The position numbers were made by a program, and so were the translations under genes. The notes under the pieces are model-generated. The model did not search any database. It was not told the DNA's origin and was given only the letters and a program-made list of their open reading frames with translations. From a virus, in the IMG/VR virus record IMGVR_UViG_3300046674_000373, positions 1-64,000 of that record: a stretch of 64,000 nucleotides of DNA; one strand, 5' to 3'. Of this stretch, positions 1-64,000 are shown in pieces; position 1 is the first letter of the stretch; each line of letters starts with the position of its first letter.

Positions 1-797
1 GGCGTAGCAGGCTCCTCTGCAACGGCCGGCGCTGCGCCCTGGAGCGCGTCGATCAGGTCGAGGTGGAAATGCAGCAGCTGCTTGCTGTTCTGGCTCTTCC
101 CCTGCCAGGCCGCGCTGCCGTCGTTGGCCGACTTCAGGCCTTCGATGTCACCTGCGTCGGCCAGGTCCTTCAGCTTCGCGGCGAGCTTCTGGTAGAACGG
201 GGTCGCCTTATAGTTCGGGTCGAATTGCGGCAGTTCCGGCAGACCCGCGGCTGGTGATGCTGATGTAGGCGTGGCATCCGGCGTCGGATCGGTGGTTGGG
301 CTTTGATCCGCTGGTGCAGGCGCAGCGGGCTCCGCCGGCGCATGCTCGACGGCCGCATGCCAGCCGGCGCCCTGTCCCGGGCTGACCTTATGCTTCGACC
401 CCATCTGCTCGAGCAGGTAGTTGGCGACCAGGACCTGCTTCTTCGCGTGCGTGTTGGTGCCGTATTTGCTGCCGACGATGGCGGTCGCATCGCCTTGCGC
501 GGCGTGCCCCAGTAGCGTCGGCAGGTGCTTGTCGTTGAACGCCGCCATCTCGGGATTCTTGGCGGCCTTCTCAGCTGGGTACTTCAGCTGGTCGATCTGC
601 TCGTTCGTCAGGACAACGGGCGCGTGCACACCGGCGGCAGTCGGGTGCGCGCTGAGTGGGGCACCCTTGGGGGCTGGCTTGTCGTGGTGAATTTTATGCC
701 ATCGGCCGCCGTACAGCGCGAAACCAGGCTGGTGCGCGATCTTGACCTGGTCGGATTTGAAAATGTAGAGGCGCGGCGCGCTGGCGAGGGTGTCCAT
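1..797 (-). CDS. N-terminal part of a large Pro/Ala-rich protein, probably virion/head-associated; runs off the window
   Basis: Open frame from ATG 797 (MDTLASAPRLYIFKSDQVK...) to the window edge; late-promoter motif directly upstream. Confidence 0.75.
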   Translation of the reverse strand, partial: MDTLASAPRLYIFKSDQVKIAHQPGFALYGGRWHKIHHDKPAPKGAPLSAHPTAAGVHAPVVLTNEQIDQLKYPAEKAAKNPEMAAFNDKHLPTLLGHAAQGDATAIVGSKYGTNTHAKKQVLVANYLLEQMGSKHKVSPGQGAGWHAAVEHAPAEPAAPAPADQSPTTDPTPDATPTSASPAAGLPELPQFDPNYKATPFYQKLAAKLKDLADAGDIEGLKSANDGSAAWQGKSQNSKQLLHFHLDLIDALQGAAPAVAEEPAT

Positions 798-803
798 GCC
801 ACC

Positions 804-819
804 ATATTCGCGTCACGAT
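804..819 (-). promoter_or_regulatory. putative late promoter (ATCGTGAC-GCG-A-AT-AT), leaderless
   Basis: Recurrent motif; ATG 7 nt after the final T. Confidence 0.7.
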
Positions 820-1136
820 CCCGCCGCAGGCATCTCGCCGCGATTGCGCGCGTACAGCGCCCTGGAGTCGAACGGCTTATACTTGATCTTCTGGGCTTCC
901 AGATTGGTCAGCAGCTCCTTGGTCCAGACATACTCCGGCATCTTTTGCTGCAGGCGCTTGATCTCGCGAGCGGCCTTGGCCGGCGTCGACCGTGGCTCCC
1001 ACAGCATCAGGCGACCGGGATCCTGTGGAGGGAAGCCGGGCACGCTGACGAGGATCATCGTCCGTTTCCTCTGCTTGCGCTGTTCCGCCTGCTCCTCGCG
1101 CATCTGCTCCGGGATCGGTTTCTGGCCCTCGCTCAT
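813..1136 (-). CDS. hypothetical protein
   Basis: MSEGQKPIPEQ..., in operon orientation. Confidence 0.6.
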   Translation of the reverse strand: MSEGQKPIPEQMREEQAEQRKQRKRTMILVSVPGFPPQDPGRLMLWEPRSTPAKAAREIKRLQQKMPEYVWTKELLTNLEAQKIKYKPFDSRALYARNRGEMPAAGS

Positions 1137-1405
1137 CGCACCATTTCTGCGGCCAGCGTCAGCCCGCAGAGCCAGCCGAGCACGCCACACATCAGGAAGA
1201 ACACGACGCCGACACCGGCCTCGCCCAGCTCGCGACGATACCGCTTCATAGCAGCGCCCACCACACACCACCCCAGAACGGCACGCACACGGCCAGGATG
1301 ATGGCGAGCCCCAGTCGCGGGCTCTTGCGCTCGCGCGCAGACGCCGGCGGCACAGTTACAGTTGCGGAATCCATGCTGTCTCCTTCGATTGCAGGAACGG
1401 TACCG

Positions 1406-1576
1406 TCACGCCCGCACGAGTGCGCGGGTCCGATAGGTGATCACGTCGCGGATGGTCGACTCGCCCACGCCGTACTTTCTGGCCAGCGCGCCGTAGCCGT
1501 GGCCGCGCTTTCCGGGCTGGTGCAGGCTCCGGATCTCGCGCACCTGGTCGTCGGTGAGGATTCGGCGTCGGGTCAT
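1406..1576 (-). CDS. small HTH DNA-binding protein
   Basis: LTDDQVREIR...ALARKYGVGESTIRDVI; ATGA overlap with upstream gene. Confidence 0.75.
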   Translation of the reverse strand: MTRRRILTDDQVREIRSLHQPGKRGHGYGALARKYGVGESTIRDVITYRTRALVRA

Positions 1577-1884
1577 CCAGCCACTCCCGCCGACGGCGCA
1601 TGCGTCACCTCGAACCCCAGCTCGCGCGCGATGTGGTGCTCCAGAGAGGCACCCTTCGACATCTGCCATCCCGGCAGCATGTGGATGCGCGTGCACGTCA
1701 TCATCAGGGGTAGGTCGGCACGCATGTAGTCGGCCCAGGTCGCGCCGTTGGCGAGCTTCACCTCGGCCGGGTTGACCACCTCGTAGCCGAGCGCCCGGTA
1801 CCACGCTGCCTCCGCATTGAATGCCGGGGCGTTGAACTGCGGGACACCGGTCATTGGACCGCTGAGATAGATGCGGCCCTTCAT
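1573..1884 (-). CDS. DUF4406-like (nucleoside deoxyribosyltransferase fold) protein
   Basis: IYLSGPMTG...VVNPA...MLPGWQMSKGASLEH. Confidence 0.85.
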   Translation of the reverse strand: MKGRIYLSGPMTGVPQFNAPAFNAEAAWYRALGYEVVNPAEVKLANGATWADYMRADLPLMMTCTRIHMLPGWQMSKGASLEHHIARELGFEVTHAPSAGVAG

Positions 1885-3425
1885 GCTGCCACTTCCATCT
1901 CGCGCTCGTGCGCGAAATTCGCCTCGATCAGCGCGCGCGCCAGCGGCGGGCAGACGCTGTTGCCGATCATGCGGATCTGCGACGCTTTCGAGAGCTTCTT
2001 GCCGTTGTAGTACGGGTCGAGGACGTAGGTGTCCGGGAAGCCCTGCGCACGCGCCAGCTCGCGCGGCGTCAGCATACGCATGCCGATGTCGACGATCTGG
2101 TAATCCTGGCCGCGGATGGTGACCAGGCCGATGCGATCCTTCGTCGGGATCGTGTGCATCGGGTCGGTCGCCGGCTGGTCTTGGCCGCCCTCGCTATAGT
2201 ATTTGATCAGGAAGGCGCGGACCTCGGCGTGGTGTGTGCCGCCGGCGCTAATCGTATGCAGCGGCTCGCGGATGTCGGCCGTGCTGCTGGTACCGCGCAG
2301 CTTCACCAGGTTACTCGTCACCACAGCATGGTGATCGGTCGTGGTCACAGTGCCGAACGGGACTTTGACGCCCGTCCCGACCACGCCGCCGTAGTGCTTG
2401 GCGAGCATGGCGGACACCAGCGCGAAGTGGCCGCCCTTCACCTCCGCGCAGATCGTGTTGAGCGGCTTCTCCATCGACATTACGCGCTGGACGCTTGCGT
2501 TGGCGTGCTCGGTGAGGAACGGTGCCAGATTGCCGACGACGAATGGCTCGTCCGAGTCGACGATGTACTTCTTCACGCCCTTGGCGATGCGCGTCAGGGT
2601 CTTTTCCGCCAGCGGCTTAGAGCGCTCGAAGATGCTCGGGCACGGGATCGACCAGTCGATGCAGTCGGCCGCGGTGAGCCATGGCTTCAACCCGCTCGCG
2701 ACGAAGCCGGGCTGCTTCGGATTGCCGTGGGTCGGCTTGGGCCACACGATCGGGCGGCCGTCACGGCGAGCGAAGATGAACAGGCGCTTGCGGATGGTCG
2801 GAGTGCCGTAGTCGCAGGCGCGCAGGATCCGGTGCTCGACCTTGTAACCCAGCCCAGTGTGCAGGCGCTCCATCGGGAAGTCGGCGCCGAGCGCGTCGAA
2901 GATTTCCTGCTCGTCCGGGTGCCCCCGCTCCAGGCCGGTGGTGAGCGCGGCGAGGAAGGCTTGGAACGTGCGGCCCTTCAGGGCCTTGATCGGCTTGCCA
3001 TGGCTGTCGATTGGGCCCCAGTCGCGGAACTCTTCGACGTTCTCCAGGCCGATGCAGCGCGGCATCTGGAACGTGGCCCACTTGAGGGTGACCCAGGCCA
3101 AGCCGCGGATCTTCTTGTCCTTCGGCTTGCCGCCCTTGGCCTTGCTGTGGTGCTTGCAGTCCGGGCTGAACCAGGCAAGCCCGATCGGACGGTTCTGGGT
3201 GATGAAGCCCGGGTGGATGTTGAACACATCCTCCTCGTAATGGGCTGTGTCGGGGTGATTCGCGCTGTGCATGGCCAGCGCCTCGCCGTCGTGGTTGATG
3301 GCGATGTCGATCTCGCGGCCGAGCGCCATCTCGATGCCGGTGGAGGCACCGCCGCCGCCGGCGAAGTTATCGATCACCAGTTCGTTGCCGAGATCGAGGT
3401 CCAGAGTGAATTCGTCGCGCCTCAT
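1881..3425 (-). CDS. DNA (cytosine-5) methyltransferase
   Basis: FAGGGG (I), SPDC (IV), ENV (VI), RKRLF (VIII), RMLTPRELARAQGF (IX), GNSV (X). Confidence 0.95.
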   Translation of the reverse strand: MRRDEFTLDLDLGNELVIDNFAGGGGASTGIEMALGREIDIAINHDGEALAMHSANHPDTAHYEEDVFNIHPGFITQNRPIGLAWFSPDCKHHSKAKGGKPKDKKIRGLAWVTLKWATFQMPRCIGLENVEEFRDWGPIDSHGKPIKALKGRTFQAFLAALTTGLERGHPDEQEIFDALGADFPMERLHTGLGYKVEHRILRACDYGTPTIRKRLFIFARRDGRPIVWPKPTHGNPKQPGFVASGLKPWLTAADCIDWSIPCPSIFERSKPLAEKTLTRIAKGVKKYIVDSDEPFVVGNLAPFLTEHANASVQRVMSMEKPLNTICAEVKGGHFALVSAMLAKHYGGVVGTGVKVPFGTVTTTDHHAVVTSNLVKLRGTSSTADIREPLHTISAGGTHHAEVRAFLIKYYSEGGQDQPATDPMHTIPTKDRIGLVTIRGQDYQIVDIGMRMLTPRELARAQGFPDTYVLDPYYNGKKLSKASQIRMIGNSVCPPLARALIEANFAHEREMEVAA

Positions 3426-3619
3426 TTGGCACGCTCGCTAGGACCGGTCAGCGAAACTGCAAATGCTTTGCAAGGGGGCGACTCGTACACGAACACGAAC
3501 TCAGGTGAAAAGCCCTGGAGCCTCGCGAGCTCGGACGATGTGAGCATGCGCAGCGGCATTTCCGCATAGAGAAGCTCCCAGTTAACAGCCGGGACGGCTG
3601 GGACGAGGCCGCCCATCAT
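3422..3619 (-). CDS. mini-protein carrying C5-MTase motif IX and motif IV fragments
   Basis: RMLTSSELARLQGF then SPPCKAF; overlaps both neighbours by ATGA. Confidence 0.55.
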   Translation of the reverse strand: MMGGLVPAVPAVNWELLYAEMPLRMLTSSELARLQGFSPEFVFVYESPPCKAFAVSLTGPSERAK

Positions 3620-4134
3620 GCCGCACGCTCCAGCACGTCAACCTGCCGCTCCGCCATGCGCACCAGACGCGGATCGGCCTGTCGCAGAACTTCCAGCAGC
3701 AGCCGTTTCTCTTCGAGATAGACCACGGCGAACTTCGGATCGTGCCGCACGATCGAGGATGTGTTGCTGATGAGGTCCGCGCACTTGATCGACTGAATCC
3801 ACCCCTCGGCGCGCGACAGGCGCTCGCGCGATGCGGCCTTGCGCGCGGCGCGGTTGCCCGTCTCGAGGTCGGACAGGTCGCGCACTCCCGACGCGATCAC
3901 GAAGCTGAACTCGCGCTGCAGCTCGTCGAACGTGACGCCCTGGTCTTCCATGCAGTCGTGCAGCCAGGAGACAGCGATAGCAGTGTCCAAGGTGACACCC
4001 GGCAGCTCGCCAGTAGCGGCGACAATACCCGCCACTTCGGCCAAGTGATCAGCGTAGGGGTTCCCAGTGTATTTGCGCTGCTGAGCGGCGTGCACGCGGC
4101 GCGCGAATTGCATTGCTTTGAAGGCGAATGTCAC
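3616..4134 (-). CDS. HD-domain hydrolase, SpoT/Mesh1-like (small alarmone hydrolase)
   Basis: RKYTGNPYADH...LHDCMED...IKCADLISN. Confidence 0.85.
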   Translation of the reverse strand: MTFAFKAMQFARRVHAAQQRKYTGNPYADHLAEVAGIVAATGELPGVTLDTAIAVSWLHDCMEDQGVTFDELQREFSFVIASGVRDLSDLETGNRAARKAASRERLSRAEGWIQSIKCADLISNTSSIVRHDPKFAVVYLEEKRLLLEVLRQADPRLVRMAERQVDVLERAA

Positions 4135-4661
4135 GCGACACCGCCTTTCTTGAACATCCACGGTTCAACGCGGAAGGTCGGGATTACCTCGCCGTCGACG
4201 ACGGGCTGGAGGATGATTGAGTGCTCGCGGACCTGCGGGCCTTCGAAGAACAGCACCGATGTGCCGCGTTCGAAGAAGATCGAGTGCACCTCGTCGGCGC
4301 CCATGGAATAGGTATCGCCTTCCATGTAGGTCTGGCTGCGCCAGGCCCAGAGCCCGCGCTCGACCGCCGTGCTCTCGTATTTTCCAGGCGCGCCGGAGTA
4401 GACAAGCTGCGTGATCTCGTACTCGTCACCGCCGCAGTCGCGCGACCAGACGAGGTTCCGCACTCGGCCGGCGAGCACTTGGCAGTGGAAGTCGAACCGG
4501 TGCGAGTGCGGGATGATGGGCTCCTGGTGCTCGCGCGAGCATTCCATCAGCCGAACCATGCCGGCGTCGCTCGGCGCGCCGATGAGCCAGCTCGTGAGGC
4601 CAGGTATCCCGCCGTAATTACGGACGGGCGAGTGCTTCATCTTGTTGAGGAAGGGCAGCAT
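4131..4661 (-). CDS. cupin-like protein
   Basis: PHSHRFDF...EVHSI His motifs. Confidence 0.6.
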   Translation of the reverse strand: MLPFLNKMKHSPVRNYGGIPGLTSWLIGAPSDAGMVRLMECSREHQEPIIPHSHRFDFHCQVLAGRVRNLVWSRDCGGDEYEITQLVYSGAPGKYESTAVERGLWAWRSQTYMEGDTYSMGADEVHSIFFERGTSVLFFEGPQVREHSIILQPVVDGEVIPTFRVEPWMFKKGGVA

Positions 4662-4732
4662 ACGTTCGTTTAGTTGAAGTTGATCAAGGATTACCTAAAG
4701 CAATTATGCCGCAAATTTGTTGTTTGGTGGGA

Positions 4733-6169
4733 TTATTTCGATGCATTCCCGTGTATTTGGTGCTCTACTGCGACAGCCCTCGGGAACAACGCCCCGCTCA
4801 CCGCGTGCACCGCGCGCCGGCCGGTGAACATCTCCCAGCGGCGCACGATCACGTCGACGTAGACCGGGTCGAGCTCCATCAGGCGCGCCGACATGCCGAG
4901 CCGATCGGCCGCGATCAGGGTCGAGCCGGAACCGCCGAACGCGTCGATGACGATGTCGCCGCGGCGCGCCGACGCGCCCAGCATCTTCTCGACCAGCCCG
5001 ACCGGCTTCATGGTCGGGTGCTCGGCGTTGCGGGACGGCCGCTCGTGGTACAGGACCGATCCGGGCTGCTCCTCGAGGGTGGCATCCCCCGACACGATCA
5101 GGAGGTTGTCGCCGGCGCGGATCGCCCAGCGGCCGTCCTCGAGGCGCGTGACCGGCCCGCCCTCGCCGTATTCAATAATGGTCGTGCGCTTGCGGCCGCC
5201 GTACCACCGGTGTGCAGCGCCCGGCTTCCAGCCATACAGGATGGGCTCGTGCATCCACTGGTAGTCGGAGCGGCCCAGCACCAGGCTCTGTTTGCGCCAG
5301 ATGAGGCAGCCGGACAGCTTGAACCCGGCCTGGCGGAACGTGTCGCGGAAGTTCAGCCCCTCGGTGTCGGCGTGCGCCACGTAGATCGGCGCGCCGGCCT
5401 TGAGCACGGTGAACATGCAGCCGTAGGCGTCGAGCAGGAACTGCCGGAAAGCAGCATCCGGCATCGCGTCGTTCTTGATCGTGAGCCGGTCCTTGGTGCC
5501 GCCCTCGTAACTGACGTTATATGGAGGATCGGTCCATGCGACGTCGGCGCTCTCGCCAGCCATCAGCGTGGCCCAGTCGGCGGGCAACAGCGACGAGCCG
5601 CACATCACCCGATGCGGCCCGCACACCCAGACGTCACCCGAGCGTGAAACCGGCTCGTCCGGCGCCGGCGGCGCTTCATCCGGATCCGCCTGGTGCGCGG
5701 GCGGCTCTACCACCCCGTCGAACAGCTCGGCGAGCGTGTTCTCGTCGAAGCCGGCCATGCCCAGGTCGAACCCCTCGGCGCCGAGCGCGTCGACCTCGTG
5801 CTTGAGCAGGTCGAGGTCCCAGCCGGCCATGGCGGCGAGCTGGTTGTCGGCGAGGATGTAGGCGCGGCGCTGGGCCGGGTTCCAGCCGCTGCAGTCGATC
5901 ACCGGCACCTTGCCCGGCGGGATCGGCGCGCCGCCGGGGAAGCGGATGGTCTCGCCGCGGCGGTAGAGCTCGCCGGCCGCCATGATCCGGCCGTGCCCGG
6001 CGATGACCCCCTCGCCGTCGGCCAGGACGGCATTCGTCCAGCCCCACTCGAGCAACGAGCGCGCTATCGCATCGACCTGCGCCGGGCTGTGGGTCCGGGC
6101 GTTATAAGCGTAGGGGAGGAGTGCATCGATATCGCGCAGCGCGATCTGCGGGACAGCAGGCTCGGGCAA
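4733..6169 (-). CDS. ParB-like N-terminus fused to N6/N4 DNA methyltransferase
   Basis: NARTH/AGHGR/ADNQL ParB motifs; DPPY; HPTMKP; DAFGGSGST; TTG start with GAGGA RBS. Confidence 0.93.
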   Translation of the reverse strand: MPEPAVPQIALRDIDALLPYAYNARTHSPAQVDAIARSLLEWGWTNAVLADGEGVIAGHGRIMAAGELYRRGETIRFPGGAPIPPGKVPVIDCSGWNPAQRRAYILADNQLAAMAGWDLDLLKHEVDALGAEGFDLGMAGFDENTLAELFDGVVEPPAHQADPDEAPPAPDEPVSRSGDVWVCGPHRVMCGSSLLPADWATLMAGESADVAWTDPPYNVSYEGGTKDRLTIKNDAMPDAAFRQFLLDAYGCMFTVLKAGAPIYVAHADTEGLNFRDTFRQAGFKLSGCLIWRKQSLVLGRSDYQWMHEPILYGWKPGAAHRWYGGRKRTTIIEYGEGGPVTRLEDGRWAIRAGDNLLIVSGDATLEEQPGSVLYHERPSRNAEHPTMKPVGLVEKMLGASARRGDIVIDAFGGSGSTLIAADRLGMSARLMELDPVYVDVIVRRWEMFTGRRAVHAVSGALFPRAVAVEHQIHGNASK

Positions 6170-6234
6170 ATCCAGTTCCTCGGCGCGGGGTGCGCCCGAG
6201 AACTGTTGTCGTCACGACAAGTAGGGATCGATCG

Positions 6235-7746
6235 TCAGAACATCGAACCAGGGTCGAGGTCCGCCGGCGGCGCACCTGACTTGGCCGCCGGCGCGCGCGC
6301 CTCGCCCGGCAGCGGGAATAGCTCGCCCGTCACAGCGTGCGCGGCGCGGCGCCCGGTCAGCTGCTGCCAGCGGAGCACGATCGTATCGGCGAAGGCCTCG
6401 TCGAGCTCGATCAGGCGCGCGCACAGGCCCATGCGATCAGCCGCGACCAGCGTGGAGCCAGACCCGCCGAAGCCATCGGCCACGATGTCGCCCGGGCGCG
6501 CCGAGTTGCGCAGCAGGCGCTCGAACAGCTCGACCGGCTTCTGCGTAGGGTGCAGACCGGACTTCGCCGGCTTGCCCACGGAGAGGAACGTGCTCGGGTG
6601 CTCCTCCACGGTCGCGGCGCCGTCAACGACCATGACGGCGTCGCCGATCTTGATCTGCCAGCGGCCGTCCGGCAGCTGCTGGAACGGGCCGCCATCGCCG
6701 AACTCCATCACGGTGGTTTGCTTCCTGCCCCCGTACCAGCGCGACTTGCTGCCCGGCTTGCGGCCCACCAGGATCGGCTCGTGGATCGGCTGGTACCGGG
6801 CCGGTCCGAGCACCAAATTGCTTTTTTTCCAGATGATATTCTGGCTGAACGTGAAGCCGGTGCGGTCGAATTCGGCGCGGAAGGTGCCACCTGCCTTGTC
6901 GCTGTGCGCGACGTAGATCGTGGCGCCGGGCTTCATCACCTCGAACAGGGCCGCGTAGGTACTGGCCATAAACTGGGCGAAGTCGGCGTCCGACATCTTG
7001 TCGTTCTTGATGGTGCCGCTGCTCGATCGATCGCCCGCGCTGCTGGTGCCCGCGGTGGCGGCGTCCATCAGCCGATTCTTACGATCGACGTCCACATTGT
7101 AGGGAGGATCGGTCACGATAATATCGGCCAGCTCGCCCTGCATCACGGCGTCCCAGGCTTCCATGGTGGTGCTGTCGCCCACGTACAGCCGGTGCGGGCC
7201 CATGACCCAGCAATCGCCCTGGCGCGATACCGGGTCGGCCGGCACCTCCGGTACCTCGTCCGGATCGGTCTCGCTTTCCGGGTCCTTCTCCTCGACCAGC
7301 CCTTCCAGCAGTGCCGCGAGCGACTCCTCGGAAAAGCCGACGTCGGCCTCGAGGTCGAAGCCGACGTCGCGCAGATAGTCGGTCTCGGCTTTCAACTCCT
7401 CGAGAGACCAGGAGCTGAGTTCTTGGCTTCTGTTATCCTGGATCACCAGCGCGCGACGCTCGTCTGGCCCCAGGTGGGACAGGTCGATGCACGGCACACG
7501 CACGAGGCCGAGCTTTTTAGCCGCTAAAATCCGGCCATGCCCGGCGAGAATGCCGCCGTCGGCAATCAGCACCGGGTTGGTCCAACCGAAGCGCTGGATC
7601 ATGCGCGTGAGGGCCGCCGTGCTCGCCGGCGTATGCTGGCGCGAGTTGGCAGCATAGGGCAACAGCTCGTCGACCGCGCGCATGACGATCTCGCGCGGCA
7701 TGAAGATGCCGGAATCCTCGGGCCCGACGACGCGCAGGTTTGCCAT
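6235..7746 (-). CDS. ParB-like N-terminus fused to N6/N4 DNA methyltransferase (paralogue)
   Basis: NSRQH/AGHGR; DPPY; HPTQKP; DGFGGSGST. Confidence 0.93.
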   Translation of the reverse strand: MANLRVVGPEDSGIFMPREIVMRAVDELLPYAANSRQHTPASTAALTRMIQRFGWTNPVLIADGGILAGHGRILAAKKLGLVRVPCIDLSHLGPDERRALVIQDNRSQELSSWSLEELKAETDYLRDVGFDLEADVGFSEESLAALLEGLVEEKDPESETDPDEVPEVPADPVSRQGDCWVMGPHRLYVGDSTTMEAWDAVMQGELADIIVTDPPYNVDVDRKNRLMDAATAGTSSAGDRSSSGTIKNDKMSDADFAQFMASTYAALFEVMKPGATIYVAHSDKAGGTFRAEFDRTGFTFSQNIIWKKSNLVLGPARYQPIHEPILVGRKPGSKSRWYGGRKQTTVMEFGDGGPFQQLPDGRWQIKIGDAVMVVDGAATVEEHPSTFLSVGKPAKSGLHPTQKPVELFERLLRNSARPGDIVADGFGGSGSTLVAADRMGLCARLIELDEAFADTIVLRWQQLTGRRAAHAVTGELFPLPGEARAPAAKSGAPPADLDPGSMF

Positions 7747-8468
7747 CAGAACTGGTCGGTCCCGTCATCCGGCACAGCGCGCTCGATCTGCGCCGCCGGC
7801 TCCGGCTCCTGGGTCTCGGCGCCGTCGCGGTCGATCACCACCACGGTACGCGCCGCATCAGCGCCGCGGGCAGCCTGGTCCATGCCATACGCCCGGCACT
7901 CGCCGGTCTGGATCAGCATCAGGGTTTCGGCCGCGATCTTGCCCAGCTTGGCCTTGTCGAGGTCGCCGGACTGGACCGCCTCGTAGATGATCTTGCGCGG
8001 GGCCGACCATTCTTTTCGATGCCTGTCTATGAGTTGCGCGCGCACGTCAACGGCGAACTGTTCGGACAATTCTTTTGCGGCCTCGGCCGCCGCGATCTCG
8101 TCGCTCAATGGTTTCCCCAGGTCGGTCATTTTCGTCTTGAAGCTGTTGGCGAGCTCGCCGGCGCGCGCGCTCAGGTTCTGGATGGCACGCCGGGCCGGCT
8201 TCCAGTCGTCTGTGGCCTTCCAGCGCCGCACGGTGCCGACCGGGACGCCGGTCTCCTTGGCGACCGACTCGCAAGTTGTCCCAGGGACGCCCTCGTACAG
8301 CGCGCGCGCGGTGGCGCGCCGATCAGTCCCCGGGTCCTCGGTCCCGCCAGGGCGCTTGTCGCGCGACGACACACCGCCACGAGCGCGCGGCACCGGGTTC
8401 CCCTGCTCGTCGAGGCGAACCCGGTAGCCGCCGGCCTTCTTGCGCCAGTCTTTGGTGCCCTCGGTCAT
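7746..8468 (-). CDS. HTH protein, terminase small subunit-like
   Basis: ARALYE...SVAKETGVPVGTVRRWK..DDW HTH; next to ParB-MTases. Confidence 0.6.
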   Translation of the reverse strand: MTEGTKDWRKKAGGYRVRLDEQGNPVPRARGGVSSRDKRPGGTEDPGTDRRATARALYEGVPGTTCESVAKETGVPVGTVRRWKATDDWKPARRAIQNLSARAGELANSFKTKMTDLGKPLSDEIAAAEAAKELSEQFAVDVRAQLIDRHRKEWSAPRKIIYEAVQSGDLDKAKLGKIAAETLMLIQTGECRAYGMDQAARGADAARTVVVIDRDGAETQEPEPAAQIERAVPDDGTDQF

Positions 8469-8797
8469 GGTATTGCGGCGACCAGCGCCCACACCACCTT
8501 GCAAGCCAGGTGTACTAACTGGTCAGTGTTCAAGGAGATACGCTGCTCGCACTTGAGCCAATCCGTCCCAGCGTGGATCAGGACCTCGGCGATGCTCAGC
8601 GTCAGCGAACCCGTGATCAGGATCACGAACCCGCCGTGGATCATGGCGTGCGCAAAAAGCGCGTGCGGCCAGAAGGCCTTGCCCAAAGCCGTGTTGCGGT
8701 TCTTCGCATCGGACAGGAACGGGCCCTGCAGAGGGTAGTCGGCCAGTGCGTGTGCAAAGACCAGCAGGAACAGCGTGGTAGCGAACGAGGTCAACAT
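8465..8797 (-). CDS. DUF3307-like membrane protein
   Basis: HALADYPLQ...HAMIH...H..TDWLK...DQLVH. Confidence 0.8.
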   Translation of the reverse strand: MLTSFATTLFLLVFAHALADYPLQGPFLSDAKNRNTALGKAFWPHALFAHAMIHGGFVILITGSLTLSIAEVLIHAGTDWLKCEQRISLNTDQLVHLACKVVWALVAAIP

Positions 8798-8803
8798 GGC
8801 CGC

Positions 8804-8819
8804 AGGATGACATCACGAC
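8804..8819 (-). promoter_or_regulatory. putative late promoter (GTCGTGAT-GTC-A-TC-CT), leaderless
   Basis: Motif; ATG at 8797 is 7 nt after the final T. Confidence 0.7.
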
Positions 8820-9613
8820 GCCGGGGCAGACACCTGCATGAAGTACGGCATCACGTACAGGCTGTGCTTGATGCACTTTTCGTTCCACAGCTCGACGAAG
8901 CGCTTCATCTGCTCCTCGGACAGGTGCTGGAAGTAGAACTTGATCGCCTTCAGCGGTTCGCTGCCATCGGTGGCCTTGATGTAGACCTTGTAGTTCTTGT
9001 CCGAGCCTTCGAGGAAGATCGTGCCCGCTTCGATACGCGCCATCAGGATGTCGCCGTTCAGGCTGCCGCAGTACGAGCATGTGTCGTCATCGCGCCATAC
9101 CATCTCACCGTTGAACGGCGGCTTGAGCGAACTCAGGATGGCGCCGTTCTCCGCAGCGCGCGGGCAGAGGATAGCCTTTGGAGCGGGCTCCGGGAACTGC
9201 TCGCAGCCCGGCGCCACGTGGTCGTTGTCGCATGGCGGTGGCGGTTCGATGCTGGCGGGCGACGGGCTAAGCCGCTCCTTCAGCGCGTAGCCCATCAGCG
9301 GCCAGATTTTCTGCATCGCGTTCTGGCGCGCGATCGTGCGGCCGATCTCGGCGTCGAAGTTTTCCGGGCTGGCGCAGGCGCTCTCGCCGGTGACGGTGAA
9401 GCCGTTGCGCAGCACCAGCACGCAGAAGGTGAGCAGGTGGAGCGGCGGCGTACTGCCGTCATCAAGACCATCTGCGATAGCCGAACCACGCACGCCATCG
9501 GCTGCCGTGAAGTAGTGCGTTTCGGCGATGTTCGCCTCGATGTCCGCTGGCGTCACGCGCGGCGCCGTCAGGCCCTTGGCCTGAATCTCGGCCTCGATTT
9601 TTTTGTCATCCAT
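8813..9613 (-). CDS. Phage N4 Gp49/Sf6 gp66-family domain fused to a Cys-containing C-terminal domain
   Basis: TAPRVTP...TFCVLVLRNGFTVTGESACASPENFDAEIG...IWPLMGY; Pro linker; CPR...CSYCGS...KFYFQH. Confidence 0.8.
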   Translation of the reverse strand: MDDKKIEAEIQAKGLTAPRVTPADIEANIAETHYFTAADGVRGSAIADGLDDGSTPPLHLLTFCVLVLRNGFTVTGESACASPENFDAEIGRTIARQNAMQKIWPLMGYALKERLSPSPASIEPPPPCDNDHVAPGCEQFPEPAPKAILCPRAAENGAILSSLKPPFNGEMVWRDDDTCSYCGSLNGDILMARIEAGTIFLEGSDKNYKVYIKATDGSEPLKAIKFYFQHLSEEQMKRFVELWNEKCIKHSLYVMPYFMQVSAPAS

Positions 9614-9677
9614 AGTTTTCCTTGGTGGTGCCGATCAAGTCGGCGGAGGTGCCGGCGGCCGGCCGGCGGCGGTGTGC

Positions 9678-10181
9678 TCAATCGAAGCTGCTGGAGCCGC
9701 TGTCGCTGGAGCTCGACCCCGAATCGCTGCTGCAGCTGTACGAGCTGCTGTCGTGGCTGCTCGAACTGTGGTCGTGGCTACTGTGGTGGCTCGACGAGCA
9801 GTGCGACGACGAGCTGCTGGTGCTGGACGTGTCCGGCGCGAACCAGGTGCTCCCCGTCTGCATCCGCGTGGCCCAGTCGTCGTCCACGGTCGTGGTGCTG
9901 GCGGCGCGCTGCGGCGTGTCATCCTCGCGCAGGCGGGCCGGGGTTGACGGCTTGCCCGAGACCGCGTGCAGGGACGGCCGCTCCCGCGACGGTGCGGTGC
10001 GCGCCTGGTGTGCGCGGAGCCGCGCGGCCAGCTGTTCCTGGCGCTCGATTTCCTGCCGCTGGCGCCGTGCCTCGGCTTCGCGAACCTTCCGGATCCAGCG
10101 CAGGCGCATCAGGAACAGGCCCAGAACAATGACCAGCCCCACGGCCGGGCCGGCCCAAATTTCCCAGTTTTCGACTTGCAT
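9678..10181 (-). CDS. membrane-anchored protein with Ser-rich tail
   Basis: N-terminal TM helix; C-terminal S/D/H low-complexity region. Confidence 0.7.
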   Translation of the reverse strand: MQVENWEIWAGPAVGLVIVLGLFLMRLRWIRKVREAEARRQRQEIERQEQLAARLRAHQARTAPSRERPSLHAVSGKPSTPARLREDDTPQRAASTTTVDDDWATRMQTGSTWFAPDTSSTSSSSSHCSSSHHSSHDHSSSSHDSSSYSCSSDSGSSSSDSGSSSFD

Positions 10182-10411
10182 GGGTTTCCCCTTTTTTCGT
10201 TGTTGGCCGGGAACCGCCCGGCAGCGGTGGGTGGTTACGAGCGGATCGAAGCGATCACGCGCCAGGCCCATGCGTCCAGCTTTGGTGTAGCCCAGATCGC
10301 GAACTGCAGCCCCGCACCGATAATCTGGTATGCCAGGAACAGGAGAGATAGAAGCAGCAACGCAGCCAGTAGTGCACCGACCGGGTGAGTGCGGATGATC
10401 TCGATCATGGG

Positions 10412-10696
10412 TTACAGCTCCAGGCGGCGAAGGGCGTCTTCGAGTTGGGAATTGTAGGAGTGCAGCTCGTCACGAATGTTGGACAGCCGCGAACCGAGTG
10501 CCGTTTGCGCGGCTTCCTTGAGGGCCTTGGGAGCGCCGACCTCGGGCGCCTGAGAACGCAGCACCGGCTCCAGGCGTTGGAGCAGGCCATTGATCGTGGA
10601 GCCGATCGCCTGGATCTCATCGGCCAGGCGGCTGACGTTTTCGGGGATTTCGTTCTGACGGATGGAATCGGCCAATGCCGTGAATTGTTGACCCAT
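10412..10696 (-). CDS. hypothetical coiled-coil protein
   Basis: AAGGA RBS, helical composition. Confidence 0.6.
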   Translation of the reverse strand: MGQQFTALADSIRQNEIPENVSRLADEIQAIGSTINGLLQRLEPVLRSQAPEVGAPKALKEAAQTALGSRLSNIRDELHSYNSQLEDALRRLEL

Positions 10697-10779
10697 GAAA
10701 ATTCCTTCTGCGCTCTCGCGCTCAATGCCGCGCACAACCCCGGATGCCAGCGGCGCGGCCACGCTGGCGGGGTGAATTG

Positions 10780-11121
10780 CTACAGGCTGCCGGCGCGGGT
10801 GCAGTCGGCGTGCTCGTCGGGGGCAGCTTTTTGGGCCATGCGAGCGCGCTGTGCGTTGAAGCGTGCACGAAGCTCTTCCTCGGTCGGCTCGATGTAGGCG
10901 GTGAAGAATGCGATCACCGGCGCCAGCCAGAAGAACAGCGGCCCGAGCAGGGCAAACAAAAGCGGCAACATATCCCAGAACAGATCGACGCTGGTGCGCC
11001 AGGCGCGGCGCGCAAAGTGCGGCACGTTGCGCCACGCCAGCAGCAAGCCGATCGTGGTCTCCTTCAAACCGTCCGTGCCGTGCACGTAGATGCGCCAGCG
11101 GCGCGCAAGATGCAGATCCAT
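10780..11121 (-). CDS. hypothetical membrane protein
   Basis: GGAGG RBS; hydrophobic segment. Confidence 0.6.
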   Translation of the reverse strand: MDLHLARRWRIYVHGTDGLKETTIGLLLAWRNVPHFARRAWRTSVDLFWDMLPLLFALLGPLFFWLAPVIAFFTAYIEPTEEELRARFNAQRARMAQKAAPDEHADCTRAGSL

Positions 11122-11131
11122 ACCCCTCCCG

Positions 11132-11428
11132 TTATGCGGCGCTGGTAGGCTGGGCAGCCCGCCATAGCGCCATGATTGTTTGCTCGATCTGACGCCGGGC
11201 CAGCTTCCCTTTGATGTTCGCCGTGTCGTTCTTATCCCCGCGCTTCTCCTCGATCTTGGCCAGCATGCGCTGGCGATCGAGCTTACTGGGCAGGTTCAGG
11301 ATGTAGCGGGCCTCGCACTCGGCGCGCCACTCGGCACTGTCGGACAGCACCTCGCGGCCGTCGACCAGGCGCACCGGATTGGCGACGTAGGTCGTGCCAG
11401 CGTTGAAGCTCGGCGGACGGTCGGTCAT
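11132..11428 (-). CDS. hypothetical protein
   Basis: SAEWRAECEARYIL phage motif; coupled to neighbour. Confidence 0.65.
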   Translation of the reverse strand: MTDRPPSFNAGTTYVANPVRLVDGREVLSDSAEWRAECEARYILNLPSKLDRQRMLAKIEEKRGDKNDTANIKGKLARRQIEQTIMALWRAAQPTSAA

Positions 11429-11841
11429 GGCAATTCCAAGCAGTCGATGTGGACCGACTGGCACTCGCCGATCTCCTTACCGTCGAAAAACACCTTGACA
11501 GTACTGCGGCCCGCGCCGGGCTTGCCCGCCCACGACAGCGACTCGTCCTCGCCATCGTTGGGGCGGATCGGGCGGAGGAACTCGTCGCCAAGCATGCGCC
11601 GCTTGACCTGCATCGTGAACGGGGCCTGAAACCACGGCAGCATGGCGCCGTCGCTGGCCGCCCTGACCCACCACACGTTGATACCGTCCCGAACTGGGTC
11701 GTACGACAGGCCGGGCAGCATCACATCGCCGATCGCGAGCATCCGCTCCACGATGACGAACCGGCCCAGCAGCCCCGGCGTTACGATACCCGGCCCGACC
11801 ACCACAGCCAGGTCCCCCGGCTTGCAGCGCAGCCCGCTCAC
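11425..11841 (-). CDS. hypothetical protein
   Basis: CKPGDLAVVV...LRPIRP phage motif. Confidence 0.7.
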   Translation of the reverse strand: MSGLRCKPGDLAVVVGPGIVTPGLLGRFVIVERMLAIGDVMLPGLSYDPVRDGINVWWVRAASDGAMLPWFQAPFTMQVKRRMLGDEFLRPIRPNDGEDESLSWAGKPGAGRSTVKVFFDGKEIGECQSVHIDCLELP

Positions 11842-12341
11842 TTGGCGCCCCCGGTCCGCTTGATGATGTAGTCGCCCGGCCGGCGCGCGCCCCGGTCCAG
11901 TTCACGGATCCGCTTGTCGGTCTCGCGGAAGGCCCGGATCATCATCCGGTGCGGCGCCACGGCCAGCATCTCCTCGAAGCTGTCGATCATCCACGTCACG
12001 GCGGTCAGGCCCGGCCCGGTCAGGCGGATCGGCACGCCTTCGCGGATCGCGCGCTCGGATGCCTGGCGCAGCGCGCGCTGGGCGTCGGCCAGCAGCCCGT
12101 CAGGGTCCTGTGCCGAGCCGCGCTCGAGCATCACCTCGATCACGTTCCCGACCATCGCGCAGGTGCGCCAGTCCATCACGGCGGGCTTGTCGGCGGTCTG
12201 GATGTGCTCCAGGGCGCGGCGGGCGGCGTTCACGCGCACGGCGGCATCAGCGGCCGACATGGGCGCGGTGGGCGAGGCCATCAGCTCGTCGACCAGGGTG
12301 TAGGCGTCCTTGGGCGCCGGGGTCTTGCGGCGGCGGGTCAC
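11838..12341 (-). CDS. hypothetical protein
   Basis: GTG start, coupled operon gene. Confidence 0.6.
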   Translation of the reverse strand: MTRRRKTPAPKDAYTLVDELMASPTAPMSAADAAVRVNAARRALEHIQTADKPAVMDWRTCAMVGNVIEVMLERGSAQDPDGLLADAQRALRQASERAIREGVPIRLTGPGLTAVTWMIDSFEEMLAVAPHRMMIRAFRETDKRIRELDRGARRPGDYIIKRTGGAK

Positions 12342-12447
12342 AGCAGTCTCTCCAACACCATGCCGACACCGGCGCAGCCGGCCATCAGCACCAGCGTGAG
12401 GACGGCACCGCAGACCATCTGGGACAGGGTGACAATGACGGCGCGGG

Positions 12448-12798
12448 TCACAGCTCGGGCCTCCCGGCGAGGCCGCAGTAGCCGCGGGTCGGGACCGTGA
12501 TGCTTTCGGTGACCTCGCGTCGAAGCGCTCCGACCTCCTCGATTTTGCGCTCGGATCGGACGTCGGTCTCACCCCAGCGCCACATCGCGCACTTGTCGGC
12601 GATGCAGCGGGAACTGGCCGGATTACGCGGACCGCAACCAATACCGCTGGCGCTGTTGCAGCCGCCGACGACGTGGTTCTCCTGGCTCACGATCTCCATG
12701 CCGGAGCCGGCCGAACGGCGCTCCTCGATGACCTCGTGCCGCGCAATGCGCACCATCGGGCACCAGGTCGCGGCGGCCTGTTCGCGGGTGAGCATCAT
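12448..12798 (-). CDS. Cys-rich hypothetical protein
   Basis: WCP...CIADKCAMWRW...GYCGLAGRP. Confidence 0.75.
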   Translation of the reverse strand: MMLTREQAAATWCPMVRIARHEVIEERRSAGSGMEIVSQENHVVGGCNSASGIGCGPRNPASSRCIADKCAMWRWGETDVRSERKIEEVGALRREVTESITVPTRGYCGLAGRPEL

Positions 12799-13361
12799 GC
12801 GGCACCTCGCGCCGGTCGCACCTCGACCACCGTGTCGTAGTTGCCCATTGCCAGTGGCAGGCGAGGGCGCTGGGTGATGGTCAGTACGTAGCCCCAGCGC
12901 GCAGCGGTAGCAGCGGCGGCCTGCGCCATGGTGCGAACGCGGTCAGCGGCAGTGAAGGTGTTCTCGTCGGGCCGCAGCGCGTGGATGCGGGCCTGTAACG
13001 CCTCAAGATCACCTGTCGAGCGCACGCCCTCTGGCATGTCCGGCTCAGCCAGATCGTGCACACCCATCTCCAGCACCTCGCCCAGCAGCGCCCCCGCCGC
13101 TTCAACCTCGGAGCGCAGCTGGTCGCGTTCGGCGGCGAGGTCGCTGAGCGCCGTCCCGACGCCGGACAGCGCCTCGACGTACTCAGTGGGGACGCCCGCG
13201 AACACATTCCAGCACGCGGCCACGCGGCGGGCGTCAGCGAGAATGTTGTCGGCGATCGCGCCATTGTACGTGCTGGCGATATGGTCGCCGCGCTCGTCCA
13301 CCAGCACAGCGCCGGTCAGCTCTCCCACCACCAGCCGCCCCGGCGTATGCTGGCCGCTCAT
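12795..13361 (-). CDS. hypothetical protein
   Basis: HTPG...DARRVAACWN phage motif. Confidence 0.7.
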   Translation of the reverse strand: MSGQHTPGRLVVGELTGAVLVDERGDHIASTYNGAIADNILADARRVAACWNVFAGVPTEYVEALSGVGTALSDLAAERDQLRSEVEAAGALLGEVLEMGVHDLAEPDMPEGVRSTGDLEALQARIHALRPDENTFTAADRVRTMAQAAAATAARWGYVLTITQRPRLPLAMGNYDTVVEVRPARGAA

Positions 13362-14215
13362 GCTGCCTCCCGGGCGCCAGCCAGGCGCGTGAGGAACGCG
13401 GCCAGCGACTCGCCGGCGGCCTTCTCGACCTCGACCACGGTCACGCCGTCACGCTGCACCTCGAGGATGTCATCGGACCACAGGGCGCAGCGGTAGACCG
13501 GTGCAGCGGGCGTTCCCGGTTGCGCGGGAACGGGGGCGACGGACAGGTGACCCGTCAGGGTGACTGTGGGCGCATGGATCTCGACGACGGCGGGAGCCGC
13601 TGCCTGCGGTACGGTCGGCGCAGCCGTGGGAGCCTCGGTAGGCGCGGCGGTCGGGGCCGACGTTGGCTCCGGCGTGGGCATCTTGAGCAGCGCGTCGAAC
13701 GGGCCCGGGGCGGACACGGCCGGCTTGGCCTCGACGGCCGGCGGGCGCGGCGCGGCCGAACCAGCAGGGCCGGGGCCGATGGTCCAGGTCTTGCCGTCCT
13801 TGATGAGGCGGCTGGTGCGCACCGCGCTCGCCAGCGCGGTCGAAGCGTACTCGTCCGGCGTGAGCCCCATGACGATATGCAGCTCGGACGTGCTGGCACT
13901 GCCGTACTGACGGATGAACGCAAGCGCGCGCTCGATGCGGTTCAGGCCGGGCGCGGCGGTGAAGTTCATGGCCCGCGCCTTGGCCTGCAGCACGGCATAG
14001 CCCTCGGCGGCCTTGAACGTGTCGCTCAGGTCGTAGACCTTGCAGGGCACGCCATTGGGCGCGAGGCCGTCAGCCTCGACCACTTCGCCGACGGCGATCA
14101 AGGAGGAGAGCGCGGCCGACACGTCGGCGGGGTCTTGGTCGAGCCGGTCGCTAAGGTCGACCAAGCGGCTCTTCGGCTTGGCCGCGAGAAGTTCGTGGAT
14201 GCGGTTGTCACTCAT
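13358..14215 (-). CDS. putative winged-helix DNA-binding protein
   Basis: Two wHTH-like segments, Pro/Ala/Thr linker, CALWSD C-terminus. Confidence 0.6.
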   Translation of the reverse strand: MSDNRIHELLAAKPKSRLVDLSDRLDQDPADVSAALSSLIAVGEVVEADGLAPNGVPCKVYDLSDTFKAAEGYAVLQAKARAMNFTAAPGLNRIERALAFIRQYGSASTSELHIVMGLTPDEYASTALASAVRTSRLIKDGKTWTIGPGPAGSAAPRPPAVEAKPAVSAPGPFDALLKMPTPEPTSAPTAAPTEAPTAAPTVPQAAAPAVVEIHAPTVTLTGHLSVAPVPAQPGTPAAPVYRCALWSDDILEVQRDGVTVVEVEKAAGESLAAFLTRLAGAREAA

Positions 14216-14361
14216 GTTCGTCCGGGGCAGAAAGGATCAGGGCGCGGTCAGGAAGGCCGCGAGCGGAAGCGCCAGGCAGAGGCCCAGCACCAGGAGCCCG
14301 GCGGAAGCAGCGCGGCGGGCGAAGGCAGTACGGCGGGGCGCGGGAGCGCGATTGCGGGTGC

Positions 14362-14655
14362 TCATTGCGCGCTCCCGACCCACGAGGGAGCGCCATCGGC
14401 CGTTTGCTGGTCGCGCCACGCGACAAATGGCGCGCGCACGATGGTGTGGAAGCGCTCGGCGGCCGCCGGATCGGTGTCGAGCTCCCCTCGGGAGCCGATC
14501 CCGCAGGCCCCGAGAATGAACTCTTTAGCCATGTCCTCGGTGAACTCGCCATGGCCGGGCGCGAGCGCGGCGAGCCAGCGCCGGAACTGCGGGTCGCGGC
14601 AGAACGTGCACGCCATGATGCAGAGGTCGCGGCTGGGGCGGGCGGCGGCGGTCAT
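14362..14655 (-). CDS. hypothetical protein
   Basis: CRDPQF...CGIGSRGELD motif. Confidence 0.7.
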   Translation of the reverse strand: MTAAARPSRDLCIMACTFCRDPQFRRWLAALAPGHGEFTEDMAKEFILGACGIGSRGELDTDPAAAERFHTIVRAPFVAWRDQQTADGAPSWVGSAQ

Positions 14656-14810
14656 TGGGAGAGCTCCGGGGCCGGGCCGAGCAGCTTGGCGTGCCAGCGC
14701 CCATGTGCCTTTGCGAACCGCTCCGCGCCCTCTGCCTCGTATGCGACCTGCTCGATGGGCAGCAGCTCGCGGCCGCCGTATGCGGCATCGAACTCGGCGT
14801 CGGTCATCAT
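14652..14810 (-). CDS. small hypothetical protein
   Basis: 52 aa MMTDAEFDAAY..., coupled at both ends. Confidence 0.5.
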   Translation of the reverse strand: MMTDAEFDAAYGGRELLPIEQVAYEAEGAERFAKAHGRWHAKLLGPAPELSQ

Positions 14811-15244
14811 GCCAGCACCGCCGTAAGGGCGTACGCGCCAGCGAGGCGCGGGTGGCGAGCTGCATAGACTCTTGCCTCAGCCTCGGCGTCGAAGGTCATC
14901 GCCACTTGAGGGCAGTCGATCAGGTGGATTGTGCGCTGGTCGGAAATGCGCGTGACGTAGCGCTCGCCAAGCAGCGCCGACTTGGTCGTCGCCAGCACCC
15001 ACTTGCGCACGCCGCGCCACTGGTGGGACGAGTGCTCGCCGAAGACTGAGCTGAAGCGGCAGGTCTCGTCGGTGAACCACGCCGCGCCGCTCCAGTAGCG
15101 GAAGCGGCCGATCAGCCGCATGCGGGCGCGCCTGCCCATCGGCGTGCTGTTGCGCACCTCGTACCGGCCCGGCAGCGCCGGATGATGCGTATTGGCGGAG
15201 AACCAGTCCGTCACCGGCGAATCGTTGACCAAAGTTTGAGCCAT
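14807..15244 (-). CDS. hypothetical protein
   Basis: ORF with RBS after an AT-rich spacer. Confidence 0.65.
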   Translation of the reverse strand: MAQTLVNDSPVTDWFSANTHHPALPGRYEVRNSTPMGRRARMRLIGRFRYWSGAAWFTDETCRFSSVFGEHSSHQWRGVRKWVLATTKSALLGERYVTRISDQRTIHLIDCPQVAMTFDAEAEARVYAARHPRLAGAYALTAVLA

Positions 15245-15310
15245 CGCATCCCCTGTTGATAAAATTATTGATGTAATTCTACATCGAAGAACTTGCTTTG
15301 TGGCGACTTT

Positions 15311-16039
15311 TTACACAGCCGATGACCGCGAAGACTTCACGGGCAGCAGAGTTGCTGCATCGAGCAGCGTAAAGTGCCCGCCGCGCCAGCCCATTGTGTC
15401 GATGTGGATGACGTTGCCGAGCGTGACCGGGCCCTTGCTGAGTGGGGTATGGCCTACGACCACGGCGCGCACGCCCTCGACAGTCTCGATGCGGCCCGAG
15501 TTGATGCGGTCGCGCGACCACTGCAGGTAGTCCACCAGCGCGCCGCGCTCGCGGTTCGACAGCGCCGGGTTTTCCAAGGCGGCAGTCACCTGGCGCCACG
15601 ACGAGAACGGCACGTCGGCGTGCACGATGCAAACCAAGCCGTCGGCGGTTTCCAGCTCGATCGCCACCGGCAGAGCCGACAGGGCCGCCGCGACCTCCAG
15701 CTGGGTCTCGCGGTCGAGCGCGATCATCCAGCCGCCGCCGTTCGCCGCGTAGGTTCCCACTTCCATGTGCCCAGTCGGCCAGCGGATAGCCATGTCCTCG
15801 TGATTGCCGGCGACAGCGAACACCCAGGGCTGCGCCAGCCACCACAGCGCCTCGATCGATTCCGGCCCGCGGTCCACCAGATCGCCGACCATGAACAGGC
15901 GGTCGCCCGCGCTGTCGTCGAACTTGATGGAGTCAAGCGTCTGACGCAGGGCCGTGAAGCTGCCGTGTACGTCGCCGACGATGATGTCGCGGCCGGTGGT
16001 ATTGCGCGACACCCGGCGCACCAGGGAGGGCGCGCTCAC
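15311..16039 (-). CDS. metallophosphoesterase (lambda NinI-like Ser/Thr phosphatase)
   Basis: GDVHG, GDLVDRG, GNHE, HA, GHT. Confidence 0.92.
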   Translation of the reverse strand: MSAPSLVRRVSRNTTGRDIIVGDVHGSFTALRQTLDSIKFDDSAGDRLFMVGDLVDRGPESIEALWWLAQPWVFAVAGNHEDMAIRWPTGHMEVGTYAANGGGWMIALDRETQLEVAAALSALPVAIELETADGLVCIVHADVPFSSWRQVTAALENPALSNRERGALVDYLQWSRDRINSGRIETVEGVRAVVVGHTPLSKGPVTLGNVIHIDTMGWRGGHFTLLDAATLLPVKSSRSSAV

Positions 16040-16317
16040 AGGTCCTGCTCCAAGGGTTTGCCGTCAAGGCGGCCGGTGACTGTGATCTCGAAGCTCGGCT
16101 CAAAGTCAGGCGCCACGGTGGTGGCGATGATGCAGAAGCCAGCGAACAGGGCCGCGCCCAGGTCGAACAGGAAATCTGGCACCCAGTTGCGCGTCTCAAC
16201 GTTGGGCGCGTGCGATCCGAGGTCGCCGACGTAGACCGGGGCGAAGCCAAACATCCAGCCGCGGTGCGTGAAATTGGCCTTGAGTTCCTCGGCCGTGATA
16301 CGGTTGAAAACGCTCAC
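16036..16317 (-). CDS. hypothetical protein
   Basis: GGAG RBS + GTG; FTHRGWMFG..PVYVG. Confidence 0.65.
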   Translation of the reverse strand: MSVFNRITAEELKANFTHRGWMFGFAPVYVGDLGSHAPNVETRNWVPDFLFDLGAALFAGFCIIATTVAPDFEPSFEITVTGRLDGKPLEQDL

Positions 16318-16340
16318 GAAAATCTCCCTTAAAATTATTG

Positions 16341-16419
16341 TTTTGCGCCCTATGTGCGCCCTGAAAATCTGAAATTGCCGCAAGTCTTTGATTTATAAGA
16401 CAGTGATAAATGTCACATC
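16341..16419. other. secondary att-like site: integrase arm-type repeats, IHF box and core
   Basis: 22 bp identical to 42888-42909; IHF consensus at 16381-16393; 11 bp inverted match to 42769-42779. Confidence 0.65.
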
Positions 16420-16425
16420 ATCATT

Positions 16426-16815
16426 TCACTGCCCGGAACTGACCTCGCCGGCCACGATCACAGAGGGGAAATCAGGCGTCGGCGCCGGGTTCGACATGCA
16501 GCGGATCCCGGCGTCGATCAGCGCCGCGCCAGACCGGCCGGACGGTGTCGCCTTGCGCAGTTTCGTGCCGCAGCAGCACACCTCCGCCGCTGCCTGCGCC
16601 GATGCCTCCAGGCCGCAGTTCGTACACTGGTAGCGCCGCCATCCAGGCGCGTCGGCCGGCCTGCTGACCAGGCGCCCGAAGCAGGCCCGGCAGATGTGCG
16701 GCTCGAGCGCCCAGGTTTCGTCGCCTGGTGCGGCGTCGCGGCCGCCGAGTCGCCTCTCATGCGCCTGCGCCTGCCCGCGCGCGGAATACGAGTGTTCGGC
16801 AGACAATCCGCTCAT
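16426..16815 (-). CDS. Cys-rich zinc-finger protein
   Basis: CRAC, CTNC, CCC. Confidence 0.7.
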   Translation of the reverse strand: MSGLSAEHSYSARGQAQAHERRLGGRDAAPGDETWALEPHICRACFGRLVSRPADAPGWRRYQCTNCGLEASAQAAAEVCCCGTKLRKATPSGRSGAALIDAGIRCMSNPAPTPDFPSVIVAGEVSSGQ

Positions 16816-16817
16816 TT

Positions 16818-16872
16818 TGTGATCACCATCACATTCCCCCGCGCCACCGCGCTTTTTGTGATCCACATCACA
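16818..16872. promoter_or_regulatory. two perfect TGTGA-N6-TCACA (CRP-family) boxes
   Basis: 16818-16833 and 16857-16872, intergenic. Confidence 0.6.
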
Positions 16873-16877
16873 TCCTT

Positions 16878-17405
16878 TCACCACAGCCCCTGCTGCCTTG
16901 CCGCACTCACCCCGCGGCCCCAGCCGAGCAGCACGCGCTTTTCGCTGTCCCTGAGCAGCTCGATGGTCAGCTCGTCCATGCTCGCGGTCCTCTGCCTGAC
17001 CAGCACCCGCACCTGGCCGGCGACGACATAGCGTGCGATGCGCTTGTCCAGCTGTGGATGCGTGATCGGGAATTTCCCGCGCCCGTTCCGGCCCTTGACC
17101 CACTCGTATTCCCGGTTCTTGCAGCAGACGCAGATGTTGCCGCCGATCAGGCGCATGTCCGTGCGGTGGCAGCGCGCGCAGGTCCCGGTGCCCCGTAGCT
17201 TGTTCAGCGCTGCATCGACCACGCCCACATGCTGGGCTCCGATCTGACACTGGCGGCACTTGTGCAGCCTATCCGGCGCGTCCTTGCCGTTGGCCTTGAC
17301 CCACATCTCCTTGCAGGCCTCGACCCGAAGCGTGGCCCTCAGTGCTGTGCACTGAAACATCTTCTGCCCGGGCATTTCCGGGTATTCGAAGTATTCGATT
17401 GCCAC
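16878..17405 (-). CDS. Cys-rich zinc-binding protein
   Basis: CRQC, CARC, CVCC; start may be 17423. Confidence 0.7.
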   Translation of the reverse strand: MAIEYFEYPEMPGQKMFQCTALRATLRVEACKEMWVKANGKDAPDRLHKCRQCQIGAQHVGVVDAALNKLRGTGTCARCHRTDMRLIGGNICVCCKNREYEWVKGRNGRGKFPITHPQLDKRIARYVVAGQVRVLVRQRTASMDELTIELLRDSEKRVLLGWGRGVSAARQQGLW

Positions 17406-17449
17406 GCTGCCCCTCGACAACATTGTTGTGGCGCAAATTCTACGGGGAA

Positions 17450-17830
17450 ATGGTCACTGTGTGTGATATTTCGAGAGCAATCGCCGGTAAAAGCGTGGCT
17501 GAGGCGGAACAGAGTGCAGTTCAGGGTAGTTGCGAGCAAGGTTCCGGCAAGTTCCGGCTCAGTTTCCCCTTTGGTTCCTCCTATTATTATTCTATTTTCA
17601 TAGAGGAATAGAGATAGATAGAGAGGGAAGGGGAACTAAGAAACCAAAGAAGCATACCCCCATACAAAACTTAATTTAAAAAGTATTGGTAATCACATTA
17701 CCATTACCATACAATATCAATCTCTATCTGTGGATATTTGTCTCCGCATGGTTACCCGGTTACCCGGTTACTGTTGCGGTATTTCCTTTGAAAATCAAAA
17801 GCTTGCCCAGAACCGCCGGGGTAACTCGGT
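17450..17830. other. AT-rich divergent intergenic region, candidate replication origin
   Basis: GGTTACCC tandem 17750-17771, inverted GGGTAAC near 17819-17825, IHF box 17793-17805. Confidence 0.5.
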
Positions 17831-17864
17831 GGTATCCGGACGCATGAAAGGCGCGGCGAGGAGC

Positions 17865-18551
17865 ATGAACCCGAACGACACAAGCAAGGTGCTGGCCGAC
17901 ATCATCGGCATGGCTGAGGGCCGAATAAAAATATTTAGCGTCACGTTACACGAGGCGCGCGCGCTTGCGGACCGGGTGACCGCGCGCCGACCCGAGCGGC
18001 AGTTTGAGGTGAAGGGCGAGGACGGCAAGGCAGCGGTGCGGCGGCTGCCCAATCTGGAGCAAGCGGCGCAGCGCGCCCAGCGCGGTCGACCGGCGCTGTA
18101 CGACTTCGGCGACATGGAGGTCGGCGAGACGCGCACGATCGAGCTGCCCGTCGATCAGCACCAGGTGGTGCGCAATGCCGTCAAGCGCGTCCGTGACCGC
18201 AAAGGGTGGGACGTGGTCGCCAAGGCCAGCGGCGCGCGCGTCATCGTGCAGCGCGTTGGCCCGGGCAATCCGCCGGTGCCGGTCGGGCCAGTGCGCGGCT
18301 ACGGCATGGGCGCGCTTCAGCCGGGCCAGCACATTGATATTCCATCGAGCCCCGACCTGGTCGTGGCGAACGTGCGGCGCCGCGCCACCTATTACAGCCG
18401 CAAGATCGGTGCGCGCCTCACGGTCACAGTTAACGAGCTGGGCGGCTGCCGCATCACGCGCAGCACCACGCCAGCCACGGCCAGCGCAAAGCCGACCCCG
18501 CGCGTTCGGACCATCCCCCAGCTGTCCACATTCGATGAAGAGGAGTTCTAA
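17865..18551 (+). CDS. repeat-domain putative DNA-binding protein
   Basis: GAGGAG RBS; repeated YDFGDMEVGE / YGMGALQPGQ modules. Confidence 0.65.
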   Translation: MNPNDTSKVLADIIGMAEGRIKIFSVTLHEARALADRVTARRPERQFEVKGEDGKAAVRRLPNLEQAAQRAQRGRPALYDFGDMEVGETRTIELPVDQHQVVRNAVKRVRDRKGWDVVAKASGARVIVQRVGPGNPPVPVGPVRGYGMGALQPGQHIDIPSSPDLVVANVRRRATYYSRKIGARLTVTVNELGGCRITRSTTPATASAKPTPRVRTIPQLSTFDEEEF

Positions 18552-18895
18552 TGGATAAAGTAATTTTCAAGCGCGGCCGGCCCGGTGAGGACCTGATCGA
18601 GTACCAGGGCAAGGTAGTGGGCGCGATCAACCGCGTCGGCAATGGCGGCCGGTACGACGTCGTCATCTATAAGCCGCGGCGCGAGCTGATCGTCTACAAC
18701 GCCGAGCAGGCCAGAGCGCGCGCAAAGCAGTCGGTCCTCTACCCCGAAAGCGACCACAAGGGAGGCTGGCGCTTCATCGATGAGCACCAGCCAGAGGTGC
18801 AGCCAGAGATCAGGCTGCGCTCGGGCCTGGTCATCGAGGAGTATGACCCGGTGAAGGAGGCGCAGGCGGAGCGCGATTACTTGGACAATCTCTAG
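18551..18895 (+). CDS. hypothetical protein
   Basis: TAATG coupling, RBS. Confidence 0.7.
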   Translation: MDKVIFKRGRPGEDLIEYQGKVVGAINRVGNGGRYDVVIYKPRRELIVYNAEQARARAKQSVLYPESDHKGGWRFIDEHQPEVQPEIRLRSGLVIEEYDPVKEAQAERDYLDNL

Positions 18896-18922
18896 TGGCT
18901 GGCAAGCAACACGTTAGGCATA

Positions 18923-18965
18923 TACATCAAAAATAATGCACACTACAGCAAATTTGATGTATTAT
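18923..18965 (+). promoter_or_regulatory. early promoter with tandem 18-bp operators
   Basis: Near-palindrome TACAGCAAATTTGATGTA at 18944-18961; -10 TATTAT. Confidence 0.65.
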
Positions 18966-19000
18966 TCAGTCATCGAGCAGCGCATAAGGCGCGGCGACAA

Positions 19001-19201
19001 ATGAAGGGGAAGATGATGAACATCAACGCATACACGGAATTCCAGAACATCAAGGTCGGCGAAAAGTTCATCGACGCGGACGGCTTCGAATACGAAAAGG
19101 TCAGCGCCGAAAAAGCACGCCACTTCGACGCTCGCTACATCAACGGCCACATGGACTACGAGTACAGCGCCGACGACCGCCTGCGCGTGCAGTCCGCCTA
19201 A
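19001..19201 (+). CDS. hypothetical protein
   Basis: First ORF after the promoter. Confidence 0.6.
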   Translation: MKGKMMNINAYTEFQNIKVGEKFIDADGFEYEKVSAEKARHFDARYINGHMDYEYSADDRLRVQSA

Positions 19202-19242
19202 CCCCACCCCGCCCGCTCCGGCGGGCTCTACTGGAGACCACC

Positions 19243-19473
19243 ATGGACACTGAGATCACCGGCCCTGCCCTCACCGAACAGCGCACCTTGACCGTCGCCA
19301 TCGGCCGGAGCAAGAAACCCGCGCGCACGTTGGCCAACGCCTCCCGCGCCTACCGCAACTACCTCGACGAGAAGGACCTCGGCGCGAGCGCTGAGCCGGG
19401 CTGCACGGTCTTCGACGCAGCTGGCGCCAAGGTCGCCACGGTCTCGTACAACGGCCGTGTCTGGGCTGCCTGA
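19243..19473 (+). CDS. hypothetical protein
   Basis: GGAG RBS; SYNGRVW motif. Confidence 0.7.
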   Translation: MDTEITGPALTEQRTLTVAIGRSKKPARTLANASRAYRNYLDEKDLGASAEPGCTVFDAAGAKVATVSYNGRVWAA

Positions 19474-19502
19474 CCCGCGTCGGGCCTCAACCAAGGATAA
19501 AA

Positions 19503-19697
19503 ATGAAAAATACCGCCGACCTGAAAGAACTGATCGCCACCGCCACCGCGCGCGGCGCCGACGTGCGCACCACCGAATTCGAAGGCGAGATTGCCTCAGT
19601 GCATGTCCTCCGCATGCCAGGCATCGACCCATTCCCGATGACAGCCACCGTCGCGGCCAAGTGCCTGCGCGAACGACTGGCCTGCGAGCCGGCCTAA
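19503..19697 (+). CDS. hypothetical protein
   Basis: AAGGA RBS. Confidence 0.6.
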   Translation: MKNTADLKELIATATARGADVRTTEFEGEIASVHVLRMPGIDPFPMTATVAAKCLRERLACEPA

Positions 19698-19857
19698 ACA
19701 CCATGAACGCCAAACACCTCCACGAGAATGGTGGCGCATTGATCGACCTCCTCTTGATCGTCCTTGGCTGCCTGTGCGTCTATGGCGCGATCGACCCCGA
19801 CGGCGCCGAGCAGCTGCTGCGCCACCTTCAACAAACTGCCTTGAGCATAGTGACCGC

Positions 19858-20295
19858 ATGAACCTCTACGATAAAATCCGCGCGGGCATCGAGACCCACG
19901 GCCACTTCGTGCTGACCATCTTCGGCACCGAGTCCGCGCCGCCCTTCGCCTACACCATCGGCCTGTCCGAGAAGTACGGCCACGAGATCGTGGTTATCGG
20001 CCTGCCGCCCGAGATCGGCCACCCGATCCTGAACAGCGCCGCGCGCCTGATGGCTGCCGGACAGCTGCCGCTGAACACGCCGCTGGTCGACATCGCCAGC
20101 ATGCCCGTCATCCTTCGCGAGTGCTCGCCTGAGCTCATGGGCGACTACGGCATCCAGGCGGGCCGCTACTACCAGCGCGACGACATCAAGTTCCTGCAGC
20201 TAGTGTGGCCTGACGCCGCTGGCCGGTTTCCCGAAGATCCGCAGTTCGACGCCCACATGCGCCGCGTGCAGCCGCTGCTGTACGTGCTTCAATAA
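19858..20295 (+). CDS. DUF4262-like protein
   Basis: FAYTIGL...QLVWPD..GRFP. Confidence 0.8.
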   Translation: MNLYDKIRAGIETHGHFVLTIFGTESAPPFAYTIGLSEKYGHEIVVIGLPPEIGHPILNSAARLMAAGQLPLNTPLVDIASMPVILRECSPELMGDYGIQAGRYYQRDDIKFLQLVWPDAAGRFPEDPQFDAHMRRVQPLLYVLQ

Positions 20296-20317
20296 CCACA
20301 ACTTACCCGGGAGGGGT

Positions 20318-20941
20318 ATGGACCATAACAAAATCGCAGCGGCGCAGAGCCGCATGACGGACAAGATCGCCGGCAATCTGACCGGCGAGGAGATCGCGGC
20401 CGCAGCCTTCGCTCAGTTCGGCATCGTGGCTGAGGACGCCGAGGTCGTCGCTTTCGCGCTGTGGCTGCTGGAGCAGAGCGGGCACGGCAAGCCGGTAGAG
20501 GCCGCAAGCACCGCCACAGCACCTCTCCAGCCGCACGAGACGTTGTCGGCGCACCTCAGCGACCGCCAGGTAGCCAAGATGAACGGATACCTGGTGGCGG
20601 CCTATGCCGCCCTGAGCCCCGTCTCCACCACTGACCAGCGCCTCACGGGGCGCCTATGCGTGCACAACGTCCAGCGCATGCTGCAAGGCGACACGGAACC
20701 CCGCTCCAGCGACCCGGCCAGCGCCTATACCGCGCGCACGGGCCGCTATCTGTCGCTCGAGGAGCGCATGGCGGAGCGTACACGGGCTGGCCGCCGCGAC
20801 ACCGGCATCATCACCGAGCAGTCGCCGATCCTGCACATCTTCGCCTGGCTCGACCGCAACCAGTGGGCCTGCTGGCTGGGCCTGGCGCTCTGCATCTTCG
20901 CCGTCGGCTATATCGAGGCGCACTCCGAGATCGGGCTGTAG
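20318..20941 (+). CDS. hypothetical protein with C-terminal TM helix
   Basis: GGAGG RBS. Confidence 0.65.
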   Translation: MDHNKIAAAQSRMTDKIAGNLTGEEIAAAAFAQFGIVAEDAEVVAFALWLLEQSGHGKPVEAASTATAPLQPHETLSAHLSDRQVAKMNGYLVAAYAALSPVSTTDQRLTGRLCVHNVQRMLQGDTEPRSSDPASAYTARTGRYLSLEERMAERTRAGRRDTGIITEQSPILHIFAWLDRNQWACWLGLALCIFAVGYIEAHSEIGL

Positions 20942-20987
20942 ATAAGCAACCGAGCCAGCCGGACGCTGGCAATATCCAAGGACAATA

Positions 20988-22595
20988 ATGGAAGCCATAA
21001 CTGCCCAAGAGACCCACATCCACGACTACGGCGACTTCGACGCCTTCGTCCGCGGCATCAGCGACCGCTTCGCCAGCATCGAAGGCCCGGTTTTCGAGAC
21101 CGACGCGACCGGCCTGTACGATGCCTACCTGAACAGCTTCACCGATCCTGCGGCACGCCAGTACCACACCTGCAGCTGCTGCAAGCAGTTCATCGAGCGC
21201 TTCGGCACGTTCGCCACCGTCAACGACGACGGCCACCTGGTCCCGATCTGGAACGCCGACGACGCGCCCGAGCACTACAAGGCCGGCGTCGAGGCCATGG
21301 CGCGCCTGGTCCGCCGCGCGTCGATCACCATGCCATTCCTGTCGAGCCTGACGATGTACGGTACGCCGGTGTCCGGCCGCCGCAGCGACGGCGACAGCTG
21401 GACCCACTTCGCAATCATGCCGCGCCCGGAGCGCGTCTACGCGGGCACCAGGCTGAGGACTGCCTACCAAGCCGCATGCGAGAAGCGCGAGGAGTTCGCG
21501 TCCGTGCGCCAGGCGCTGGGCGAGTACACCAGCGAGACCTGCAACACCGCGCGCCGCCTGCTGAACGACGACCTGCTGGGCAACAGCGAGGCTGCGCTGG
21601 GTCAGGCCAACTTCCTGTGCGACCTGCACGCCGCCCGCGACAGCGTCCAGGGCAGCCAGGCGAAGGACAACCTCGTCTACAACGCCGTTGCCCAGGCGCC
21701 GTCCGGCTTCTGCCACCCGCGCTCGAGCATGATCGCCACGCTGCTGGATGACATCGCCGCCGGGAAGAGCTTCGAACGGGCCCAGGCGGCTTGGAACGCG
21801 AAGATGCACCCGCTGCGCTACCAGCGTCCGCAGGCGGCGCCGACGGCCGGTAACATTGCCCAGGCCGAGAAGCTGTTCGCGCAGCTGGGCCTCGCCCCGG
21901 CGCTGGCGCGTCGCATCGCGCGCCTGGACGAGATCCCGAAGTTGTGGGAGCCGCGGCAGGAGCTGCCGGCCCAGCCGGAGGGCGGTGGCGTCTTCGGTCA
22001 CCTGACGCCCAAGGGCGCTGCGGCCGCGCCGGCCATGACCACGCCGGAGATCATGATCACGCTGGAGAAGTTCGTTCGTACGGTGGTCCCGACCGCGGAG
22101 AAAATCGAGGTGTTCCTCAGCGTGCGCATGCACTTCCTGACCATCACCACTGCGGTGGACCCACAGGCGCCGAAGCTGTTCCAGTGGGATCACCCGTTCG
22201 CCTGGTATGTGTGGCACGGCGGATCGATCCCGTCGCAGTACGGCCTGACCCCAGGCTGGGCGGCCGCAGCCGGCATCACGCGTTTGCCGTCACGTTGGGG
22301 TGACGAGAGCGAAGAGCGCTTCCAGCACCAGGGCGACGGCATCATCCTGCTGGTCGAGGGCGCGCGCGAGACGCGGCAGGCTGGCGCCGGGATATTCCCG
22401 CAGTGCCTGCGCTCGGACCTTCGCGAGGTGCGCGCCACGATCGAGGCATACTCGCGCGACGCCAAGATGCAGCGGCTGAGCGACGGGTCCGCGATCGGCA
22501 TCGACCTGCGCCAGGGCGGCAGCGGATACCCGGTCACCGTGCGCGTCACGGCAGATGGCCGGGCCCAGACGTACATGATCGACCGCTGGGATTGA
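20988..22595 (+). CDS. conserved phage hypothetical protein
   Basis: 535 aa; HTCSCCKQFI motif; RBS. Confidence 0.8.
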   Translation: MEAITAQETHIHDYGDFDAFVRGISDRFASIEGPVFETDATGLYDAYLNSFTDPAARQYHTCSCCKQFIERFGTFATVNDDGHLVPIWNADDAPEHYKAGVEAMARLVRRASITMPFLSSLTMYGTPVSGRRSDGDSWTHFAIMPRPERVYAGTRLRTAYQAACEKREEFASVRQALGEYTSETCNTARRLLNDDLLGNSEAALGQANFLCDLHAARDSVQGSQAKDNLVYNAVAQAPSGFCHPRSSMIATLLDDIAAGKSFERAQAAWNAKMHPLRYQRPQAAPTAGNIAQAEKLFAQLGLAPALARRIARLDEIPKLWEPRQELPAQPEGGGVFGHLTPKGAAAAPAMTTPEIMITLEKFVRTVVPTAEKIEVFLSVRMHFLTITTAVDPQAPKLFQWDHPFAWYVWHGGSIPSQYGLTPGWAAAAGITRLPSRWGDESEERFQHQGDGIILLVEGARETRQAGAGIFPQCLRSDLREVRATIEAYSRDAKMQRLSDGSAIGIDLRQGGSGYPVTVRVTADGRAQTYMIDRWD

Positions 22596-22655
22596 TTGTG
22601 CGCCAGTAATTAACAACGCCGCGTGTTGCAAAAGCCACGCGGTGTTTTCTATTAG

Positions 22656-22698
22656 TGCATCAAAATTATTTGCGAATACATCAAATTTGCTGGATAAT
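22656..22698 (+). promoter_or_regulatory. sigma70-like promoter with tandem operators
   Basis: TTGCGA-N17-GATAAT; TACATCAAATTTGCTGGA at 22677-22694. Confidence 0.7.
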
Positions 22699-22734
22699 TG
22701 CTTTACAGGTCCAGTCGGGCCGCCAACAAGGACA

Positions 22735-23412
22735 ATGATGAATGCGAAAGCATATCCCCAAGAGATGAACCGTTCGGTGCGCAGCCGGAACCTGCGCGAA
22801 GGCTTCTACCAGGGCATGCAGTCTGGGCACCACCGCCGCGGCGAGCGCCGCACCGCCCTCCGTCCCATTTGTCCCTACCTGGTCGACGAGAGCCGGTTCG
22901 GTGACGGCCCGTGGCTCGGGGAGCCGAGCAGTCTGCACTTTAAGACTGCCGAGGGCTTCGACGCGGTCATCCTGCGCGCCAGGCACAGCGGGGCGCTGCT
23001 GGGCTACGTCGGCGTGCCGGCCAGCCACCCGTGGCACGGGAAGCAGTACCACCACCGCGTCACCGCAACCCGCGAGCAACTGGAACAGCCCGTCGACACG
23101 GACAAGCTTAGCTTCATCTCGATGTTCACCCACGCATTGTCCGACCACGACAGCAATGAGGTAAGCATTGACTGCCTCATCCGCGTGCACGGCGGCCTGA
23201 CTTATTCGGACCGTGGTTATTCGAGGATCGGCGAGGATCCGCGCTACTGGTACTTCGGGTTCGACTGCGCGCATTACCGCGACCTGTGCCCGGCGTATCA
23301 AGGCTTCACGGGTGACGGCACCTATCGCGACATCGGCTACGTCAAGGCCGAGATCGCCGCTCTGTCGCGCCAGCTGGCCGCCGTCGTAGCGCGCGCCGAG
23401 GTCCCGGCATGA
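22735..23412 (+). CDS. conserved phage protein (HGGLT/GFDCAH family)
   Basis: GYVGVP..HP, VHGGLTY, FGFDCAH. Confidence 0.8.
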   Translation: MMNAKAYPQEMNRSVRSRNLREGFYQGMQSGHHRRGERRTALRPICPYLVDESRFGDGPWLGEPSSLHFKTAEGFDAVILRARHSGALLGYVGVPASHPWHGKQYHHRVTATREQLEQPVDTDKLSFISMFTHALSDHDSNEVSIDCLIRVHGGLTYSDRGYSRIGEDPRYWYFGFDCAHYRDLCPAYQGFTGDGTYRDIGYVKAEIAALSRQLAAVVARAEVPA

Positions 23413-23597
23413 AGGCGCTTTTCCAAGCCATCCACGACCTGCTCTTCCCACCCGCCGAGAAGATGCGGGCCAAGGCACTCACCGAAGCGCATCGCCTGCT
23501 CGAGCACTACACGCAAGCCCACGAGGAGTGCGAGGCGATGATCGGCCTGTACCAGAAGCGCATCGCGCGTCTGGACACTCTCCAGGAGCAGCCGTGA
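23409..23597 (+). CDS. hypothetical protein
   Basis: Coupled ORF. Confidence 0.6.
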   Translation: MKALFQAIHDLLFPPAEKMRAKALTEAHRLLEHYTQAHEECEAMIGLYQKRIARLDTLQEQP

Positions 23598-23682
23598 GCG
23601 ATTGCCTGGTCGACCTCCTATATGGTGCCGTGGCGGGCCTCATCGTCGCGGCTATCTTCCTTTACTTCCTCCCCTGACCACC

Positions 23683-24924
23683 ATGACCACTACCATTCGA
23701 AAAGACGGCGCGCCGACGCGCAGCCGGGCCGAGCTGCTGGAGTACCTCACCACCTGGATCGACGCGTCTACCTGGCCGGCCGTCTCCGCCGACGATCTGC
23801 GCGAGATCGTCGCTGCGCTCACTGGGCGCCCGTCGATCGAGCAGATCGAGGACCTGGCCGTACGCTGCGGCCTCGTCGGTAAGGGTATCCACGACAAGGT
23901 GATCGAGTTCGCTGACCTGGTGCGCGAGGCTGAGCCGCTTCCGCCTGGGGCACTCGCGCGTTCCGCGCCGCTCGTCGATGGCCGGCAGGACGCGCTCTAT
24001 CCGGGGTACGTGCTTCCCACCGGCAGCCAAGTGCATCCGGACATGGCGCTGCCGTCGATTCCGTCCAGCGGCACTAATGCCGCACAAGACAGCAGCGCCG
24101 ATTTTCACTTTCCGCAAAGTGCACCCGTTAGTACACCCACAAACGCAGCAGAGCAGTGCGAAACACCTACTGCTGCCAACGCGGATGGTTTGTCGTTCGC
24201 GGTCGAGGCGCTGGAACTGTGTGCGACCTGGATCGAGGGCATCACGCCGGAGCAGTTGGAACTGTGGCGCGAATCGAAAGTGGCTGAAATCCGCCGCGAT
24301 CTACGCAAGCTCTCAACCAACAGAACACCCGCTGAGAAAGCAGGCGGTCTGTCCGGCGAAGCCAGCCGCCAGAACATGGAACTGGTAATCGCGCGCCTTG
24401 AGCAGATATCAGGCAACTTCAGCACCGACTACCGCGAGGACGCCGCCCAGGCGCTGGTGTGCGCGCGCGCCGTGCGGGCGAAGCTGACTGACAGTCCTAC
24501 TGCTGCGGACGCAGTAGTTCAGGAACCTGAGCACATGAACACGCAGTCGTCGCGGGAATACCTGGTCAAGTTCATGGAGCAGCATTTCACCGACAAGACG
24601 TTCCACCGCTACATTCGCGGCGAAGCCACGCGCAACCACTTGGCGGGCGATTTTGCCTGGCAGCTGGCCCGCGCACTGCGCATGCTGCCAACGACTGCTG
24701 TGGGCGCAGTTGGTCGTGTGTACACCTACGCCAACCAGCCGCAAAACGGCCCAGCCTGGCAGTTCGGCGAAGCGGCAACACTTACGATGAAAAAGCCAGG
24801 CGGAGACTGGATCGATACCGGCCTGCAGCTGCTGCTGGAACTGCAAAACAAGGGCTATGGCATCGTGGAAGTGCCGGGACTGACGCGACCTACTGCCAAT
24901 GGCGCAGGAGGTCAGCATGGCTAA
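23683..24924 (+). CDS. mosaic hypothetical protein
   Basis: Long ORF in operon. Confidence 0.65.
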   Translation: MTTTIRKDGAPTRSRAELLEYLTTWIDASTWPAVSADDLREIVAALTGRPSIEQIEDLAVRCGLVGKGIHDKVIEFADLVREAEPLPPGALARSAPLVDGRQDALYPGYVLPTGSQVHPDMALPSIPSSGTNAAQDSSADFHFPQSAPVSTPTNAAEQCETPTAANADGLSFAVEALELCATWIEGITPEQLELWRESKVAEIRRDLRKLSTNRTPAEKAGGLSGEASRQNMELVIARLEQISGNFSTDYREDAAQALVCARAVRAKLTDSPTAADAVVQEPEHMNTQSSREYLVKFMEQHFTDKTFHRYIRGEATRNHLAGDFAWQLARALRMLPTTAVGAVGRVYTYANQPQNGPAWQFGEAATLTMKKPGGDWIDTGLQLLLELQNKGYGIVEVPGLTRPTANGAGGQHG

Positions 24925-25159
24925 ACAGGCGACCTACCTGCTGCGTAGCACGTTCGAAGGCGTGGCGTATTACCTCAATAATGTTTCCGCAAATGGCTGC
25001 AACGTCGAGTTCGACCGGCGCATAGACCACGCATGGCGTTTCACCGGAAAGGGGCGCGGCGACCTGATGAGGGACCACGGCCACATTCGCGGGCGTTGGG
25101 TTCTGCTGGACCGCGAGCAGAAGCGCAGAGCAGCCGCCCAGGAGGCAGGCGATCTATGA
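24917..25159 (+). CDS. hypothetical protein
   Basis: GGAGG RBS. Confidence 0.6.
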   Translation: MAKQATYLLRSTFEGVAYYLNNVSANGCNVEFDRRIDHAWRFTGKGRGDLMRDHGHIRGRWVLLDREQKRRAAAQEAGDL

Positions 25160-25341
25160 GCGCGACCGCGATCACCACGAAGCCGAACTGTTCGCGCTGC
25201 GACAAGCCGCTGACGCTGGAAGAAATGCACCACCTGGTCAACGGCGACGGCACCGCGCAGTGCAGCGAATGCGAAGGCGAATGGGTCGCCCAGGTGGCCG
25301 CCTGGCGGCGCGGCGAGCGGCCCGATTTCCCGCAGCGATAA
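25156..25341 (+). CDS. small zinc-finger protein
   Basis: CSRC...CSEC. Confidence 0.6.
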   Translation: MSATAITTKPNCSRCDKPLTLEEMHHLVNGDGTAQCSECEGEWVAQVAAWRRGERPDFPQR

Positions 25342-25386
25342 CCAACACACCAGCTGCCGGCTAGGCAGTACATACGAAGGACAACC

Positions 25387-26826
25387 ATGAACGACAAGAA
25401 CAACAGCAGCGCACCTCAACCATACTGCATGGGTATGGATTGCATATGCGATGGCTCAGCGTGCATCCCCACCGCCGAGCAGCCATCCACTCCCGCCGCC
25501 CGCGAGCTGGACGTGGAGGCCGAGCGCGTGCGCCACAACGATCAACTCGACGCACTGGAAGACTTGCGCAAGGCCGTCAAGGATGAGGTTAATGACGAAT
25601 GGCTACTCGCTTTCGTCACGCAATACCCTTTCGCCGCCCGTCGCGCATCCCACCCCGCACCTGAGCGTAGCGAAAAACTAGCAAGCGCACAGGAAGGGCA
25701 AGGCGGGCTGATGGTTCGCGAAGCAATCGAGCGCGCGCTGGAAGGCGTTCACATCGAAGACGGGACTGTTACCGCTTTTAATCGCGTAGTCGCGGACATC
25801 GAACGCGCCATCCTCTCCCGCCAGCCAGTGACCACGATGGGCAGCGTAGCGGAGGGCGATGACCGCCAGGCGATGAGCCACGCCGACATGCTGAGTCTGA
25901 GCGAAAAGAACCCGACACTTGCATCCGGTCTGCCGTTGCACGCCGCACCCCAGCCCCCAGCAGACAGTGCGCGCTTCGGGGAGAGCGTGGATACGCCGGA
26001 GTTCACGGCGCTGCTGATGGCGCACTCTGCCGAGTTCTACGCCTATACCGTTGAGCGCGACTCGCCGCGTGCCCATGATGCGTCCAACGCGAAGGTCAAG
26101 GAGGCCCGTGCAGCGCTCATCGCCTACCTCGACGCCAAGCTGGCACACGCACGCGCAGAGGGCCGCGAGTATCAGCGCAAGGTGGGCGAGAAGATCATCG
26201 AGCGTTTGCGCGCAGCAGGCGCAGGCCAGCCCGAATTGACCGTGTGGTACGGCCCCATGCCTGAGTCGAACGGCAAAAGCAACTTCACGGCGATCCTGCG
26301 GCGCAAAGATGGGTCCACGCTGGACGGCATGTCCAATAGTCACACCATCGCCCGGTCCGAGTACCCCGAACGTGTACGCTACGAGGCCGACCGGGTGCGA
26401 CACTTGATCGGTGAATTGGCCGAGCGCCCGCACATCCTCGACTACGACGCCGACAAGCACAGTGGCTACGTGGAACCAGTCCGCGCAGCAGGCGGTAGCG
26501 TGGAAGGCATCGACCTCGACAAGCTGATGCGCTTCAACATGCGGGGAAACCTTATGAACCCCGAGCGTTGGGGCCTCTACGTGCGCTTCTACGACGTTGA
26601 AGAACTCGTCGCCTCTCGCCGCTCTGCTGGAAGCGCACCAGCGGGAGAAGCGGTGCGGGATGGGTTGCGTGAGCGTGTGTTGGAAGCGTGGGCGAATTAC
26701 GAACGCATGGGAGAAGTCTGCTCGTTCGAGGGCCAACCTATGATCTACGCGAGCACTTTGGAAGAAATCGCAACCATCGCCGCCACCCCTAGCGCCACTG
26801 CCGAAGATGCAGGAGGTGGGCAATGA
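25387..26826 (+). CDS. mosaic hypothetical protein
   Basis: Contains WYGPMPESNGKSNFTAIL module. Confidence 0.7.
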   Translation: MNDKNNSSAPQPYCMGMDCICDGSACIPTAEQPSTPAARELDVEAERVRHNDQLDALEDLRKAVKDEVNDEWLLAFVTQYPFAARRASHPAPERSEKLASAQEGQGGLMVREAIERALEGVHIEDGTVTAFNRVVADIERAILSRQPVTTMGSVAEGDDRQAMSHADMLSLSEKNPTLASGLPLHAAPQPPADSARFGESVDTPEFTALLMAHSAEFYAYTVERDSPRAHDASNAKVKEARAALIAYLDAKLAHARAEGREYQRKVGEKIIERLRAAGAGQPELTVWYGPMPESNGKSNFTAILRRKDGSTLDGMSNSHTIARSEYPERVRYEADRVRHLIGELAERPHILDYDADKHSGYVEPVRAAGGSVEGIDLDKLMRFNMRGNLMNPERWGLYVRFYDVEELVASRRSAGSAPAGEAVRDGLRERVLEAWANYERMGEVCSFEGQPMIYASTLEEIATIAATPSATAEDAGGGQ

Positions 26827-27089
26827 ACAGCGAGAAAATCGCGCGCCTGCAAGATGCTGTGAAGCGCGTGCAGGATGAACTGGATGCCTGCCTTGCCGAC
26901 GAATTCCCGAAGGGGGCGCGGGTGGCTGTATTCCTGCGTCACGGCCAGCAGAACCCGACATGGGGCGAGGTGTTCGCCATCTGGAACGGCAACGTCCAGT
27001 TCAAGCTGGAAAATGCCAAGCCGCGCAGCAGCCGGCCCTACCGGATGGTCCAGCCGCAGCAGATCGTTGAAGTGCGAGGGGCCGCATGA
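26823..27089 (+). CDS. hypothetical protein
   Basis: Coupled ORF. Confidence 0.6.
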   Translation: MNSEKIARLQDAVKRVQDELDACLADEFPKGARVAVFLRHGQQNPTWGEVFAIWNGNVQFKLENAKPRSSRPYRMVQPQQIVEVRGAA

Positions 27090-27202
27090 CCGCGCTCGAT
27101 ATCGAAAAGGGAGATGCGAAGCTGGACCACGCTTGAGCCGCGCCAACGCGCCCGCTCACGCATGACGCGACAATGGAACCTCTTCTGTCGCTGGAGGTGT
27201 CC

Positions 27203-27595
27203 ATGCCGTTCGTCATCCCCGAAGCCCGCAGCCTGCAGGGACACCCGCTTGTGGGCAAGGGCGAGTGCGTCGAACTCATCAAGCAAATGGTGCCGGGCCT
27301 CATCGGGCATTCGACCGAGGACTGGCGCCCCGGCGCGCATGTGCTCGACACCGAGAACTTGCCGGTAGGGACCGCGATTGCAACGTTCGTCAATGGCCGC
27401 TTCCCGCGCCGTAACACCGGCCAGCACGCGGCCCTGTTCCTCGGCTATGCGGGTAAGGCGGCGCTGTGGGTCATGGACCAGTGGGCGCACGACGAGAACC
27501 GCCGGAAGGTATGGGCGCGGGTCATCCACCACGGCAGGCCGGGCGACACCCAGAGCAACAGCGCCGAGGCGTTCTACGTGATTGAGCTGAAATGA
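27203..27595 (+). CDS. Tae2-like (BPSL0067 family) peptidoglycan amidase effector
   Basis: GECVELIK, W..G, GTAIATF..G, GQHAALF, DQW, SNSAEAFYVIE; no signal peptide. Confidence 0.85.
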   Translation: MPFVIPEARSLQGHPLVGKGECVELIKQMVPGLIGHSTEDWRPGAHVLDTENLPVGTAIATFVNGRFPRRNTGQHAALFLGYAGKAALWVMDQWAHDENRRKVWARVIHHGRPGDTQSNSAEAFYVIELK

Positions 27596-27990
27596 CCCCC
27601 GCCCTGTTCCTCGCCGCCGCGGCGGCCAGCGCGCCGCTGTCCTGCCCCTTGACCCTGCCGCGCGAAACGGTCGCGGTGCGCGCCCCGCCGCAGTGGCATG
27701 GCTACGTGCCGCCCGATATCATCCGCCTGACCGGCTTCGGCCTCTTGGGCGGGGCACCGGAAACGCTGAGCTACCTTGCGCCCACAGCCAGCACCCGTAG
27801 CACGGTGGCGCGCAGCACGATCACCTGGCGGCTCGACGCCGATACCCCGCGCTGGCTGTACTGCACCTACGACGATTCGGCCGCGATCCAGATAGCGCGC
27901 CCGCTGCCATCTGGCGGCACGGTCTGCACGATTGCCTACCGCAAGACCAGGCAGGACGGCATTACCGACATGGCCGCCTCCTGCCGCTAG
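27592..27990 (+). CDS. Tai2-like (STY0301 family) periplasmic immunity protein
   Basis: Signal peptide, CP, GAPE...LAP, WLYCTY, four Cys; ATGA-coupled to the amidase. Confidence 0.78.
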   Translation: MTPALFLAAAAASAPLSCPLTLPRETVAVRAPPQWHGYVPPDIIRLTGFGLLGGAPETLSYLAPTASTRSTVARSTITWRLDADTPRWLYCTYDDSAAIQIARPLPSGGTVCTIAYRKTRQDGITDMAASCR

Positions 27991-28195
27991 CGGTCGTCTC
28001 GGTGCGCGCCGCCTTGACCCACCTCACCACCTGGCACGCCGGCACCGTCTAGACTCTGGCGTGCCATGTCCCAGCTACCCCGCCAAAGAGATCGCCGCGC
28101 GCATCAGCTGCGGCCGCGCCGTTTCTTAGATGAAAGAAGGAATGGGTTCGACCGGCGCGCCCGCATTGCGCCGGCGCACCCTCCCAGCCCGCCGT

Positions 28196-31036
28196 TTAGA
28201 TCGGCAGGCCGTTGTCCGGTTCGAGGATCAGGTTCATCGGGATACCGACGGCCTTGGACGTGATGCCGTTGAACTTGAAGCTCTGGTTGTCCATCTTGCT
28301 CGCGCCCGGCACGCGCAAGAGCTGGCCGCGCAGGTTCGTCGAATAGGGCGTCTTCGCGACCAGGTCGGTAATGGCGGCGGAGTTGTTCGAGACCACCAGG
28401 AACTGGCCCTCGTCCGTCCTCTCGATCCGGATCCCGTTCCGGCGCAGGATGGCAACGCACTCTTCGTGGTGCAGTCCGGGCGATCCCGCGCCGCGCGCCG
28501 CGACCTCGGCGATCTCGTACACCGAGTAGTCCACGTGGTTGACGCGCAGCTTCGCGTCGAGGATGGCGCCCAGCGCCTTGGTCGGGTCGTCGGCGTTGCT
28601 GCCGTCGTTCGCGTGCTCCTCCCAGTCGTAGTAGTCGATCAGCTTCAGGGCCTGCTCGTCGGTCGGGACGGCCTTGGAGGTGAGGCACCAGGCGCCCGCC
28701 ATCAGCGTGCCCAGCTGGTCGCCGTCGCGCTGGCGGCCGAAGCGCTTGGCCGCGACGCGGCGGAACACCTTCAGCGTTGCCAGGATCGTGGGCATCATCG
28801 ACAGGGCCCGGTTCAGCAGGCGACTGGAAATTTCCGGGTCGCCGTCGATCTTGTTCAGCTCGGCCTCGAGGCTGTCCCATTGCTGGGCCTGCTCTGGCGT
28901 GACCGGGTTGCTCGGGGTCTTCAGCGCCAGCACGGTCAGGCGGTCGACGTCGGCCTGGCCGCCGGGGAAGTTGGTGTTGATCGACGCCAGGCAGAACATC
29001 GAGCGGATCCGGAACGTGTTGCCGTCGCCGGTCGGCGTGCCCTTGAAGGTCTGGGCCTGCGATTCGGTCGAGGTCTTGCGGATCAGCGCGATCATGCCGG
29101 CCACGCGGCGCTTGTCGGTCTCGTCGTTCGATTCAAGCTCGTCGATCAGCACCGGCAGCGCATCGGCTTTCAGGTTCTGGCGGATGCCGGCCTCGGTACT
29201 GTCACCGTTGGCGTGCAGCGAGATGTCGCGCAGCAGCGCGCCGGCGAACTTGTTTTGGATGGTCGATTTGCCGGACCCGGCCTCGCCGGTGAGCCAGATG
29301 TGCGAGCGCCAGGTCAGCGCGCCGCAGATCGGCGCCAGCATGGCCCAGCCGGCCAGCAGCGCGGCGCTGCCGGGCTTGTTCCAGCGCGCCATGCCGGCGA
29401 CCTTGAGCAGCCAGCGGCCCTCCTCGTCGGTCATCGCCTGAGCATCCTTGTGCTCGGTCAGCAGGTCGGACGCCATCGGGTAGACGTAGGCCGAGCTGAT
29501 CGAGGTGATATCGGTCTTGACGCCGTCGACGGTCAGGTAGCCGCCGTGATGGTAGACGGAGCGGTTCTTGTCGATCCAGGCGCCGCGGCCGCGCACGCGG
29601 CTCGGGTCGTAGATGCCGCGCCGGTGCGCCACGCCGAACAGCCACTCGGCCGCGAGGTTGGTGTCGAACTTCGACTGCCCCTTGGTGCGCGCCGGGAAGT
29701 ACATCTCCCAAAAGTTCAGCGGTGCGTACTCGAGCAGCGCGGTCACGTTCATGTCGCTCTTGGTGAGCACGCAAATCTGGCGCTTGGCGTCGCTGAAGAT
29801 GTAGAAGTCGTTCTGGTTGTAGCCCAGGATGGAGAAGTGCCCGTTGTTGGCGATCTCGTCCTCATCGAAGTCCTGGCGCGGCTCGTCGATCGGGATCGGC
29901 GCGGGCGGAATATCCTGCGGCGGCTCGGGCATGTCGGGCAGCGCCGCGGCGGCCGGATCTGGCTCAGGAGCCGCTGGCGTCTCCTCGTACGGCTTGGCGC
30001 CCGCGATGGCTGCGGCGACCGCTTCTGGTCCGTCGGCCAGGTGCAAGTCGTTGAAGTCGCAGCGCTGCTCCGGAGCGTCGGCCAGCACCGGCACAGCGAC
30101 CAGCGCGCCCACCTCTTGCGCCACCTTGCGTGCGGTGGAGAGGCCCGGGTTCTTCGGATCGTCCTGGTCGTTGTCGGCCAGCATGATGATGATGGCGCTG
30201 GGCACGCGCTCGCGGATGGCCTTGGCAACCGTCGGCAGGTTGCTGGTGTCGAAGCAGGTCAGCACCAGGTGGCCGGTGGCCTCGTGCGCGCTGGCGCAGG
30301 TCGCGTAGCCCTCGCCGAGGCAGAACACCGGCCGGCCGTCTTGCTGGAGCGGCTTGCTGCCGACGGCGAAGAAATGCCCACGCTTCGCGCCATCCTTCAG
30401 GTAGCGCTTCCCGCCGTCCGGCTTTTGCGAGATGCACTGCAGTGAGTGCAGCTTGCCGGTGCGGTCCCGCATCGGCACGTACAGCCCGTTCTTGGTGACC
30501 TCGACCAGCTTCTGCGTGACCTCGCCCGTTTCCGGGTCGGGGTCCTCGTCGAGCCGATACCACGGGCCGACGCGCAGGCCGTAGGACTTGACGCCCTTGC
30601 GCTGCAGGTAGGGGTGGTCGTCGGCCGGGCGGCTCTTGTTCTCCCACAGGTCCAGCGCGAATTCGGCGGCGGCGGCGGCCAGCTGTGCATCAAGTAGCGC
30701 CTGCTCGGCTTCGCGCGCGCGGCGCGCCGCTTGACGCGCCTCAATCTCATCCTTGGTGGGAGGCTTATACTTGGTATCCTCGGTCCAGCCGCGCTGCTTG
30801 GCCTCATAGATCAAAGTACCGAGCCCGACCGCGCCGGGCCCGTCAGCCTTGATCGACTTCCAGGCGGATTTGGCGTCCTTGGCGTTGTAGCCGGCGGCGG
30901 TCAGGCTCCATTCGTCCCAGAGGTAAAAGCCATCGTCGCCGAGCTCGGACTTGATGGCGCAGCCGATACGGATCCAGAATCTCCGTTCCAGATCGGCTGG
31001 GATTGCGGTTAGTGCTGAACGAATGCGGTCATGCAT
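28196..31036 (-). CDS. primase-helicase (PriCT-2, Toprim, P-loop)
   Basis: WIRIGCAIK...WDEWS; EGYAT, ADND, DFND; GEAGSGKS, LIDE. Confidence 0.9.
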   Translation of the reverse strand: MHDRIRSALTAIPADLERRFWIRIGCAIKSELGDDGFYLWDEWSLTAAGYNAKDAKSAWKSIKADGPGAVGLGTLIYEAKQRGWTEDTKYKPPTKDEIEARQAARRAREAEQALLDAQLAAAAAEFALDLWENKSRPADDHPYLQRKGVKSYGLRVGPWYRLDEDPDPETGEVTQKLVEVTKNGLYVPMRDRTGKLHSLQCISQKPDGGKRYLKDGAKRGHFFAVGSKPLQQDGRPVFCLGEGYATCASAHEATGHLVLTCFDTSNLPTVAKAIRERVPSAIIIMLADNDQDDPKNPGLSTARKVAQEVGALVAVPVLADAPEQRCDFNDLHLADGPEAVAAAIAGAKPYEETPAAPEPDPAAAALPDMPEPPQDIPPAPIPIDEPRQDFDEDEIANNGHFSILGYNQNDFYIFSDAKRQICVLTKSDMNVTALLEYAPLNFWEMYFPARTKGQSKFDTNLAAEWLFGVAHRRGIYDPSRVRGRGAWIDKNRSVYHHGGYLTVDGVKTDITSISSAYVYPMASDLLTEHKDAQAMTDEEGRWLLKVAGMARWNKPGSAALLAGWAMLAPICGALTWRSHIWLTGEAGSGKSTIQNKFAGALLRDISLHANGDSTEAGIRQNLKADALPVLIDELESNDETDKRRVAGMIALIRKTSTESQAQTFKGTPTGDGNTFRIRSMFCLASINTNFPGGQADVDRLTVLALKTPSNPVTPEQAQQWDSLEAELNKIDGDPEISSRLLNRALSMMPTILATLKVFRRVAAKRFGRQRDGDQLGTLMAGAWCLTSKAVPTDEQALKLIDYYDWEEHANDGSNADDPTKALGAILDAKLRVNHVDYSVYEIAEVAARGAGSPGLHHEECVAILRRNGIRIERTDEGQFLVVSNNSAAITDLVAKTPYSTNLRGQLLRVPGASKMDNQSFKFNGITSKAVGIPMNLILEPDNGLPI

Positions 31037-31059
31037 AAACGCCGCAGACCTGAATGAAT

Positions 31060-31170
31060 TTAAACAAAGCCGCTCCCCATCCCGTCCTCCCCTTACATTT
31101 GAATAGGTGGGCGGCACACGCAGGGGGAGGACCACGCGCGCCTGTTCAGCCGGGAGCTAACCGGCGATAG
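31060..31170 (-). promoter_or_regulatory. structured leader with 6-codon uORF upstream of primase
   Basis: GTCCTCCCC/GGGGAGGAC stem; uORF MGSGFV at 31080-31060. Confidence 0.4.
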
Positions 31171-31254
31171 CCCGTAGAAAGCATGCAATATTGGCGCTGG
31201 AATCGCGCGAGTATTGCTGTGTAATTAATGGCTGAGGAGTGTATCTTACCGGAA

Positions 31255-31698
31255 TTAAGTGCTGCCGGGACACTTCCACTCAGAAATTATTTTTGCAGCC
31301 TCTTCCGGCGAGTTGGCAATACCAGCGATGCCGCCGGCGCGCTGGACGACGTCGCGCCACGTGATCTGCGCCGGTGACGCGCGGCCACCCTTGCTGCGCT
31401 TGCACTCGATCGACGTGAACACGGCAACGTCGCGGCCGACCATCTCCTGCGTGATCTCGACCGTGGTCCAGCCCGGCAGGTCGCAGGCGCCAGCAACCGG
31501 ATCGCCTTTGACGTCGGCGAAGCCGAGCGCGATCGAGCGCGGCGCGCGGATCAGGACGGCACCGTCTGGCAGGCGCGTGATGCCCTTCGGCCCCAGGTTG
31601 GACAGCCAGGCGCGGCCCTCGTTGAGCCGGAAGAGGCGGCACGCGAACTGCTGCAGGTGCAGCCAGATCGCGCGCTGGTTGGTGCCTTCAAGAGCCAT
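31255..31698 (-). CDS. VRR-NUC nuclease
   Basis: LFRLN.G, G..DL.G, IECK, Q..W...V...GG. Confidence 0.85.
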   Translation of the reverse strand: MALEGTNQRAIWLHLQQFACRLFRLNEGRAWLSNLGPKGITRLPDGAVLIRAPRSIALGFADVKGDPVAGACDLPGWTTVEITQEMVGRDVAVFTSIECKRSKGGRASPAQITWRDVVQRAGGIAGIANSPEEAAKIISEWKCPGST

Positions 31699-31707
31699 CG
31701 GTCAGCG

Positions 31708-32148
31708 TCAGAAGGGGATATCGTCATCGACGGCGCCGCCGGCCGGTGCCGCGGGCCGGGCTGCCGGCCGCTGCTGGGGCGTCGGCTGCTGGCGCTGCGC
31801 CGGCGCGCCGCCCTGCTCGCCATCCTGCTTGGTGCCGCCCAGCATCTGCATGTTCTCGGCGACGATCTCGGTCGCGTAGCGCTCGATGCCGTCCTTGTCG
31901 GTGTACTTGCGGGTTTGGAGACGGCCCTCCACATAGACCGACGAGCCTTTCTTCAGGTACTGCCCGACCACCTCTGCCAGGCGGCCGAAGAAAGAGACGC
32001 GGTGCCACTCGGTGACGGGTTCCTTGTCCTTCGGCTTGTACGAGGTGGCGACGGCGATGTTTGCGATCGCGTCTCCGGACGGCAGATATTTAATTTCCGG
32101 GTCGCGGCCCAAGTTTCCAATCAGCTGCACCTTATTCAAACTGGCCAT
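31708..32148 (-). CDS. ssb: single-stranded DNA-binding protein
   Basis: [26 protein letters not shown] tail. Confidence 0.97.
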
Positions 32149-32665
32149 TTTCGCTCCTTGTGCGTTTCACATAGTTTTCGATCCCATGGTGCCGGGCATG
32201 CTCAGCGCGGGTCATGAGTTCAAGATTGTCGGGGTCGTTGTTGGTTTTGTTTTCATCTTTATGGTGAACCACTTCGTTTTCCGTGATCCGCCGTCCGATG
32301 ATCTTCTCCATCTCGACCACATGAACGGAGCGCCCCTTGTGTTCTCCGGTCGTGTATTCGAGGTACCCGTTTGGCCTCAGGGATACCCCCGCAGCGCTTT
32401 TCACTCGGCTGCTTTGCTGGTGCCCGAGTGACATCTTTCTTTTCGTGTCCTCGCTATGTGGACGCCTCTTTCCGATCAGGTGAACACCGAGCTTGTGCGA
32501 CACGGCCTTGATCCCATCCGCTCGAGAACGCAGAGGAATGCCGAAATCGATAAGCCGATTACGCGCCGTCGATATAGTTAGACCGGTTATCTTTGCGATG
32601 TCCGGGATGCTTTTCGTTTCGGCCACATAAAGGCGCTCCAGATATTCTTTGTCGATTGGCTGCAT
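32132..32665 (-). CDS. HNH homing endonuclease with NUMOD3-like motif
   Basis: [10 protein letters not shown]; [12 protein letters not shown]...NLELM...H; lower GC. Confidence 0.88.
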
Positions 32666-32683
32666 AAAGAGTGGTGTCACAAC

Positions 32684-34204
32684 CTAAAAATTGTTCTGGT
32701 ATTTTTCGCGGGCGCGCTGCTTGGAGCCAAAAGTATGGCGAGCCCAATTCGGCGAGTAGCCCATCTTCGCGCCGTAGGCCTCGAGCTCTGGCAGCGTCTT
32801 CATGTTCCGGATGGTCTGCTGGCGCTGCTTCTTCATCAGCTCGCGCATCTCGGGCGTGACCTCCTCGAGGTTGCCCTCTGCGTATTCCAGCTTGCGCGGC
32901 TTGGTCTCGTACACGTGGCCACAGCCGGGGCACTCCGGCGCTGGGACGTGGACCAAGTGGCACTTCGGGCACTGCGCGAGGTCGAGCTCCTTCTTTTCCT
33001 TCTTCTTGCCCTTGCCCTTGACCTCACCCTCGAGCGACCACTCGCGCTCGTCGTCGGCGAAGCCGTGTTTGAGGGTTAGGCCCGCATGGTCGAGCACATA
33101 AAAGATACGACCTTTTGGCCCAGCGTCGATCGCGGCAAAGCGCTGCTCGATGCTGTCGAGTGGCATCCCTGGCGCGTAGACAAGCCTCGATCCACGGCCG
33201 ACGAATTGCAGGTATGATGACAACGACATGGAAGGACGCAGCAGGATCACCGCTCCGACACACGGGCAATCCCAGCCTTCGACGAGAAGCATTGCCGAGG
33301 TAACCACCTTCAGCTTTCCATTTTCCAGCTCGCGCGTAGCTCGCTCGCGCTCCTCAGAAGTGCTCTCGCCACAAAGCATCATGGCCGGAATGCCAGCTGC
33401 ATTGAATTCGTCGGCAACGTGCTGTGCGTGCGCGACGTTCGCGCACCAGGCTGCAGCTGGAACCCCCGGGCAAATTCGTTTCCAGTTTTCTATGGCCGAG
33501 CCGGTAATCTTCGGCTTGTCCATGACTGCGGCCAGCGAATCGCTGTCGAAGTCCTTTCCGCGCATCTTGACTTCGGAGAGGTCGACTTTGATCGGCGCCG
33601 CGTAGACAACAGGTCGAGCGAGGTAGGCCTGCTCGATCATTTGGCGGAAGCTGATACCTTGGACGATCTCGTCGAACAGGCCGCCACTGTGACGGCCAAG
33701 GCCTTTTCCATCAAGGCGAATCGGACTTCCGGTCACACCGAGGATGCGGGCGGGGTGGAAGTGGTTGCAAATGTCGAGGTATGACTTGGCGGCGCTGAGG
33801 TGGCATTCGTCGATCACGATCAGATCGAATGCGTCTGGTGGAAGATTTTTAAGGCGCCGAACCAGGGTCTGGACACTAGCCAACTGCACTTTGCGCATTC
33901 GGTTTGGCGTGAATCCAGACATGATGATGCCGTGCGCAACGCCATAGTCGGTCAACTTGCGACTCGCCTGTTTAATCAGGATGTCGCGGTGGGCGAGGAT
34001 GAGAACTCGGTTTCCTTTGTTTGCAGCGCTGCGGGCAATAAAACTGAAAACAACCGTTTTCCCAGATCCGGTAGCAGCCACCAGCAGCACCGCTTTCACT
34101 TTGGCCGCGAACCTAGCCCGGACCTTGGCGACGAAATCTTCCTGGTAGTCGCGCAACGCGACAATGACGGACTGCACGCCCGCCACGATGGCATTCTGGC
34201 TCAT
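32684..34204 (-). CDS. SF2 DEAD/DEAH-type helicase with C-terminal zinc ribbon
   Basis: ATGSGKT, DECH, TGSP, QFVGRGSR, CPKC/CPGC. Confidence 0.93.
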   Translation of the reverse strand: MSQNAIVAGVQSVIVALRDYQEDFVAKVRARFAAKVKAVLLVAATGSGKTVVFSFIARSAANKGNRVLILAHRDILIKQASRKLTDYGVAHGIIMSGFTPNRMRKVQLASVQTLVRRLKNLPPDAFDLIVIDECHLSAAKSYLDICNHFHPARILGVTGSPIRLDGKGLGRHSGGLFDEIVQGISFRQMIEQAYLARPVVYAAPIKVDLSEVKMRGKDFDSDSLAAVMDKPKITGSAIENWKRICPGVPAAAWCANVAHAQHVADEFNAAGIPAMMLCGESTSEERERATRELENGKLKVVTSAMLLVEGWDCPCVGAVILLRPSMSLSSYLQFVGRGSRLVYAPGMPLDSIEQRFAAIDAGPKGRIFYVLDHAGLTLKHGFADDEREWSLEGEVKGKGKKKEKKELDLAQCPKCHLVHVPAPECPGCGHVYETKPRKLEYAEGNLEEVTPEMRELMKKQRQQTIRNMKTLPELEAYGAKMGYSPNWARHTFGSKQRAREKYQNNF

Positions 34205-34225
34205 GGGTGGCCCTACGGCAGCGGA

Positions 34226-34480
34226 TTACTGCTGCGCAGCGCCGCCGGCAGCGGCCTGTTTCTCGCGAAATTCCTGCTCCAGCCGCATCACCTCGGCATC
34301 CATCTCGTCCAGCTTGGTCACCGACTGCGGCGGCCGGGTCATCCAGCGCTCGTAGGTCGCGCGCGCGATGCCGGTGTTCTTGGTGACCTGGGTCATGTTG
34401 GAGCCAACCGCCTTCGCGCGCTTCTCCATATCTTCCAGCCGCGCATGCATTTCGGCGGCAAAAGTCGTCTTCTCGGACAT
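34226..34480 (-). CDS. Cro-like HTH regulator
   Basis: MTQVTKNTGIARATYERW; first gene of the leftward replication operon. Confidence 0.7.
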   Translation of the reverse strand: MSEKTTFAAEMHARLEDMEKRAKAVGSNMTQVTKNTGIARATYERWMTRPPQSVTKLDEMDAEVMRLEQEFREKQAAAGGAAQQ

Positions 34481-34656
34481 AGACACTCCAATAAAAATTT
34501 TTCTAATTGTAGCCGAAAATCACTACTACACACAAAAATATTGTATGATTATTGCGTGTAGTTAAGTGCATTTCAGAGTATTGGAGTGCCGCAGGCTTGA
34601 TTGCATCGCCTGCTTTCCTTCATTTTTATTGAGTGATTTGTTTCGGAACCGAACCT

Positions 34657-35688
34657 ATGACGGATCTATACGATCAGGGCGGCGGCAAGTTTGCGCCAGC
34701 TATTGACCACCCGACAGGCCTGGTGGAGTGCAGTAACGAAGAGTACCACTCGGGCCCGGGCATCAGCAAAAGCTCCCTGGATGCCATCGCGATAAGCCCG
34801 CTCTACTATTGGGATGCCTACCTTAATCCTGACCGCGAACCGCGCGAGGAGAAACATTGCTTCGCTGTTGGCGACGGCACGCACAAGCTGGTGCTGGAAC
34901 CGGGCGAATTCGAAAAGCACTACGATGTCGGCTTCGACAAGTCGAAGTACCCGAGCGCGCTGAATACTTCCGACGACTTGCGGCAGGCGCTGGCTAAGCA
35001 TGGCGAGATGGTCAGCAGCAAGGCGGCCAAGCCGGAATTGATCCGCATGCTGCTGGAGATCGACCCGGCCGCCGAGATCCTCGCCGAGCTGGAGCGTAAG
35101 TACAACGAGGGCCTCCGCGGGAAGACCCTGATCGACGCCAAATCCTACAAGGACATGCTGGGCATGCTGCGCGCGGTGAACAACCACCACACCGCGCCCG
35201 GGCTGCTCTTCAATGCCAGTACCGAGCAGTCGTTCTATGTGGTCGACCAGTTCGGCGTGCTGCGCAAGTGCCGGACGGACGCGATCACCTTCGACGGGCG
35301 GTACGTGGCCGACCTGAAGACTACCGACGACGTGAGCGAGGCCGGGTTCGGCCGCACGATCGCGCAGCGCCGCTACCATGTTCAGGCGGCCTGGTACCTC
35401 GACATCCTCAAGATGCTCTACGGCGCCGACGCCCCGCGCGAATTCGTGTTCATCGCGGCGCAGAAGACGCGCCCATACGACGTCGCAGTGCACTTTCTGA
35501 ACGAGGCCGACATCCACCTCGGCCGCCGCCTCTACCAGCAGGACCTCGCCACCTACATCCACTGCCTGCGCGCCGGTTATTGGCCCGGCGCCGACGGCGG
35601 CGAAATCATCCAGGCGCGGCTGCCGAACTGGGCCGAGTACCAGGCGGATGCCGCCGACCTGTCCGGCTGGAACGCGCTGGCCGCCTGA
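34657..35688 (+). CDS. PD-(D/E)XK exonuclease VIII/RecE-like
   Basis: YH...ISKS, G...H...LEP, KCRTD, DLKTT, YHVQAAWY. Confidence 0.9.
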   Translation: MTDLYDQGGGKFAPAIDHPTGLVECSNEEYHSGPGISKSSLDAIAISPLYYWDAYLNPDREPREEKHCFAVGDGTHKLVLEPGEFEKHYDVGFDKSKYPSALNTSDDLRQALAKHGEMVSSKAAKPELIRMLLEIDPAAEILAELERKYNEGLRGKTLIDAKSYKDMLGMLRAVNNHHTAPGLLFNASTEQSFYVVDQFGVLRKCRTDAITFDGRYVADLKTTDDVSEAGFGRTIAQRRYHVQAAWYLDILKMLYGADAPREFVFIAAQKTRPYDVAVHFLNEADIHLGRRLYQQDLATYIHCLRAGYWPGADGGEIIQARLPNWAEYQADAADLSGWNALAA

Positions 35689-35716
35689 TCACCTTCCCCA
35701 ACCACCGAGAGCACAC

Positions 35717-36301
35717 ATGAGCAAGTTCACAGTCGAAGAGCGCGGCAAGTGCGTCATCATCTACGGATTCATGCCAGTAGACTGGCTGTCGCGCTTTAGC
35801 AAAATGATGCCAGGCGCGCTCGTCGCTCCGCATCTGGCGCAGATGCTGGGCGCGCACTTCGCGTTCGGCCTGAAGGCCGACGTCGACGCGCTGATCGCCG
35901 AGCTGAAGCCACAGGTCGAGGCCCGCGTGCGCGCTGAGCCTGCCAACAGCAACCTCTCTCACGAGGCCTCCATCTGGCTGGCCTCCGGCGAGCGCGGCGT
36001 CAGCAGCAACACGATCTTTTCCAAGCTGACCGGCGTCGACTCGCTGGACAACTGGACGGCTGACTGCCCCTCGGACGTTTGGGACCTGCGCCGCTGCCGG
36101 CTGCTGCTGGAGCAGGTGCCTGAGCTCGTCGCCCGGTTTCCGCAGATGGCGACGGCATCGAAGCGCTGGTCCGCCCTCGTGCGCGAGTGGGACACGATCT
36201 GCCGTGTGATGGACGAGGAACTGCCGAACTGGCGCAACCCGAAACTGAACGACAACGCCCCCATGACCTACAAACTTCTCAAACAGGCCGTCGGCCACTA
36301 A
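35717..36301 (+). CDS. hypothetical protein
   Basis: GERGVSS...PSD..DLRRC..LL motif. Confidence 0.75.
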   Translation: MSKFTVEERGKCVIIYGFMPVDWLSRFSKMMPGALVAPHLAQMLGAHFAFGLKADVDALIAELKPQVEARVRAEPANSNLSHEASIWLASGERGVSSNTIFSKLTGVDSLDNWTADCPSDVWDLRRCRLLLEQVPELVARFPQMATASKRWSALVREWDTICRVMDEELPNWRNPKLNDNAPMTYKLLKQAVGH

Positions 36302-36306
36302 CCACC

Positions 36307-37629
36307 ATGACCACAAAAAAAATCGCGAAGGTACGCATCAGCAACATCCTCGGCATCGACGAGCTGGAGTTCACGCCGGACGGCAAGCTGACCGAGATCA
36401 CCGGCAAGAACGGCAAGGGCAAGACCTCGGTGCTGGAGGCGATCAAGTCGGTCGCAGGCGGATCCGACGCCACGCTCCTGCGCAAGGGCGCCGAAAAGGG
36501 CGAGGTCGTCCTGGTGCTGGACGACGGCACCGAGCTGATCAACAAGGTGACCGCGTCGAGCAGCACCAAGACGATGATCCGCGACGGCAAGAAGGTGCCG
36601 AAGCCAGCCGACGCCATCCGCCAGCTGGTCGACCTGCTGTCGGTGAACCCGGTCGAGTTCCTGACCGCGCGCAAGCAGGACCGCGTCAAGGTACTGCTTG
36701 AGGCGATGCCGATCGAGCTCGACGTCGAGAAGCTGTCCCGGATCGCCGGCGTGCCTGTCAAGGCCGCGCCAGGCGTGCCGGCCCTCGACCTGATCGAGCT
36801 GGTGCGCAAGCAGGTCTACGAGGACCGCACCGGCACGAACCGTGCCGTCAAGGAGAAGGACTCCACGATCAACCAGATGACGCTGGCGCTGCCGGAAGTG
36901 CCGGAAGGCGTCAGCGGCAACGAGGACGAGCTGCGTGCGCAGCTGGAGCAGGCGCGGACCACGCGGGACGCCGAGCACCAGCGGATCGCGACCAAGCTCG
37001 ACGGGATCCGCAAGGAGAACTCGGACAAGGTCGCCACGCTTCGCGCCGAGGCTCAGGCCCAGATCGATGCGATCAACGCGAAGCTGCAGCAGGACGTCGA
37101 CGCAGCGAAGGCAGAGCTGACCGACTGGGAAGGCAAGGCGGCGCGCCAGCGCGAGCTGACCACCGAGCGCTTCACCACCGCGGCGTCGCCGCTGAACGAA
37201 GCGCTGGCCGTCATCAAGTCCAGCCGCGACACCTTCGCCAAGCGCGAGCAGGCCGAGGCCTACATCAAACAGATGCAGGAGGAGCTGGCAGGCCTGCAGC
37301 AGGACGCCGACCGCCAGACCAAGGCGCTGGACGCGATCGACGCCTACAAGGTCGAGCTGATCAGCAAGTTGCCGATCCCGGGTCTCGAAGTGGTCAACGG
37401 CGAGGTGCTGCGCAACGGCATCGTGTTCGACCGCCTCAACACGGCGCAGCAGGTCGATATCGCGATCGAAATCGCCAAGCTGCGCGCCGGCGAACTGGCC
37501 ATCGCCTGCGTCGACAACTTCGAAATGCTCGACCCGGAAGCCTTCGAAGAGTTCCGCGCGCGCGCCGAGGAATCGAACCTCCAGCTCTTCGTCACCCGCG
37601 TCACCGGCGACGAATTCCAGATTCAGTAA
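36307..37629 (+). CDS. SMC/SbcC-like AAA ATPase
   Basis: GKNGKGKTS, long coiled coil, CVDNFE. Confidence 0.88.
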   Translation: MTTKKIAKVRISNILGIDELEFTPDGKLTEITGKNGKGKTSVLEAIKSVAGGSDATLLRKGAEKGEVVLVLDDGTELINKVTASSSTKTMIRDGKKVPKPADAIRQLVDLLSVNPVEFLTARKQDRVKVLLEAMPIELDVEKLSRIAGVPVKAAPGVPALDLIELVRKQVYEDRTGTNRAVKEKDSTINQMTLALPEVPEGVSGNEDELRAQLEQARTTRDAEHQRIATKLDGIRKENSDKVATLRAEAQAQIDAINAKLQQDVDAAKAELTDWEGKAARQRELTTERFTTAASPLNEALAVIKSSRDTFAKREQAEAYIKQMQEELAGLQQDADRQTKALDAIDAYKVELISKLPIPGLEVVNGEVLRNGIVFDRLNTAQQVDIAIEIAKLRAGELAIACVDNFEMLDPEAFEEFRARAEESNLQLFVTRVTGDEFQIQ

Positions 37630-37653
37630 CCCCCACCACTCTCAGGAGAGAAC

Positions 37654-38751
37654 ATGCAAGACCTCGTACCAACCCAGCACCAGCAGCAACACCATCCCGT
37701 CCCGTTCGGCCAGGGCCGCGGGCTCGCGCAGACCGGCGCCATCAACCAGGGCGCCGTCACCGTCGAAGTCGAGCGCGCGATTGCCGAAGCGCAGGGCCAG
37801 ATGGCGCTGGCGAAGCGCTTCCCGCGCGACCTTACCGCGGCGCACGCCGAGCTGATGCTGGCCTGCAAGTCGCCAGCCTTCGCTGGTGTCGCCTTTTATT
37901 CCAAGCCGCAAGGCGGCAGCACGGTGACCGGCCCGTCCATCCGCATGGCCGAGCAGATCGCCCAGGTGTACGGCAACTTCCAGTACGGCCACCGCGAACT
38001 GTCGCGCGACGACTCCAAGTCCGAGGTCGAGGTGTTCGCCTGGGACATGGAGAAGAACAACTACGTGAAGCGCCAGCTGACGGTGCTGCACGTGCGCGAC
38101 ACCCGCGAGGGCCCCAAGAAGCTGCGCGACCAGACCGACATCGACATGAAGATCAACAACGTCGCGAGCAAGCAGTCGCGCGGGCTGATCCTCGCGATGA
38201 TGCCGAAGTGGCTGGTCGAGGAAGCCGTCCAGGATTGCCGCAAGACCATTGCCGGCAACAACGAGGAGCCGCTCGAGGTGCGCGTCCGCAAGATGACGCA
38301 GGCGTTCGCCAAGTTCGGCGTCAAGCCGCAGCACCTGGAGAAGTACCTAGGCCACACGCTGGACGAGGTGCTGCTTGACGAGCTGGTCGACCTGCAGGGC
38401 GTGTACAACTCGCTGCGCGACGGCACGCCGGCATCGGACATCTTCGGCGACCACGACGATGAAAGCCCGCAGGCCGAGTCCACCAGCAAGGGCATCGCCG
38501 AGACGGCCAAGGCTGGCGCGGCGGCGAAAGCGGCGGCCGACAAGACGAAACCTGCCGCTAAAGCAGGCACTGTTGCACAAAAACAAGGCGCAGCCGAGCC
38601 GGCACCGGATAGCAATCCCGTGAAATCGGAAAGCAAGGCCGTGGAAGAACAAGCCACGCCAGCCGCTACACCGGCCGAGAACTCGCAAGCACAAACCGAG
38701 GGTGCTGATTCTGTACCAGACCGTACAAAAGACGGTGCGGACCTGTTCTAA
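37654..38751 (+). CDS. putative ssDNA-annealing/recombination protein
   Basis: GPSIRMAE...GN...AWDMEKN; located in the exonuclease operon. Confidence 0.6.
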   Translation: MQDLVPTQHQQQHHPVPFGQGRGLAQTGAINQGAVTVEVERAIAEAQGQMALAKRFPRDLTAAHAELMLACKSPAFAGVAFYSKPQGGSTVTGPSIRMAEQIAQVYGNFQYGHRELSRDDSKSEVEVFAWDMEKNNYVKRQLTVLHVRDTREGPKKLRDQTDIDMKINNVASKQSRGLILAMMPKWLVEEAVQDCRKTIAGNNEEPLEVRVRKMTQAFAKFGVKPQHLEKYLGHTLDEVLLDELVDLQGVYNSLRDGTPASDIFGDHDDESPQAESTSKGIAETAKAGAAAKAAADKTKPAAKAGTVAQKQGAAEPAPDSNPVKSESKAVEEQATPAATPAENSQAQTEGADSVPDRTKDGADLF

Positions 38752-38781
38752 GCAACAAAAGAAGGCAAACGGGGCAGTTTT

Positions 38782-38994
38782 ATGACGGACAAGGCAAAGA
38801 ACTATTTCACGCCAAAGGAATTGTCGGAGCATTTGGACGGACGCATTAAGGTCCGGACGTTGAATAACTGGCGCCAGAATGGCTCGGGCCCGCCTTTTAC
38901 GAAGATCGGCGGTGCCGTGCTGTACCCAGTGACCGCCGTCGAAGCCTGGCTCAAGTCCAGGACGGTGTCGAACACCAGCCAGTATTCGAAGTGA
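38782..38994 (+). CDS. excisionase-like HTH protein
   Basis: TLNNWR..GSGPPFTKIGGAVLY. Confidence 0.8.
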   Translation: MTDKAKNYFTPKELSEHLDGRIKVRTLNNWRQNGSGPPFTKIGGAVLYPVTAVEAWLKSRTVSNTSQYSK

Positions 38995-39041
38995 CCAGCG
39001 CGGGGCTCCGGCCCCGCATTTTTCAAAGCCGGGGAGGCAAT

Positions 39042-39695
39042 ATGCATGCAGAAAAAGATGCTGTAGCGGCGGCCGCGCGCGCGCCGAAAGAGAGACCGAT
39101 TTTGTTCAGCGGCGCCATGGTGCGCGCGCTGCTCGACGGCAGCAAGACCCAGACGCGGCGCATCGCGAAGCCGCGCCGGAAGCCCAGCCTGCTCGATGGC
39201 ACGTGGACAGACGACTACGTGCTCGACGCAGGGAATCATGAGTGGCTGATGGCGGATAACCCCTACGGCCAGCCCGGCGACCGCCTGTGGGTGCGCGAGA
39301 CGTTCGTCCATATCGATGATGAGGGCGACAAATTCGACGGTATGGGCAGCCAGACTTACTACCGCGCGTCGTGCCCCCAGCCGGAACGCGACGACGCTTG
39401 GCTACGCGAGCGCGGTCTTCGCTGGCGCCCCAGCATCCACATGCCACGGGCGCGCAGCCGCATCCTGCTTGAGGTGGTCAGCGTGCGCGTCGAGCGGCTG
39501 CAGGATATCAGCGAGGCAGATGCGCAGTCCGAAGGCGTGGCCGAGTGGGCGCGCGGCGCGTGCGCAGCTGGCAACCCGAACGGATACACCGACGTCGGCT
39601 ACTACTCCCTACTGTGGGAGCAGATCAACGGCGCCGGCAGCTGGGATGCCAACCCATGGGTGTGGGTGGTCGAGTTCAAGCGGGTGCAGCCATGA
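39042..39695 (+). CDS. ASCH-like phage protein
   Basis: ERPILFS..MVRA...KTQTRR, WRPSIHMPR, NPWVWV. Confidence 0.85.
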   Translation: MHAEKDAVAAAARAPKERPILFSGAMVRALLDGSKTQTRRIAKPRRKPSLLDGTWTDDYVLDAGNHEWLMADNPYGQPGDRLWVRETFVHIDDEGDKFDGMGSQTYYRASCPQPERDDAWLRERGLRWRPSIHMPRARSRILLEVVSVRVERLQDISEADAQSEGVAEWARGACAAGNPNGYTDVGYYSLLWEQINGAGSWDANPWVWVVEFKRVQP

Positions 39696-40111
39696 CGCGC
39701 GCCACAACCGCCAAGAAGACCGATCGCCTGGCGCACGTCAACGACCTGATCAAGACCATTTCCGATTACGGCCGCCGATTCTTCTACAACAAGGAGCGTG
39801 ACCGCGTCGCGCGCATGCTGATCGGCCCGAAGGGTCACCTTTACTTTCAAGACGACTACACCGGCAAGGCGATCTACGTCGCGTACCAAGGTCGCTGGAG
39901 TGGCTTTAGCCACGGCGGCACGCTGAAGACCCTGGTCGAAGCGCTGGCCAACTACGTCCGGACCGGACAACAGCTGTCGATCGGCTGGATCGGGCCGGAG
40001 CGCTTCGACGACAGCAATATCTGGGGCTACGCCGAGGACGAAATGGCGAAGTGCCGGGCGGCCGCCCTGACCAACCCGGCGATCAAGCGTCGGGACGCCG
40101 CCACGGCGTGA
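39692..40111 (+). CDS. hypothetical protein
   Basis: GRRFF, FSHGGTL motif. Confidence 0.75.
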   Translation: MTRATTAKKTDRLAHVNDLIKTISDYGRRFFYNKERDRVARMLIGPKGHLYFQDDYTGKAIYVAYQGRWSGFSHGGTLKTLVEALANYVRTGQQLSIGWIGPERFDDSNIWGYAEDEMAKCRAAALTNPAIKRRDAATA

Positions 40112-40126
40112 CAACACAAGGTATAT

Positions 40127-41227
40127 ATGGAATGGACCAATCAACAGGCGGCCGCGCTCAAGGCCGTTCATAGCTGGCTACGCGACCCGAAGGGCAAGCA
40201 GGTTTTCCGCCTCTTCGGCTTCGCCGGTACCGGCAAGACTACCCTCGCCAAGCACATCGCCCAGTATGCCGACGGCCTCGTCTGCTTCGCCTGCTTCACC
40301 GGCAAGGCCGCGCTTGTCCTCCGGAAGAAGGGCTGCGAGGGCGCCAGCACCATCCACTCGCTGATCTACAAGATCGACGATCCGGAGGCCCAGCACCCGG
40401 AGTTCGTGCTGAACCCGGACAGCCCGCTCTCCATCGCGGAGCTCGCGATCATCGACGAGGTGTCGATGGTCGACGAGGACCTCGGCCGCGACCTGCTCAG
40501 CTTCGGCAAGAAGGTGCTGGTGCTGGGCGACCCGATGCAGCTCAAGCCCGTGCGCAAGGACGAGGGGTACTTCACCGACCCGAAGGACAGGCCGGACGTG
40601 ATGCTGACCGACATCCGGCGCCAGACGGCCGAGAACCCGATCATCCGACTGTCGATCGACGTGCGCGAGGGCCTCGGCTTGGTCGCAGGCGAGTACGGCG
40701 CGGCGCGCGTCATCCACCGCTCGCAGGTCGACCCGGAAAGCGTGCTGGCCGCCGACCAGGTGCTGGCCGGGATGAACAAGACCCGTCGCACGTTCAACCG
40801 GCGGATCCGCGAGCTGCGCGGCCGCACCAGCCCGCTGCCCCAGGAGGATGATCGCCTGGTCTGCCTGCGCAACAATCGCGAGCTCGGGCTGCTGAACGGC
40901 TCTCTCTGGCGCACCCAGCGCGCGTCTGCCTTCGGTGAGATCGTGACGCTGGAGGTCGATTCGCTGGACGGTCTGCAGGACCCGGGCGCGGTCACGGTGC
41001 CGGCCGCCTTCTTTCTCGGAACCGACGCCGACCTGGACTGGCGAATCAAGCGCCAGCATGAGGAGTTCGATTTCGGCGAGTGCCTCACCGTGCACAAGTC
41101 GCAAGGCTCCCAGTGGGACAACGTGATGTTGTTCGACGAGAGCGCCACCTTCCGCGAGCAGCGAATCAACCACCTGTACACCGGCATCACCCGGGCGGCC
41201 GAGCGGCTGACCGTGGTGCTGCCTTAA
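40127..41227 (+). CDS. RecD/Dda-like SF1 helicase
   Basis: GFAGTGKT, DEVSM, GDPMQL, TVHKSQGS, YTGITRA. Confidence 0.93.
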   Translation: MEWTNQQAAALKAVHSWLRDPKGKQVFRLFGFAGTGKTTLAKHIAQYADGLVCFACFTGKAALVLRKKGCEGASTIHSLIYKIDDPEAQHPEFVLNPDSPLSIAELAIIDEVSMVDEDLGRDLLSFGKKVLVLGDPMQLKPVRKDEGYFTDPKDRPDVMLTDIRRQTAENPIIRLSIDVREGLGLVAGEYGAARVIHRSQVDPESVLAADQVLAGMNKTRRTFNRRIRELRGRTSPLPQEDDRLVCLRNNRELGLLNGSLWRTQRASAFGEIVTLEVDSLDGLQDPGAVTVPAAFFLGTDADLDWRIKRQHEEFDFGECLTVHKSQGSQWDNVMLFDESATFREQRINHLYTGITRAAERLTVVLP

Positions 41228-41241
41228 CCTGAAAGGAGTTT

Positions 41242-41796
41242 ATGAATACCCTCTGGAGCATCATCGCCCACCTGGTCTCGCGCCCGGCCGTGGTCGACTA
41301 CCTGATCAAGCGCGCGAAGCGGACGCCCTACATCCACATCACCGGTCCGGACGGCAGCGTCTACATGGAGCGCTACTGGCTCTTCAATCCGTACCCGGCG
41401 AACTCGTCCGGCAACCGGCCGTGGTGGAAGTTCCCGATCTCGATCCGGCTGCACCGGATCATGCGCGAGGACGACGACCGCGACCTGCATGACCACCCGT
41501 GGAACGCCCGAACGGTCATCCTGCATGGCTGGTACCGCGAAGTGCGCCTCAAGCAGCACCAGCACGAGACGTACGAGAAGGTGTATCCGGTCGAGCTGGT
41601 TCCGGTCACCTACCGACGACTGCCAGGCGACACTGCGCGCCTGCGCTTCGGCGAGTACCACCGCATTCTGCAGGTCAGCCCGGGCGGCGTCTGGACCCTG
41701 TTCATCACCGGCCGCTACCGCGGCACCTGGGGCTTTCTCGTCAGCGGGGTGAAGGTGCCATGGCGGCGTTACCTGGGCATCGAGGAGCAGGCATGA
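41242..41796 (+). CDS. cupin-like phage protein
   Basis: YMERYW, LHDHPW, YHRI, WTLFITG. Confidence 0.75.
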   Translation: MNTLWSIIAHLVSRPAVVDYLIKRAKRTPYIHITGPDGSVYMERYWLFNPYPANSSGNRPWWKFPISIRLHRIMREDDDRDLHDHPWNARTVILHGWYREVRLKQHQHETYEKVYPVELVPVTYRRLPGDTARLRFGEYHRILQVSPGGVWTLFITGRYRGTWGFLVSGVKVPWRRYLGIEEQA

Positions 41797-42050
41797 TGAC
41801 CGCTACCGCCCCACGCTACGCCCTTTACCCCGGCTTCGTCCGCAGCCAGACCGACGGCGACCGCCACTACATCGGCGCGCTGACCCTGGCGCACCTGTAC
41901 GGCGTGCGCGTGCAGGACTGCATCGTCATCAACCCGAACGACGCGGACGACCCCAGCCAGCGCGAGAAGCTGGAGCGGGCGCGCCGGCTCGTGCCGCTGG
42001 TGCCGCGCTACGACGGGAACTACACCCTGCCTCTGGCGAGGGCGGCATGA
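41793..42050 (+). CDS. hypothetical protein
   Basis: PG.V.S..DGD.HYI...L..LYGV motif. Confidence 0.7.
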   Translation: MMTATAPRYALYPGFVRSQTDGDRHYIGALTLAHLYGVRVQDCIVINPNDADDPSQREKLERARRLVPLVPRYDGNYTLPLARAA

Positions 42051-42310
42051 CCGCCGCCGTCTTGACCCCGGCCCAGCTCATGCTGCTGCGCGAGGCGCTG
42101 GGCCTGAGCCACTACCAGCGGGCGCCGATCCGGCACAACCTGCCTGCTCATGCCGCCAAGGGGCGCGAGGACGACGTCGCTGCTCTGGAGCGTATGGGCT
42201 ACCTGCGCACCAGGATGTTCGCCGGGGAGGGTGGTTGGGAGTCCGTCACCGAGATCACGGCCGAGGGCGAGGCTTGTGCGCTGGCGAACTCGACAGTGGA
42301 GGGCAGCTGA
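42047..42310 (+). CDS. hypothetical protein
   Basis: Coupled ORF. Confidence 0.6.
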   Translation: MTAAVLTPAQLMLLREALGLSHYQRAPIRHNLPAHAAKGREDDVAALERMGYLRTRMFAGEGGWESVTEITAEGEACALANSTVEGS

Positions 42311-42642
42311 TGGCCGTCTACGTCGACGACATGGAGGCGCCGTACGGCCGCATGAAGATGTGCCACATGCTGGCCGATTCGGATGCCGAGCTGCACACCA
42401 TGGCCGACCGGATCGGCGTGGCGCGGCGCTGGCACCAGGCGCCGCCGCACGACAGCCACTACGATATTGCGCTCAGCAAGAAGGCACTGGCCGTCGCCGC
42501 CGGCGCGATCGCGATCACGTGGCGCCAAGCCGGAGCCATGAACTTCCGGCGGCGCGTCACCGGCCAGCTCGGCGACCCGAGCGACGCAGTCGAGTGGATG
42601 ACTAGCTACAAGGCCAAGGTCCGGGCCGCCGCTCCAGCCTAA
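42310..42642 (+). CDS. DUF4031 family protein
   Basis: VYVDD...CHMLAD...ELH...IG...HYDI. Confidence 0.85.
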   Translation: MAVYVDDMEAPYGRMKMCHMLADSDAELHTMADRIGVARRWHQAPPHDSHYDIALSKKALAVAAGAIAITWRQAGAMNFRRRVTGQLGDPSDAVEWMTSYKAKVRAAAPA

Positions 42643-42649
42643 AAAACTA

Positions 42650-42680
42650 CGGGCGGCCCTTTTGAGGCCGCCCGCTTTGT
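42650..42680 (+). terminator. intrinsic terminator
   Basis: GGGCGGCC...GGCCGCCC hairpin followed by TTTGT. Confidence 0.6.
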
Positions 42681-42681
42681 C

Positions 42682-42910
42682 TGCGCCCTATTTGCGCCCT
42701 AGAGCTTGGCCCCAGAGGGTAAATCCATGCTCCACCTAGCGAAAATAGCAGTTGCGCTGAGACAATGAGACATTTATCATCCCTATCACGGAAGTACACG
42801 GAAATGCATTTGTGTGCGTAATTTCAACGCGTTAGCCATCTCGACCGGCGACCGGCGAAACCCGCAAAATGCGCCCTGTACCCGTATTTTTGCGCCCTAT
42901 GTGCGCCCTA
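42682..42910. other. attP-like site
   Basis: TGCGCCCTA arm repeats on both sides (42682-42701, 42891-42910); CACGGAA repeats; IHF-like 42822-42834; directly upstream of integrase. Confidence 0.7.
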
Positions 42911-42925
42911 ACCGTCGAGCACAAC

Positions 42926-44098
42926 ATGAAGAGATCGCCTACTAAAATCACGAAGAGCATGATCGACTGCGCCCTACCGGAGGCCTCCGACAGCTTCCTC
43001 TGGGACAGCGAGGTTAAGGGTTTCGGGGTCCGGATCCAGCCGTCTGGCACCAAGTCGTACATGGTTCGGTACCGCACCAAGGAAGGTACCCAACGCAAGC
43101 AGAACCTCGGCCGCACCAACGTGCTCACGCCGGCCGAAGCCCGCGAGCTGGCGCGCAAGGTGCTGGCCAAGGTCGCCGCCGGCGAGGACCCGATGGCTGA
43201 GCGCCGCAAGGAAGAGAGCCAGCCCACCATCGCCGATCTCGAGGAGCGGTACACACGGGAGCACGCCAAGCCGTTCAAGAAGCCTGCCAGCCAGCATATC
43301 GATGCCCAGAACTGGCGCCTCTACATTCTGCCGGAGTGGCGCACCCGGCTCGTCGCTGAGATCAAGAAATCCGACATCCTGACCCTGTTCGGCAGCATGG
43401 CCGACAAGCCGGCAGCAGCCAACCAGACGCTCGCCCTGCTCTCCAAGGCCATGAACCTCGCCGAGGATTGGGGCTGGCGCGCGTCGAACACGAACCCATG
43501 CCACCGGATCAAGCGCTACAAGCTGAAGAAGCACACCGCCGTCCTGACCTACGAGCAGATGGCCCGCCTGCACCAGACGATGACAAAGATGGTCGCGGAA
43601 CGCCGATTGACGCCGGAGTTCGCGGCCGCGATCCGGCTGCTACAGCTCACCGGCTGCCGCAAGAACGAGATCCTGGAAGCCGAGACGGCATGGGTGGACC
43701 GCAGCAAGCGCGTGCTCCGGCTACCCGATTCGAAGGTCGGCCCGCGCGACATTCCGCTGTCCGAACACGCCCTTGAGATCATCGAAGACCTCGACGGCCA
43801 GTACCTGATCGGGGGAAACCGGGGCAAGGCGACCAGCAACGTCTACAGGGTCTGGGCCCGGGTGAAGAAGGAGGCAGAGCTGCCGGCGGACCTGCGGATC
43901 CACGACCTGCGCCACAGCGCCGGTTCGCTGGCTCACATGGCCGGCATGACCCAGTCCCAGATCGCCGAGCTGCTCGGCCACAGCATTCTGGCGACGACCG
44001 AGAAGTACATCCACAACCACGACGGTGATGCCGCCAAAGCCGCGAACGTGCTGGGTGCGGTGGTTACGGCAGCTTGGAAGGAGCCGGTTGCGGCTTGA
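42926..44098 (+). CDS. int: tyrosine integrase with arm-binding domain
   Basis: WDSEVKGFGVR arm domain; TGCRKNE, K, HDLRH, LGH...TEKY. Confidence 0.95.
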   Translation: MKRSPTKITKSMIDCALPEASDSFLWDSEVKGFGVRIQPSGTKSYMVRYRTKEGTQRKQNLGRTNVLTPAEARELARKVLAKVAAGEDPMAERRKEESQPTIADLEERYTREHAKPFKKPASQHIDAQNWRLYILPEWRTRLVAEIKKSDILTLFGSMADKPAAANQTLALLSKAMNLAEDWGWRASNTNPCHRIKRYKLKKHTAVLTYEQMARLHQTMTKMVAERRLTPEFAAAIRLLQLTGCRKNEILEAETAWVDRSKRVLRLPDSKVGPRDIPLSEHALEIIEDLDGQYLIGGNRGKATSNVYRVWARVKKEAELPADLRIHDLRHSAGSLAHMAGMTQSQIAELLGHSILATTEKYIHNHDGDAAKAANVLGAVVTAAWKEPVAA

Positions 44099-44357
44099 CC
44101 GTCGGCTTGGGATCGCAGCCGGACATGGCCACTTCCAGCCCGGTTGCGTACCCATCCATCGCTGCATAGTCCTGCAGCGCCACCTGCGCGGCGACCTTGT
44201 CGCCCGGGTACGGCCCGGTGCCGAACTTCGGCTCGGGCCGTTTCTGCTTGTCGCCCAGGCAGCCGACGGCCACGGGCACCTTAACCTCGACGACCTTCGG
44301 GACTGTGTTGCAGGCGGCCAGCGCCAGCACCAGCAGGGCAAGGAGCGCACCTCTCAT
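44064..44357 (-). CDS. o-spanin lipoprotein
   Basis: Lipobox LAAC, Pro-rich. Confidence 0.8.
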   Translation of the reverse strand: MRGALLALLVLALAACNTVPKVVEVKVPVAVGCLGDKQKRPEPKFGTGPYPGDKVAAQVALQDYAAMDGYATGLEVAMSGCDPKPTVKPQPAPSKLP

Positions 44358-44719
44358 TTCCAGACCCCCCATGCTTCCCGGAGAACGCCGTCGCAGGTGG
44401 TGGCCTTGCTGTTGGCGACGGCGTCCTCGCGGTTCTTGGCGCGCTTGATCGCATCAGCCGCGAAGGCCTCGGCCATCTTGCGGCGCTCCTCGGCCGCATC
44501 GGACTGAGCCTGCAAGGCCTCGACGGCGCGGTTCTGCTCGCGCACCTTGTCGAGCAGCGCGTCGTACTCGGCTTGCTTGGCCGTCAGCGCGCGCTGGTGG
44601 GCTGCATCGAGCCGCCAGCCATTCACCATCGCGCCGGCAGTCGCAGCCAGGGCCAGTAGCGCCACCACCAGCACCACGCGCGCCAGGAGCTGATACTGCT
44701 CGGGGATCAGTTTAAACAT
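44354..44719 (-). CDS. i-spanin
   Basis: N-terminal TM plus coiled coil, C-terminal Cys. Confidence 0.8.
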   Translation of the reverse strand: MFKLIPEQYQLLARVVLVVALLALAATAGAMVNGWRLDAAHQRALTAKQAEYDALLDKVREQNRAVEALQAQSDAAEERRKMAEAFAADAIKRAKNREDAVANSKATTCDGVLREAWGVWK

Positions 44720-45291
44720 ACGGCTGTCCCCCACGAGGTGAACTTCGGCTGGTGCTTGAGCAGGATCCAGCGCGGGTATAGTCGGCTGTATTCGAAGTTC
44801 TTGGCTGACTGGCCCGCGTTGACAGACTCGGTGGCATCGAACCACTTGCCGGGATGCGTGGTGCGCTTCTGCGCGCGCTGCACGTAGCCGAGGCCCGCGT
44901 TGTAGCCCTTCAGCGAGGCCGCCCAGCGATCACAGGCGGTGTCGCCCTTCACGCGCGCATAGTTCCAGCCGTCGAGGCGGACCATCGCGCGGATCGCCCA
45001 GGTCGGGTTGTACGGGTCGGGCGCGCCGAGCTCCGGGTACGAGCGAGCTACCTGCTTCGCCGTCCCGTCCATGAACTGCGCCAGGCCGCGGCCGTTGTCC
45101 CAGGCTGTCACGTCAGGCCGCCAGTTGCTCTCCTGCGTGATCTGCCCGGCGAACATCGGTACGGGGGCATTGAGGCCATAGACGGCCTGCGCTTCGCGCG
45201 TGAGCGTCGGCCTGAACCGCGCGGCGGCCTCCGGCGGTCCGGCCCACGCCGGCGCCGCCAGGAGCAGCAGGATGGCGACCAGCCGGAGCAT
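44707..45291 (-). CDS. SLT-family endolysin with signal peptide
   Basis: QES.W, GLAQFM..T, YNAG; hydrophobic N-terminus ending AWA. Confidence 0.9.
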   Translation of the reverse strand: MLRLVAILLLLAAPAWAGPPEAAARFRPTLTREAQAVYGLNAPVPMFAGQITQESNWRPDVTAWDNGRGLAQFMDGTAKQVARSYPELGAPDPYNPTWAIRAMVRLDGWNYARVKGDTACDRWAASLKGYNAGLGYVQRAQKRTTHPGKWFDATESVNAGQSAKNFEYSRLYPRWILLKHQPKFTSWGTAVCLN

Positions 45292-45557
45292 CACAGGCCC
45301 AGCGCGATCGCGAGCATGGCCGCGCCGACGATTATGGCGCGGCGGATATGCTCCAGCGGGTTCGATTCGTCGGTGATGCGCGCGCGGAAGCAGTTGCGGT
45401 CGACCCAGTAGCCAGCGAAGGCCGCCAGCGTGAGGTGACCGAGCTTCCACAGAACGATCTGGACCTGCGGGGCAGTGCCGCTCGCGGCGAGCAGCGCGGC
45501 AGCCACGTAGAGGCCGATCGAGATCAGCACCCACTGAAACATGCGCATTTTATCCAT
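45291..45557 (-). CDS. putative holin
   Basis: Three TM segments; GYWVDR...RRAIIV. Confidence 0.85.
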   Translation of the reverse strand: MDKMRMFQWVLISIGLYVAAALLAASGTAPQVQIVLWKLGHLTLAAFAGYWVDRNCFRARITDESNPLEHIRRAIIVGAAMLAIALGL

Positions 45558-45598
45558 GGCGAAGGTTCTCCGGAGATGGCGTTGGGAAGGGGGGGGAA

Positions 45599-45871
45599 TT
45601 ACTTGGCGCCGACTTTGTCGGCGACCTTTTCGACACTGCGTTTCAGGTCGCCAAGGGCTTCCTTGACCTCCTGGAACTTGTCTTTGTTCGAGCTGTCCTG
45701 CATCGCGTCGCGCTCGCGCTGGCTGGAGATGCGCTCCTCGAGGACGGTGACCCGCTTGTCCATCGTGCTCCAGCCGACCGCTGCCGTGATCAGGAATCCG
45801 AGGAAGGTCAGGATGTGGCCGAGGTTGACAGTCTTGTCGAACCGGACGCGGTTGTCGGATGCGTTTGCCAA
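45599..45871 (-). CDS. single-TM coiled-coil lysis-associated protein
   Basis: FDKTVNLGHILT; upstream of holin. Confidence 0.65.
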   Translation of the reverse strand: MANASDNRVRFDKTVNLGHILTFLGFLITAAVGWSTMDKRVTVLEERISSQRERDAMQDSSNKDKFQEVKEALGDLKRSVEKVADKVGAK

Positions 45872-45922
45872 TTGTCGGCCCTTAAAGAATGCCCGGTGGG
45901 GCGTGTGCGTTTCGATGGGGCA

Positions 45923-45938
45923 ATCCTACGATCACGAC
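45923..45938 (-). promoter_or_regulatory. putative late promoter for the lysis cassette
   Basis: GTCGTGAT-CGT-A-GG-AT. Confidence 0.65.
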
Positions 45939-45959
45939 GCGCCAGATCCGGAACAGCGG

Positions 45960-46718
45960 TCAGAAACCAAGGGCGATATACAGCCCGGGCTGCGTCGCCA
46001 CGGATGCACTGGTGTTGTAGGCAACGAACGCAGTTTTGTTGAACGTGTTGGCATTCACGCCAGAGATTGCCACTTTCCCGACGTTGTCTGCCCCGGCAGT
46101 GGCAATGCAGGACAGGCACGCATTTGGGAAAGCCATCGCGTAAGTGACGGTTTGACTGCCATTCCCAGCAATAGACGGGACCTGACCCCACTGAAGGATC
46201 AGCCCACCCGGGAACATCTGGTAGCCGTTCGTGGTCAGCGAGCGCGCAAACTGATGCTCATAAGGAAGTGCGGCGGTGCCCAGCATGCACCAGGTGTTCG
46301 CTGCCACCTTGACGATGTTCGCGTGAGAGCCATTCGTGGCGGTTGCACTGGCTCCTGCCGCAAGAGTTTCGCCGCAAAAAATGGTGTCGCCAGCTGCCGG
46401 TGTGATCGTTGTAATGGCGCCAGACGAAAATGAGATCGGGAAGCTTGCCCCCAGCGGGAGGCCCGCTGTCGACGGGAGATTCAGCGTCGTCGCCAGGCAG
46501 ACAGCGCGCTTGCCTGCGTCAGCTGCCGTGAGGCTACCAGTCGGCCCGGCCACTTGGACGTTGCCGGCCATGTTGCCAAGCGCGCGCTGAACGGCATCCA
46601 TGGTGGCGAGGGATTTCGTGACGTCGAACTGCGGTGGCGTGATCGCTGCGATCACATTACCAGCGGTATCAGCCGTCAGCGCCGCGGCGAGGTTGGTCAG
46701 CTTGGTCGGTGCGTTCAT
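45960..46718 (-). CDS. tail fibre protein
   Basis: AAGGA RBS; NGYQMFPGGLILQWG C-terminal fibre domain. Confidence 0.8.
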   Translation of the reverse strand: MNAPTKLTNLAAALTADTAGNVIAAITPPQFDVTKSLATMDAVQRALGNMAGNVQVAGPTGSLTAADAGKRAVCLATTLNLPSTAGLPLGASFPISFSSGAITTITPAAGDTIFCGETLAAGASATATNGSHANIVKVAANTWCMLGTAALPYEHQFARSLTTNGYQMFPGGLILQWGQVPSIAGNGSQTVTYAMAFPNACLSCIATAGADNVGKVAISGVNANTFNKTAFVAYNTSASVATQPGLYIALGF

Positions 46719-46758
46719 ACATCCTTTCGTTGTCGCCGGGCCTGGGCCCGGGAGAGGC

Positions 46759-46953
46759 TTACTGCGCGGGGCTTGGTGGCGGCACCACGACCGGCGGCGG
46801 CGCCTTCCACTTGCCGTCCGCCAGGCGCCAGCCGTGCCGTACGTTGTCAGGGACCTCGACGAAGTCCTTTGCGATCGACGGGTGGAACGAGTTTTCCGGG
46901 TCGCTGGACACGTCCACAGCAACGTCGTTGATGATGCGTGCGAAGTTCTTCAT
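46759..46953 (-). CDS. small tail fibre assembly protein
   Basis: FARII...VPDNVRHGW....GKW. Confidence 0.65.
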   Translation of the reverse strand: MKNFARIINDVAVDVSSDPENSFHPSIAKDFVEVPDNVRHGWRLADGKWKAPPPVVVPPPSPAQ

Positions 46954-46957
46954 GGGG

Positions 46958-47875
46958 TTACCACTCCACGATCACGAGGCCAGTACCACCGGCGCCGGCA
47001 CTCGTCGCGCCGCCGCCACCACCACCACCGATGCCACCGGGAGCGCCGTTATTGGCACCGCCGCCGCCACCACCACACATGCTGGTCGAAGACGTGACAG
47101 TGTTAGTCGCTCCGCCGCCACCGATACCGCCAAGCATCGGGTTGTTGCCCGAGTCGACCCCGCCACCGCCACCCACGAAGCCATCAAATGGGAACCGGAT
47201 AACAGCAGCGATCGGGTTGGTGTCGCCGTTCACGTTATTGACGTTGGTGGTTGAACCAGAACTTCCGTTGTAGCCGCCGGACCGAAGGCCGGCAATGTTA
47301 GGGGCACCATAGGTACCGATCGGCAGCCCGAACGGCGAGCCGCCGCTCAAGGTACCGGCAAGCGAATCGCCGCCGCCGACACCGGCACCACCGCCACTGT
47401 AAGAGTTACCACCGTCGCCCAGCTGACTGCCGGCCCCAGCACCGCCAAGAGAATTAGCTTTTCCGCCCTTTGCCTGGAAATCGCCACCGGTACCAGATCC
47501 GCCGGCGCCATTCCCGCCCTGCATGCCTCCGGTAGCGGAGATCAGCGCTCCGAAGGAGCTCGTGCCGCCGATGTTGCCGGCAGTGCCGCCGGCGCCGACG
47601 GTCACGTTGAATGACGCTCCCGGCGTGACGGTGAATGCGCCATGCGCGTAACCGCCGCCGCCACCGCCACCCGTAGTGCTGCCGCCGCCACCGCCGCCGA
47701 TCACTCGCACGCGGATCGCCGAGACGTTCGCCGGGATGACCCATACCTGCGATGCCGAGAACACCTTCCAGCGGCCGGTGCCGAATTCGCCCAGGAACCC
47801 ACCTGGACGAGCCACCTGGTTGTCAACGATGTTGATGGTGTCTGCCGATGCCGGCAGCGTAATATTGCGGCCCAT
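46958..47875 (-). CDS. glycine-rich tail protein
   Basis: IGGGGGG repeats, GLVIVEW terminus. Confidence 0.85.
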   Translation of the reverse strand: MGRNITLPASADTINIVDNQVARPGGFLGEFGTGRWKVFSASQVWVIPANVSAIRVRVIGGGGGGSTTGGGGGGGYAHGAFTVTPGASFNVTVGAGGTAGNIGGTSSFGALISATGGMQGGNGAGGSGTGGDFQAKGGKANSLGGAGAGSQLGDGGNSYSGGGAGVGGGDSLAGTLSGGSPFGLPIGTYGAPNIAGLRSGGYNGSSGSTTNVNNVNGDTNPIAAVIRFPFDGFVGGGGGVDSGNNPMLGGIGGGGATNTVTSSTSMCGGGGGGANNGAPGGIGGGGGGGATSAGAGGTGLVIVEW

Positions 47876-47887
47876 TCTTCGCCTCGA

Positions 47888-48205
47888 TTAGTTGACTGGG
47901 ATGCCGTGTGCGCGCGCCGACACGTTGGCAACGTCAGCACGCACCCAGATTTTCTCGCCAGCGGAGATCGCCAGTCCGGTGTTCTCCATTACGCCGTTGG
48001 CCTCGACGCGCGAGTCATACTCGATGTAGTCGGCTGCCGCCGGGGCCACCCCGGCGCCGATCGCGATGCGGATCTTGATCGGCGCCGCGTTGCGATTGCA
48101 CAGCCGAACATTGACGACGAGGTCGAGCGTCTGCGCGTCCATCAGCAGTGTGTCGGTGGCCGCCGCCAGATCGGCGCTGCCCAATTTGCCAGTTCCAAGC
48201 GTCAT
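47888..48205 (-). CDS. tail fibre-associated protein
   Basis: beta-rich, LCNR...IEYD. Confidence 0.7.
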   Translation of the reverse strand: MTLGTGKLGSADLAAATDTLLMDAQTLDLVVNVRLCNRNAAPIKIRIAIGAGVAPAAADYIEYDSRVEANGVMENTGLAISAGEKIWVRADVANVSARAHGIPVN

Positions 48206-49041
48206 ACAAACTGCCCCATAAAGTAGGATCGCCCCGCGACCAGTTTGCGCAGGTTGAGCGGTTCATTCGGCTCGTTCTGGACGAAAAGCACGCGGATGCC
48301 GGCCGGCAGCGTGCGCGCCAGTTGAACCTGTGTCGCACTCAGGATGGCGAACTCGAACTCGCGCGAGCCGTCGACATAGACGGCGACACCATCCGTGGTG
48401 CACACGCTCAGCGTGAACGTGTCCTGGCCTGCAACCGCGGTCTGGATCTCCTTGATCACGTCGACCGCGATGTTGAGCGATGCTGTCGGGTCGGCCCACT
48501 CGGTGTCGCCGTCCGCATTGGTCTTCTTGCGCAGCACCTGTCCGGTGGTCCCACCCGGGAATAGCAGCGCTGGCGTGATGGTCGACAGCACCCAGTCGCG
48601 CGTAGCGCCAACGATAGTCGCGTCGATCACCAGCGTGATGGCCGAAGCGTTCGATAGCTTCAGGCCGAACTTGATGACCAGGTCACGCGTTGAGCCGTCG
48701 GCCACCACCGGCTTGTAGGTCTCCGGGAAGTTGGCGACGGCGAACAGCACGCCATTGGCTGTGTACAGTCCCACTTCGCGGATTGCCCAACCGCCCTGGT
48801 TCGGTGGAATCAGGAGCTCGGCATACAGCAGCGTCGGGTCGGTAGGGTCGGTGTCGAGACTCGACAGGTTGTTCCGGTACACCTCACGCACGAGCGTCGT
48901 CTGCGCCGCTGATGGCGTAGTCGGGTTACCGCCACCGTCCCCAACCGCCATTGCCGTCAGCTGCACCGGCACGCCGGTTTGCGTCGCGGCCGTGTACAGC
49001 ACAAGTCCGGCTTGGGTCAGTTTTGCTAAGAAGGTCGCCAT
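48202..49041 (-). CDS. tail fibre/collar protein (DUF3751-like N-terminus)
   Basis: MAVGDGGG, GGWAIREVGL, PETYKP. Confidence 0.9.
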   Translation of the reverse strand: MATFLAKLTQAGLVLYTAATQTGVPVQLTAMAVGDGGGNPTTPSAAQTTLVREVYRNNLSSLDTDPTDPTLLYAELLIPPNQGGWAIREVGLYTANGVLFAVANFPETYKPVVADGSTRDLVIKFGLKLSNASAITLVIDATIVGATRDWVLSTITPALLFPGGTTGQVLRKKTNADGDTEWADPTASLNIAVDVIKEIQTAVAGQDTFTLSVCTTDGVAVYVDGSREFEFAILSATQVQLARTLPAGIRVLFVQNEPNEPLNLRKLVAGRSYFMGQFV

Positions 49042-49047
49042 GCCGTC

Positions 49048-49063
49048 ATTGTCGTGTCACGAC
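49048..49063 (-). promoter_or_regulatory. putative late promoter, leaderless
   Basis: GTCGTGAC-ACG-A-CA-AT; ATG 7 nt downstream. Confidence 0.75.
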
Positions 49064-49158
49064 GAGCTCTGGCATGGCGTGGGGTGGCTGCTTGGTGAGC
49101 GCGTTGTCAGCCACGCATAGTCGGGCGCCGGGTTGGAAGCGATGGGGTTACAACAATC

Positions 49159-49190
49159 GTCATGTCAGCCTTTCATGCGCTGCGCGCCGG
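49159..49190. repeat. 32-bp direct repeat, copy 1
   Basis: Identical to 51163-51194. Confidence 0.9.
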
Positions 49191-49216
49191 GCGATGGGTT
49201 GGGGGATGATGGTCAT

Positions 49217-51049
49217 TTAGAAGCCGCTCTCCATGTACTCCAGCATCAGATGGATTTCGCTTGCGGTCCCCGCATTCCAGTTGACAGCCGTAGTGCCGAC
49301 TTTCGGCGCGTAGAACGTGATCGTCCCGGCAGCTTCGAAGCGTGCCCAGCCAGTGCCGATCTGCCCCAGCGCCCCGCACCAGATGAATGGAATGAACACC
49401 GGCTGCACGGAGCTAAACGAGGTGTAATGCGTCGAAGGAGTGCGCGGCGGGGTGATGACGACGTTCGCAGTCGCGTCCGTGGTCTGGAACCGCACGCGGA
49501 AATGCCATCGCACCAATCCACCAAAGCGCATGAATTTTGACTTCATCTCGGTGATGGAGGCGACATTGGTCATGTTCGAAGTGGTCAGCGCGTAGTTCTG
49601 CCACTTCAATCCCTGGTCGTAGGCGTACGCGGTTGTCGGCAGCGCGAGTCCGTTGGGCGTGTTCAGCCACATCACGCCCTGATCAACGCCAGCCAGATAG
49701 CCATTGTTTTGGTGCGTGTACGCGCTGTTTACTTGCGGCAGCACGGACGCATCGCTACCCCCTGCCATCACGAGCGGCGTGGCGGTCAGCAGCAGTTTGG
49801 AGCCGGTCATACCGCAGCCGAAAAACTCGCTGTAGGCGTTCGCGTTGTCGAGGTCGCGACCGCAGCCTTCCATCATGCATCCGAAGAACCGGTTGCTGTT
49901 GTTGGCAAGGCCGGTAACCGGATCGGACGCGCGAATCTTGATTGCGGTCGGGGTGGCGTTCGGTGTCGTGCCGTAATTGACCAGTTCGCAATGGACGGCG
50001 ACGAACACATTGGTATCGCCAGCGTCGATCTGGACGCCGGTATTGGCGACCGTTTGCCCGATGCGCCAGTTCTCGAACTTGTTGCGGTTGACCAGCGAGC
50101 CGTTGGCATTCGTCGGAGAGCGAAGCCACAGACCGCGCACGCACTGATAAACCTTGTAGTTGCTCAGCGTGTTGTAGTAGCAACCTGACGCCAGTGAGCC
50201 GTTGTACGGGCCGCACTTGAGCGCAACGCCTTCGGTGCAGCCGACCACATACACGTTGTCGAAGCGGTTGTAACTCTGCGAAACCACGGTGGTGGTCTGC
50301 GTCGTGCTTTCCGGGTAAATCGCATGGCCGGTGACGTTAGCCTTGCCATTGCCGTAAATCGTGAAATCGCGCCCACTGTTGTGGCTGTCCGCAGTGCGAA
50401 GCACGATCATGTTATCCGATCCGGCCAAGAACCGGCAGCAGTGACCAAGAATGTGGATGCGCCCGGTGGTTCCGTTGTCGGAAGTGTAGGGCTGAAGAAT
50501 GCCATTCAAGGCACCATCAGCACCAGCGATGCCGTTTAAAAGGTAGCTTGCGCCGATAGTTCCTTCGACCACCCCGCCGCCAACAGTCTTTAGGTAAGCA
50601 ATGGCTGCCGCCCACGCTGGGCTAGAATTGGTAACGCCAAGAGGATCAGCGCCGAACCAATCAGGCGACACATTGCCGTCATACTGCCGCTTCCAGCGCT
50701 TCTCATTGCTCGCCACAATCACAGTTCCGCCGTTGTCAGCGGTCGTGGTGTCGCTGTCATCCCGCACAAACATGCCAGCAATGCCCGATGGCGCAGCCGT
50801 GCCAAGGTAGCCCGTCACATACACGCTTTTCAGCACGCCGCTGTACGCCCGTAAGGCAGCGTAGTCCGCTGCCTCGAACTTGAACCCGGCAATGTCGGCC
50901 ACGTAGGCGGCCGAATCCGCCAGCATCTTCGCGAACGACCGCACCGGCCCGCCCTCAGTGGTCACGGTGGTGTTCGCATCCCCGTGCACGACCTGGTGCG
51001 CGATGTCAGCGTCAGTTTCAAACTGCAGGACTTTGTCGGTCAGGGCCAT
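49217..51049 (-). CDS. tailspike / beta-helix depolymerase 2
   Basis: Shared N-terminal anchor; WFGADPLG; Asn-rich beta-helix. Confidence 0.85.
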   Translation of the reverse strand: MALTDKVLQFETDADIAHQVVHGDANTTVTTEGGPVRSFAKMLADSAAYVADIAGFKFEAADYAALRAYSGVLKSVYVTGYLGTAAPSGIAGMFVRDDSDTTTADNGGTVIVASNEKRWKRQYDGNVSPDWFGADPLGVTNSSPAWAAAIAYLKTVGGGVVEGTIGASYLLNGIAGADGALNGILQPYTSDNGTTGRIHILGHCCRFLAGSDNMIVLRTADSHNSGRDFTIYGNGKANVTGHAIYPESTTQTTTVVSQSYNRFDNVYVVGCTEGVALKCGPYNGSLASGCYYNTLSNYKVYQCVRGLWLRSPTNANGSLVNRNKFENWRIGQTVANTGVQIDAGDTNVFVAVHCELVNYGTTPNATPTAIKIRASDPVTGLANNSNRFFGCMMEGCGRDLDNANAYSEFFGCGMTGSKLLLTATPLVMAGGSDASVLPQVNSAYTHQNNGYLAGVDQGVMWLNTPNGLALPTTAYAYDQGLKWQNYALTTSNMTNVASITEMKSKFMRFGGLVRWHFRVRFQTTDATANVVITPPRTPSTHYTSFSSVQPVFIPFIWCGALGQIGTGWARFEAAGTITFYAPKVGTTAVNWNAGTASEIHLMLEYMESGF

Positions 51050-51076
51050 GGCGTATTTGGTTGGTTGCGTTGGATC

Positions 51077-51092
51077 ATTGTTGATTCACGAC
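51077..51092 (-). promoter_or_regulatory. putative late promoter
   Basis: GTCGTGAA-TCA-A-CA-AT. Confidence 0.6.
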
Positions 51093-51162
51093 TGGTGCCG
51101 GGCAAGGCGAGCCTTTCAGCAGGTTGCGCTGCGATGCGCTGGCGATGGGTTGGGCGATGGTG

Positions 51163-51194
51163 GTCATGTCAGCCTTTCATGCGCTGCGCGCCGG
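51163..51194. repeat. 32-bp direct repeat, copy 2
   Basis: Identical to 49159-49190. Confidence 0.9.
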
Positions 51195-51235
51195 TAGGGG
51201 CCAATGGTGGAGGTGATGATGGTCATGGGTGGCTC

Positions 51236-53140
51236 TTAAACCGTATAGGTGCCAGAAACCATGATGTAGGCAGACGCCTTATATGGGATAGTTGCAACTG
51301 CGCCGCCGCCAGATGGCTCTTGGAAGAACAGGATGTTATTTGCGCCAGGGTTGAAGTTTGCGCGCGGGATAGATCCTGCCGTCCAGGTTAGGTTATTTGT
51401 CCGCGCGATGTTCGCTGCCGGGTACGTGCTGGATGCCGCGACAGTGAACGGAAGCCCAGCAATGGCAAGGTCGCCCGTACCAGTTCCGCCGCTCCAATTG
51501 ACCCAGCATTCGACGAAAACTTGCCGCCCGATTTTTGTGTAGCGGCCATTCTGCGCGGTATAGGTTGCTGTGCCTGCGGTCGACTGGCCGACAACAGTAG
51601 GCGTCCATGTGCCTTCTTTGTAGTCGTCTAGCGTGTTCGGATCGGTTGACGGGTTTTGTGTCGCCGGGAATGTGATTCCATTGCCTCCGGCAAGCGGATC
51701 TTGCCGCCCAAGAGTGACGCGACCTTGCTCAATCCACGTTGTCTGAGAAGGGTCGCCCGTCAGCGCGCCAGAAAACGAATTAATGATGGTTGCTTTTGCG
51801 CCAGTGCTGATATGGATCTGCTCTTGGCCAAGACCGGTATTGTTATTTGTCGCCCGGCAGCCAACAAGGAAGAGTGCACCGCCGCCGCTGACGTTATCCA
51901 TGTAGATAACGTTTTTGCAGCTGTCGCCGGGGATCATCTCGCCGCCGATCACGTTCAAGTGGGTACCCGCGGTACCATCAAAATAGATGTTGTATTGCCC
52001 TGGGTTTGCCTCCATGTGGCAGCCGATCATCGTAACCTTACCGGCCTGCGAGAACTCCACCACGCGCACTCCGTCTGTAGTGTTGCCGCTGGCGTTATTA
52101 CTTTCGATTTCGCATCCAGAGAAAGTGACTGCCCCATTCGGGAAGCCTACGGCGCGAATCGCCTTATCGTTAGATATGATCTGGCACCTGGAAAAGTGGA
52201 GATCATTTGGGGCAAATTCTGAATCGATAGCTAGGTCAATACCGTACGCACAGTTCTCGATGAAGAGATTTTCATACTGGCTGATTAGGTTGCCATAGCC
52301 ATACAGCCCGCGATAGCAGTTCTTGAGCGTGCAGTCTTTAACATGGACGTTTGCGCCATGCTGGGCCTGTATGGCAGATGAACTGGTGTTGGACTTTCCT
52401 GGCCCAATGATGTCGAAGCCATGCACGAGCGCGTGGATACGCACTTCTGGTGCTGAATCGGGATTGCGAGCATCAATCACGATCACCGGGGCATTCGCGG
52501 TTGCCGTGATTGTCGTACGATGCCCGCGAAGTTCGAAGCCTTCGCCGAAGTTTCCACCAACGGTAATCGAGCCGCTGGTTTTCATGTTGCCTGGCGGTAC
52601 GGTGACGCATTTAAGTCCACTGGATTTTGCGTACTGAATTGCGCTGTTCAGTGCCGATGTTGAATCGGTGACGCCATCGCATACCACGCCGAACCATGCG
52701 GAATTGATTGCTCCGTCGAAGCGGCGCTTCCACCGTTTCCCATTGCTCGCCACAATGACCGTGCCGCCATTGTCCGCAGTCGTGGTATCAGCATCATCGC
52801 GCACGAACATGCCTGCAATGCCCGATGCGACCACATACACGCTCTTGCGCGCACCAGCGTAGGCACGCAGGGCGGGGTAGTCGGCCAGTTGCAGGGCGGC
52901 CAGCTCCGACGCGACGCTTTCCGTGCCGTGCATCACCAGGCCCGCTCCACCTACCGCCGCCAGCTGCGCCAGCGACGGCGCCTGCGCGTCGATCGCCGCC
53001 TGGTTATCCGCTACCAGCTTGGCCAGCGACCGCACGGGCCCGCCGTCGGTCGTTACGGTTGTATTCGCGTCCCCGTGAACGATTTGGTGCGCCTTGTCGG
53101 CGTCGAGGAAGAAGCGGGCAACTTTGTCGAAGAGGCTCAT
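51236..53140 (-). CDS. tailspike / beta-helix depolymerase 1
   Basis: WFGVVCDGVTDST pectate-lyase-3-like start; LDDYKEGTWTP C-terminal domain. Confidence 0.87.
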   Translation of the reverse strand: MSLFDKVARFFLDADKAHQIVHGDANTTVTTDGGPVRSLAKLVADNQAAIDAQAPSLAQLAAVGGAGLVMHGTESVASELAALQLADYPALRAYAGARKSVYVVASGIAGMFVRDDADTTTADNGGTVIVASNGKRWKRRFDGAINSAWFGVVCDGVTDSTSALNSAIQYAKSSGLKCVTVPPGNMKTSGSITVGGNFGEGFELRGHRTTITATANAPVIVIDARNPDSAPEVRIHALVHGFDIIGPGKSNTSSSAIQAQHGANVHVKDCTLKNCYRGLYGYGNLISQYENLFIENCAYGIDLAIDSEFAPNDLHFSRCQIISNDKAIRAVGFPNGAVTFSGCEIESNNASGNTTDGVRVVEFSQAGKVTMIGCHMEANPGQYNIYFDGTAGTHLNVIGGEMIPGDSCKNVIYMDNVSGGGALFLVGCRATNNNTGLGQEQIHISTGAKATIINSFSGALTGDPSQTTWIEQGRVTLGRQDPLAGGNGITFPATQNPSTDPNTLDDYKEGTWTPTVVGQSTAGTATYTAQNGRYTKIGRQVFVECWVNWSGGTGTGDLAIAGLPFTVAASSTYPAANIARTNNLTWTAGSIPRANFNPGANNILFFQEPSGGGAVATIPYKASAYIMVSGTYTV

Positions 53141-53143
53141 GGT

Positions 53144-54241
53144 TTACCAGTAGTTAGAAGTTGGAATGGTTGCGTGCAGGCCGGTATGCAGCGCGTCGAC
53201 CGCGGACTCGGTTACTGTGGATCCCGATGCCAGCGCCTCAGCTTCCAGATCGGTGCCGGTTAGGTAGTCGCCCGTCGTCAGGCGCGAGTGCAACAGCGTA
53301 TGCAGCACGTCGACGGCTTCCTCGGTCGCGGGCTCGCCATAGGTCGCGCCCTCGGCCAGCAGAGGATTGTCCAGTAGCAGATCGGACAGCCCGACCACCG
53401 AGGTGTCTCCGATCATCACCGCGCCGCCCACGTACAGCGTTGCTTTCACGCGAGTGATGATGGCCAGGCGCCGTAGGAACGTGCCGGCGTCGCGCATGCG
53501 GTCGATGGTCTCGATGATGGATAGGATCAGGGCCACGTAAGCGGTTACTGCCAGCTGCTCCAGCGAAACTTCGAAGTCGACGTCGAACAGGCCATAGGAG
53601 CCGTTGACGATCTGGTCGTAGTCGCTGACCGTGGCCGGCAGGCCGGCGTTGATCACGCGCAGTGCCGACTCGATCGCGACGTTGTTGCCCAGCGGCCGCA
53701 GCACGGTGGCGATGATCCGAGGCCCGTACACCGAATCCGGCTCGTCCTGCTGGCGTGGCACGTCGTAGTAGCCGCCGAGCTCGTCCAGCCACACATCCTC
53801 GGCCGTGTTCGTACTCATCTGCAGCAGCATGTTCTCGATCTGGCGGCCGGCCGCGTCGAGTTCGCGCGCGTTGGCCTCCATGTACGACCACAGCACGCTG
53901 GTGTAGGCATACAGGTGGTCGCCGTTGGACGTGTTGACATCGCCGCTCGCATCGATCAGCACGCCGGCGCCCAGCACTGAGTAGGCGGAGTCGTCGCTGT
54001 ACAGCACCGAGTAGCCTGGCTGCACGGCAAGGTAGTTCGCCAACGACGCGACGCTGTACTGGGTCAGGTCGACGTCGAGCGGCTGCGCGGTGCCGCCGAC
54101 AGGCGTTGTGGTCAGGCGCGCATCGCGCACGGACCAGGTCATCCCCGTACCGTCGCAGCTCAGGCGCAGTGCGAGAAACGGCGCCGGATCCTTGTCGAAT
54201 ATCCGGTGCAGGTAGGACAGCAGGCGGCTCGTCAGTTTCAT
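53144..54241 (-). CDS. baseplate wedge protein
   Basis: WLDELG.YY..PR...E.D..Y..RI; follows baseplate J. Confidence 0.75.
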   Translation of the reverse strand: MKLTSRLLSYLHRIFDKDPAPFLALRLSCDGTGMTWSVRDARLTTTPVGGTAQPLDVDLTQYSVASLANYLAVQPGYSVLYSDDSAYSVLGAGVLIDASGDVNTSNGDHLYAYTSVLWSYMEANARELDAAGRQIENMLLQMSTNTAEDVWLDELGGYYDVPRQQDEPDSVYGPRIIATVLRPLGNNVAIESALRVINAGLPATVSDYDQIVNGSYGLFDVDFEVSLEQLAVTAYVALILSIIETIDRMRDAGTFLRRLAIITRVKATLYVGGAVMIGDTSVVGLSDLLLDNPLLAEGATYGEPATEEAVDVLHTLLHSRLTTGDYLTGTDLEAEALASGSTVTESAVDALHTGLHATIPTSNYW

Positions 54242-55353
54242 AGGATGGTGATCGCACCAGGCATCAGCTTGGTCGTCTGGTCGACGGTGACATTGGCCGA
54301 GGGGGAGCTGAACACGATGTCGTAGACGCCCGGGATTTCCTTAACCTGCTTGATGATCTCCGACAGGATGGCTGGCTCGCCGATGCCGCGCGAGATGAGG
54401 TATGAATAAACCACCTGCACGGCTTGCGTGACCAAGGTCGGCTTGTCGTAGCCGTCGGCCGCCGTCAGCGTGCCGTCCACATTGACCAGGGCCTCGATCG
54501 CAGCAAAGACCTCGACCTTCACCCCGGCAGACTTCCAGCCCGGCACCGGCTGGCCGCTGGCGTCGTAATAGCCGTGCAGGACCTCGCTCGCCCGTGCGAC
54601 CAGATCAGCCGAGGTTGAGCCGGCGCCGTTGTGCACGTAGCACAGCACCCGCGAGACCGTGGCGGATGGATTGGTCAGGTACGGCTCGATGATCGAGGAC
54701 GATACGACCCGCTCGGTACGATTGCCGTTCGCGTCGGTCAGGAAGGCCAGAGACAGCCCGTAGCGCAGCGCCTTGATGGTGCCGCGGTTGAGCGACGACA
54801 CGAAGTCGTTAAAGCGTGCCTTGCGCTCGTCAGGGGTTTCCTGGTCGACGCCGCTGGCAAACGCCGTCAGGCTCGATGCCGAGGCAAAGGACTGGAGCGT
54901 GGGCTCGATCGTGAACGACACGCCGGCCGCGATGTTGCCAGCCACGCCCGGCTGATCACAGGTGACCAGGACATCGGCATAGGTCGCGCCAGCAGGGATT
55001 GTCACGCTGGCGTTCGAGGTGAACTTGACGCCGCCCGCTGTCGGCGTGAACACCGTGCCGTCGGGGATCAGCGCGGCCGTGGTAGCCGCGGTGACGAACA
55101 CCCGAATGTAACCGATCGCCGGCAGCGCGGTAACTTCGTCAAAGCTGAAACTATTGTAGACGGAGACCTCGATTGCCTCCTTCAGTCCGATGACCATCTG
55201 CTGGTACAGCTCGTCGATTTCCGCTGCAGGAGCCTCGACCATGGTACGCGCGGCCGAGCCGATGTTGAAGTCGGTCAGCTTCTGCTGAGTGGAGCGCATC
55301 CAGTTGATCATACTGGCTGAAATGCTCGCGAAATCTTTGATTTGAAACGCCAT
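54238..55353 (-). CDS. baseplate J-like protein
   Basis: TDFNIGS..RT..EA, G..GNI, G.DQET...R. Confidence 0.9.
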   Translation of the reverse strand: MAFQIKDFASISASMINWMRSTQQKLTDFNIGSAARTMVEAPAAEIDELYQQMVIGLKEAIEVSVYNSFSFDEVTALPAIGYIRVFVTAATTAALIPDGTVFTPTAGGVKFTSNASVTIPAGATYADVLVTCDQPGVAGNIAAGVSFTIEPTLQSFASASSLTAFASGVDQETPDERKARFNDFVSSLNRGTIKALRYGLSLAFLTDANGNRTERVVSSSIIEPYLTNPSATVSRVLCYVHNGAGSTSADLVARASEVLHGYYDASGQPVPGWKSAGVKVEVFAAIEALVNVDGTLTAADGYDKPTLVTQAVQVVYSYLISRGIGEPAILSEIIKQVKEIPGVYDIVFSSPSANVTVDQTTKLMPGAITIL

Positions 55354-55967
55354 CACACCACCCTGTTCAGATCCAACGCCACGCCGGAAATCGGCACCAC
55401 TTCCGCCTCGACCGCCAGGCGGTCGCCCTGCGTCGTCGCTGTCACGCGGCTGACGTCCTTGACCCGGCTCTCCGAGCGCAGCGCCTCGTCCACGTAGTCG
55501 GCTGCCACCAGCTCGCGTACCGGGCCCGACAGCGCCCCGATCAGGCGCCCCAGGTTCGCCCCATAGCGCGGGTGGAACATCAGCTCGCCGTGATCGGTCT
55601 CGATGCGGTGCGCCAGCGCCTGGCGCAAGTTGGCGCGGCCTGACACCAGCGCGAAGTCGCCGCCGGCGAACTGAAGTTGTCCGTCCTCGATCTGGCAGTC
55701 GGCTAGGAACACCTGGTCTGGATCGACGCCGGCATCGACCTCGGCGCTGGCGGCCGGTACCCGGATCGTCGACCCGGTCAGCAGTACCCCGACACGCACC
55801 TCGGCCGGATTGTCGGTCAGGTACGGCGGGACCAGGTTGTTCATCCAGCTCAGCTGGGACCACTTGGCCGCATCGCCGAGCTCGCGCAGCGCGACCGCGC
55901 GCAGGGTATCTCCGTACAGGGTCTGGACGAACCGGAAGCCCGTAATCGGGCGGGTAAAGTCGGTCAT
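55353..55967 (-). CDS. LysM-like plus gp25-like baseplate protein
   Basis: GDTLRAVA..ELGD; NLRQAL..R..T..GEL.FHP.YG. Confidence 0.8.
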   Translation of the reverse strand: MTDFTRPITGFRFVQTLYGDTLRAVALRELGDAAKWSQLSWMNNLVPPYLTDNPAEVRVGVLLTGSTIRVPAASAEVDAGVDPDQVFLADCQIEDGQLQFAGGDFALVSGRANLRQALAHRIETDHGELMFHPRYGANLGRLIGALSGPVRELVAADYVDEALRSESRVKDVSRVTATTQGDRLAVEAEVVPISGVALDLNRVV

Positions 55968-57112
55968 CAGACGGCCACCCCGTTGTTGACCTCGGACAGG
56001 GTCGCACCGATCACTGGTAGCGGTAGCGGTGCCAGCACGACGTCCTGGTGCGAGAGCTTGTACATCGCCGCGCTGGCCACCGGTGACACGCCGACACCGC
56101 CTCCGGAGGATGGGCTGATCGCATAGAACGGGTTCTGGCCTGCATAGACCGATGGCGGGCTGCCGCCGCTGGTAGACGAGCAGTTTGACGCGCCATACAG
56201 CGGGTTGTAGTCCTCGTAAGTCGGCGTCTTCTTCAAGGCGTTGTGCAGCACGCAAAACGCATTGCTATACGCCCCCGCCACCTGCATCAGCTCAGCCTTC
56301 ACCTGGGACGGGATACTGGTGACGGCCGCCATCGTGCGAAACACGTTCATGCCGGTTTGCGCGAGGTTGCGCGCTACCAGTACAAATGGGTCCGCCAGTG
56401 ACAGCCCATTCTGGATGGTGCTGTGCACCGAGGTGAACACGGAGCTCGACAGCCGCATGAAGTCGGTCACCGGCCCCAGGATGGTCTTGTCCACGAAGTT
56501 GCGGGCTTTGTTGATAGCGGAGTTGATCTCGCCCAGCGAGCTAAACAGGCTGTCGAGCCCCAGTCCCTGTGCGCCGCCGAACAGCCCTCCGAGGCCACCA
56601 AACAGGCCAGAAATGGCACCAGGGACGCCGGCCTTCCCCACCGAGATGAAGGAAATCCGGTAGCTGGCAAGCAGCGGGCGGCTTTTGTTGCGCCGAATCT
56701 CGAACGCCAGCGGAACGATCACGCTCGAGTAGCTATTCAGGGCATCGACGAACCGAAGTTTGACGTCGTTCGGGTCGTCACCGCGGTCAACGGCCTCCTG
56801 GCGCAGCTTGTGCCACTGGTGGTAGGTTTTCTCGCGCATTTCGATCAGGCGATCGCCGCCGTCTTGACCGTCCGGTCCGGTGCGCCAACCGAGCGTGCCG
56901 GAGAGCGTCGTGGACTCCAGACCCTCACCGAACGAGTCGATCCAGGCGCCGCCGAGCGTCTGGTTGACGGACGTGCGCGACGGGTGGTTCCGGGACATTT
57001 CCTCCGGGCGGATGAACAGGGTCACCTCGTCCGCATCCCCACCCCGGGCGTCGAGGATGAAGCTGATCGGTCGGTCTTCTGCCTTCTGACTTTTGGCGGG
57101 ACTGAGGTTCAT
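55967..57112 (-). CDS. tail/baseplate structural protein
   Basis: RPEE...QTLGGAW.D.FG...LSG..G. Confidence 0.75.
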   Translation of the reverse strand: MNLSPAKSQKAEDRPISFILDARGGDADEVTLFIRPEEMSRNHPSRTSVNQTLGGAWIDSFGEGLESTTLSGTLGWRTGPDGQDGGDRLIEMREKTYHQWHKLRQEAVDRGDDPNDVKLRFVDALNSYSSVIVPLAFEIRRNKSRPLLASYRISFISVGKAGVPGAISGLFGGLGGLFGGAQGLGLDSLFSSLGEINSAINKARNFVDKTILGPVTDFMRLSSSVFTSVHSTIQNGLSLADPFVLVARNLAQTGMNVFRTMAAVTSIPSQVKAELMQVAGAYSNAFCVLHNALKKTPTYEDYNPLYGASNCSSTSGGSPPSVYAGQNPFYAISPSSGGGVGVSPVASAAMYKLSHQDVVLAPLPLPVIGATLSEVNNGVAV

Positions 57113-57118
57113 GCCCGG

Positions 57119-57134
57119 ATCGTAACGTCACGAC
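57119..57134 (-). promoter_or_regulatory. putative late promoter, leaderless
   Basis: GTCGTGAC-GTT-A-CG-AT; ATG 7 nt downstream. Confidence 0.75.
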
Positions 57135-57147
57135 CCGGGCTGGCTGG

Positions 57148-58017
57148 TCAGGGCACTGGGGTGCTGCTGAGACCTGGCCCAGGCTGCACGCCGGAGGTCT
57201 TGTGCGACTTCAGGCTGATGGTATCGGCCTTGACGTCACCGCCGCTGACGGTGACGTTGCCGGTGATCGCCGCCGCGGCGCCGGCCCCGCCGGACACCGA
57301 GATCCCGTTTTCTATGGTCACGTGCCCGGTGAACGTAGATTCCGGCGCATCGACAGTGAGGTGAGGTGTGGTCAGCGTGGTGTTGCCGCCCACAGTCACA
57401 TCGGCTGTGCCGTCCACATTGACGGTCGCCTTGCCCTTGGTATGCAGGGTCAAGTCGCCGTCATGGGTCAGGGTCAGGTTCCCGTCCGGGTCCACGTGCA
57501 GGTCCAGCTTCCCGGCGCCCAGCACCAGGCGCAGGTGCATCGATGCGCCGGTGTTCTTCTCGGTGGCCCACTTGCCGTCGGCACCCTTGCCGGTCAGGTC
57601 GACGTGATCCTGGCTGGCTCCGACCCGAAAGAACGTGCCGTTCGGCCAGGCCATCTCAAAGTCGCCGGCCTCGTTCAGCGTCGAGTAGACCTCGGACGCG
57701 TGCCGGTCCACCCGCAGGTTCTTCTCGGCAAACGTCATCTGGTTAACCTGCGGATAGCGGAAGCCGGTCACCACAGGCATGATGCCGGAAAAATCGACGG
57801 CCGCGACCGGGTTCTTCGGCCCGACCTTGCTGATGTCCCACTTCGCGTCGCCGCTCTTCTCCTCCGGCGCATACAGGTCGTTGCGGCCGTAGGCGCCGTT
57901 GCCGTTCGAGGTCAGGACCTGCACCCCGGCCAGGCGCGAGAAGTCGTCCGTCATCACCAGGTCGACCGAGTGATCCTCGGGGTGCGTCGCGACCACGACG
58001 CCAAATCTCAGGGCCAT
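57148..58017 (-). CDS. baseplate central spike (gpV-like)
   Basis: beta-repeat C-terminus, ISLKSH...VQPG...S.P. Confidence 0.85.
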   Translation of the reverse strand: MALRFGVVVATHPEDHSVDLVMTDDFSRLAGVQVLTSNGNGAYGRNDLYAPEEKSGDAKWDISKVGPKNPVAAVDFSGIMPVVTGFRYPQVNQMTFAEKNLRVDRHASEVYSTLNEAGDFEMAWPNGTFFRVGASQDHVDLTGKGADGKWATEKNTGASMHLRLVLGAGKLDLHVDPDGNLTLTHDGDLTLHTKGKATVNVDGTADVTVGGNTTLTTPHLTVDAPESTFTGHVTIENGISVSGGAGAAAAITGNVTVSGGDVKADTISLKSHKTSGVQPGPGLSSTPVP

Positions 58018-59525
58018 CAGGAGCTCGCCATTTCAGAATAGTAGGGGGATTCCGGGCCGCCGTTCTTGCGCATGCGCTCGACGAACCCGAGCCCGCGGTC
58101 GACCTGCAGCACCGTCGTGAAGTTGTTGAACGGCGAGAACTGGTGCTCGACCTGCACCACGTAGTAGAGCGCTGTGAAGGTGCCGCGGCGCAGCTTGATG
58201 TAGTTGCCAGCCCGGATGTTCTCGTTACCCTTGATAGCCAGGGAGCCGCGCTCGAGCAGGACGTTGTCGCGGTTCATCTCGACTAGCAGCTGGCGCCGGT
58301 TCTTGATCCAGTTCGCCACGCTGGTGTCGCGCTTGGTCTTCTCCTCCTCGGAAACGCCAGACGCGGTATTGCCAACCTCGTCGCCGCCCATCTCCGTGTT
58401 CACTTCGAGCTTGCGGATTCCGTACAGCTTGCCCTTGGTGTTGACATACTCGGTCAGGTCGATGGTCTTCTTGTCGCCGGGGGTTGCGCCGGCCTGCTTA
58501 TGGTAGATGTCGCTGACCATTTCGTAGCGCGGCGCGCGCACCCAGTAGTAGTTCGCCACGTTGGCATCCGTCCGCGACACGTTGATGCTGCGGATATCCT
58601 CGGCTGGTACGTCGTAGTAGACGAGCGTGGTCGGGTCCTGGCTTCCGCCGGCGCTGAACGCAACCGGCTCCTTGGTGTCCGGGTCGATCGGCTTGCCGTG
58701 CACGTCGAGGTACGGGTTGGCGCGGTAGATGCAGTAGACCTTGGTATCGTCCTCGGTGATGAACAACTCGTTCCAGGTGCCGACGTCGAGGAAGCGGCGC
58801 AGCAGGTCGTAGAGCGCCCCCTCCTGGTTCTGGGTTCCCGAGAGCGAAGTCACGCCGTGCTTCTGGAGCGCCTTGACTTCGATCGTGCTCGGGTTGCTTG
58901 AATTGCCCTCGACGATGTTCTTGACATAGGGGTTCAGGATCTTGTCAAAGGTCTCCTGCAGGAATTCCGAGCCCTTCTGCCCGATTTTCATCCCGGCGCC
59001 GAACCGTTCGAACATGGCGTAGGCGGAGATGATGTCCTGCCCGATCACGTAGCCCGGGCCGTAGAACAGCTGCAGCATCTGCCATAGCTTGCCGTAGTCC
59101 TGCCCGGTGATGGTGACCGTGCGCGTCGGCCGCCCGTCCTGGTCGACGAATTCCGACCTGGTCACGTCGGACACGAAGCCGCGCATGACCACCGGCGGCT
59201 GCGGCGCGCCATTGGGCACGTGCTGGAACCGGATTTCGACCATGTCCATCGGCTCGACCACGCCGGCCAGGGTATCGGCACCGGCCGGCACCGAGTACGG
59301 CTGGTCGGACACGGTGATGGCGAAGCCGCCCGCGGGCTCGCGCGCCGACTTGGACGTCGAGATCGTGGACTGATCAGTCAGGAACGGGGTGAGGTCGATG
59401 GTCTTGGCCGTGCTGCCGTAGCGCACCGAGACCTTCTCCTCGCCGTCGATCGTGTCGCGCTGGACCGTCTTAAACAGCGTGACCTTGAAGCGCGGCGTCA
59501 GCACCGGGATATTTCGCTGCCCCAT
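58017..59525 (-). CDS. baseplate hub protein
   Basis: Position after tape measure; YYVVQVEHQF..F.T...V.RG. Confidence 0.75.
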   Translation of the reverse strand: MGQRNIPVLTPRFKVTLFKTVQRDTIDGEEKVSVRYGSTAKTIDLTPFLTDQSTISTSKSAREPAGGFAITVSDQPYSVPAGADTLAGVVEPMDMVEIRFQHVPNGAPQPPVVMRGFVSDVTRSEFVDQDGRPTRTVTITGQDYGKLWQMLQLFYGPGYVIGQDIISAYAMFERFGAGMKIGQKGSEFLQETFDKILNPYVKNIVEGNSSNPSTIEVKALQKHGVTSLSGTQNQEGALYDLLRRFLDVGTWNELFITEDDTKVYCIYRANPYLDVHGKPIDPDTKEPVAFSAGGSQDPTTLVYYDVPAEDIRSINVSRTDANVANYYWVRAPRYEMVSDIYHKQAGATPGDKKTIDLTEYVNTKGKLYGIRKLEVNTEMGGDEVGNTASGVSEEEKTKRDTSVANWIKNRRQLLVEMNRDNVLLERGSLAIKGNENIRAGNYIKLRRGTFTALYYVVQVEHQFSPFNNFTTVLQVDRGLGFVERMRKNGGPESPYYSEMASS

Positions 59526-59527
59526 GA

Positions 59528-62431
59528 TCAGCCAGCTCCCGATGGCGCCGGCATGGTGACGCGCTTCTTGATCGTGAACGGGTCCGCCATCTTCTGGCCG
59601 GTCGGGCTGACCAGGGTGATCTCGCCACTCAAGTTGATTGACTGCTGCGGTCCGCCTGCAGCCTGCTTGGGCGCGCCGTCAGGCATCGGCGTGGCGAAAT
59701 GCCCCCGATTGCGCGAGATGGTGGACACGTAGTCGGTCGTCTCGGCATTGCCCCACTTGGACTGGTCCCAGCCGCTGTTGTAGGCCGCCAGTGCGGCCTC
59801 GTCGGTCTTGAACTTGGCCTTGTTCTCGCGCATCACCTCGCGCTGGATGATGACCGCGTCATCCTCGTTGTACGGGTCGAGCTTGCGGCCGAGGCGTTGC
59901 TCGAGCGCAGCCAGCGTCTTCGGCATGACCTGCGCCAGGCCCATTGCGCCGCTCTTCTTGTTGTAGGCGCTTGGATTGAACCGGCTCTCCTTGCTGATCT
60001 GGGCGGCCGACGTACCAGGCGACAGGCCCACCTCGCGGTCGGTGCGCGCCAGCTCGCGCATGACCTTGTCCGGGTTCTTCAGGCTCGATGCGTTCGGGTC
60101 GGCGGGCGGCGAGCTGGCGCCGGGCGAGGCAGCGTCGATTTTGAGCTGGCGCACGTTGCGCTCGAGGCTGTCCTTCTCGTCCTGCTCGGCCTTGGAGAGT
60201 TGCTCCTGCAATTCGACGATGCGCTTCTGCGCCGCCGTGCGTTTCGCCAGCAGCTCGTCACGCTTCTGCTTCAGCTCGGCGCGCGCGGCATTCGCCTCTT
60301 CATCCGTCTTGGCGCCCAGGATCTTCGTGCGGTATTCCTCGCTCAGCTTGCCGAGCTCGCCGGTCGCGTCGTTCACGCCCACGCCCTTAATGATCGCGCG
60401 CTGCTCCTCGATGTCGGCGTCGTTCTTGGTCTTCAGGTTGCTCAGGCGCTCGCCGGACTCGGTGCGCATCACGGCCTCGGCAATGCCGGTCGAACCCAGA
60501 TGACCCTTCCCCGCCATGTGCACGATGCCGTACCGCATATCCGTCATGAGCGGCACCAGCTTGGTGGCGAGTTCCCGGATCCCCTTATCGACCTGGTTGA
60601 TCGACTCGCGGGTCTTGCTGCCGTCGGTCTGTTCCTGCTCACGCGAGAAGGTCAGCTCCGCCAGAATGTCGCGCAGCTTCTCGGTGTCGCCGCCGTCGAT
60701 GGCGGACTGCAGGCGCTGGTTTTCCTCGACCGACAGCGACTTGCGGCTCTTGCGCAGTGAATCGGCCTGGCCCAGCAGCGTCGAGCGGTCGCCGGTCTCG
60801 ATGTTGGCCATGGCCGAGATGCCGGTAGACGACAGCTGCCCCAGATCTAGGCCCAGCCGGCCCATGCGGCCGGTCATCCCGCCCAGTGACTGGGGCGCGA
60901 TCGTGTGCAGCGCCATCGCCTGATTCTCGTTCACGCCGAGCAGGCGCGCGGTCGCATTGAGCATCAGGCTCGGGTTGCTGGCGTAGTCGTGCTGGATTTT
61001 CGACAGGATGGTCGAGATATTGGTCTCGTCCGAGGTGGCGGCCGTCCCCGACACGCCGCCGCCGAATTTGGCGGAGAACTTCGAATACAGCGAGTCCTTG
61101 CCGAACGCCAGCCGTCCGGTGCCGAACGCGCCCTGCTGCTGGAGCATGGCGGCCTGCACCGGGTCGAGCCCGTATTTCTTGCCCAGCGCCGAGAACAGGT
61201 AGTTCTGGCCCGCCTCGCCGGCCGCGCCGCCGCCCATGATGGCGCCGTTGACGCGCCCGAGCAGCGCCGCGGCGCCCTGCGGATCCAGGCCCGGCGTGCG
61301 CGACGCCAGGAGGCCCGACAGCGATCCGGCATAGCCCTCGACGTTGGCCCCGGACAGGCTGGCACGCGACTGCGTGACTGCGAAGGACGAGATGACCTGC
61401 AGCACCTCGTCCATCTTGCCGAACGATCCGGACTTGCCGACCGCCTCGCCGATCATCAGCGCCAGGCGGCGGCTGTCGTTCGTGTTGGCGGTCACCTGGA
61501 ACTGGCGCATCTGCGCGAAAAACTGGTTCGACTGCTCCGGGTCCATGCCGAAGCTGCGGCCGAAGCCGCCGCCCACCGATACTTCGTCGGCCAGCGTCTT
61601 GTACTGCTCGCGCGAGATGCCCGACAGCCGGGCAAAATCTGCGCCGAGCTTCTGGGTCTGATCGAACGTGGTGTCGATATCGTAGGACGCGGCCCGCAGC
61701 GACTCGCGCAGCAGGTTAAAGCTGACATTCACGTCGCCCAGCGTGCGCTTCAGGGTGTCGTAACCGACGCCCTCCTGGCCGGCCGCGTCCGCCTGCCCCT
61801 TGATGGCGCCGATGCCCTTGCTGATACCAACGGCCGCCAGGCCGCCGAAGAGGCCCATCAGCCCTGCGGCCATCCCTCCGGCCATGCCAGCTGCGCCGGC
61901 GTCCGCAACAACGCCGCCGACCGGCCCGGCGGCGCGCAGACCAGCACGGGCAACCCCGCCCAGCGTTGAGCCGATAGTCGGCTCGTCCTTCCTTTTTCCG
62001 CCGCCCGAAGAGGAATCTGAGGCAGGGGCGCTCGGTCGCGCGCCGCTCGGCGTCGGCGCAGGGGCCGGAGCCTGGAGCCCATAGGCCGTGCCAGCAGTGA
62101 CATGCTGGAACGCCTGCTGCATCCGCTTCTGGCGCAGGACCGGGTCGTCGTAGAGCCGGTTCCAGTCGAGCGCGCCGAATGCGGTGCCCGATTGACCGGT
62201 CGCCTTGATGCGATCGCGCAGCGCGCCGGAGACCTTGGTGAGCTCCTTGAAGCGGTCCTCGATCTGCTTCAGCTCGGCCAGCGTCCCCTGGGGCACCGGG
62301 TTGAACTTCACCTTGTTGGCAGAGGCGACCGTCTGCGCAAGCCGGTTCATCTGCTCGTTGAGCTTGGCTATTGCTTTGTCGGTGTCGCTGCCGTCGAAGT
62401 CGGCGCTGACTGGGATTTTAATGCCGGTCAT
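59528..62431 (-). CDS. tape measure protein with C-terminal lytic transglycosylase
   Basis: Helical; ESRFNPSA..GAMGLAQVMP, AAYNSG, ETTDYV. Confidence 0.88.
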   Translation of the reverse strand: MTGIKIPVSADFDGSDTDKAIAKLNEQMNRLAQTVASANKVKFNPVPQGTLAELKQIEDRFKELTKVSGALRDRIKATGQSGTAFGALDWNRLYDDPVLRQKRMQQAFQHVTAGTAYGLQAPAPAPTPSGARPSAPASDSSSGGGKRKDEPTIGSTLGGVARAGLRAAGPVGGVVADAGAAGMAGGMAAGLMGLFGGLAAVGISKGIGAIKGQADAAGQEGVGYDTLKRTLGDVNVSFNLLRESLRAASYDIDTTFDQTQKLGADFARLSGISREQYKTLADEVSVGGGFGRSFGMDPEQSNQFFAQMRQFQVTANTNDSRRLALMIGEAVGKSGSFGKMDEVLQVISSFAVTQSRASLSGANVEGYAGSLSGLLASRTPGLDPQGAAALLGRVNGAIMGGGAAGEAGQNYLFSALGKKYGLDPVQAAMLQQQGAFGTGRLAFGKDSLYSKFSAKFGGGVSGTAATSDETNISTILSKIQHDYASNPSLMLNATARLLGVNENQAMALHTIAPQSLGGMTGRMGRLGLDLGQLSSTGISAMANIETGDRSTLLGQADSLRKSRKSLSVEENQRLQSAIDGGDTEKLRDILAELTFSREQEQTDGSKTRESINQVDKGIRELATKLVPLMTDMRYGIVHMAGKGHLGSTGIAEAVMRTESGERLSNLKTKNDADIEEQRAIIKGVGVNDATGELGKLSEEYRTKILGAKTDEEANAARAELKQKRDELLAKRTAAQKRIVELQEQLSKAEQDEKDSLERNVRQLKIDAASPGASSPPADPNASSLKNPDKVMRELARTDREVGLSPGTSAAQISKESRFNPSAYNKKSGAMGLAQVMPKTLAALEQRLGRKLDPYNEDDAVIIQREVMRENKAKFKTDEAALAAYNSGWDQSKWGNAETTDYVSTISRNRGHFATPMPDGAPKQAAGGPQQSINLSGEITLVSPTGQKMADPFTIKKRVTMPAPSGAG

Positions 62432-62700
62432 ATGGGTTCGCCCCAGTCAGCGGGGTCGTCCTCCTCTTCCATTTGCTTCATCACCGCTTCCTTGTCGAAG
62501 TCTTCGTCCTCGATTTCCTCGCCGGGCGGCTTGTCGAAGTAGACGTGGGCCCAGTATTCGGCCTCGATCTGCTCGTACGTGGCGTCAAGATAGCGCGGGT
62601 CCGTCGGCGCCAGGTTGAACTTGCGCCGGTACCAGAACTCCAGCGACGTCGCCATCTCCCGGCCGCGGCGCTTGGACTGCTTGGCTCGCTCCCGTTCGAA
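62428..62700 (-). CDS. tail assembly chaperone frameshift extension
   Basis: +1 frame entered at TCC_TTT_CGA; FNLAPTDPRY. Confidence 0.7.
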   Translation of the reverse strand, partial: FERERAKQSKRRGREMATSLEFWYRRKFNLAPTDPRYLDATYEQIEAEYWAHVYFDKPPGEEIEDEDFDKEAVMKQMEEEDDPADWGEPI

Positions 62701-63004
62701 AGGACTGCTCCTTTTCACGCAGGGCCGCGTGGACGGTGCGCAGTTTGGTGTAGGATTCCTGATCGAGCGGGTCGAGGTTGTCGATGTCCCAGCCCAGCGG
62801 TGCCGTCACGGTCAGGACCTTGAGCGCCGCGTACCAGCCGCCGACCAGCTGCAGCCAAGCGGTGGGCGTTTCCACCCCCTCGGTGACGCGCGAATACTCG
62901 GCCGAGATGCGCAGCTCGTCGCGCAGCATGCGCTTGGCGAAGGAAAAGGTGCCGACGCTCGGCACCTCGACGAAGAAATCAGTAGCTTCAGCGGGGCGGG
63001 TCAT
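62585..63004 (-). CDS. tail assembly chaperone
   Basis: Between tube and tape measure; AAGGA RBS. Confidence 0.8.
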   Translation of the reverse strand: MTRPAEATDFFVEVPSVGTFSFAKRMLRDELRISAEYSRVTEGVETPTAWLQLVGGWYAALKVLTVTAPLGWDIDNLDPLDQESYTKLRTVHAALREKEQSFRTGASQAVQAPRPGDGDVAGVLVPAQVQPGADGPALS

Positions 63005-63040
63005 GTGGTCCTTGAATGGGAAAATGGGTTGGTGAATGCC

Positions 63041-63056
63041 AGCATGAGGTCACGAC
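63041..63056 (-). promoter_or_regulatory. putative late promoter
   Basis: GTCGTGAC-CTC-A-TG-CT directly after a terminator. Confidence 0.7.
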
Positions 63057-63059
63057 ACG

Positions 63060-63085
63060 AAAAAGCCCGCACGCGGCGGGCTTTT
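63060..63085 (-). terminator. intrinsic terminator after tail tube gene
   Basis: AAAAGCCCGC...GCGGGCTTTT. Confidence 0.8.
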
Positions 63086-63104
63086 GGGGCTGGGATGGCG
63101 CCCG

Positions 63105-63527
63105 TTATGCGGCCAGGCCGGACACGTCGGTCGCCAGGAAGGTACCGGACGACATAACGATGGCGTGCTTGGTGATCTCCAGCTCGCCCGAGGCATAGGT
63201 GCAGCCCATGTACTTGCGCAGCTCCTCGCCAGTGTCCTTGTCGTACGAGACGATGTCGAACACGAGGCCCTGCAGGGCGCCGTCGCCGTTCTCCGACGCG
63301 AGGCCCAGCTGGCGCAGGGTTGCACGCTTCATCACCATGGTGCTGACCGAAACGGTATGGCGCGCGATGGTGGGCACGTGCTCCTGGACGTGGATATCGC
63401 CGATGCCGCTGGCGGAGTCCGGCGCATAGTCGTCCGACATGCGCACCGACTGGATCAGCCCGACCTGTTTGCCGTCGAGCTGGATGACGATCCGGTTACC
63501 GGAGCGGACGTTCTGATTTTGCTTCAT
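63105..63527 (-). CDS. tail tube protein
   Basis: SGNRI...VGLIQS...GIGD....EHV; follows sheath. Confidence 0.85.
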   Translation of the reverse strand: MKQNQNVRSGNRIVIQLDGKQVGLIQSVRMSDDYAPDSASGIGDIHVQEHVPTIARHTVSVSTMVMKRATLRQLGLASENGDGALQGLVFDIVSYDKDTGEELRKYMGCTYASGELEITKHAIVMSSGTFLATDVSGLAA

Positions 63528-63539
63528 TTATACGCTCCT

Positions 63540-64000
63540 TTAGATCGAGGCCGTGCCGCTGTACGGGACGGCGAAGATGGTCACCGGGATGAAGTTGACC
63601 GGGATCACCGGCGAGCACTGGAACTCGACGCGCAGCACGTCGCCCTCCAGCGAGGCGCTGATGTTTTTGTAGGCGGGGCTGTTCTTGTCGCCGACGATGA
63701 CGCCCGGGCCTTGCGGCTCCGGCCGGGCCAGTTCGCGCAGGGTCGAATCGGCAATGCTCACCGCGCGCGAGAGCACAATCGGGTTGCCCTTCTCGCCCCG
63801 CAGGACGTCCAGCGCCTCGCGCACGTTGCGCGCCACGAAATCGACCGCGACGCCGCAGGAAACCTCGACCCGGTTGTAGTTGTCGTTCCCCAGCCAAGTG
63901 GTGATCGACTTGACCACCTTATAGCCAGACGAGGTGTTCTCGACGCACAGCACGCCAGCATCGATCAGCACATCGGTGTCGGTCGGGTTGCGCAGGCTGC
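63540..64000 (-). CDS. tail sheath protein, C-terminal part
   Basis: LIDAGV...ITT...E.S...DF...SPVIPVNFI. Confidence 0.88.
   Translation of the reverse strand, partial: SLRNPTDTDVLIDAGVLCVENTSSGYKVVKSITTWLGNDNYNRVEVSCGVAVDFVARNVREALDVLRGEKGNPIVLSRAVSIADSTLRELARPEPQGPGVIVGDKNSPAYKNISASLEGDVLRVEFQCSPVIPVNFIPVTIFAVPYSGTASI

Follow-up and report, generated by a model that had tools for sequence, protein, structure and literature searches.

Candidate integrase-binding modules between the early genes of a 96-kb temperate phage and its relatives

Introduction

Lambda-type attP sites (the C'-H'-P'1P'2P'3 arm) combine an inverted-repeat core with arm-type repeats, which recur about every 11 bp at a distance of some 50 to 60 bp from the core; an IHF site separates the two. 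P2 Cox, 186 Apl, and P4 Vis, which are RDFs that act on one arm, bind direct repeats at attP as well as at early promoters. The fim switch and the R64 shufflon employ a tyrosine recombinase and IHF on sites that share inverted sequence. As for transcription, KplE1 IntS and P4 Int repress their own promoters via arm-type sites (PMC2951348), and the repressors of Cluster A mycobacteriophages use dispersed, oriented operators that stop elongation (PMC9283540).

We analyzed a window of 64,000 nucleotides (positions 1 to 64,000 of IMG/VR record IMGVR_UViG_3300046674_000373), which comes from a temperate phage of about 96 kb that belongs to the Dolphis/PHB04 group. A preliminary description of this DNA had noticed a second integrase site 26 kb from attP and had read it as one end of an invertible segment. 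The attP of this phage resembles the lambda type in its arm sites, of which one side has two and the other three, and the remote site repeats the order of arm repeats, IHF site, and inverted repeat; in contrast to a lambda-type attP, however, it is one-armed, stands among the early genes at a distance of 26 kb from int, and has up to about ten counterparts in the genomes of relatives, with a variable center. As in KplE1 and P4, arm-type sites stand directly upstream of int and the integrase may act as a transcription factor, but in those cases only the integrase's own promoter in attL/attP is concerned, whereas here the same sites occur at other transcription units too. The modules share with Cluster A stoperators their number, their asymmetry, their position in short intergenic regions, an orientation set by transcription, and a proposed block to elongation; unlike these (L5 gp71-type) single 13-bp sites for an immunity repressor, they are two-motif composites of about 92 nt whose phasing is fixed and whose candidate binder is Int. 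The likeness to P2 Cox, 186 Apl, and P4 Vis is that one protein of the integration module would serve direct repeats at attP and in early control regions, but the phage repeats are found on both arms and persist without a xis homologue. Finally, in contrast to fim and R64, no inverted spacer of matching sequence occupies the canonical position in the phage, its relatives show no orientation polymorphism, and the segment would be 26 kb long and would split attP.

Results

A nucleotide search of a phage database returned only short matches, to Dolphis and PHB04. Relatives were collected by means of g026 (16878..17405, minus strand), a family marker that encodes a Cys-rich protein of 175 aa and heads the leftward early unit. 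The group has genomes of 90 to 98 kb, is poorly studied, and includes Dolphis, ST4, PHB04, and Touem01 among its cultured members. Gene gX (16426..16818, minus strand) encodes a Cys-rich, zinc-ribbon-like protein of 130 aa, for which no Pfam or PHROG match was obtained. The first gene downstream of the remote site is g025 (16036..16317, minus strand; phrog_6519), which has a GTG start and is followed in the leftward operon by a gene for a NinI-like Ser/Thr phosphatase (15311..16039, minus strand; phrog_246, E = 1.4e-60). The gene at 38782..38994 (plus strand), previously called Xis, encodes an Xis-like HTH_17 protein according to its domain match. The int gene (42926..44098, plus strand) encodes a P4-like heterobivalent tyrosine integrase with the Pfam domains Arm-DNA-bind_3 (62.6 bits; the sole arm domain of this kind in the genome) and Phage_integrase (61.3 bits), and an alignment showed the catalytic residues (R..HxxR..Y) to be kept.

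The 22-mer TTTTGCGCCCTATGTGCGCCCT is present, as first described, in identical form at 16341-16362 and at 42888-42909, both on the plus strand, and a copy with three mismatches lies at 42679-42700, where shuffled sequences would be expected to yield none. Over the full record of 96,165 bp, the tandem TGCGCCCT-N3-TGCGCCCT occurs exactly three times, at 16344, 42682, and 42891, always on the plus strand; the third tandem that had been reported was found again at 42682-42700. Single copies of TGCGCCCT are located at 42870, on the P' side, and at 42968, where the match falls inside int and is probably due to chance.

The P4-like integrase has its P and P' arm-type sites, judging from motif and arrangement, in the tandems at 42682-42700 and 42870-42909. 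The P arm (42682..42700, plus strand) reads TGCGCCCT-ATT-TGCGCCCT and is identical in G001, the closest relative, and in L184, a phage known from a metagenome contig; the P' arm (42870..42909, plus strand) consists of a single TGCGCCCT (42870-42877) and a tandem (42891-42909) and is conserved in the same two phages. This arrangement of two plus three sites surrounds a conserved region of about 170 bp and is kept in G001 and L184 despite diverged flanks. The candidate attP core (42758..42781; TGAGAC-AATGA-GACATT, then TATCATC) contains GACATTTA, is conserved in the three phages, and lies at the canonical offset of 58 nt from the P-arm tandem. An IHF-like site on the P' arm (42822..42834, plus strand; TTTCAACGCGTTA) has one mismatch to the consensus, and its position is conserved with respect to TATCAACGGCTTA in the attP of Dolphis. 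Between g060 and attP lies a bidirectional terminator hairpin (42649..42675), with the better T-run on the minus strand, that is also conserved in G001. The P' tandem ends 16 nt before the ATG of int, and no int promoter could be placed by a consensus scan.

The attP crossover point can be assigned by inference only, because attB was not found. A tRNA scan of the window was negative and no tRNA-like fragment was recognized in the phage's own attP; such a fragment is present in the attP of Dolphis, Touem01, and PHB04, and in Dolphis and Touem01 the 3' part of tRNA-Arg(ACG) is flanked by tandems of the same kind. A related provirus (G417) is integrated in tRNA-Arg(ACG), with an intact copy of this tRNA gene followed by four GGGCGC repeats at one prophage end and int at the opposite end, which is evidence for relatives of the other integrase class only. 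Searches with the integrase gave a best match of 41% identity and no close prophage among genome contigs, and one further free-phage attP (L184, 69% identity) and no attL or attR among metagenome contigs. A BLAST search of 401 Pseudomonadota genomes with the attP center produced a single match (E = 0.002, the chance level for 401 genomes), and looking up attB or a lysogen in two further genomes yielded nothing useful.

The remote tandem (16344..16362, plus strand; TGCGCCCT-ATG-TGCGCCCT, with an 11-bp period) has the sequence of the attP arm-site motif, is conserved in G001, and precedes the GTG start of g025 by 26 nt. The perfect IHF consensus that had been noted on the minus strand (AATCAAAGACTTG, 16381..16393) was confirmed and occupies the middle of a 46-to-47-nt spacer. 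Beyond it, a core-like inverted repeat (16409..16425; AATGTC-ACATC-ATCATT) abuts the gX stop codon at an offset of 47 nt (58 - 11), the family's canonical position. The repeat is weak in the window (4 of 6 pairs); its counterpart in G001 is AATGTC-ACAGT-ATCATT at offset 58, and intermediate forms (AATGAT-N5-ATCAGT) occur in L270 to L272. A consensus scan of the window's module gave no convincing sigma-70 promoter or terminator. The phage carries only one remote tandem copy.

Comparison with relatives indicates, at the level of sequence, that the remote site is one copy of a family-wide module and is not special to this phage. The layout is a tandem, a phased spacer of 57 to 59 nt (46 nt, with the exact IHF site, in the window's phage), and an inverted repeat of 17 nt. 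Integrase-bearing relatives mostly have several modules per genome, up to about ten, in early regions; tandems number at most 12 per genome when attP arms are counted in. Of 70 tandem matches, 30 had an inverted repeat of 5 or more pairs out of 6 at offsets 57 to 59 (control, 0.7% per offset), and curation gave 43 modules across the family. The exact IHF consensus is present in 4 of the 43 module spacers, compared with 0.47% of control 57-nt windows, and all three members of the 46-to-47-nt spacer class, the window's included, have it at the same spacer offset; the short and main spacer classes are about 11 nt, or about one helical turn, apart. The stop codon of the gene upstream is either adjacent to the inverted repeat or overlapped by it. 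In most relatives examined, gX lies immediately before the primary module, and it is conserved while the other neighbors of this module vary. As with stoperators, there are many asymmetric intergenic copies across the family, and every module is oriented in the direction of transcription, as are its neighboring genes. A tandem may be as close as about 12 nt to the next start codon or more than 130 nt away from it, and therefore there is no single promoter geometry; a role of the tandem as a phage-specific promoter was rejected on this ground and because it points away from int at attP. The 7-bp centers vary freely among the modules of one genome. A look at the literature found no account of dispersed arm-type modules, and one paper on the phage group contains none.

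Several lines of comparative evidence suggest that Int is likely the binder of the tandems. At least two tandems were present in 21 of 25 genomes with an integrase and in 0 of 9 without one (Fisher P = 1.4e-5, for genomes that are not phylogenetically independent), and the relatives without integrase have no module. Across ten complete genomes, int was the only phage protein that was present in all seven other module-bearing genomes and missing from both module-less ones. Moreover, in Touem01 the attP arms read TGGGGCCC and the remote modules likewise use TGGGGCC; arm motif and remote motif have changed together. Shared sequence, the covariation in Touem01, and the restriction to integrase-bearing relatives thus back the earlier proposal of a second integrase site far from attP.

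An alternative that we regard as unlikely, though deserving of attention, is that the tandems are bound by another factor, which would coordinate attP and int with the early operons. It could be a host protein, or a phage regulator moving together with the integration module, such as an RDF of the Cox/Apl/Vis type. The direct-repeat binding of P2 Cox, 186 Apl, and P4 Vis at attP and early promoters provides a precedent, and the phage does encode the HTH_17 Xis-like protein. The integrase catalytic domain of ST4 belongs to the class of this phage and is about 21% identical to the Dolphis class, but the inverted repeats of ST4 resemble those of the Dolphis class; their type does not follow the catalytic-domain class, which weakens the idea that Int recognizes the inverted repeat through its catalytic or core-binding domain. 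Against another binder, two relatives (G002 and G003) have kept int and modules after losing xis and the attP arms, and no xis homologue was detectable in either, a result that also weakens the candidacy of Xis itself. The exclusive match of int to module presence, the joint shift of motifs in Touem01, and tandems on both attP arms (two plus three, a typical arm-type layout) likewise speak for Int.

Discussion

We consider it moderately probable that the remote 22-mer is one copy of an Int docking module between early genes, that is, an Int/IHF site that would control early transcription. The remote tandem would provide the arm component of an intasome-like unit that is complete in itself, with tandem, IHF spacer, and inverted repeat. 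The N-terminal arm domain of Int would bind the tandem and its core-binding and catalytic domains the inverted repeat, with the short loop between them closed by IHF or by intrinsic bending. Such a complex would occupy the junction of gX and g025, overlapping the region just upstream of g025, and could serve as a stoperator-like transcriptional block, or operator, on the leftward operon of g025 and the phosphatase gene, while Int would autoregulate int through the P' arm sites next to its start codon. The module would be a binding site rather than a recombination substrate; at the canonical offset its 7-bp center, CACATCA, differs from that of attP, CAATGAG.

To our knowledge, integrases have so far been found to regulate only their own promoters. 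If Int does act on the modules, a phage integrase would be a genome-wide architectural regulator of early transcription, and integration or excision status would be tied directly to early gene expression. The prediction extends to 43 phased sites across cultured phages that include Dolphis, ST4, PHB04, and Touem01, the last with a natural swap of specificity. The module could also be used as an annotation signature for the 90-to-98-kb phage group.

We think it improbable that Int instead recombines the modules, which would then be secondary att-like sites or boundaries of integron-like cassettes, so as to delete, capture, or exchange early-gene cassettes between related phages. Every module does start at the stop codon of the upstream gene and joins an arm tandem to a core-like inverted repeat with a 7-bp center; the neighbors of the primary module differ among relatives around a conserved gX, and the catalytic residues of the integrase are kept even in the absence of attP. 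However, the genomes compared included no deletion or rearrangement variants, and variable genes beside intergenic regions are common in phages anyway. In addition, module centers differ within a genome, and intragenomic exchange would therefore be blocked. A related possibility, to which we give an equally low weight, is that recombination is a second job of Int, with modules as cassette boundaries or secondary att sites, occasional recombination, in this phage, of the remote module with attP (inversion included), and int retained for this purpose after loss of attP and xis.

A module that acts in RNA, in which a hairpin at the stop codon and a downstream G-rich element direct processing, termination, or translational coupling, would account for the location of the inverted repeat exactly at the upstream stop codon and for strong hairpins in some spacers, including one shaped like an intrinsic terminator. 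We find this very unlikely, given that the spacer classes are offset by a turn of the DNA helix, that the short class always has the IHF site, that the same tandem is found on both attP arms, where a transcript logic does not apply, and that the association with int is strict.

The preliminary description had proposed a recombination between attP and the remote site, which Int would carry out across an inverted 8-bp overlap (GACATTTA and TAAATGTC) and which would flip the DNA from 16.41 to 42.77 kb as a switch for lysis and lysogeny or for integration competence. The sequences that it compared exist: AGACAATGA-GACATTTA-TCATC lies at 42760-42781 and AGACAGTGA-TAAATGTC-ACATC at 16398-16419, a start that is one base off that implied. 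The 8-mer centers are inverted as placed, and the arm tandem and IHF site make assembly of an Int complex plausible at the remote element. Measured from the tandem, however, and going by the family geometry, the 8-mer falls on a half-site of the inverted repeat and not on the predicted spacer for strand exchange, and the 7-bp centers at the canonical offset are unlike. The remote site belongs to a multicopy class that is co-oriented with transcription, and it is no unique partner for attP; module centers that vary freely fit binding sites and not recombination partners. In G001, which retains tandem and module, no stretch of 8 nt or longer is common to the remote flank and attP. All eight integrase-bearing genomes compared had the same arrangement, with xis (if present) near int and gX beside the module. 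An exact search of IMG/VR recovered neither of the two predicted inverted junctions, which is weak evidence given how few close relatives the collection contains. No analysis of these assembled sequences supported the tempting 26-kb inversion switch, which we consider most unlikely. The inverted identity between the two regions runs to 11 nt (TGATAAATGTC and GACATTTATCA) and is modestly nonrandom (P ~0.006 when the two intergenic stretches were shuffled under a first-order Markov model, for a match picked post hoc).

Phage group, integrase, and attP

The window covers positions 1-64000 of a 96,165-bp IMG/VR virus record, whose 127-bp terminal repeat indicated a circular assembly; the GC content is ~64%. 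Protein searches placed this phage in a little-studied group of 86- to 98-kb phages that includes Pseudomonas phages Dolphis, Jeremy, and Touem01, Bordetella phage PHB04, Aeromonas phage ST4, Escherichia phage ECML-606-1, Yersinia phage fHe-Yen8-01, and Morganella phage Mecenats66. Its nearest relative within IMG/VR is a 97.8-kb phage (G001) whose integrase is 73% identical.

All sequence features given in the preliminary description were confirmed. The 22-mer was identical at 16341-16362 and 42888-42909, with zero occurrences expected by chance. The tandem TGCGCCCT-N3-TGCGCCCT occurred exactly three times genome-wide (16344, 42682, and 42891), on the plus strand each time, and an extra single repeat at 42870 gives attP (42682-42909) arms with two sites on one side and three on the other. 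The adjacent int gene (42926-44098) encodes Arm-DNA-bind_3 and Phage_integrase domains, the former being the sole arm-binding domain of the genome, and the catalytic residues are retained. G001 and one further phage (L184) keep both the arm layout and a central block despite diverged flanks, and in Dolphis and Touem01 matching tandems bracket a reverse-complemented 3' portion of tRNA-Arg(ACG) that spans the anticodon stem-loop through the CCA end. Because of these integrase domains, the conserved layout, and the tRNA-flanking tandems of the relatives, the tandems beside int are assigned, from sequence, as the arm-type sites of a real attP. Moreover, a 95.5-kb provirus (G417; IMGVR_UViG_2823949316_000001) has an intact tRNA-Arg(ACG) at one prophage end (L333 1554-1745), followed within ~65 nt by four GGGCGC repeats, and int at the opposite prophage end. 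This junction is direct evidence for a temperate group and, together with the tRNA-Arg(ACG) parts in the attP of Dolphis and Touem01, indicates that the group is temperate.

The N-terminal domains of the integrases are 48 to 74% identical across the group, and the catalytic domains fall into two classes with a mutual identity of only ~21%: class 1 (this phage, G001, and ST4) and class 2 (Dolphis, PHB04, Touem01, and the relative G002). The pattern is one of domain shuffling, with one conserved arm-binding N-domain joined to two catalytic classes. Those members of one class whose attP core could be identified (Dolphis, Touem01, and provirus G417) integrate at tRNA-Arg(ACG), and a tRNA-like fragment is present in PHB04 as well; no recognizable tRNA fragment was found in the attP of this phage, G001, or ST4. 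In the tRNA-Arg class (Dolphis, Touem01, and G002), a perfect palindrome, TTGATCATTTATGATCAA or, in G002, TTAATCATTTATGATTAA, separates the core from the P' arm upstream of int (L137 1590-1620, minus strand, in Dolphis); a different regulator of int may use it as an operator. In this phage, the conserved central block has CATTTAT (42771-42777). Just beyond the P arm of the Touem01 attP (reverse-complement coordinates 27679-27698) is a second tandem, two copies of GGCGCACCA, which differs from the arm sites of that phage and to which an RDF or some other factor may bind. In the window, a hairpin between g060 and attP (42649-42675), with the better terminator score on the minus strand (T-run AGTTTTTTAG), may stop leftward transcription leaving the attP/int region.

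A directional module recurs across the relatives

An exact-pattern scan of IMG/VR followed by whole-genome scans of relatives revealed the tandem many times per genome in the relatives, in short intergenic regions, with the copies of one region sharing a strand. A 17-nt inverted repeat, usually CC[T/A]GA-N7-TC[A/T]GG, follows the tandem and was found at offset 57-59 in 30 of 70 tandem hits, compared to a control rate of 0.7% per offset. In total, 43 modules were curated. Three of these, including that of the window, have a spacer of 46 to 47 nt, about one helical turn shorter, and in all three an exact IHF consensus occupies the equivalent position of the spacer; the consensus reported at 16381-16393 on the minus strand of the window was confirmed.

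The module is directional, since its orientation reverses together with the surrounding genes. The inverted repeat touches or runs into the stop codon of the preceding gene, frequently via the TGA of CCTGA, and the distance from tandem to next start codon ranges from ~12 to >130 nt. In modules of Dolphis, ST4, and PHB04, as in the window (16426-16428), the repeat begins at or contains the upstream stop codon; each early gene therefore ends right at a module, which recalls the layout of a gene cassette. The inverted repeat has diverged in the window (AATGTC-ACATC-ATCATT at 16409-16425) and in G001, where the corresponding diverged repeat lies at offset 58, and an intermediate form was found in the relatives L270-L272. 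On these shared features, the remote copy (16344-16362) is best described as one member of a family-wide module.

Evidence against inversion between attP and the remote site

The preliminary description proposed that Int could invert the 16.41-42.77 kb block between attP and the remote site. The inverted identity between the two regions runs 11 nt (P ~0.006 versus Markov shuffles). The remote site is no unique partner of attP; it is a repeated element in relatives, and its 7-bp centers vary freely inside single genomes, as is expected of binding sites rather than recombination partners. When position is counted from the tandem, TAAATGTC from the preliminary description falls across the left half-site of the module and GACATTTA across the right half-site of the attP block, a reversal of the kind that inverted half-sites of one protein show. 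Lambda-family integrases require overlap identity. At the canonical position the centers are CACATCA (remote) and CAATGAG (attP), which match in neither orientation, and G001 keeps the module although its remote flank and attP share no match of ≥8 nt. In each of the eight integrase-bearing genomes that were compared closely, gX (16426-16818, minus strand) adjoins the module, and the homologue of xis (38782-38994, plus strand), where present, lies a few kilobases upstream of int, with the helicase where one was detected. Both predicted junction sequences were absent from IMG/VR. Inversion of the block by Int, even as a rare event, is therefore highly improbable. The specific inversion claim is not supported; the underlying module is a testable and unexpected feature.

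Int as the candidate binder of the module

Four lines of evidence point to Int as the protein that binds the module. The module tandem and the attP arm sites are the same sequence. At least two exact tandems were present in 21 of 25 integrase-bearing genomes versus 0 of 9 integrase-less genomes (Fisher P = 1.4e-5), with a chance expectation of ~0.2 tandems per genome; variant or degenerate tandems were found in two of the four integrase-bearing exceptions. Int was the one protein of this phage shared by every one of the seven other complete genomes that bear modules and missing from both module-less ones.

Two complete 93-kb relatives, G002 (IMGVR_UViG_3300046512_000174; L105 1760-2360, minus strand) and G003, lack both the xis homologue and the arm/tRNA portion of attP through loss. 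Neither arm tandems nor a tRNA fragment was found beside int in these genomes, only 127 bp of intergenic DNA with the palindrome in the form TTAATCATTTATGATTAA. Int is apparently catalytically intact, and five to seven modules are kept. This persistence points to independence of the module from Xis and suggests that int serves some purpose besides integration in G002 and G003. The attP arm tandems of Touem01 are TGGGGCCC (the Dolphis motif is TGCGCCC), and its remote modules read TGGGGCC with the TAT linker and the 57- to 58-nt phasing unchanged; this co-variation of arm and remote motifs again points to Int as the probable binder. In ST4, the module half-site GTCTGATT recurs inside attP at an equal offset from the P-arm tandem, and the modules therefore reproduce the layout of P arm and core seen in attP. 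One observation does not fit: the ST4 inverted repeats resemble those of the other catalytic class, contrary to the class of its own integrase. The inverted repeat may therefore be read by one or another part of Int or by a different protein.

Proposed role and surrounding genes

The module in this phage divides g026 and gX, the first two leftward early genes, both Cys-rich, from g025 (16036-16317, minus strand) as well as the NinI-like phosphatase gene and ~15 kb of further leftward genes. The remote tandem ends 26 nt ahead of the g025 start codon, and the P' tandem, identical to it, ends 16 nt ahead of the int ATG. A scan of the window's module for consensus promoters and terminators gave none. 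We propose that Int and IHF would form a small looped complex at the gX-g025 module and thereby block or modulate transcription entering the g025-phosphatase operon; the P' tandem would mediate autoregulation of int by Int. IntS of KplE1 and Int of P4 are established cases of integrases that autoregulate via arm-type sites (PMC2951348), a precedent for the autoregulation proposed here, and the Cluster A mycobacteriophage repressors are an established case of elongation being stopped at dispersed oriented sites (PMC9283540), a precedent for a transcription block at dispersed modules. The components (arm sites, IHF, and an autoregulating Int) are all known already; the phased, repeated, transcription-oriented module deployed outside attP appears to be new. 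Dispersed modules of arm-type or intasome-like form were not described in the literature searched, and the one paper discussing the Dolphis/PHB04 group does not mention the module.

The adjacent genes g026 and gX (16426-17405, minus strand) encode multiple CxxC motifs and are conserved in every family member, integrase-less ones included; neither had a Pfam or PHROG match. A long alternative frame (16426-17259) overlaps g026. The label "DNA repair helicase" that some database records give the gX homologue is probably a mis-annotation for a protein of ~90 to 130 aa. No family match was obtained for g027 or g028, and no repressor was identified. The 460-bp divergent intergenic region of lower GC between leftward g026 and rightward g027 (17406-17864) is probably the early control region.
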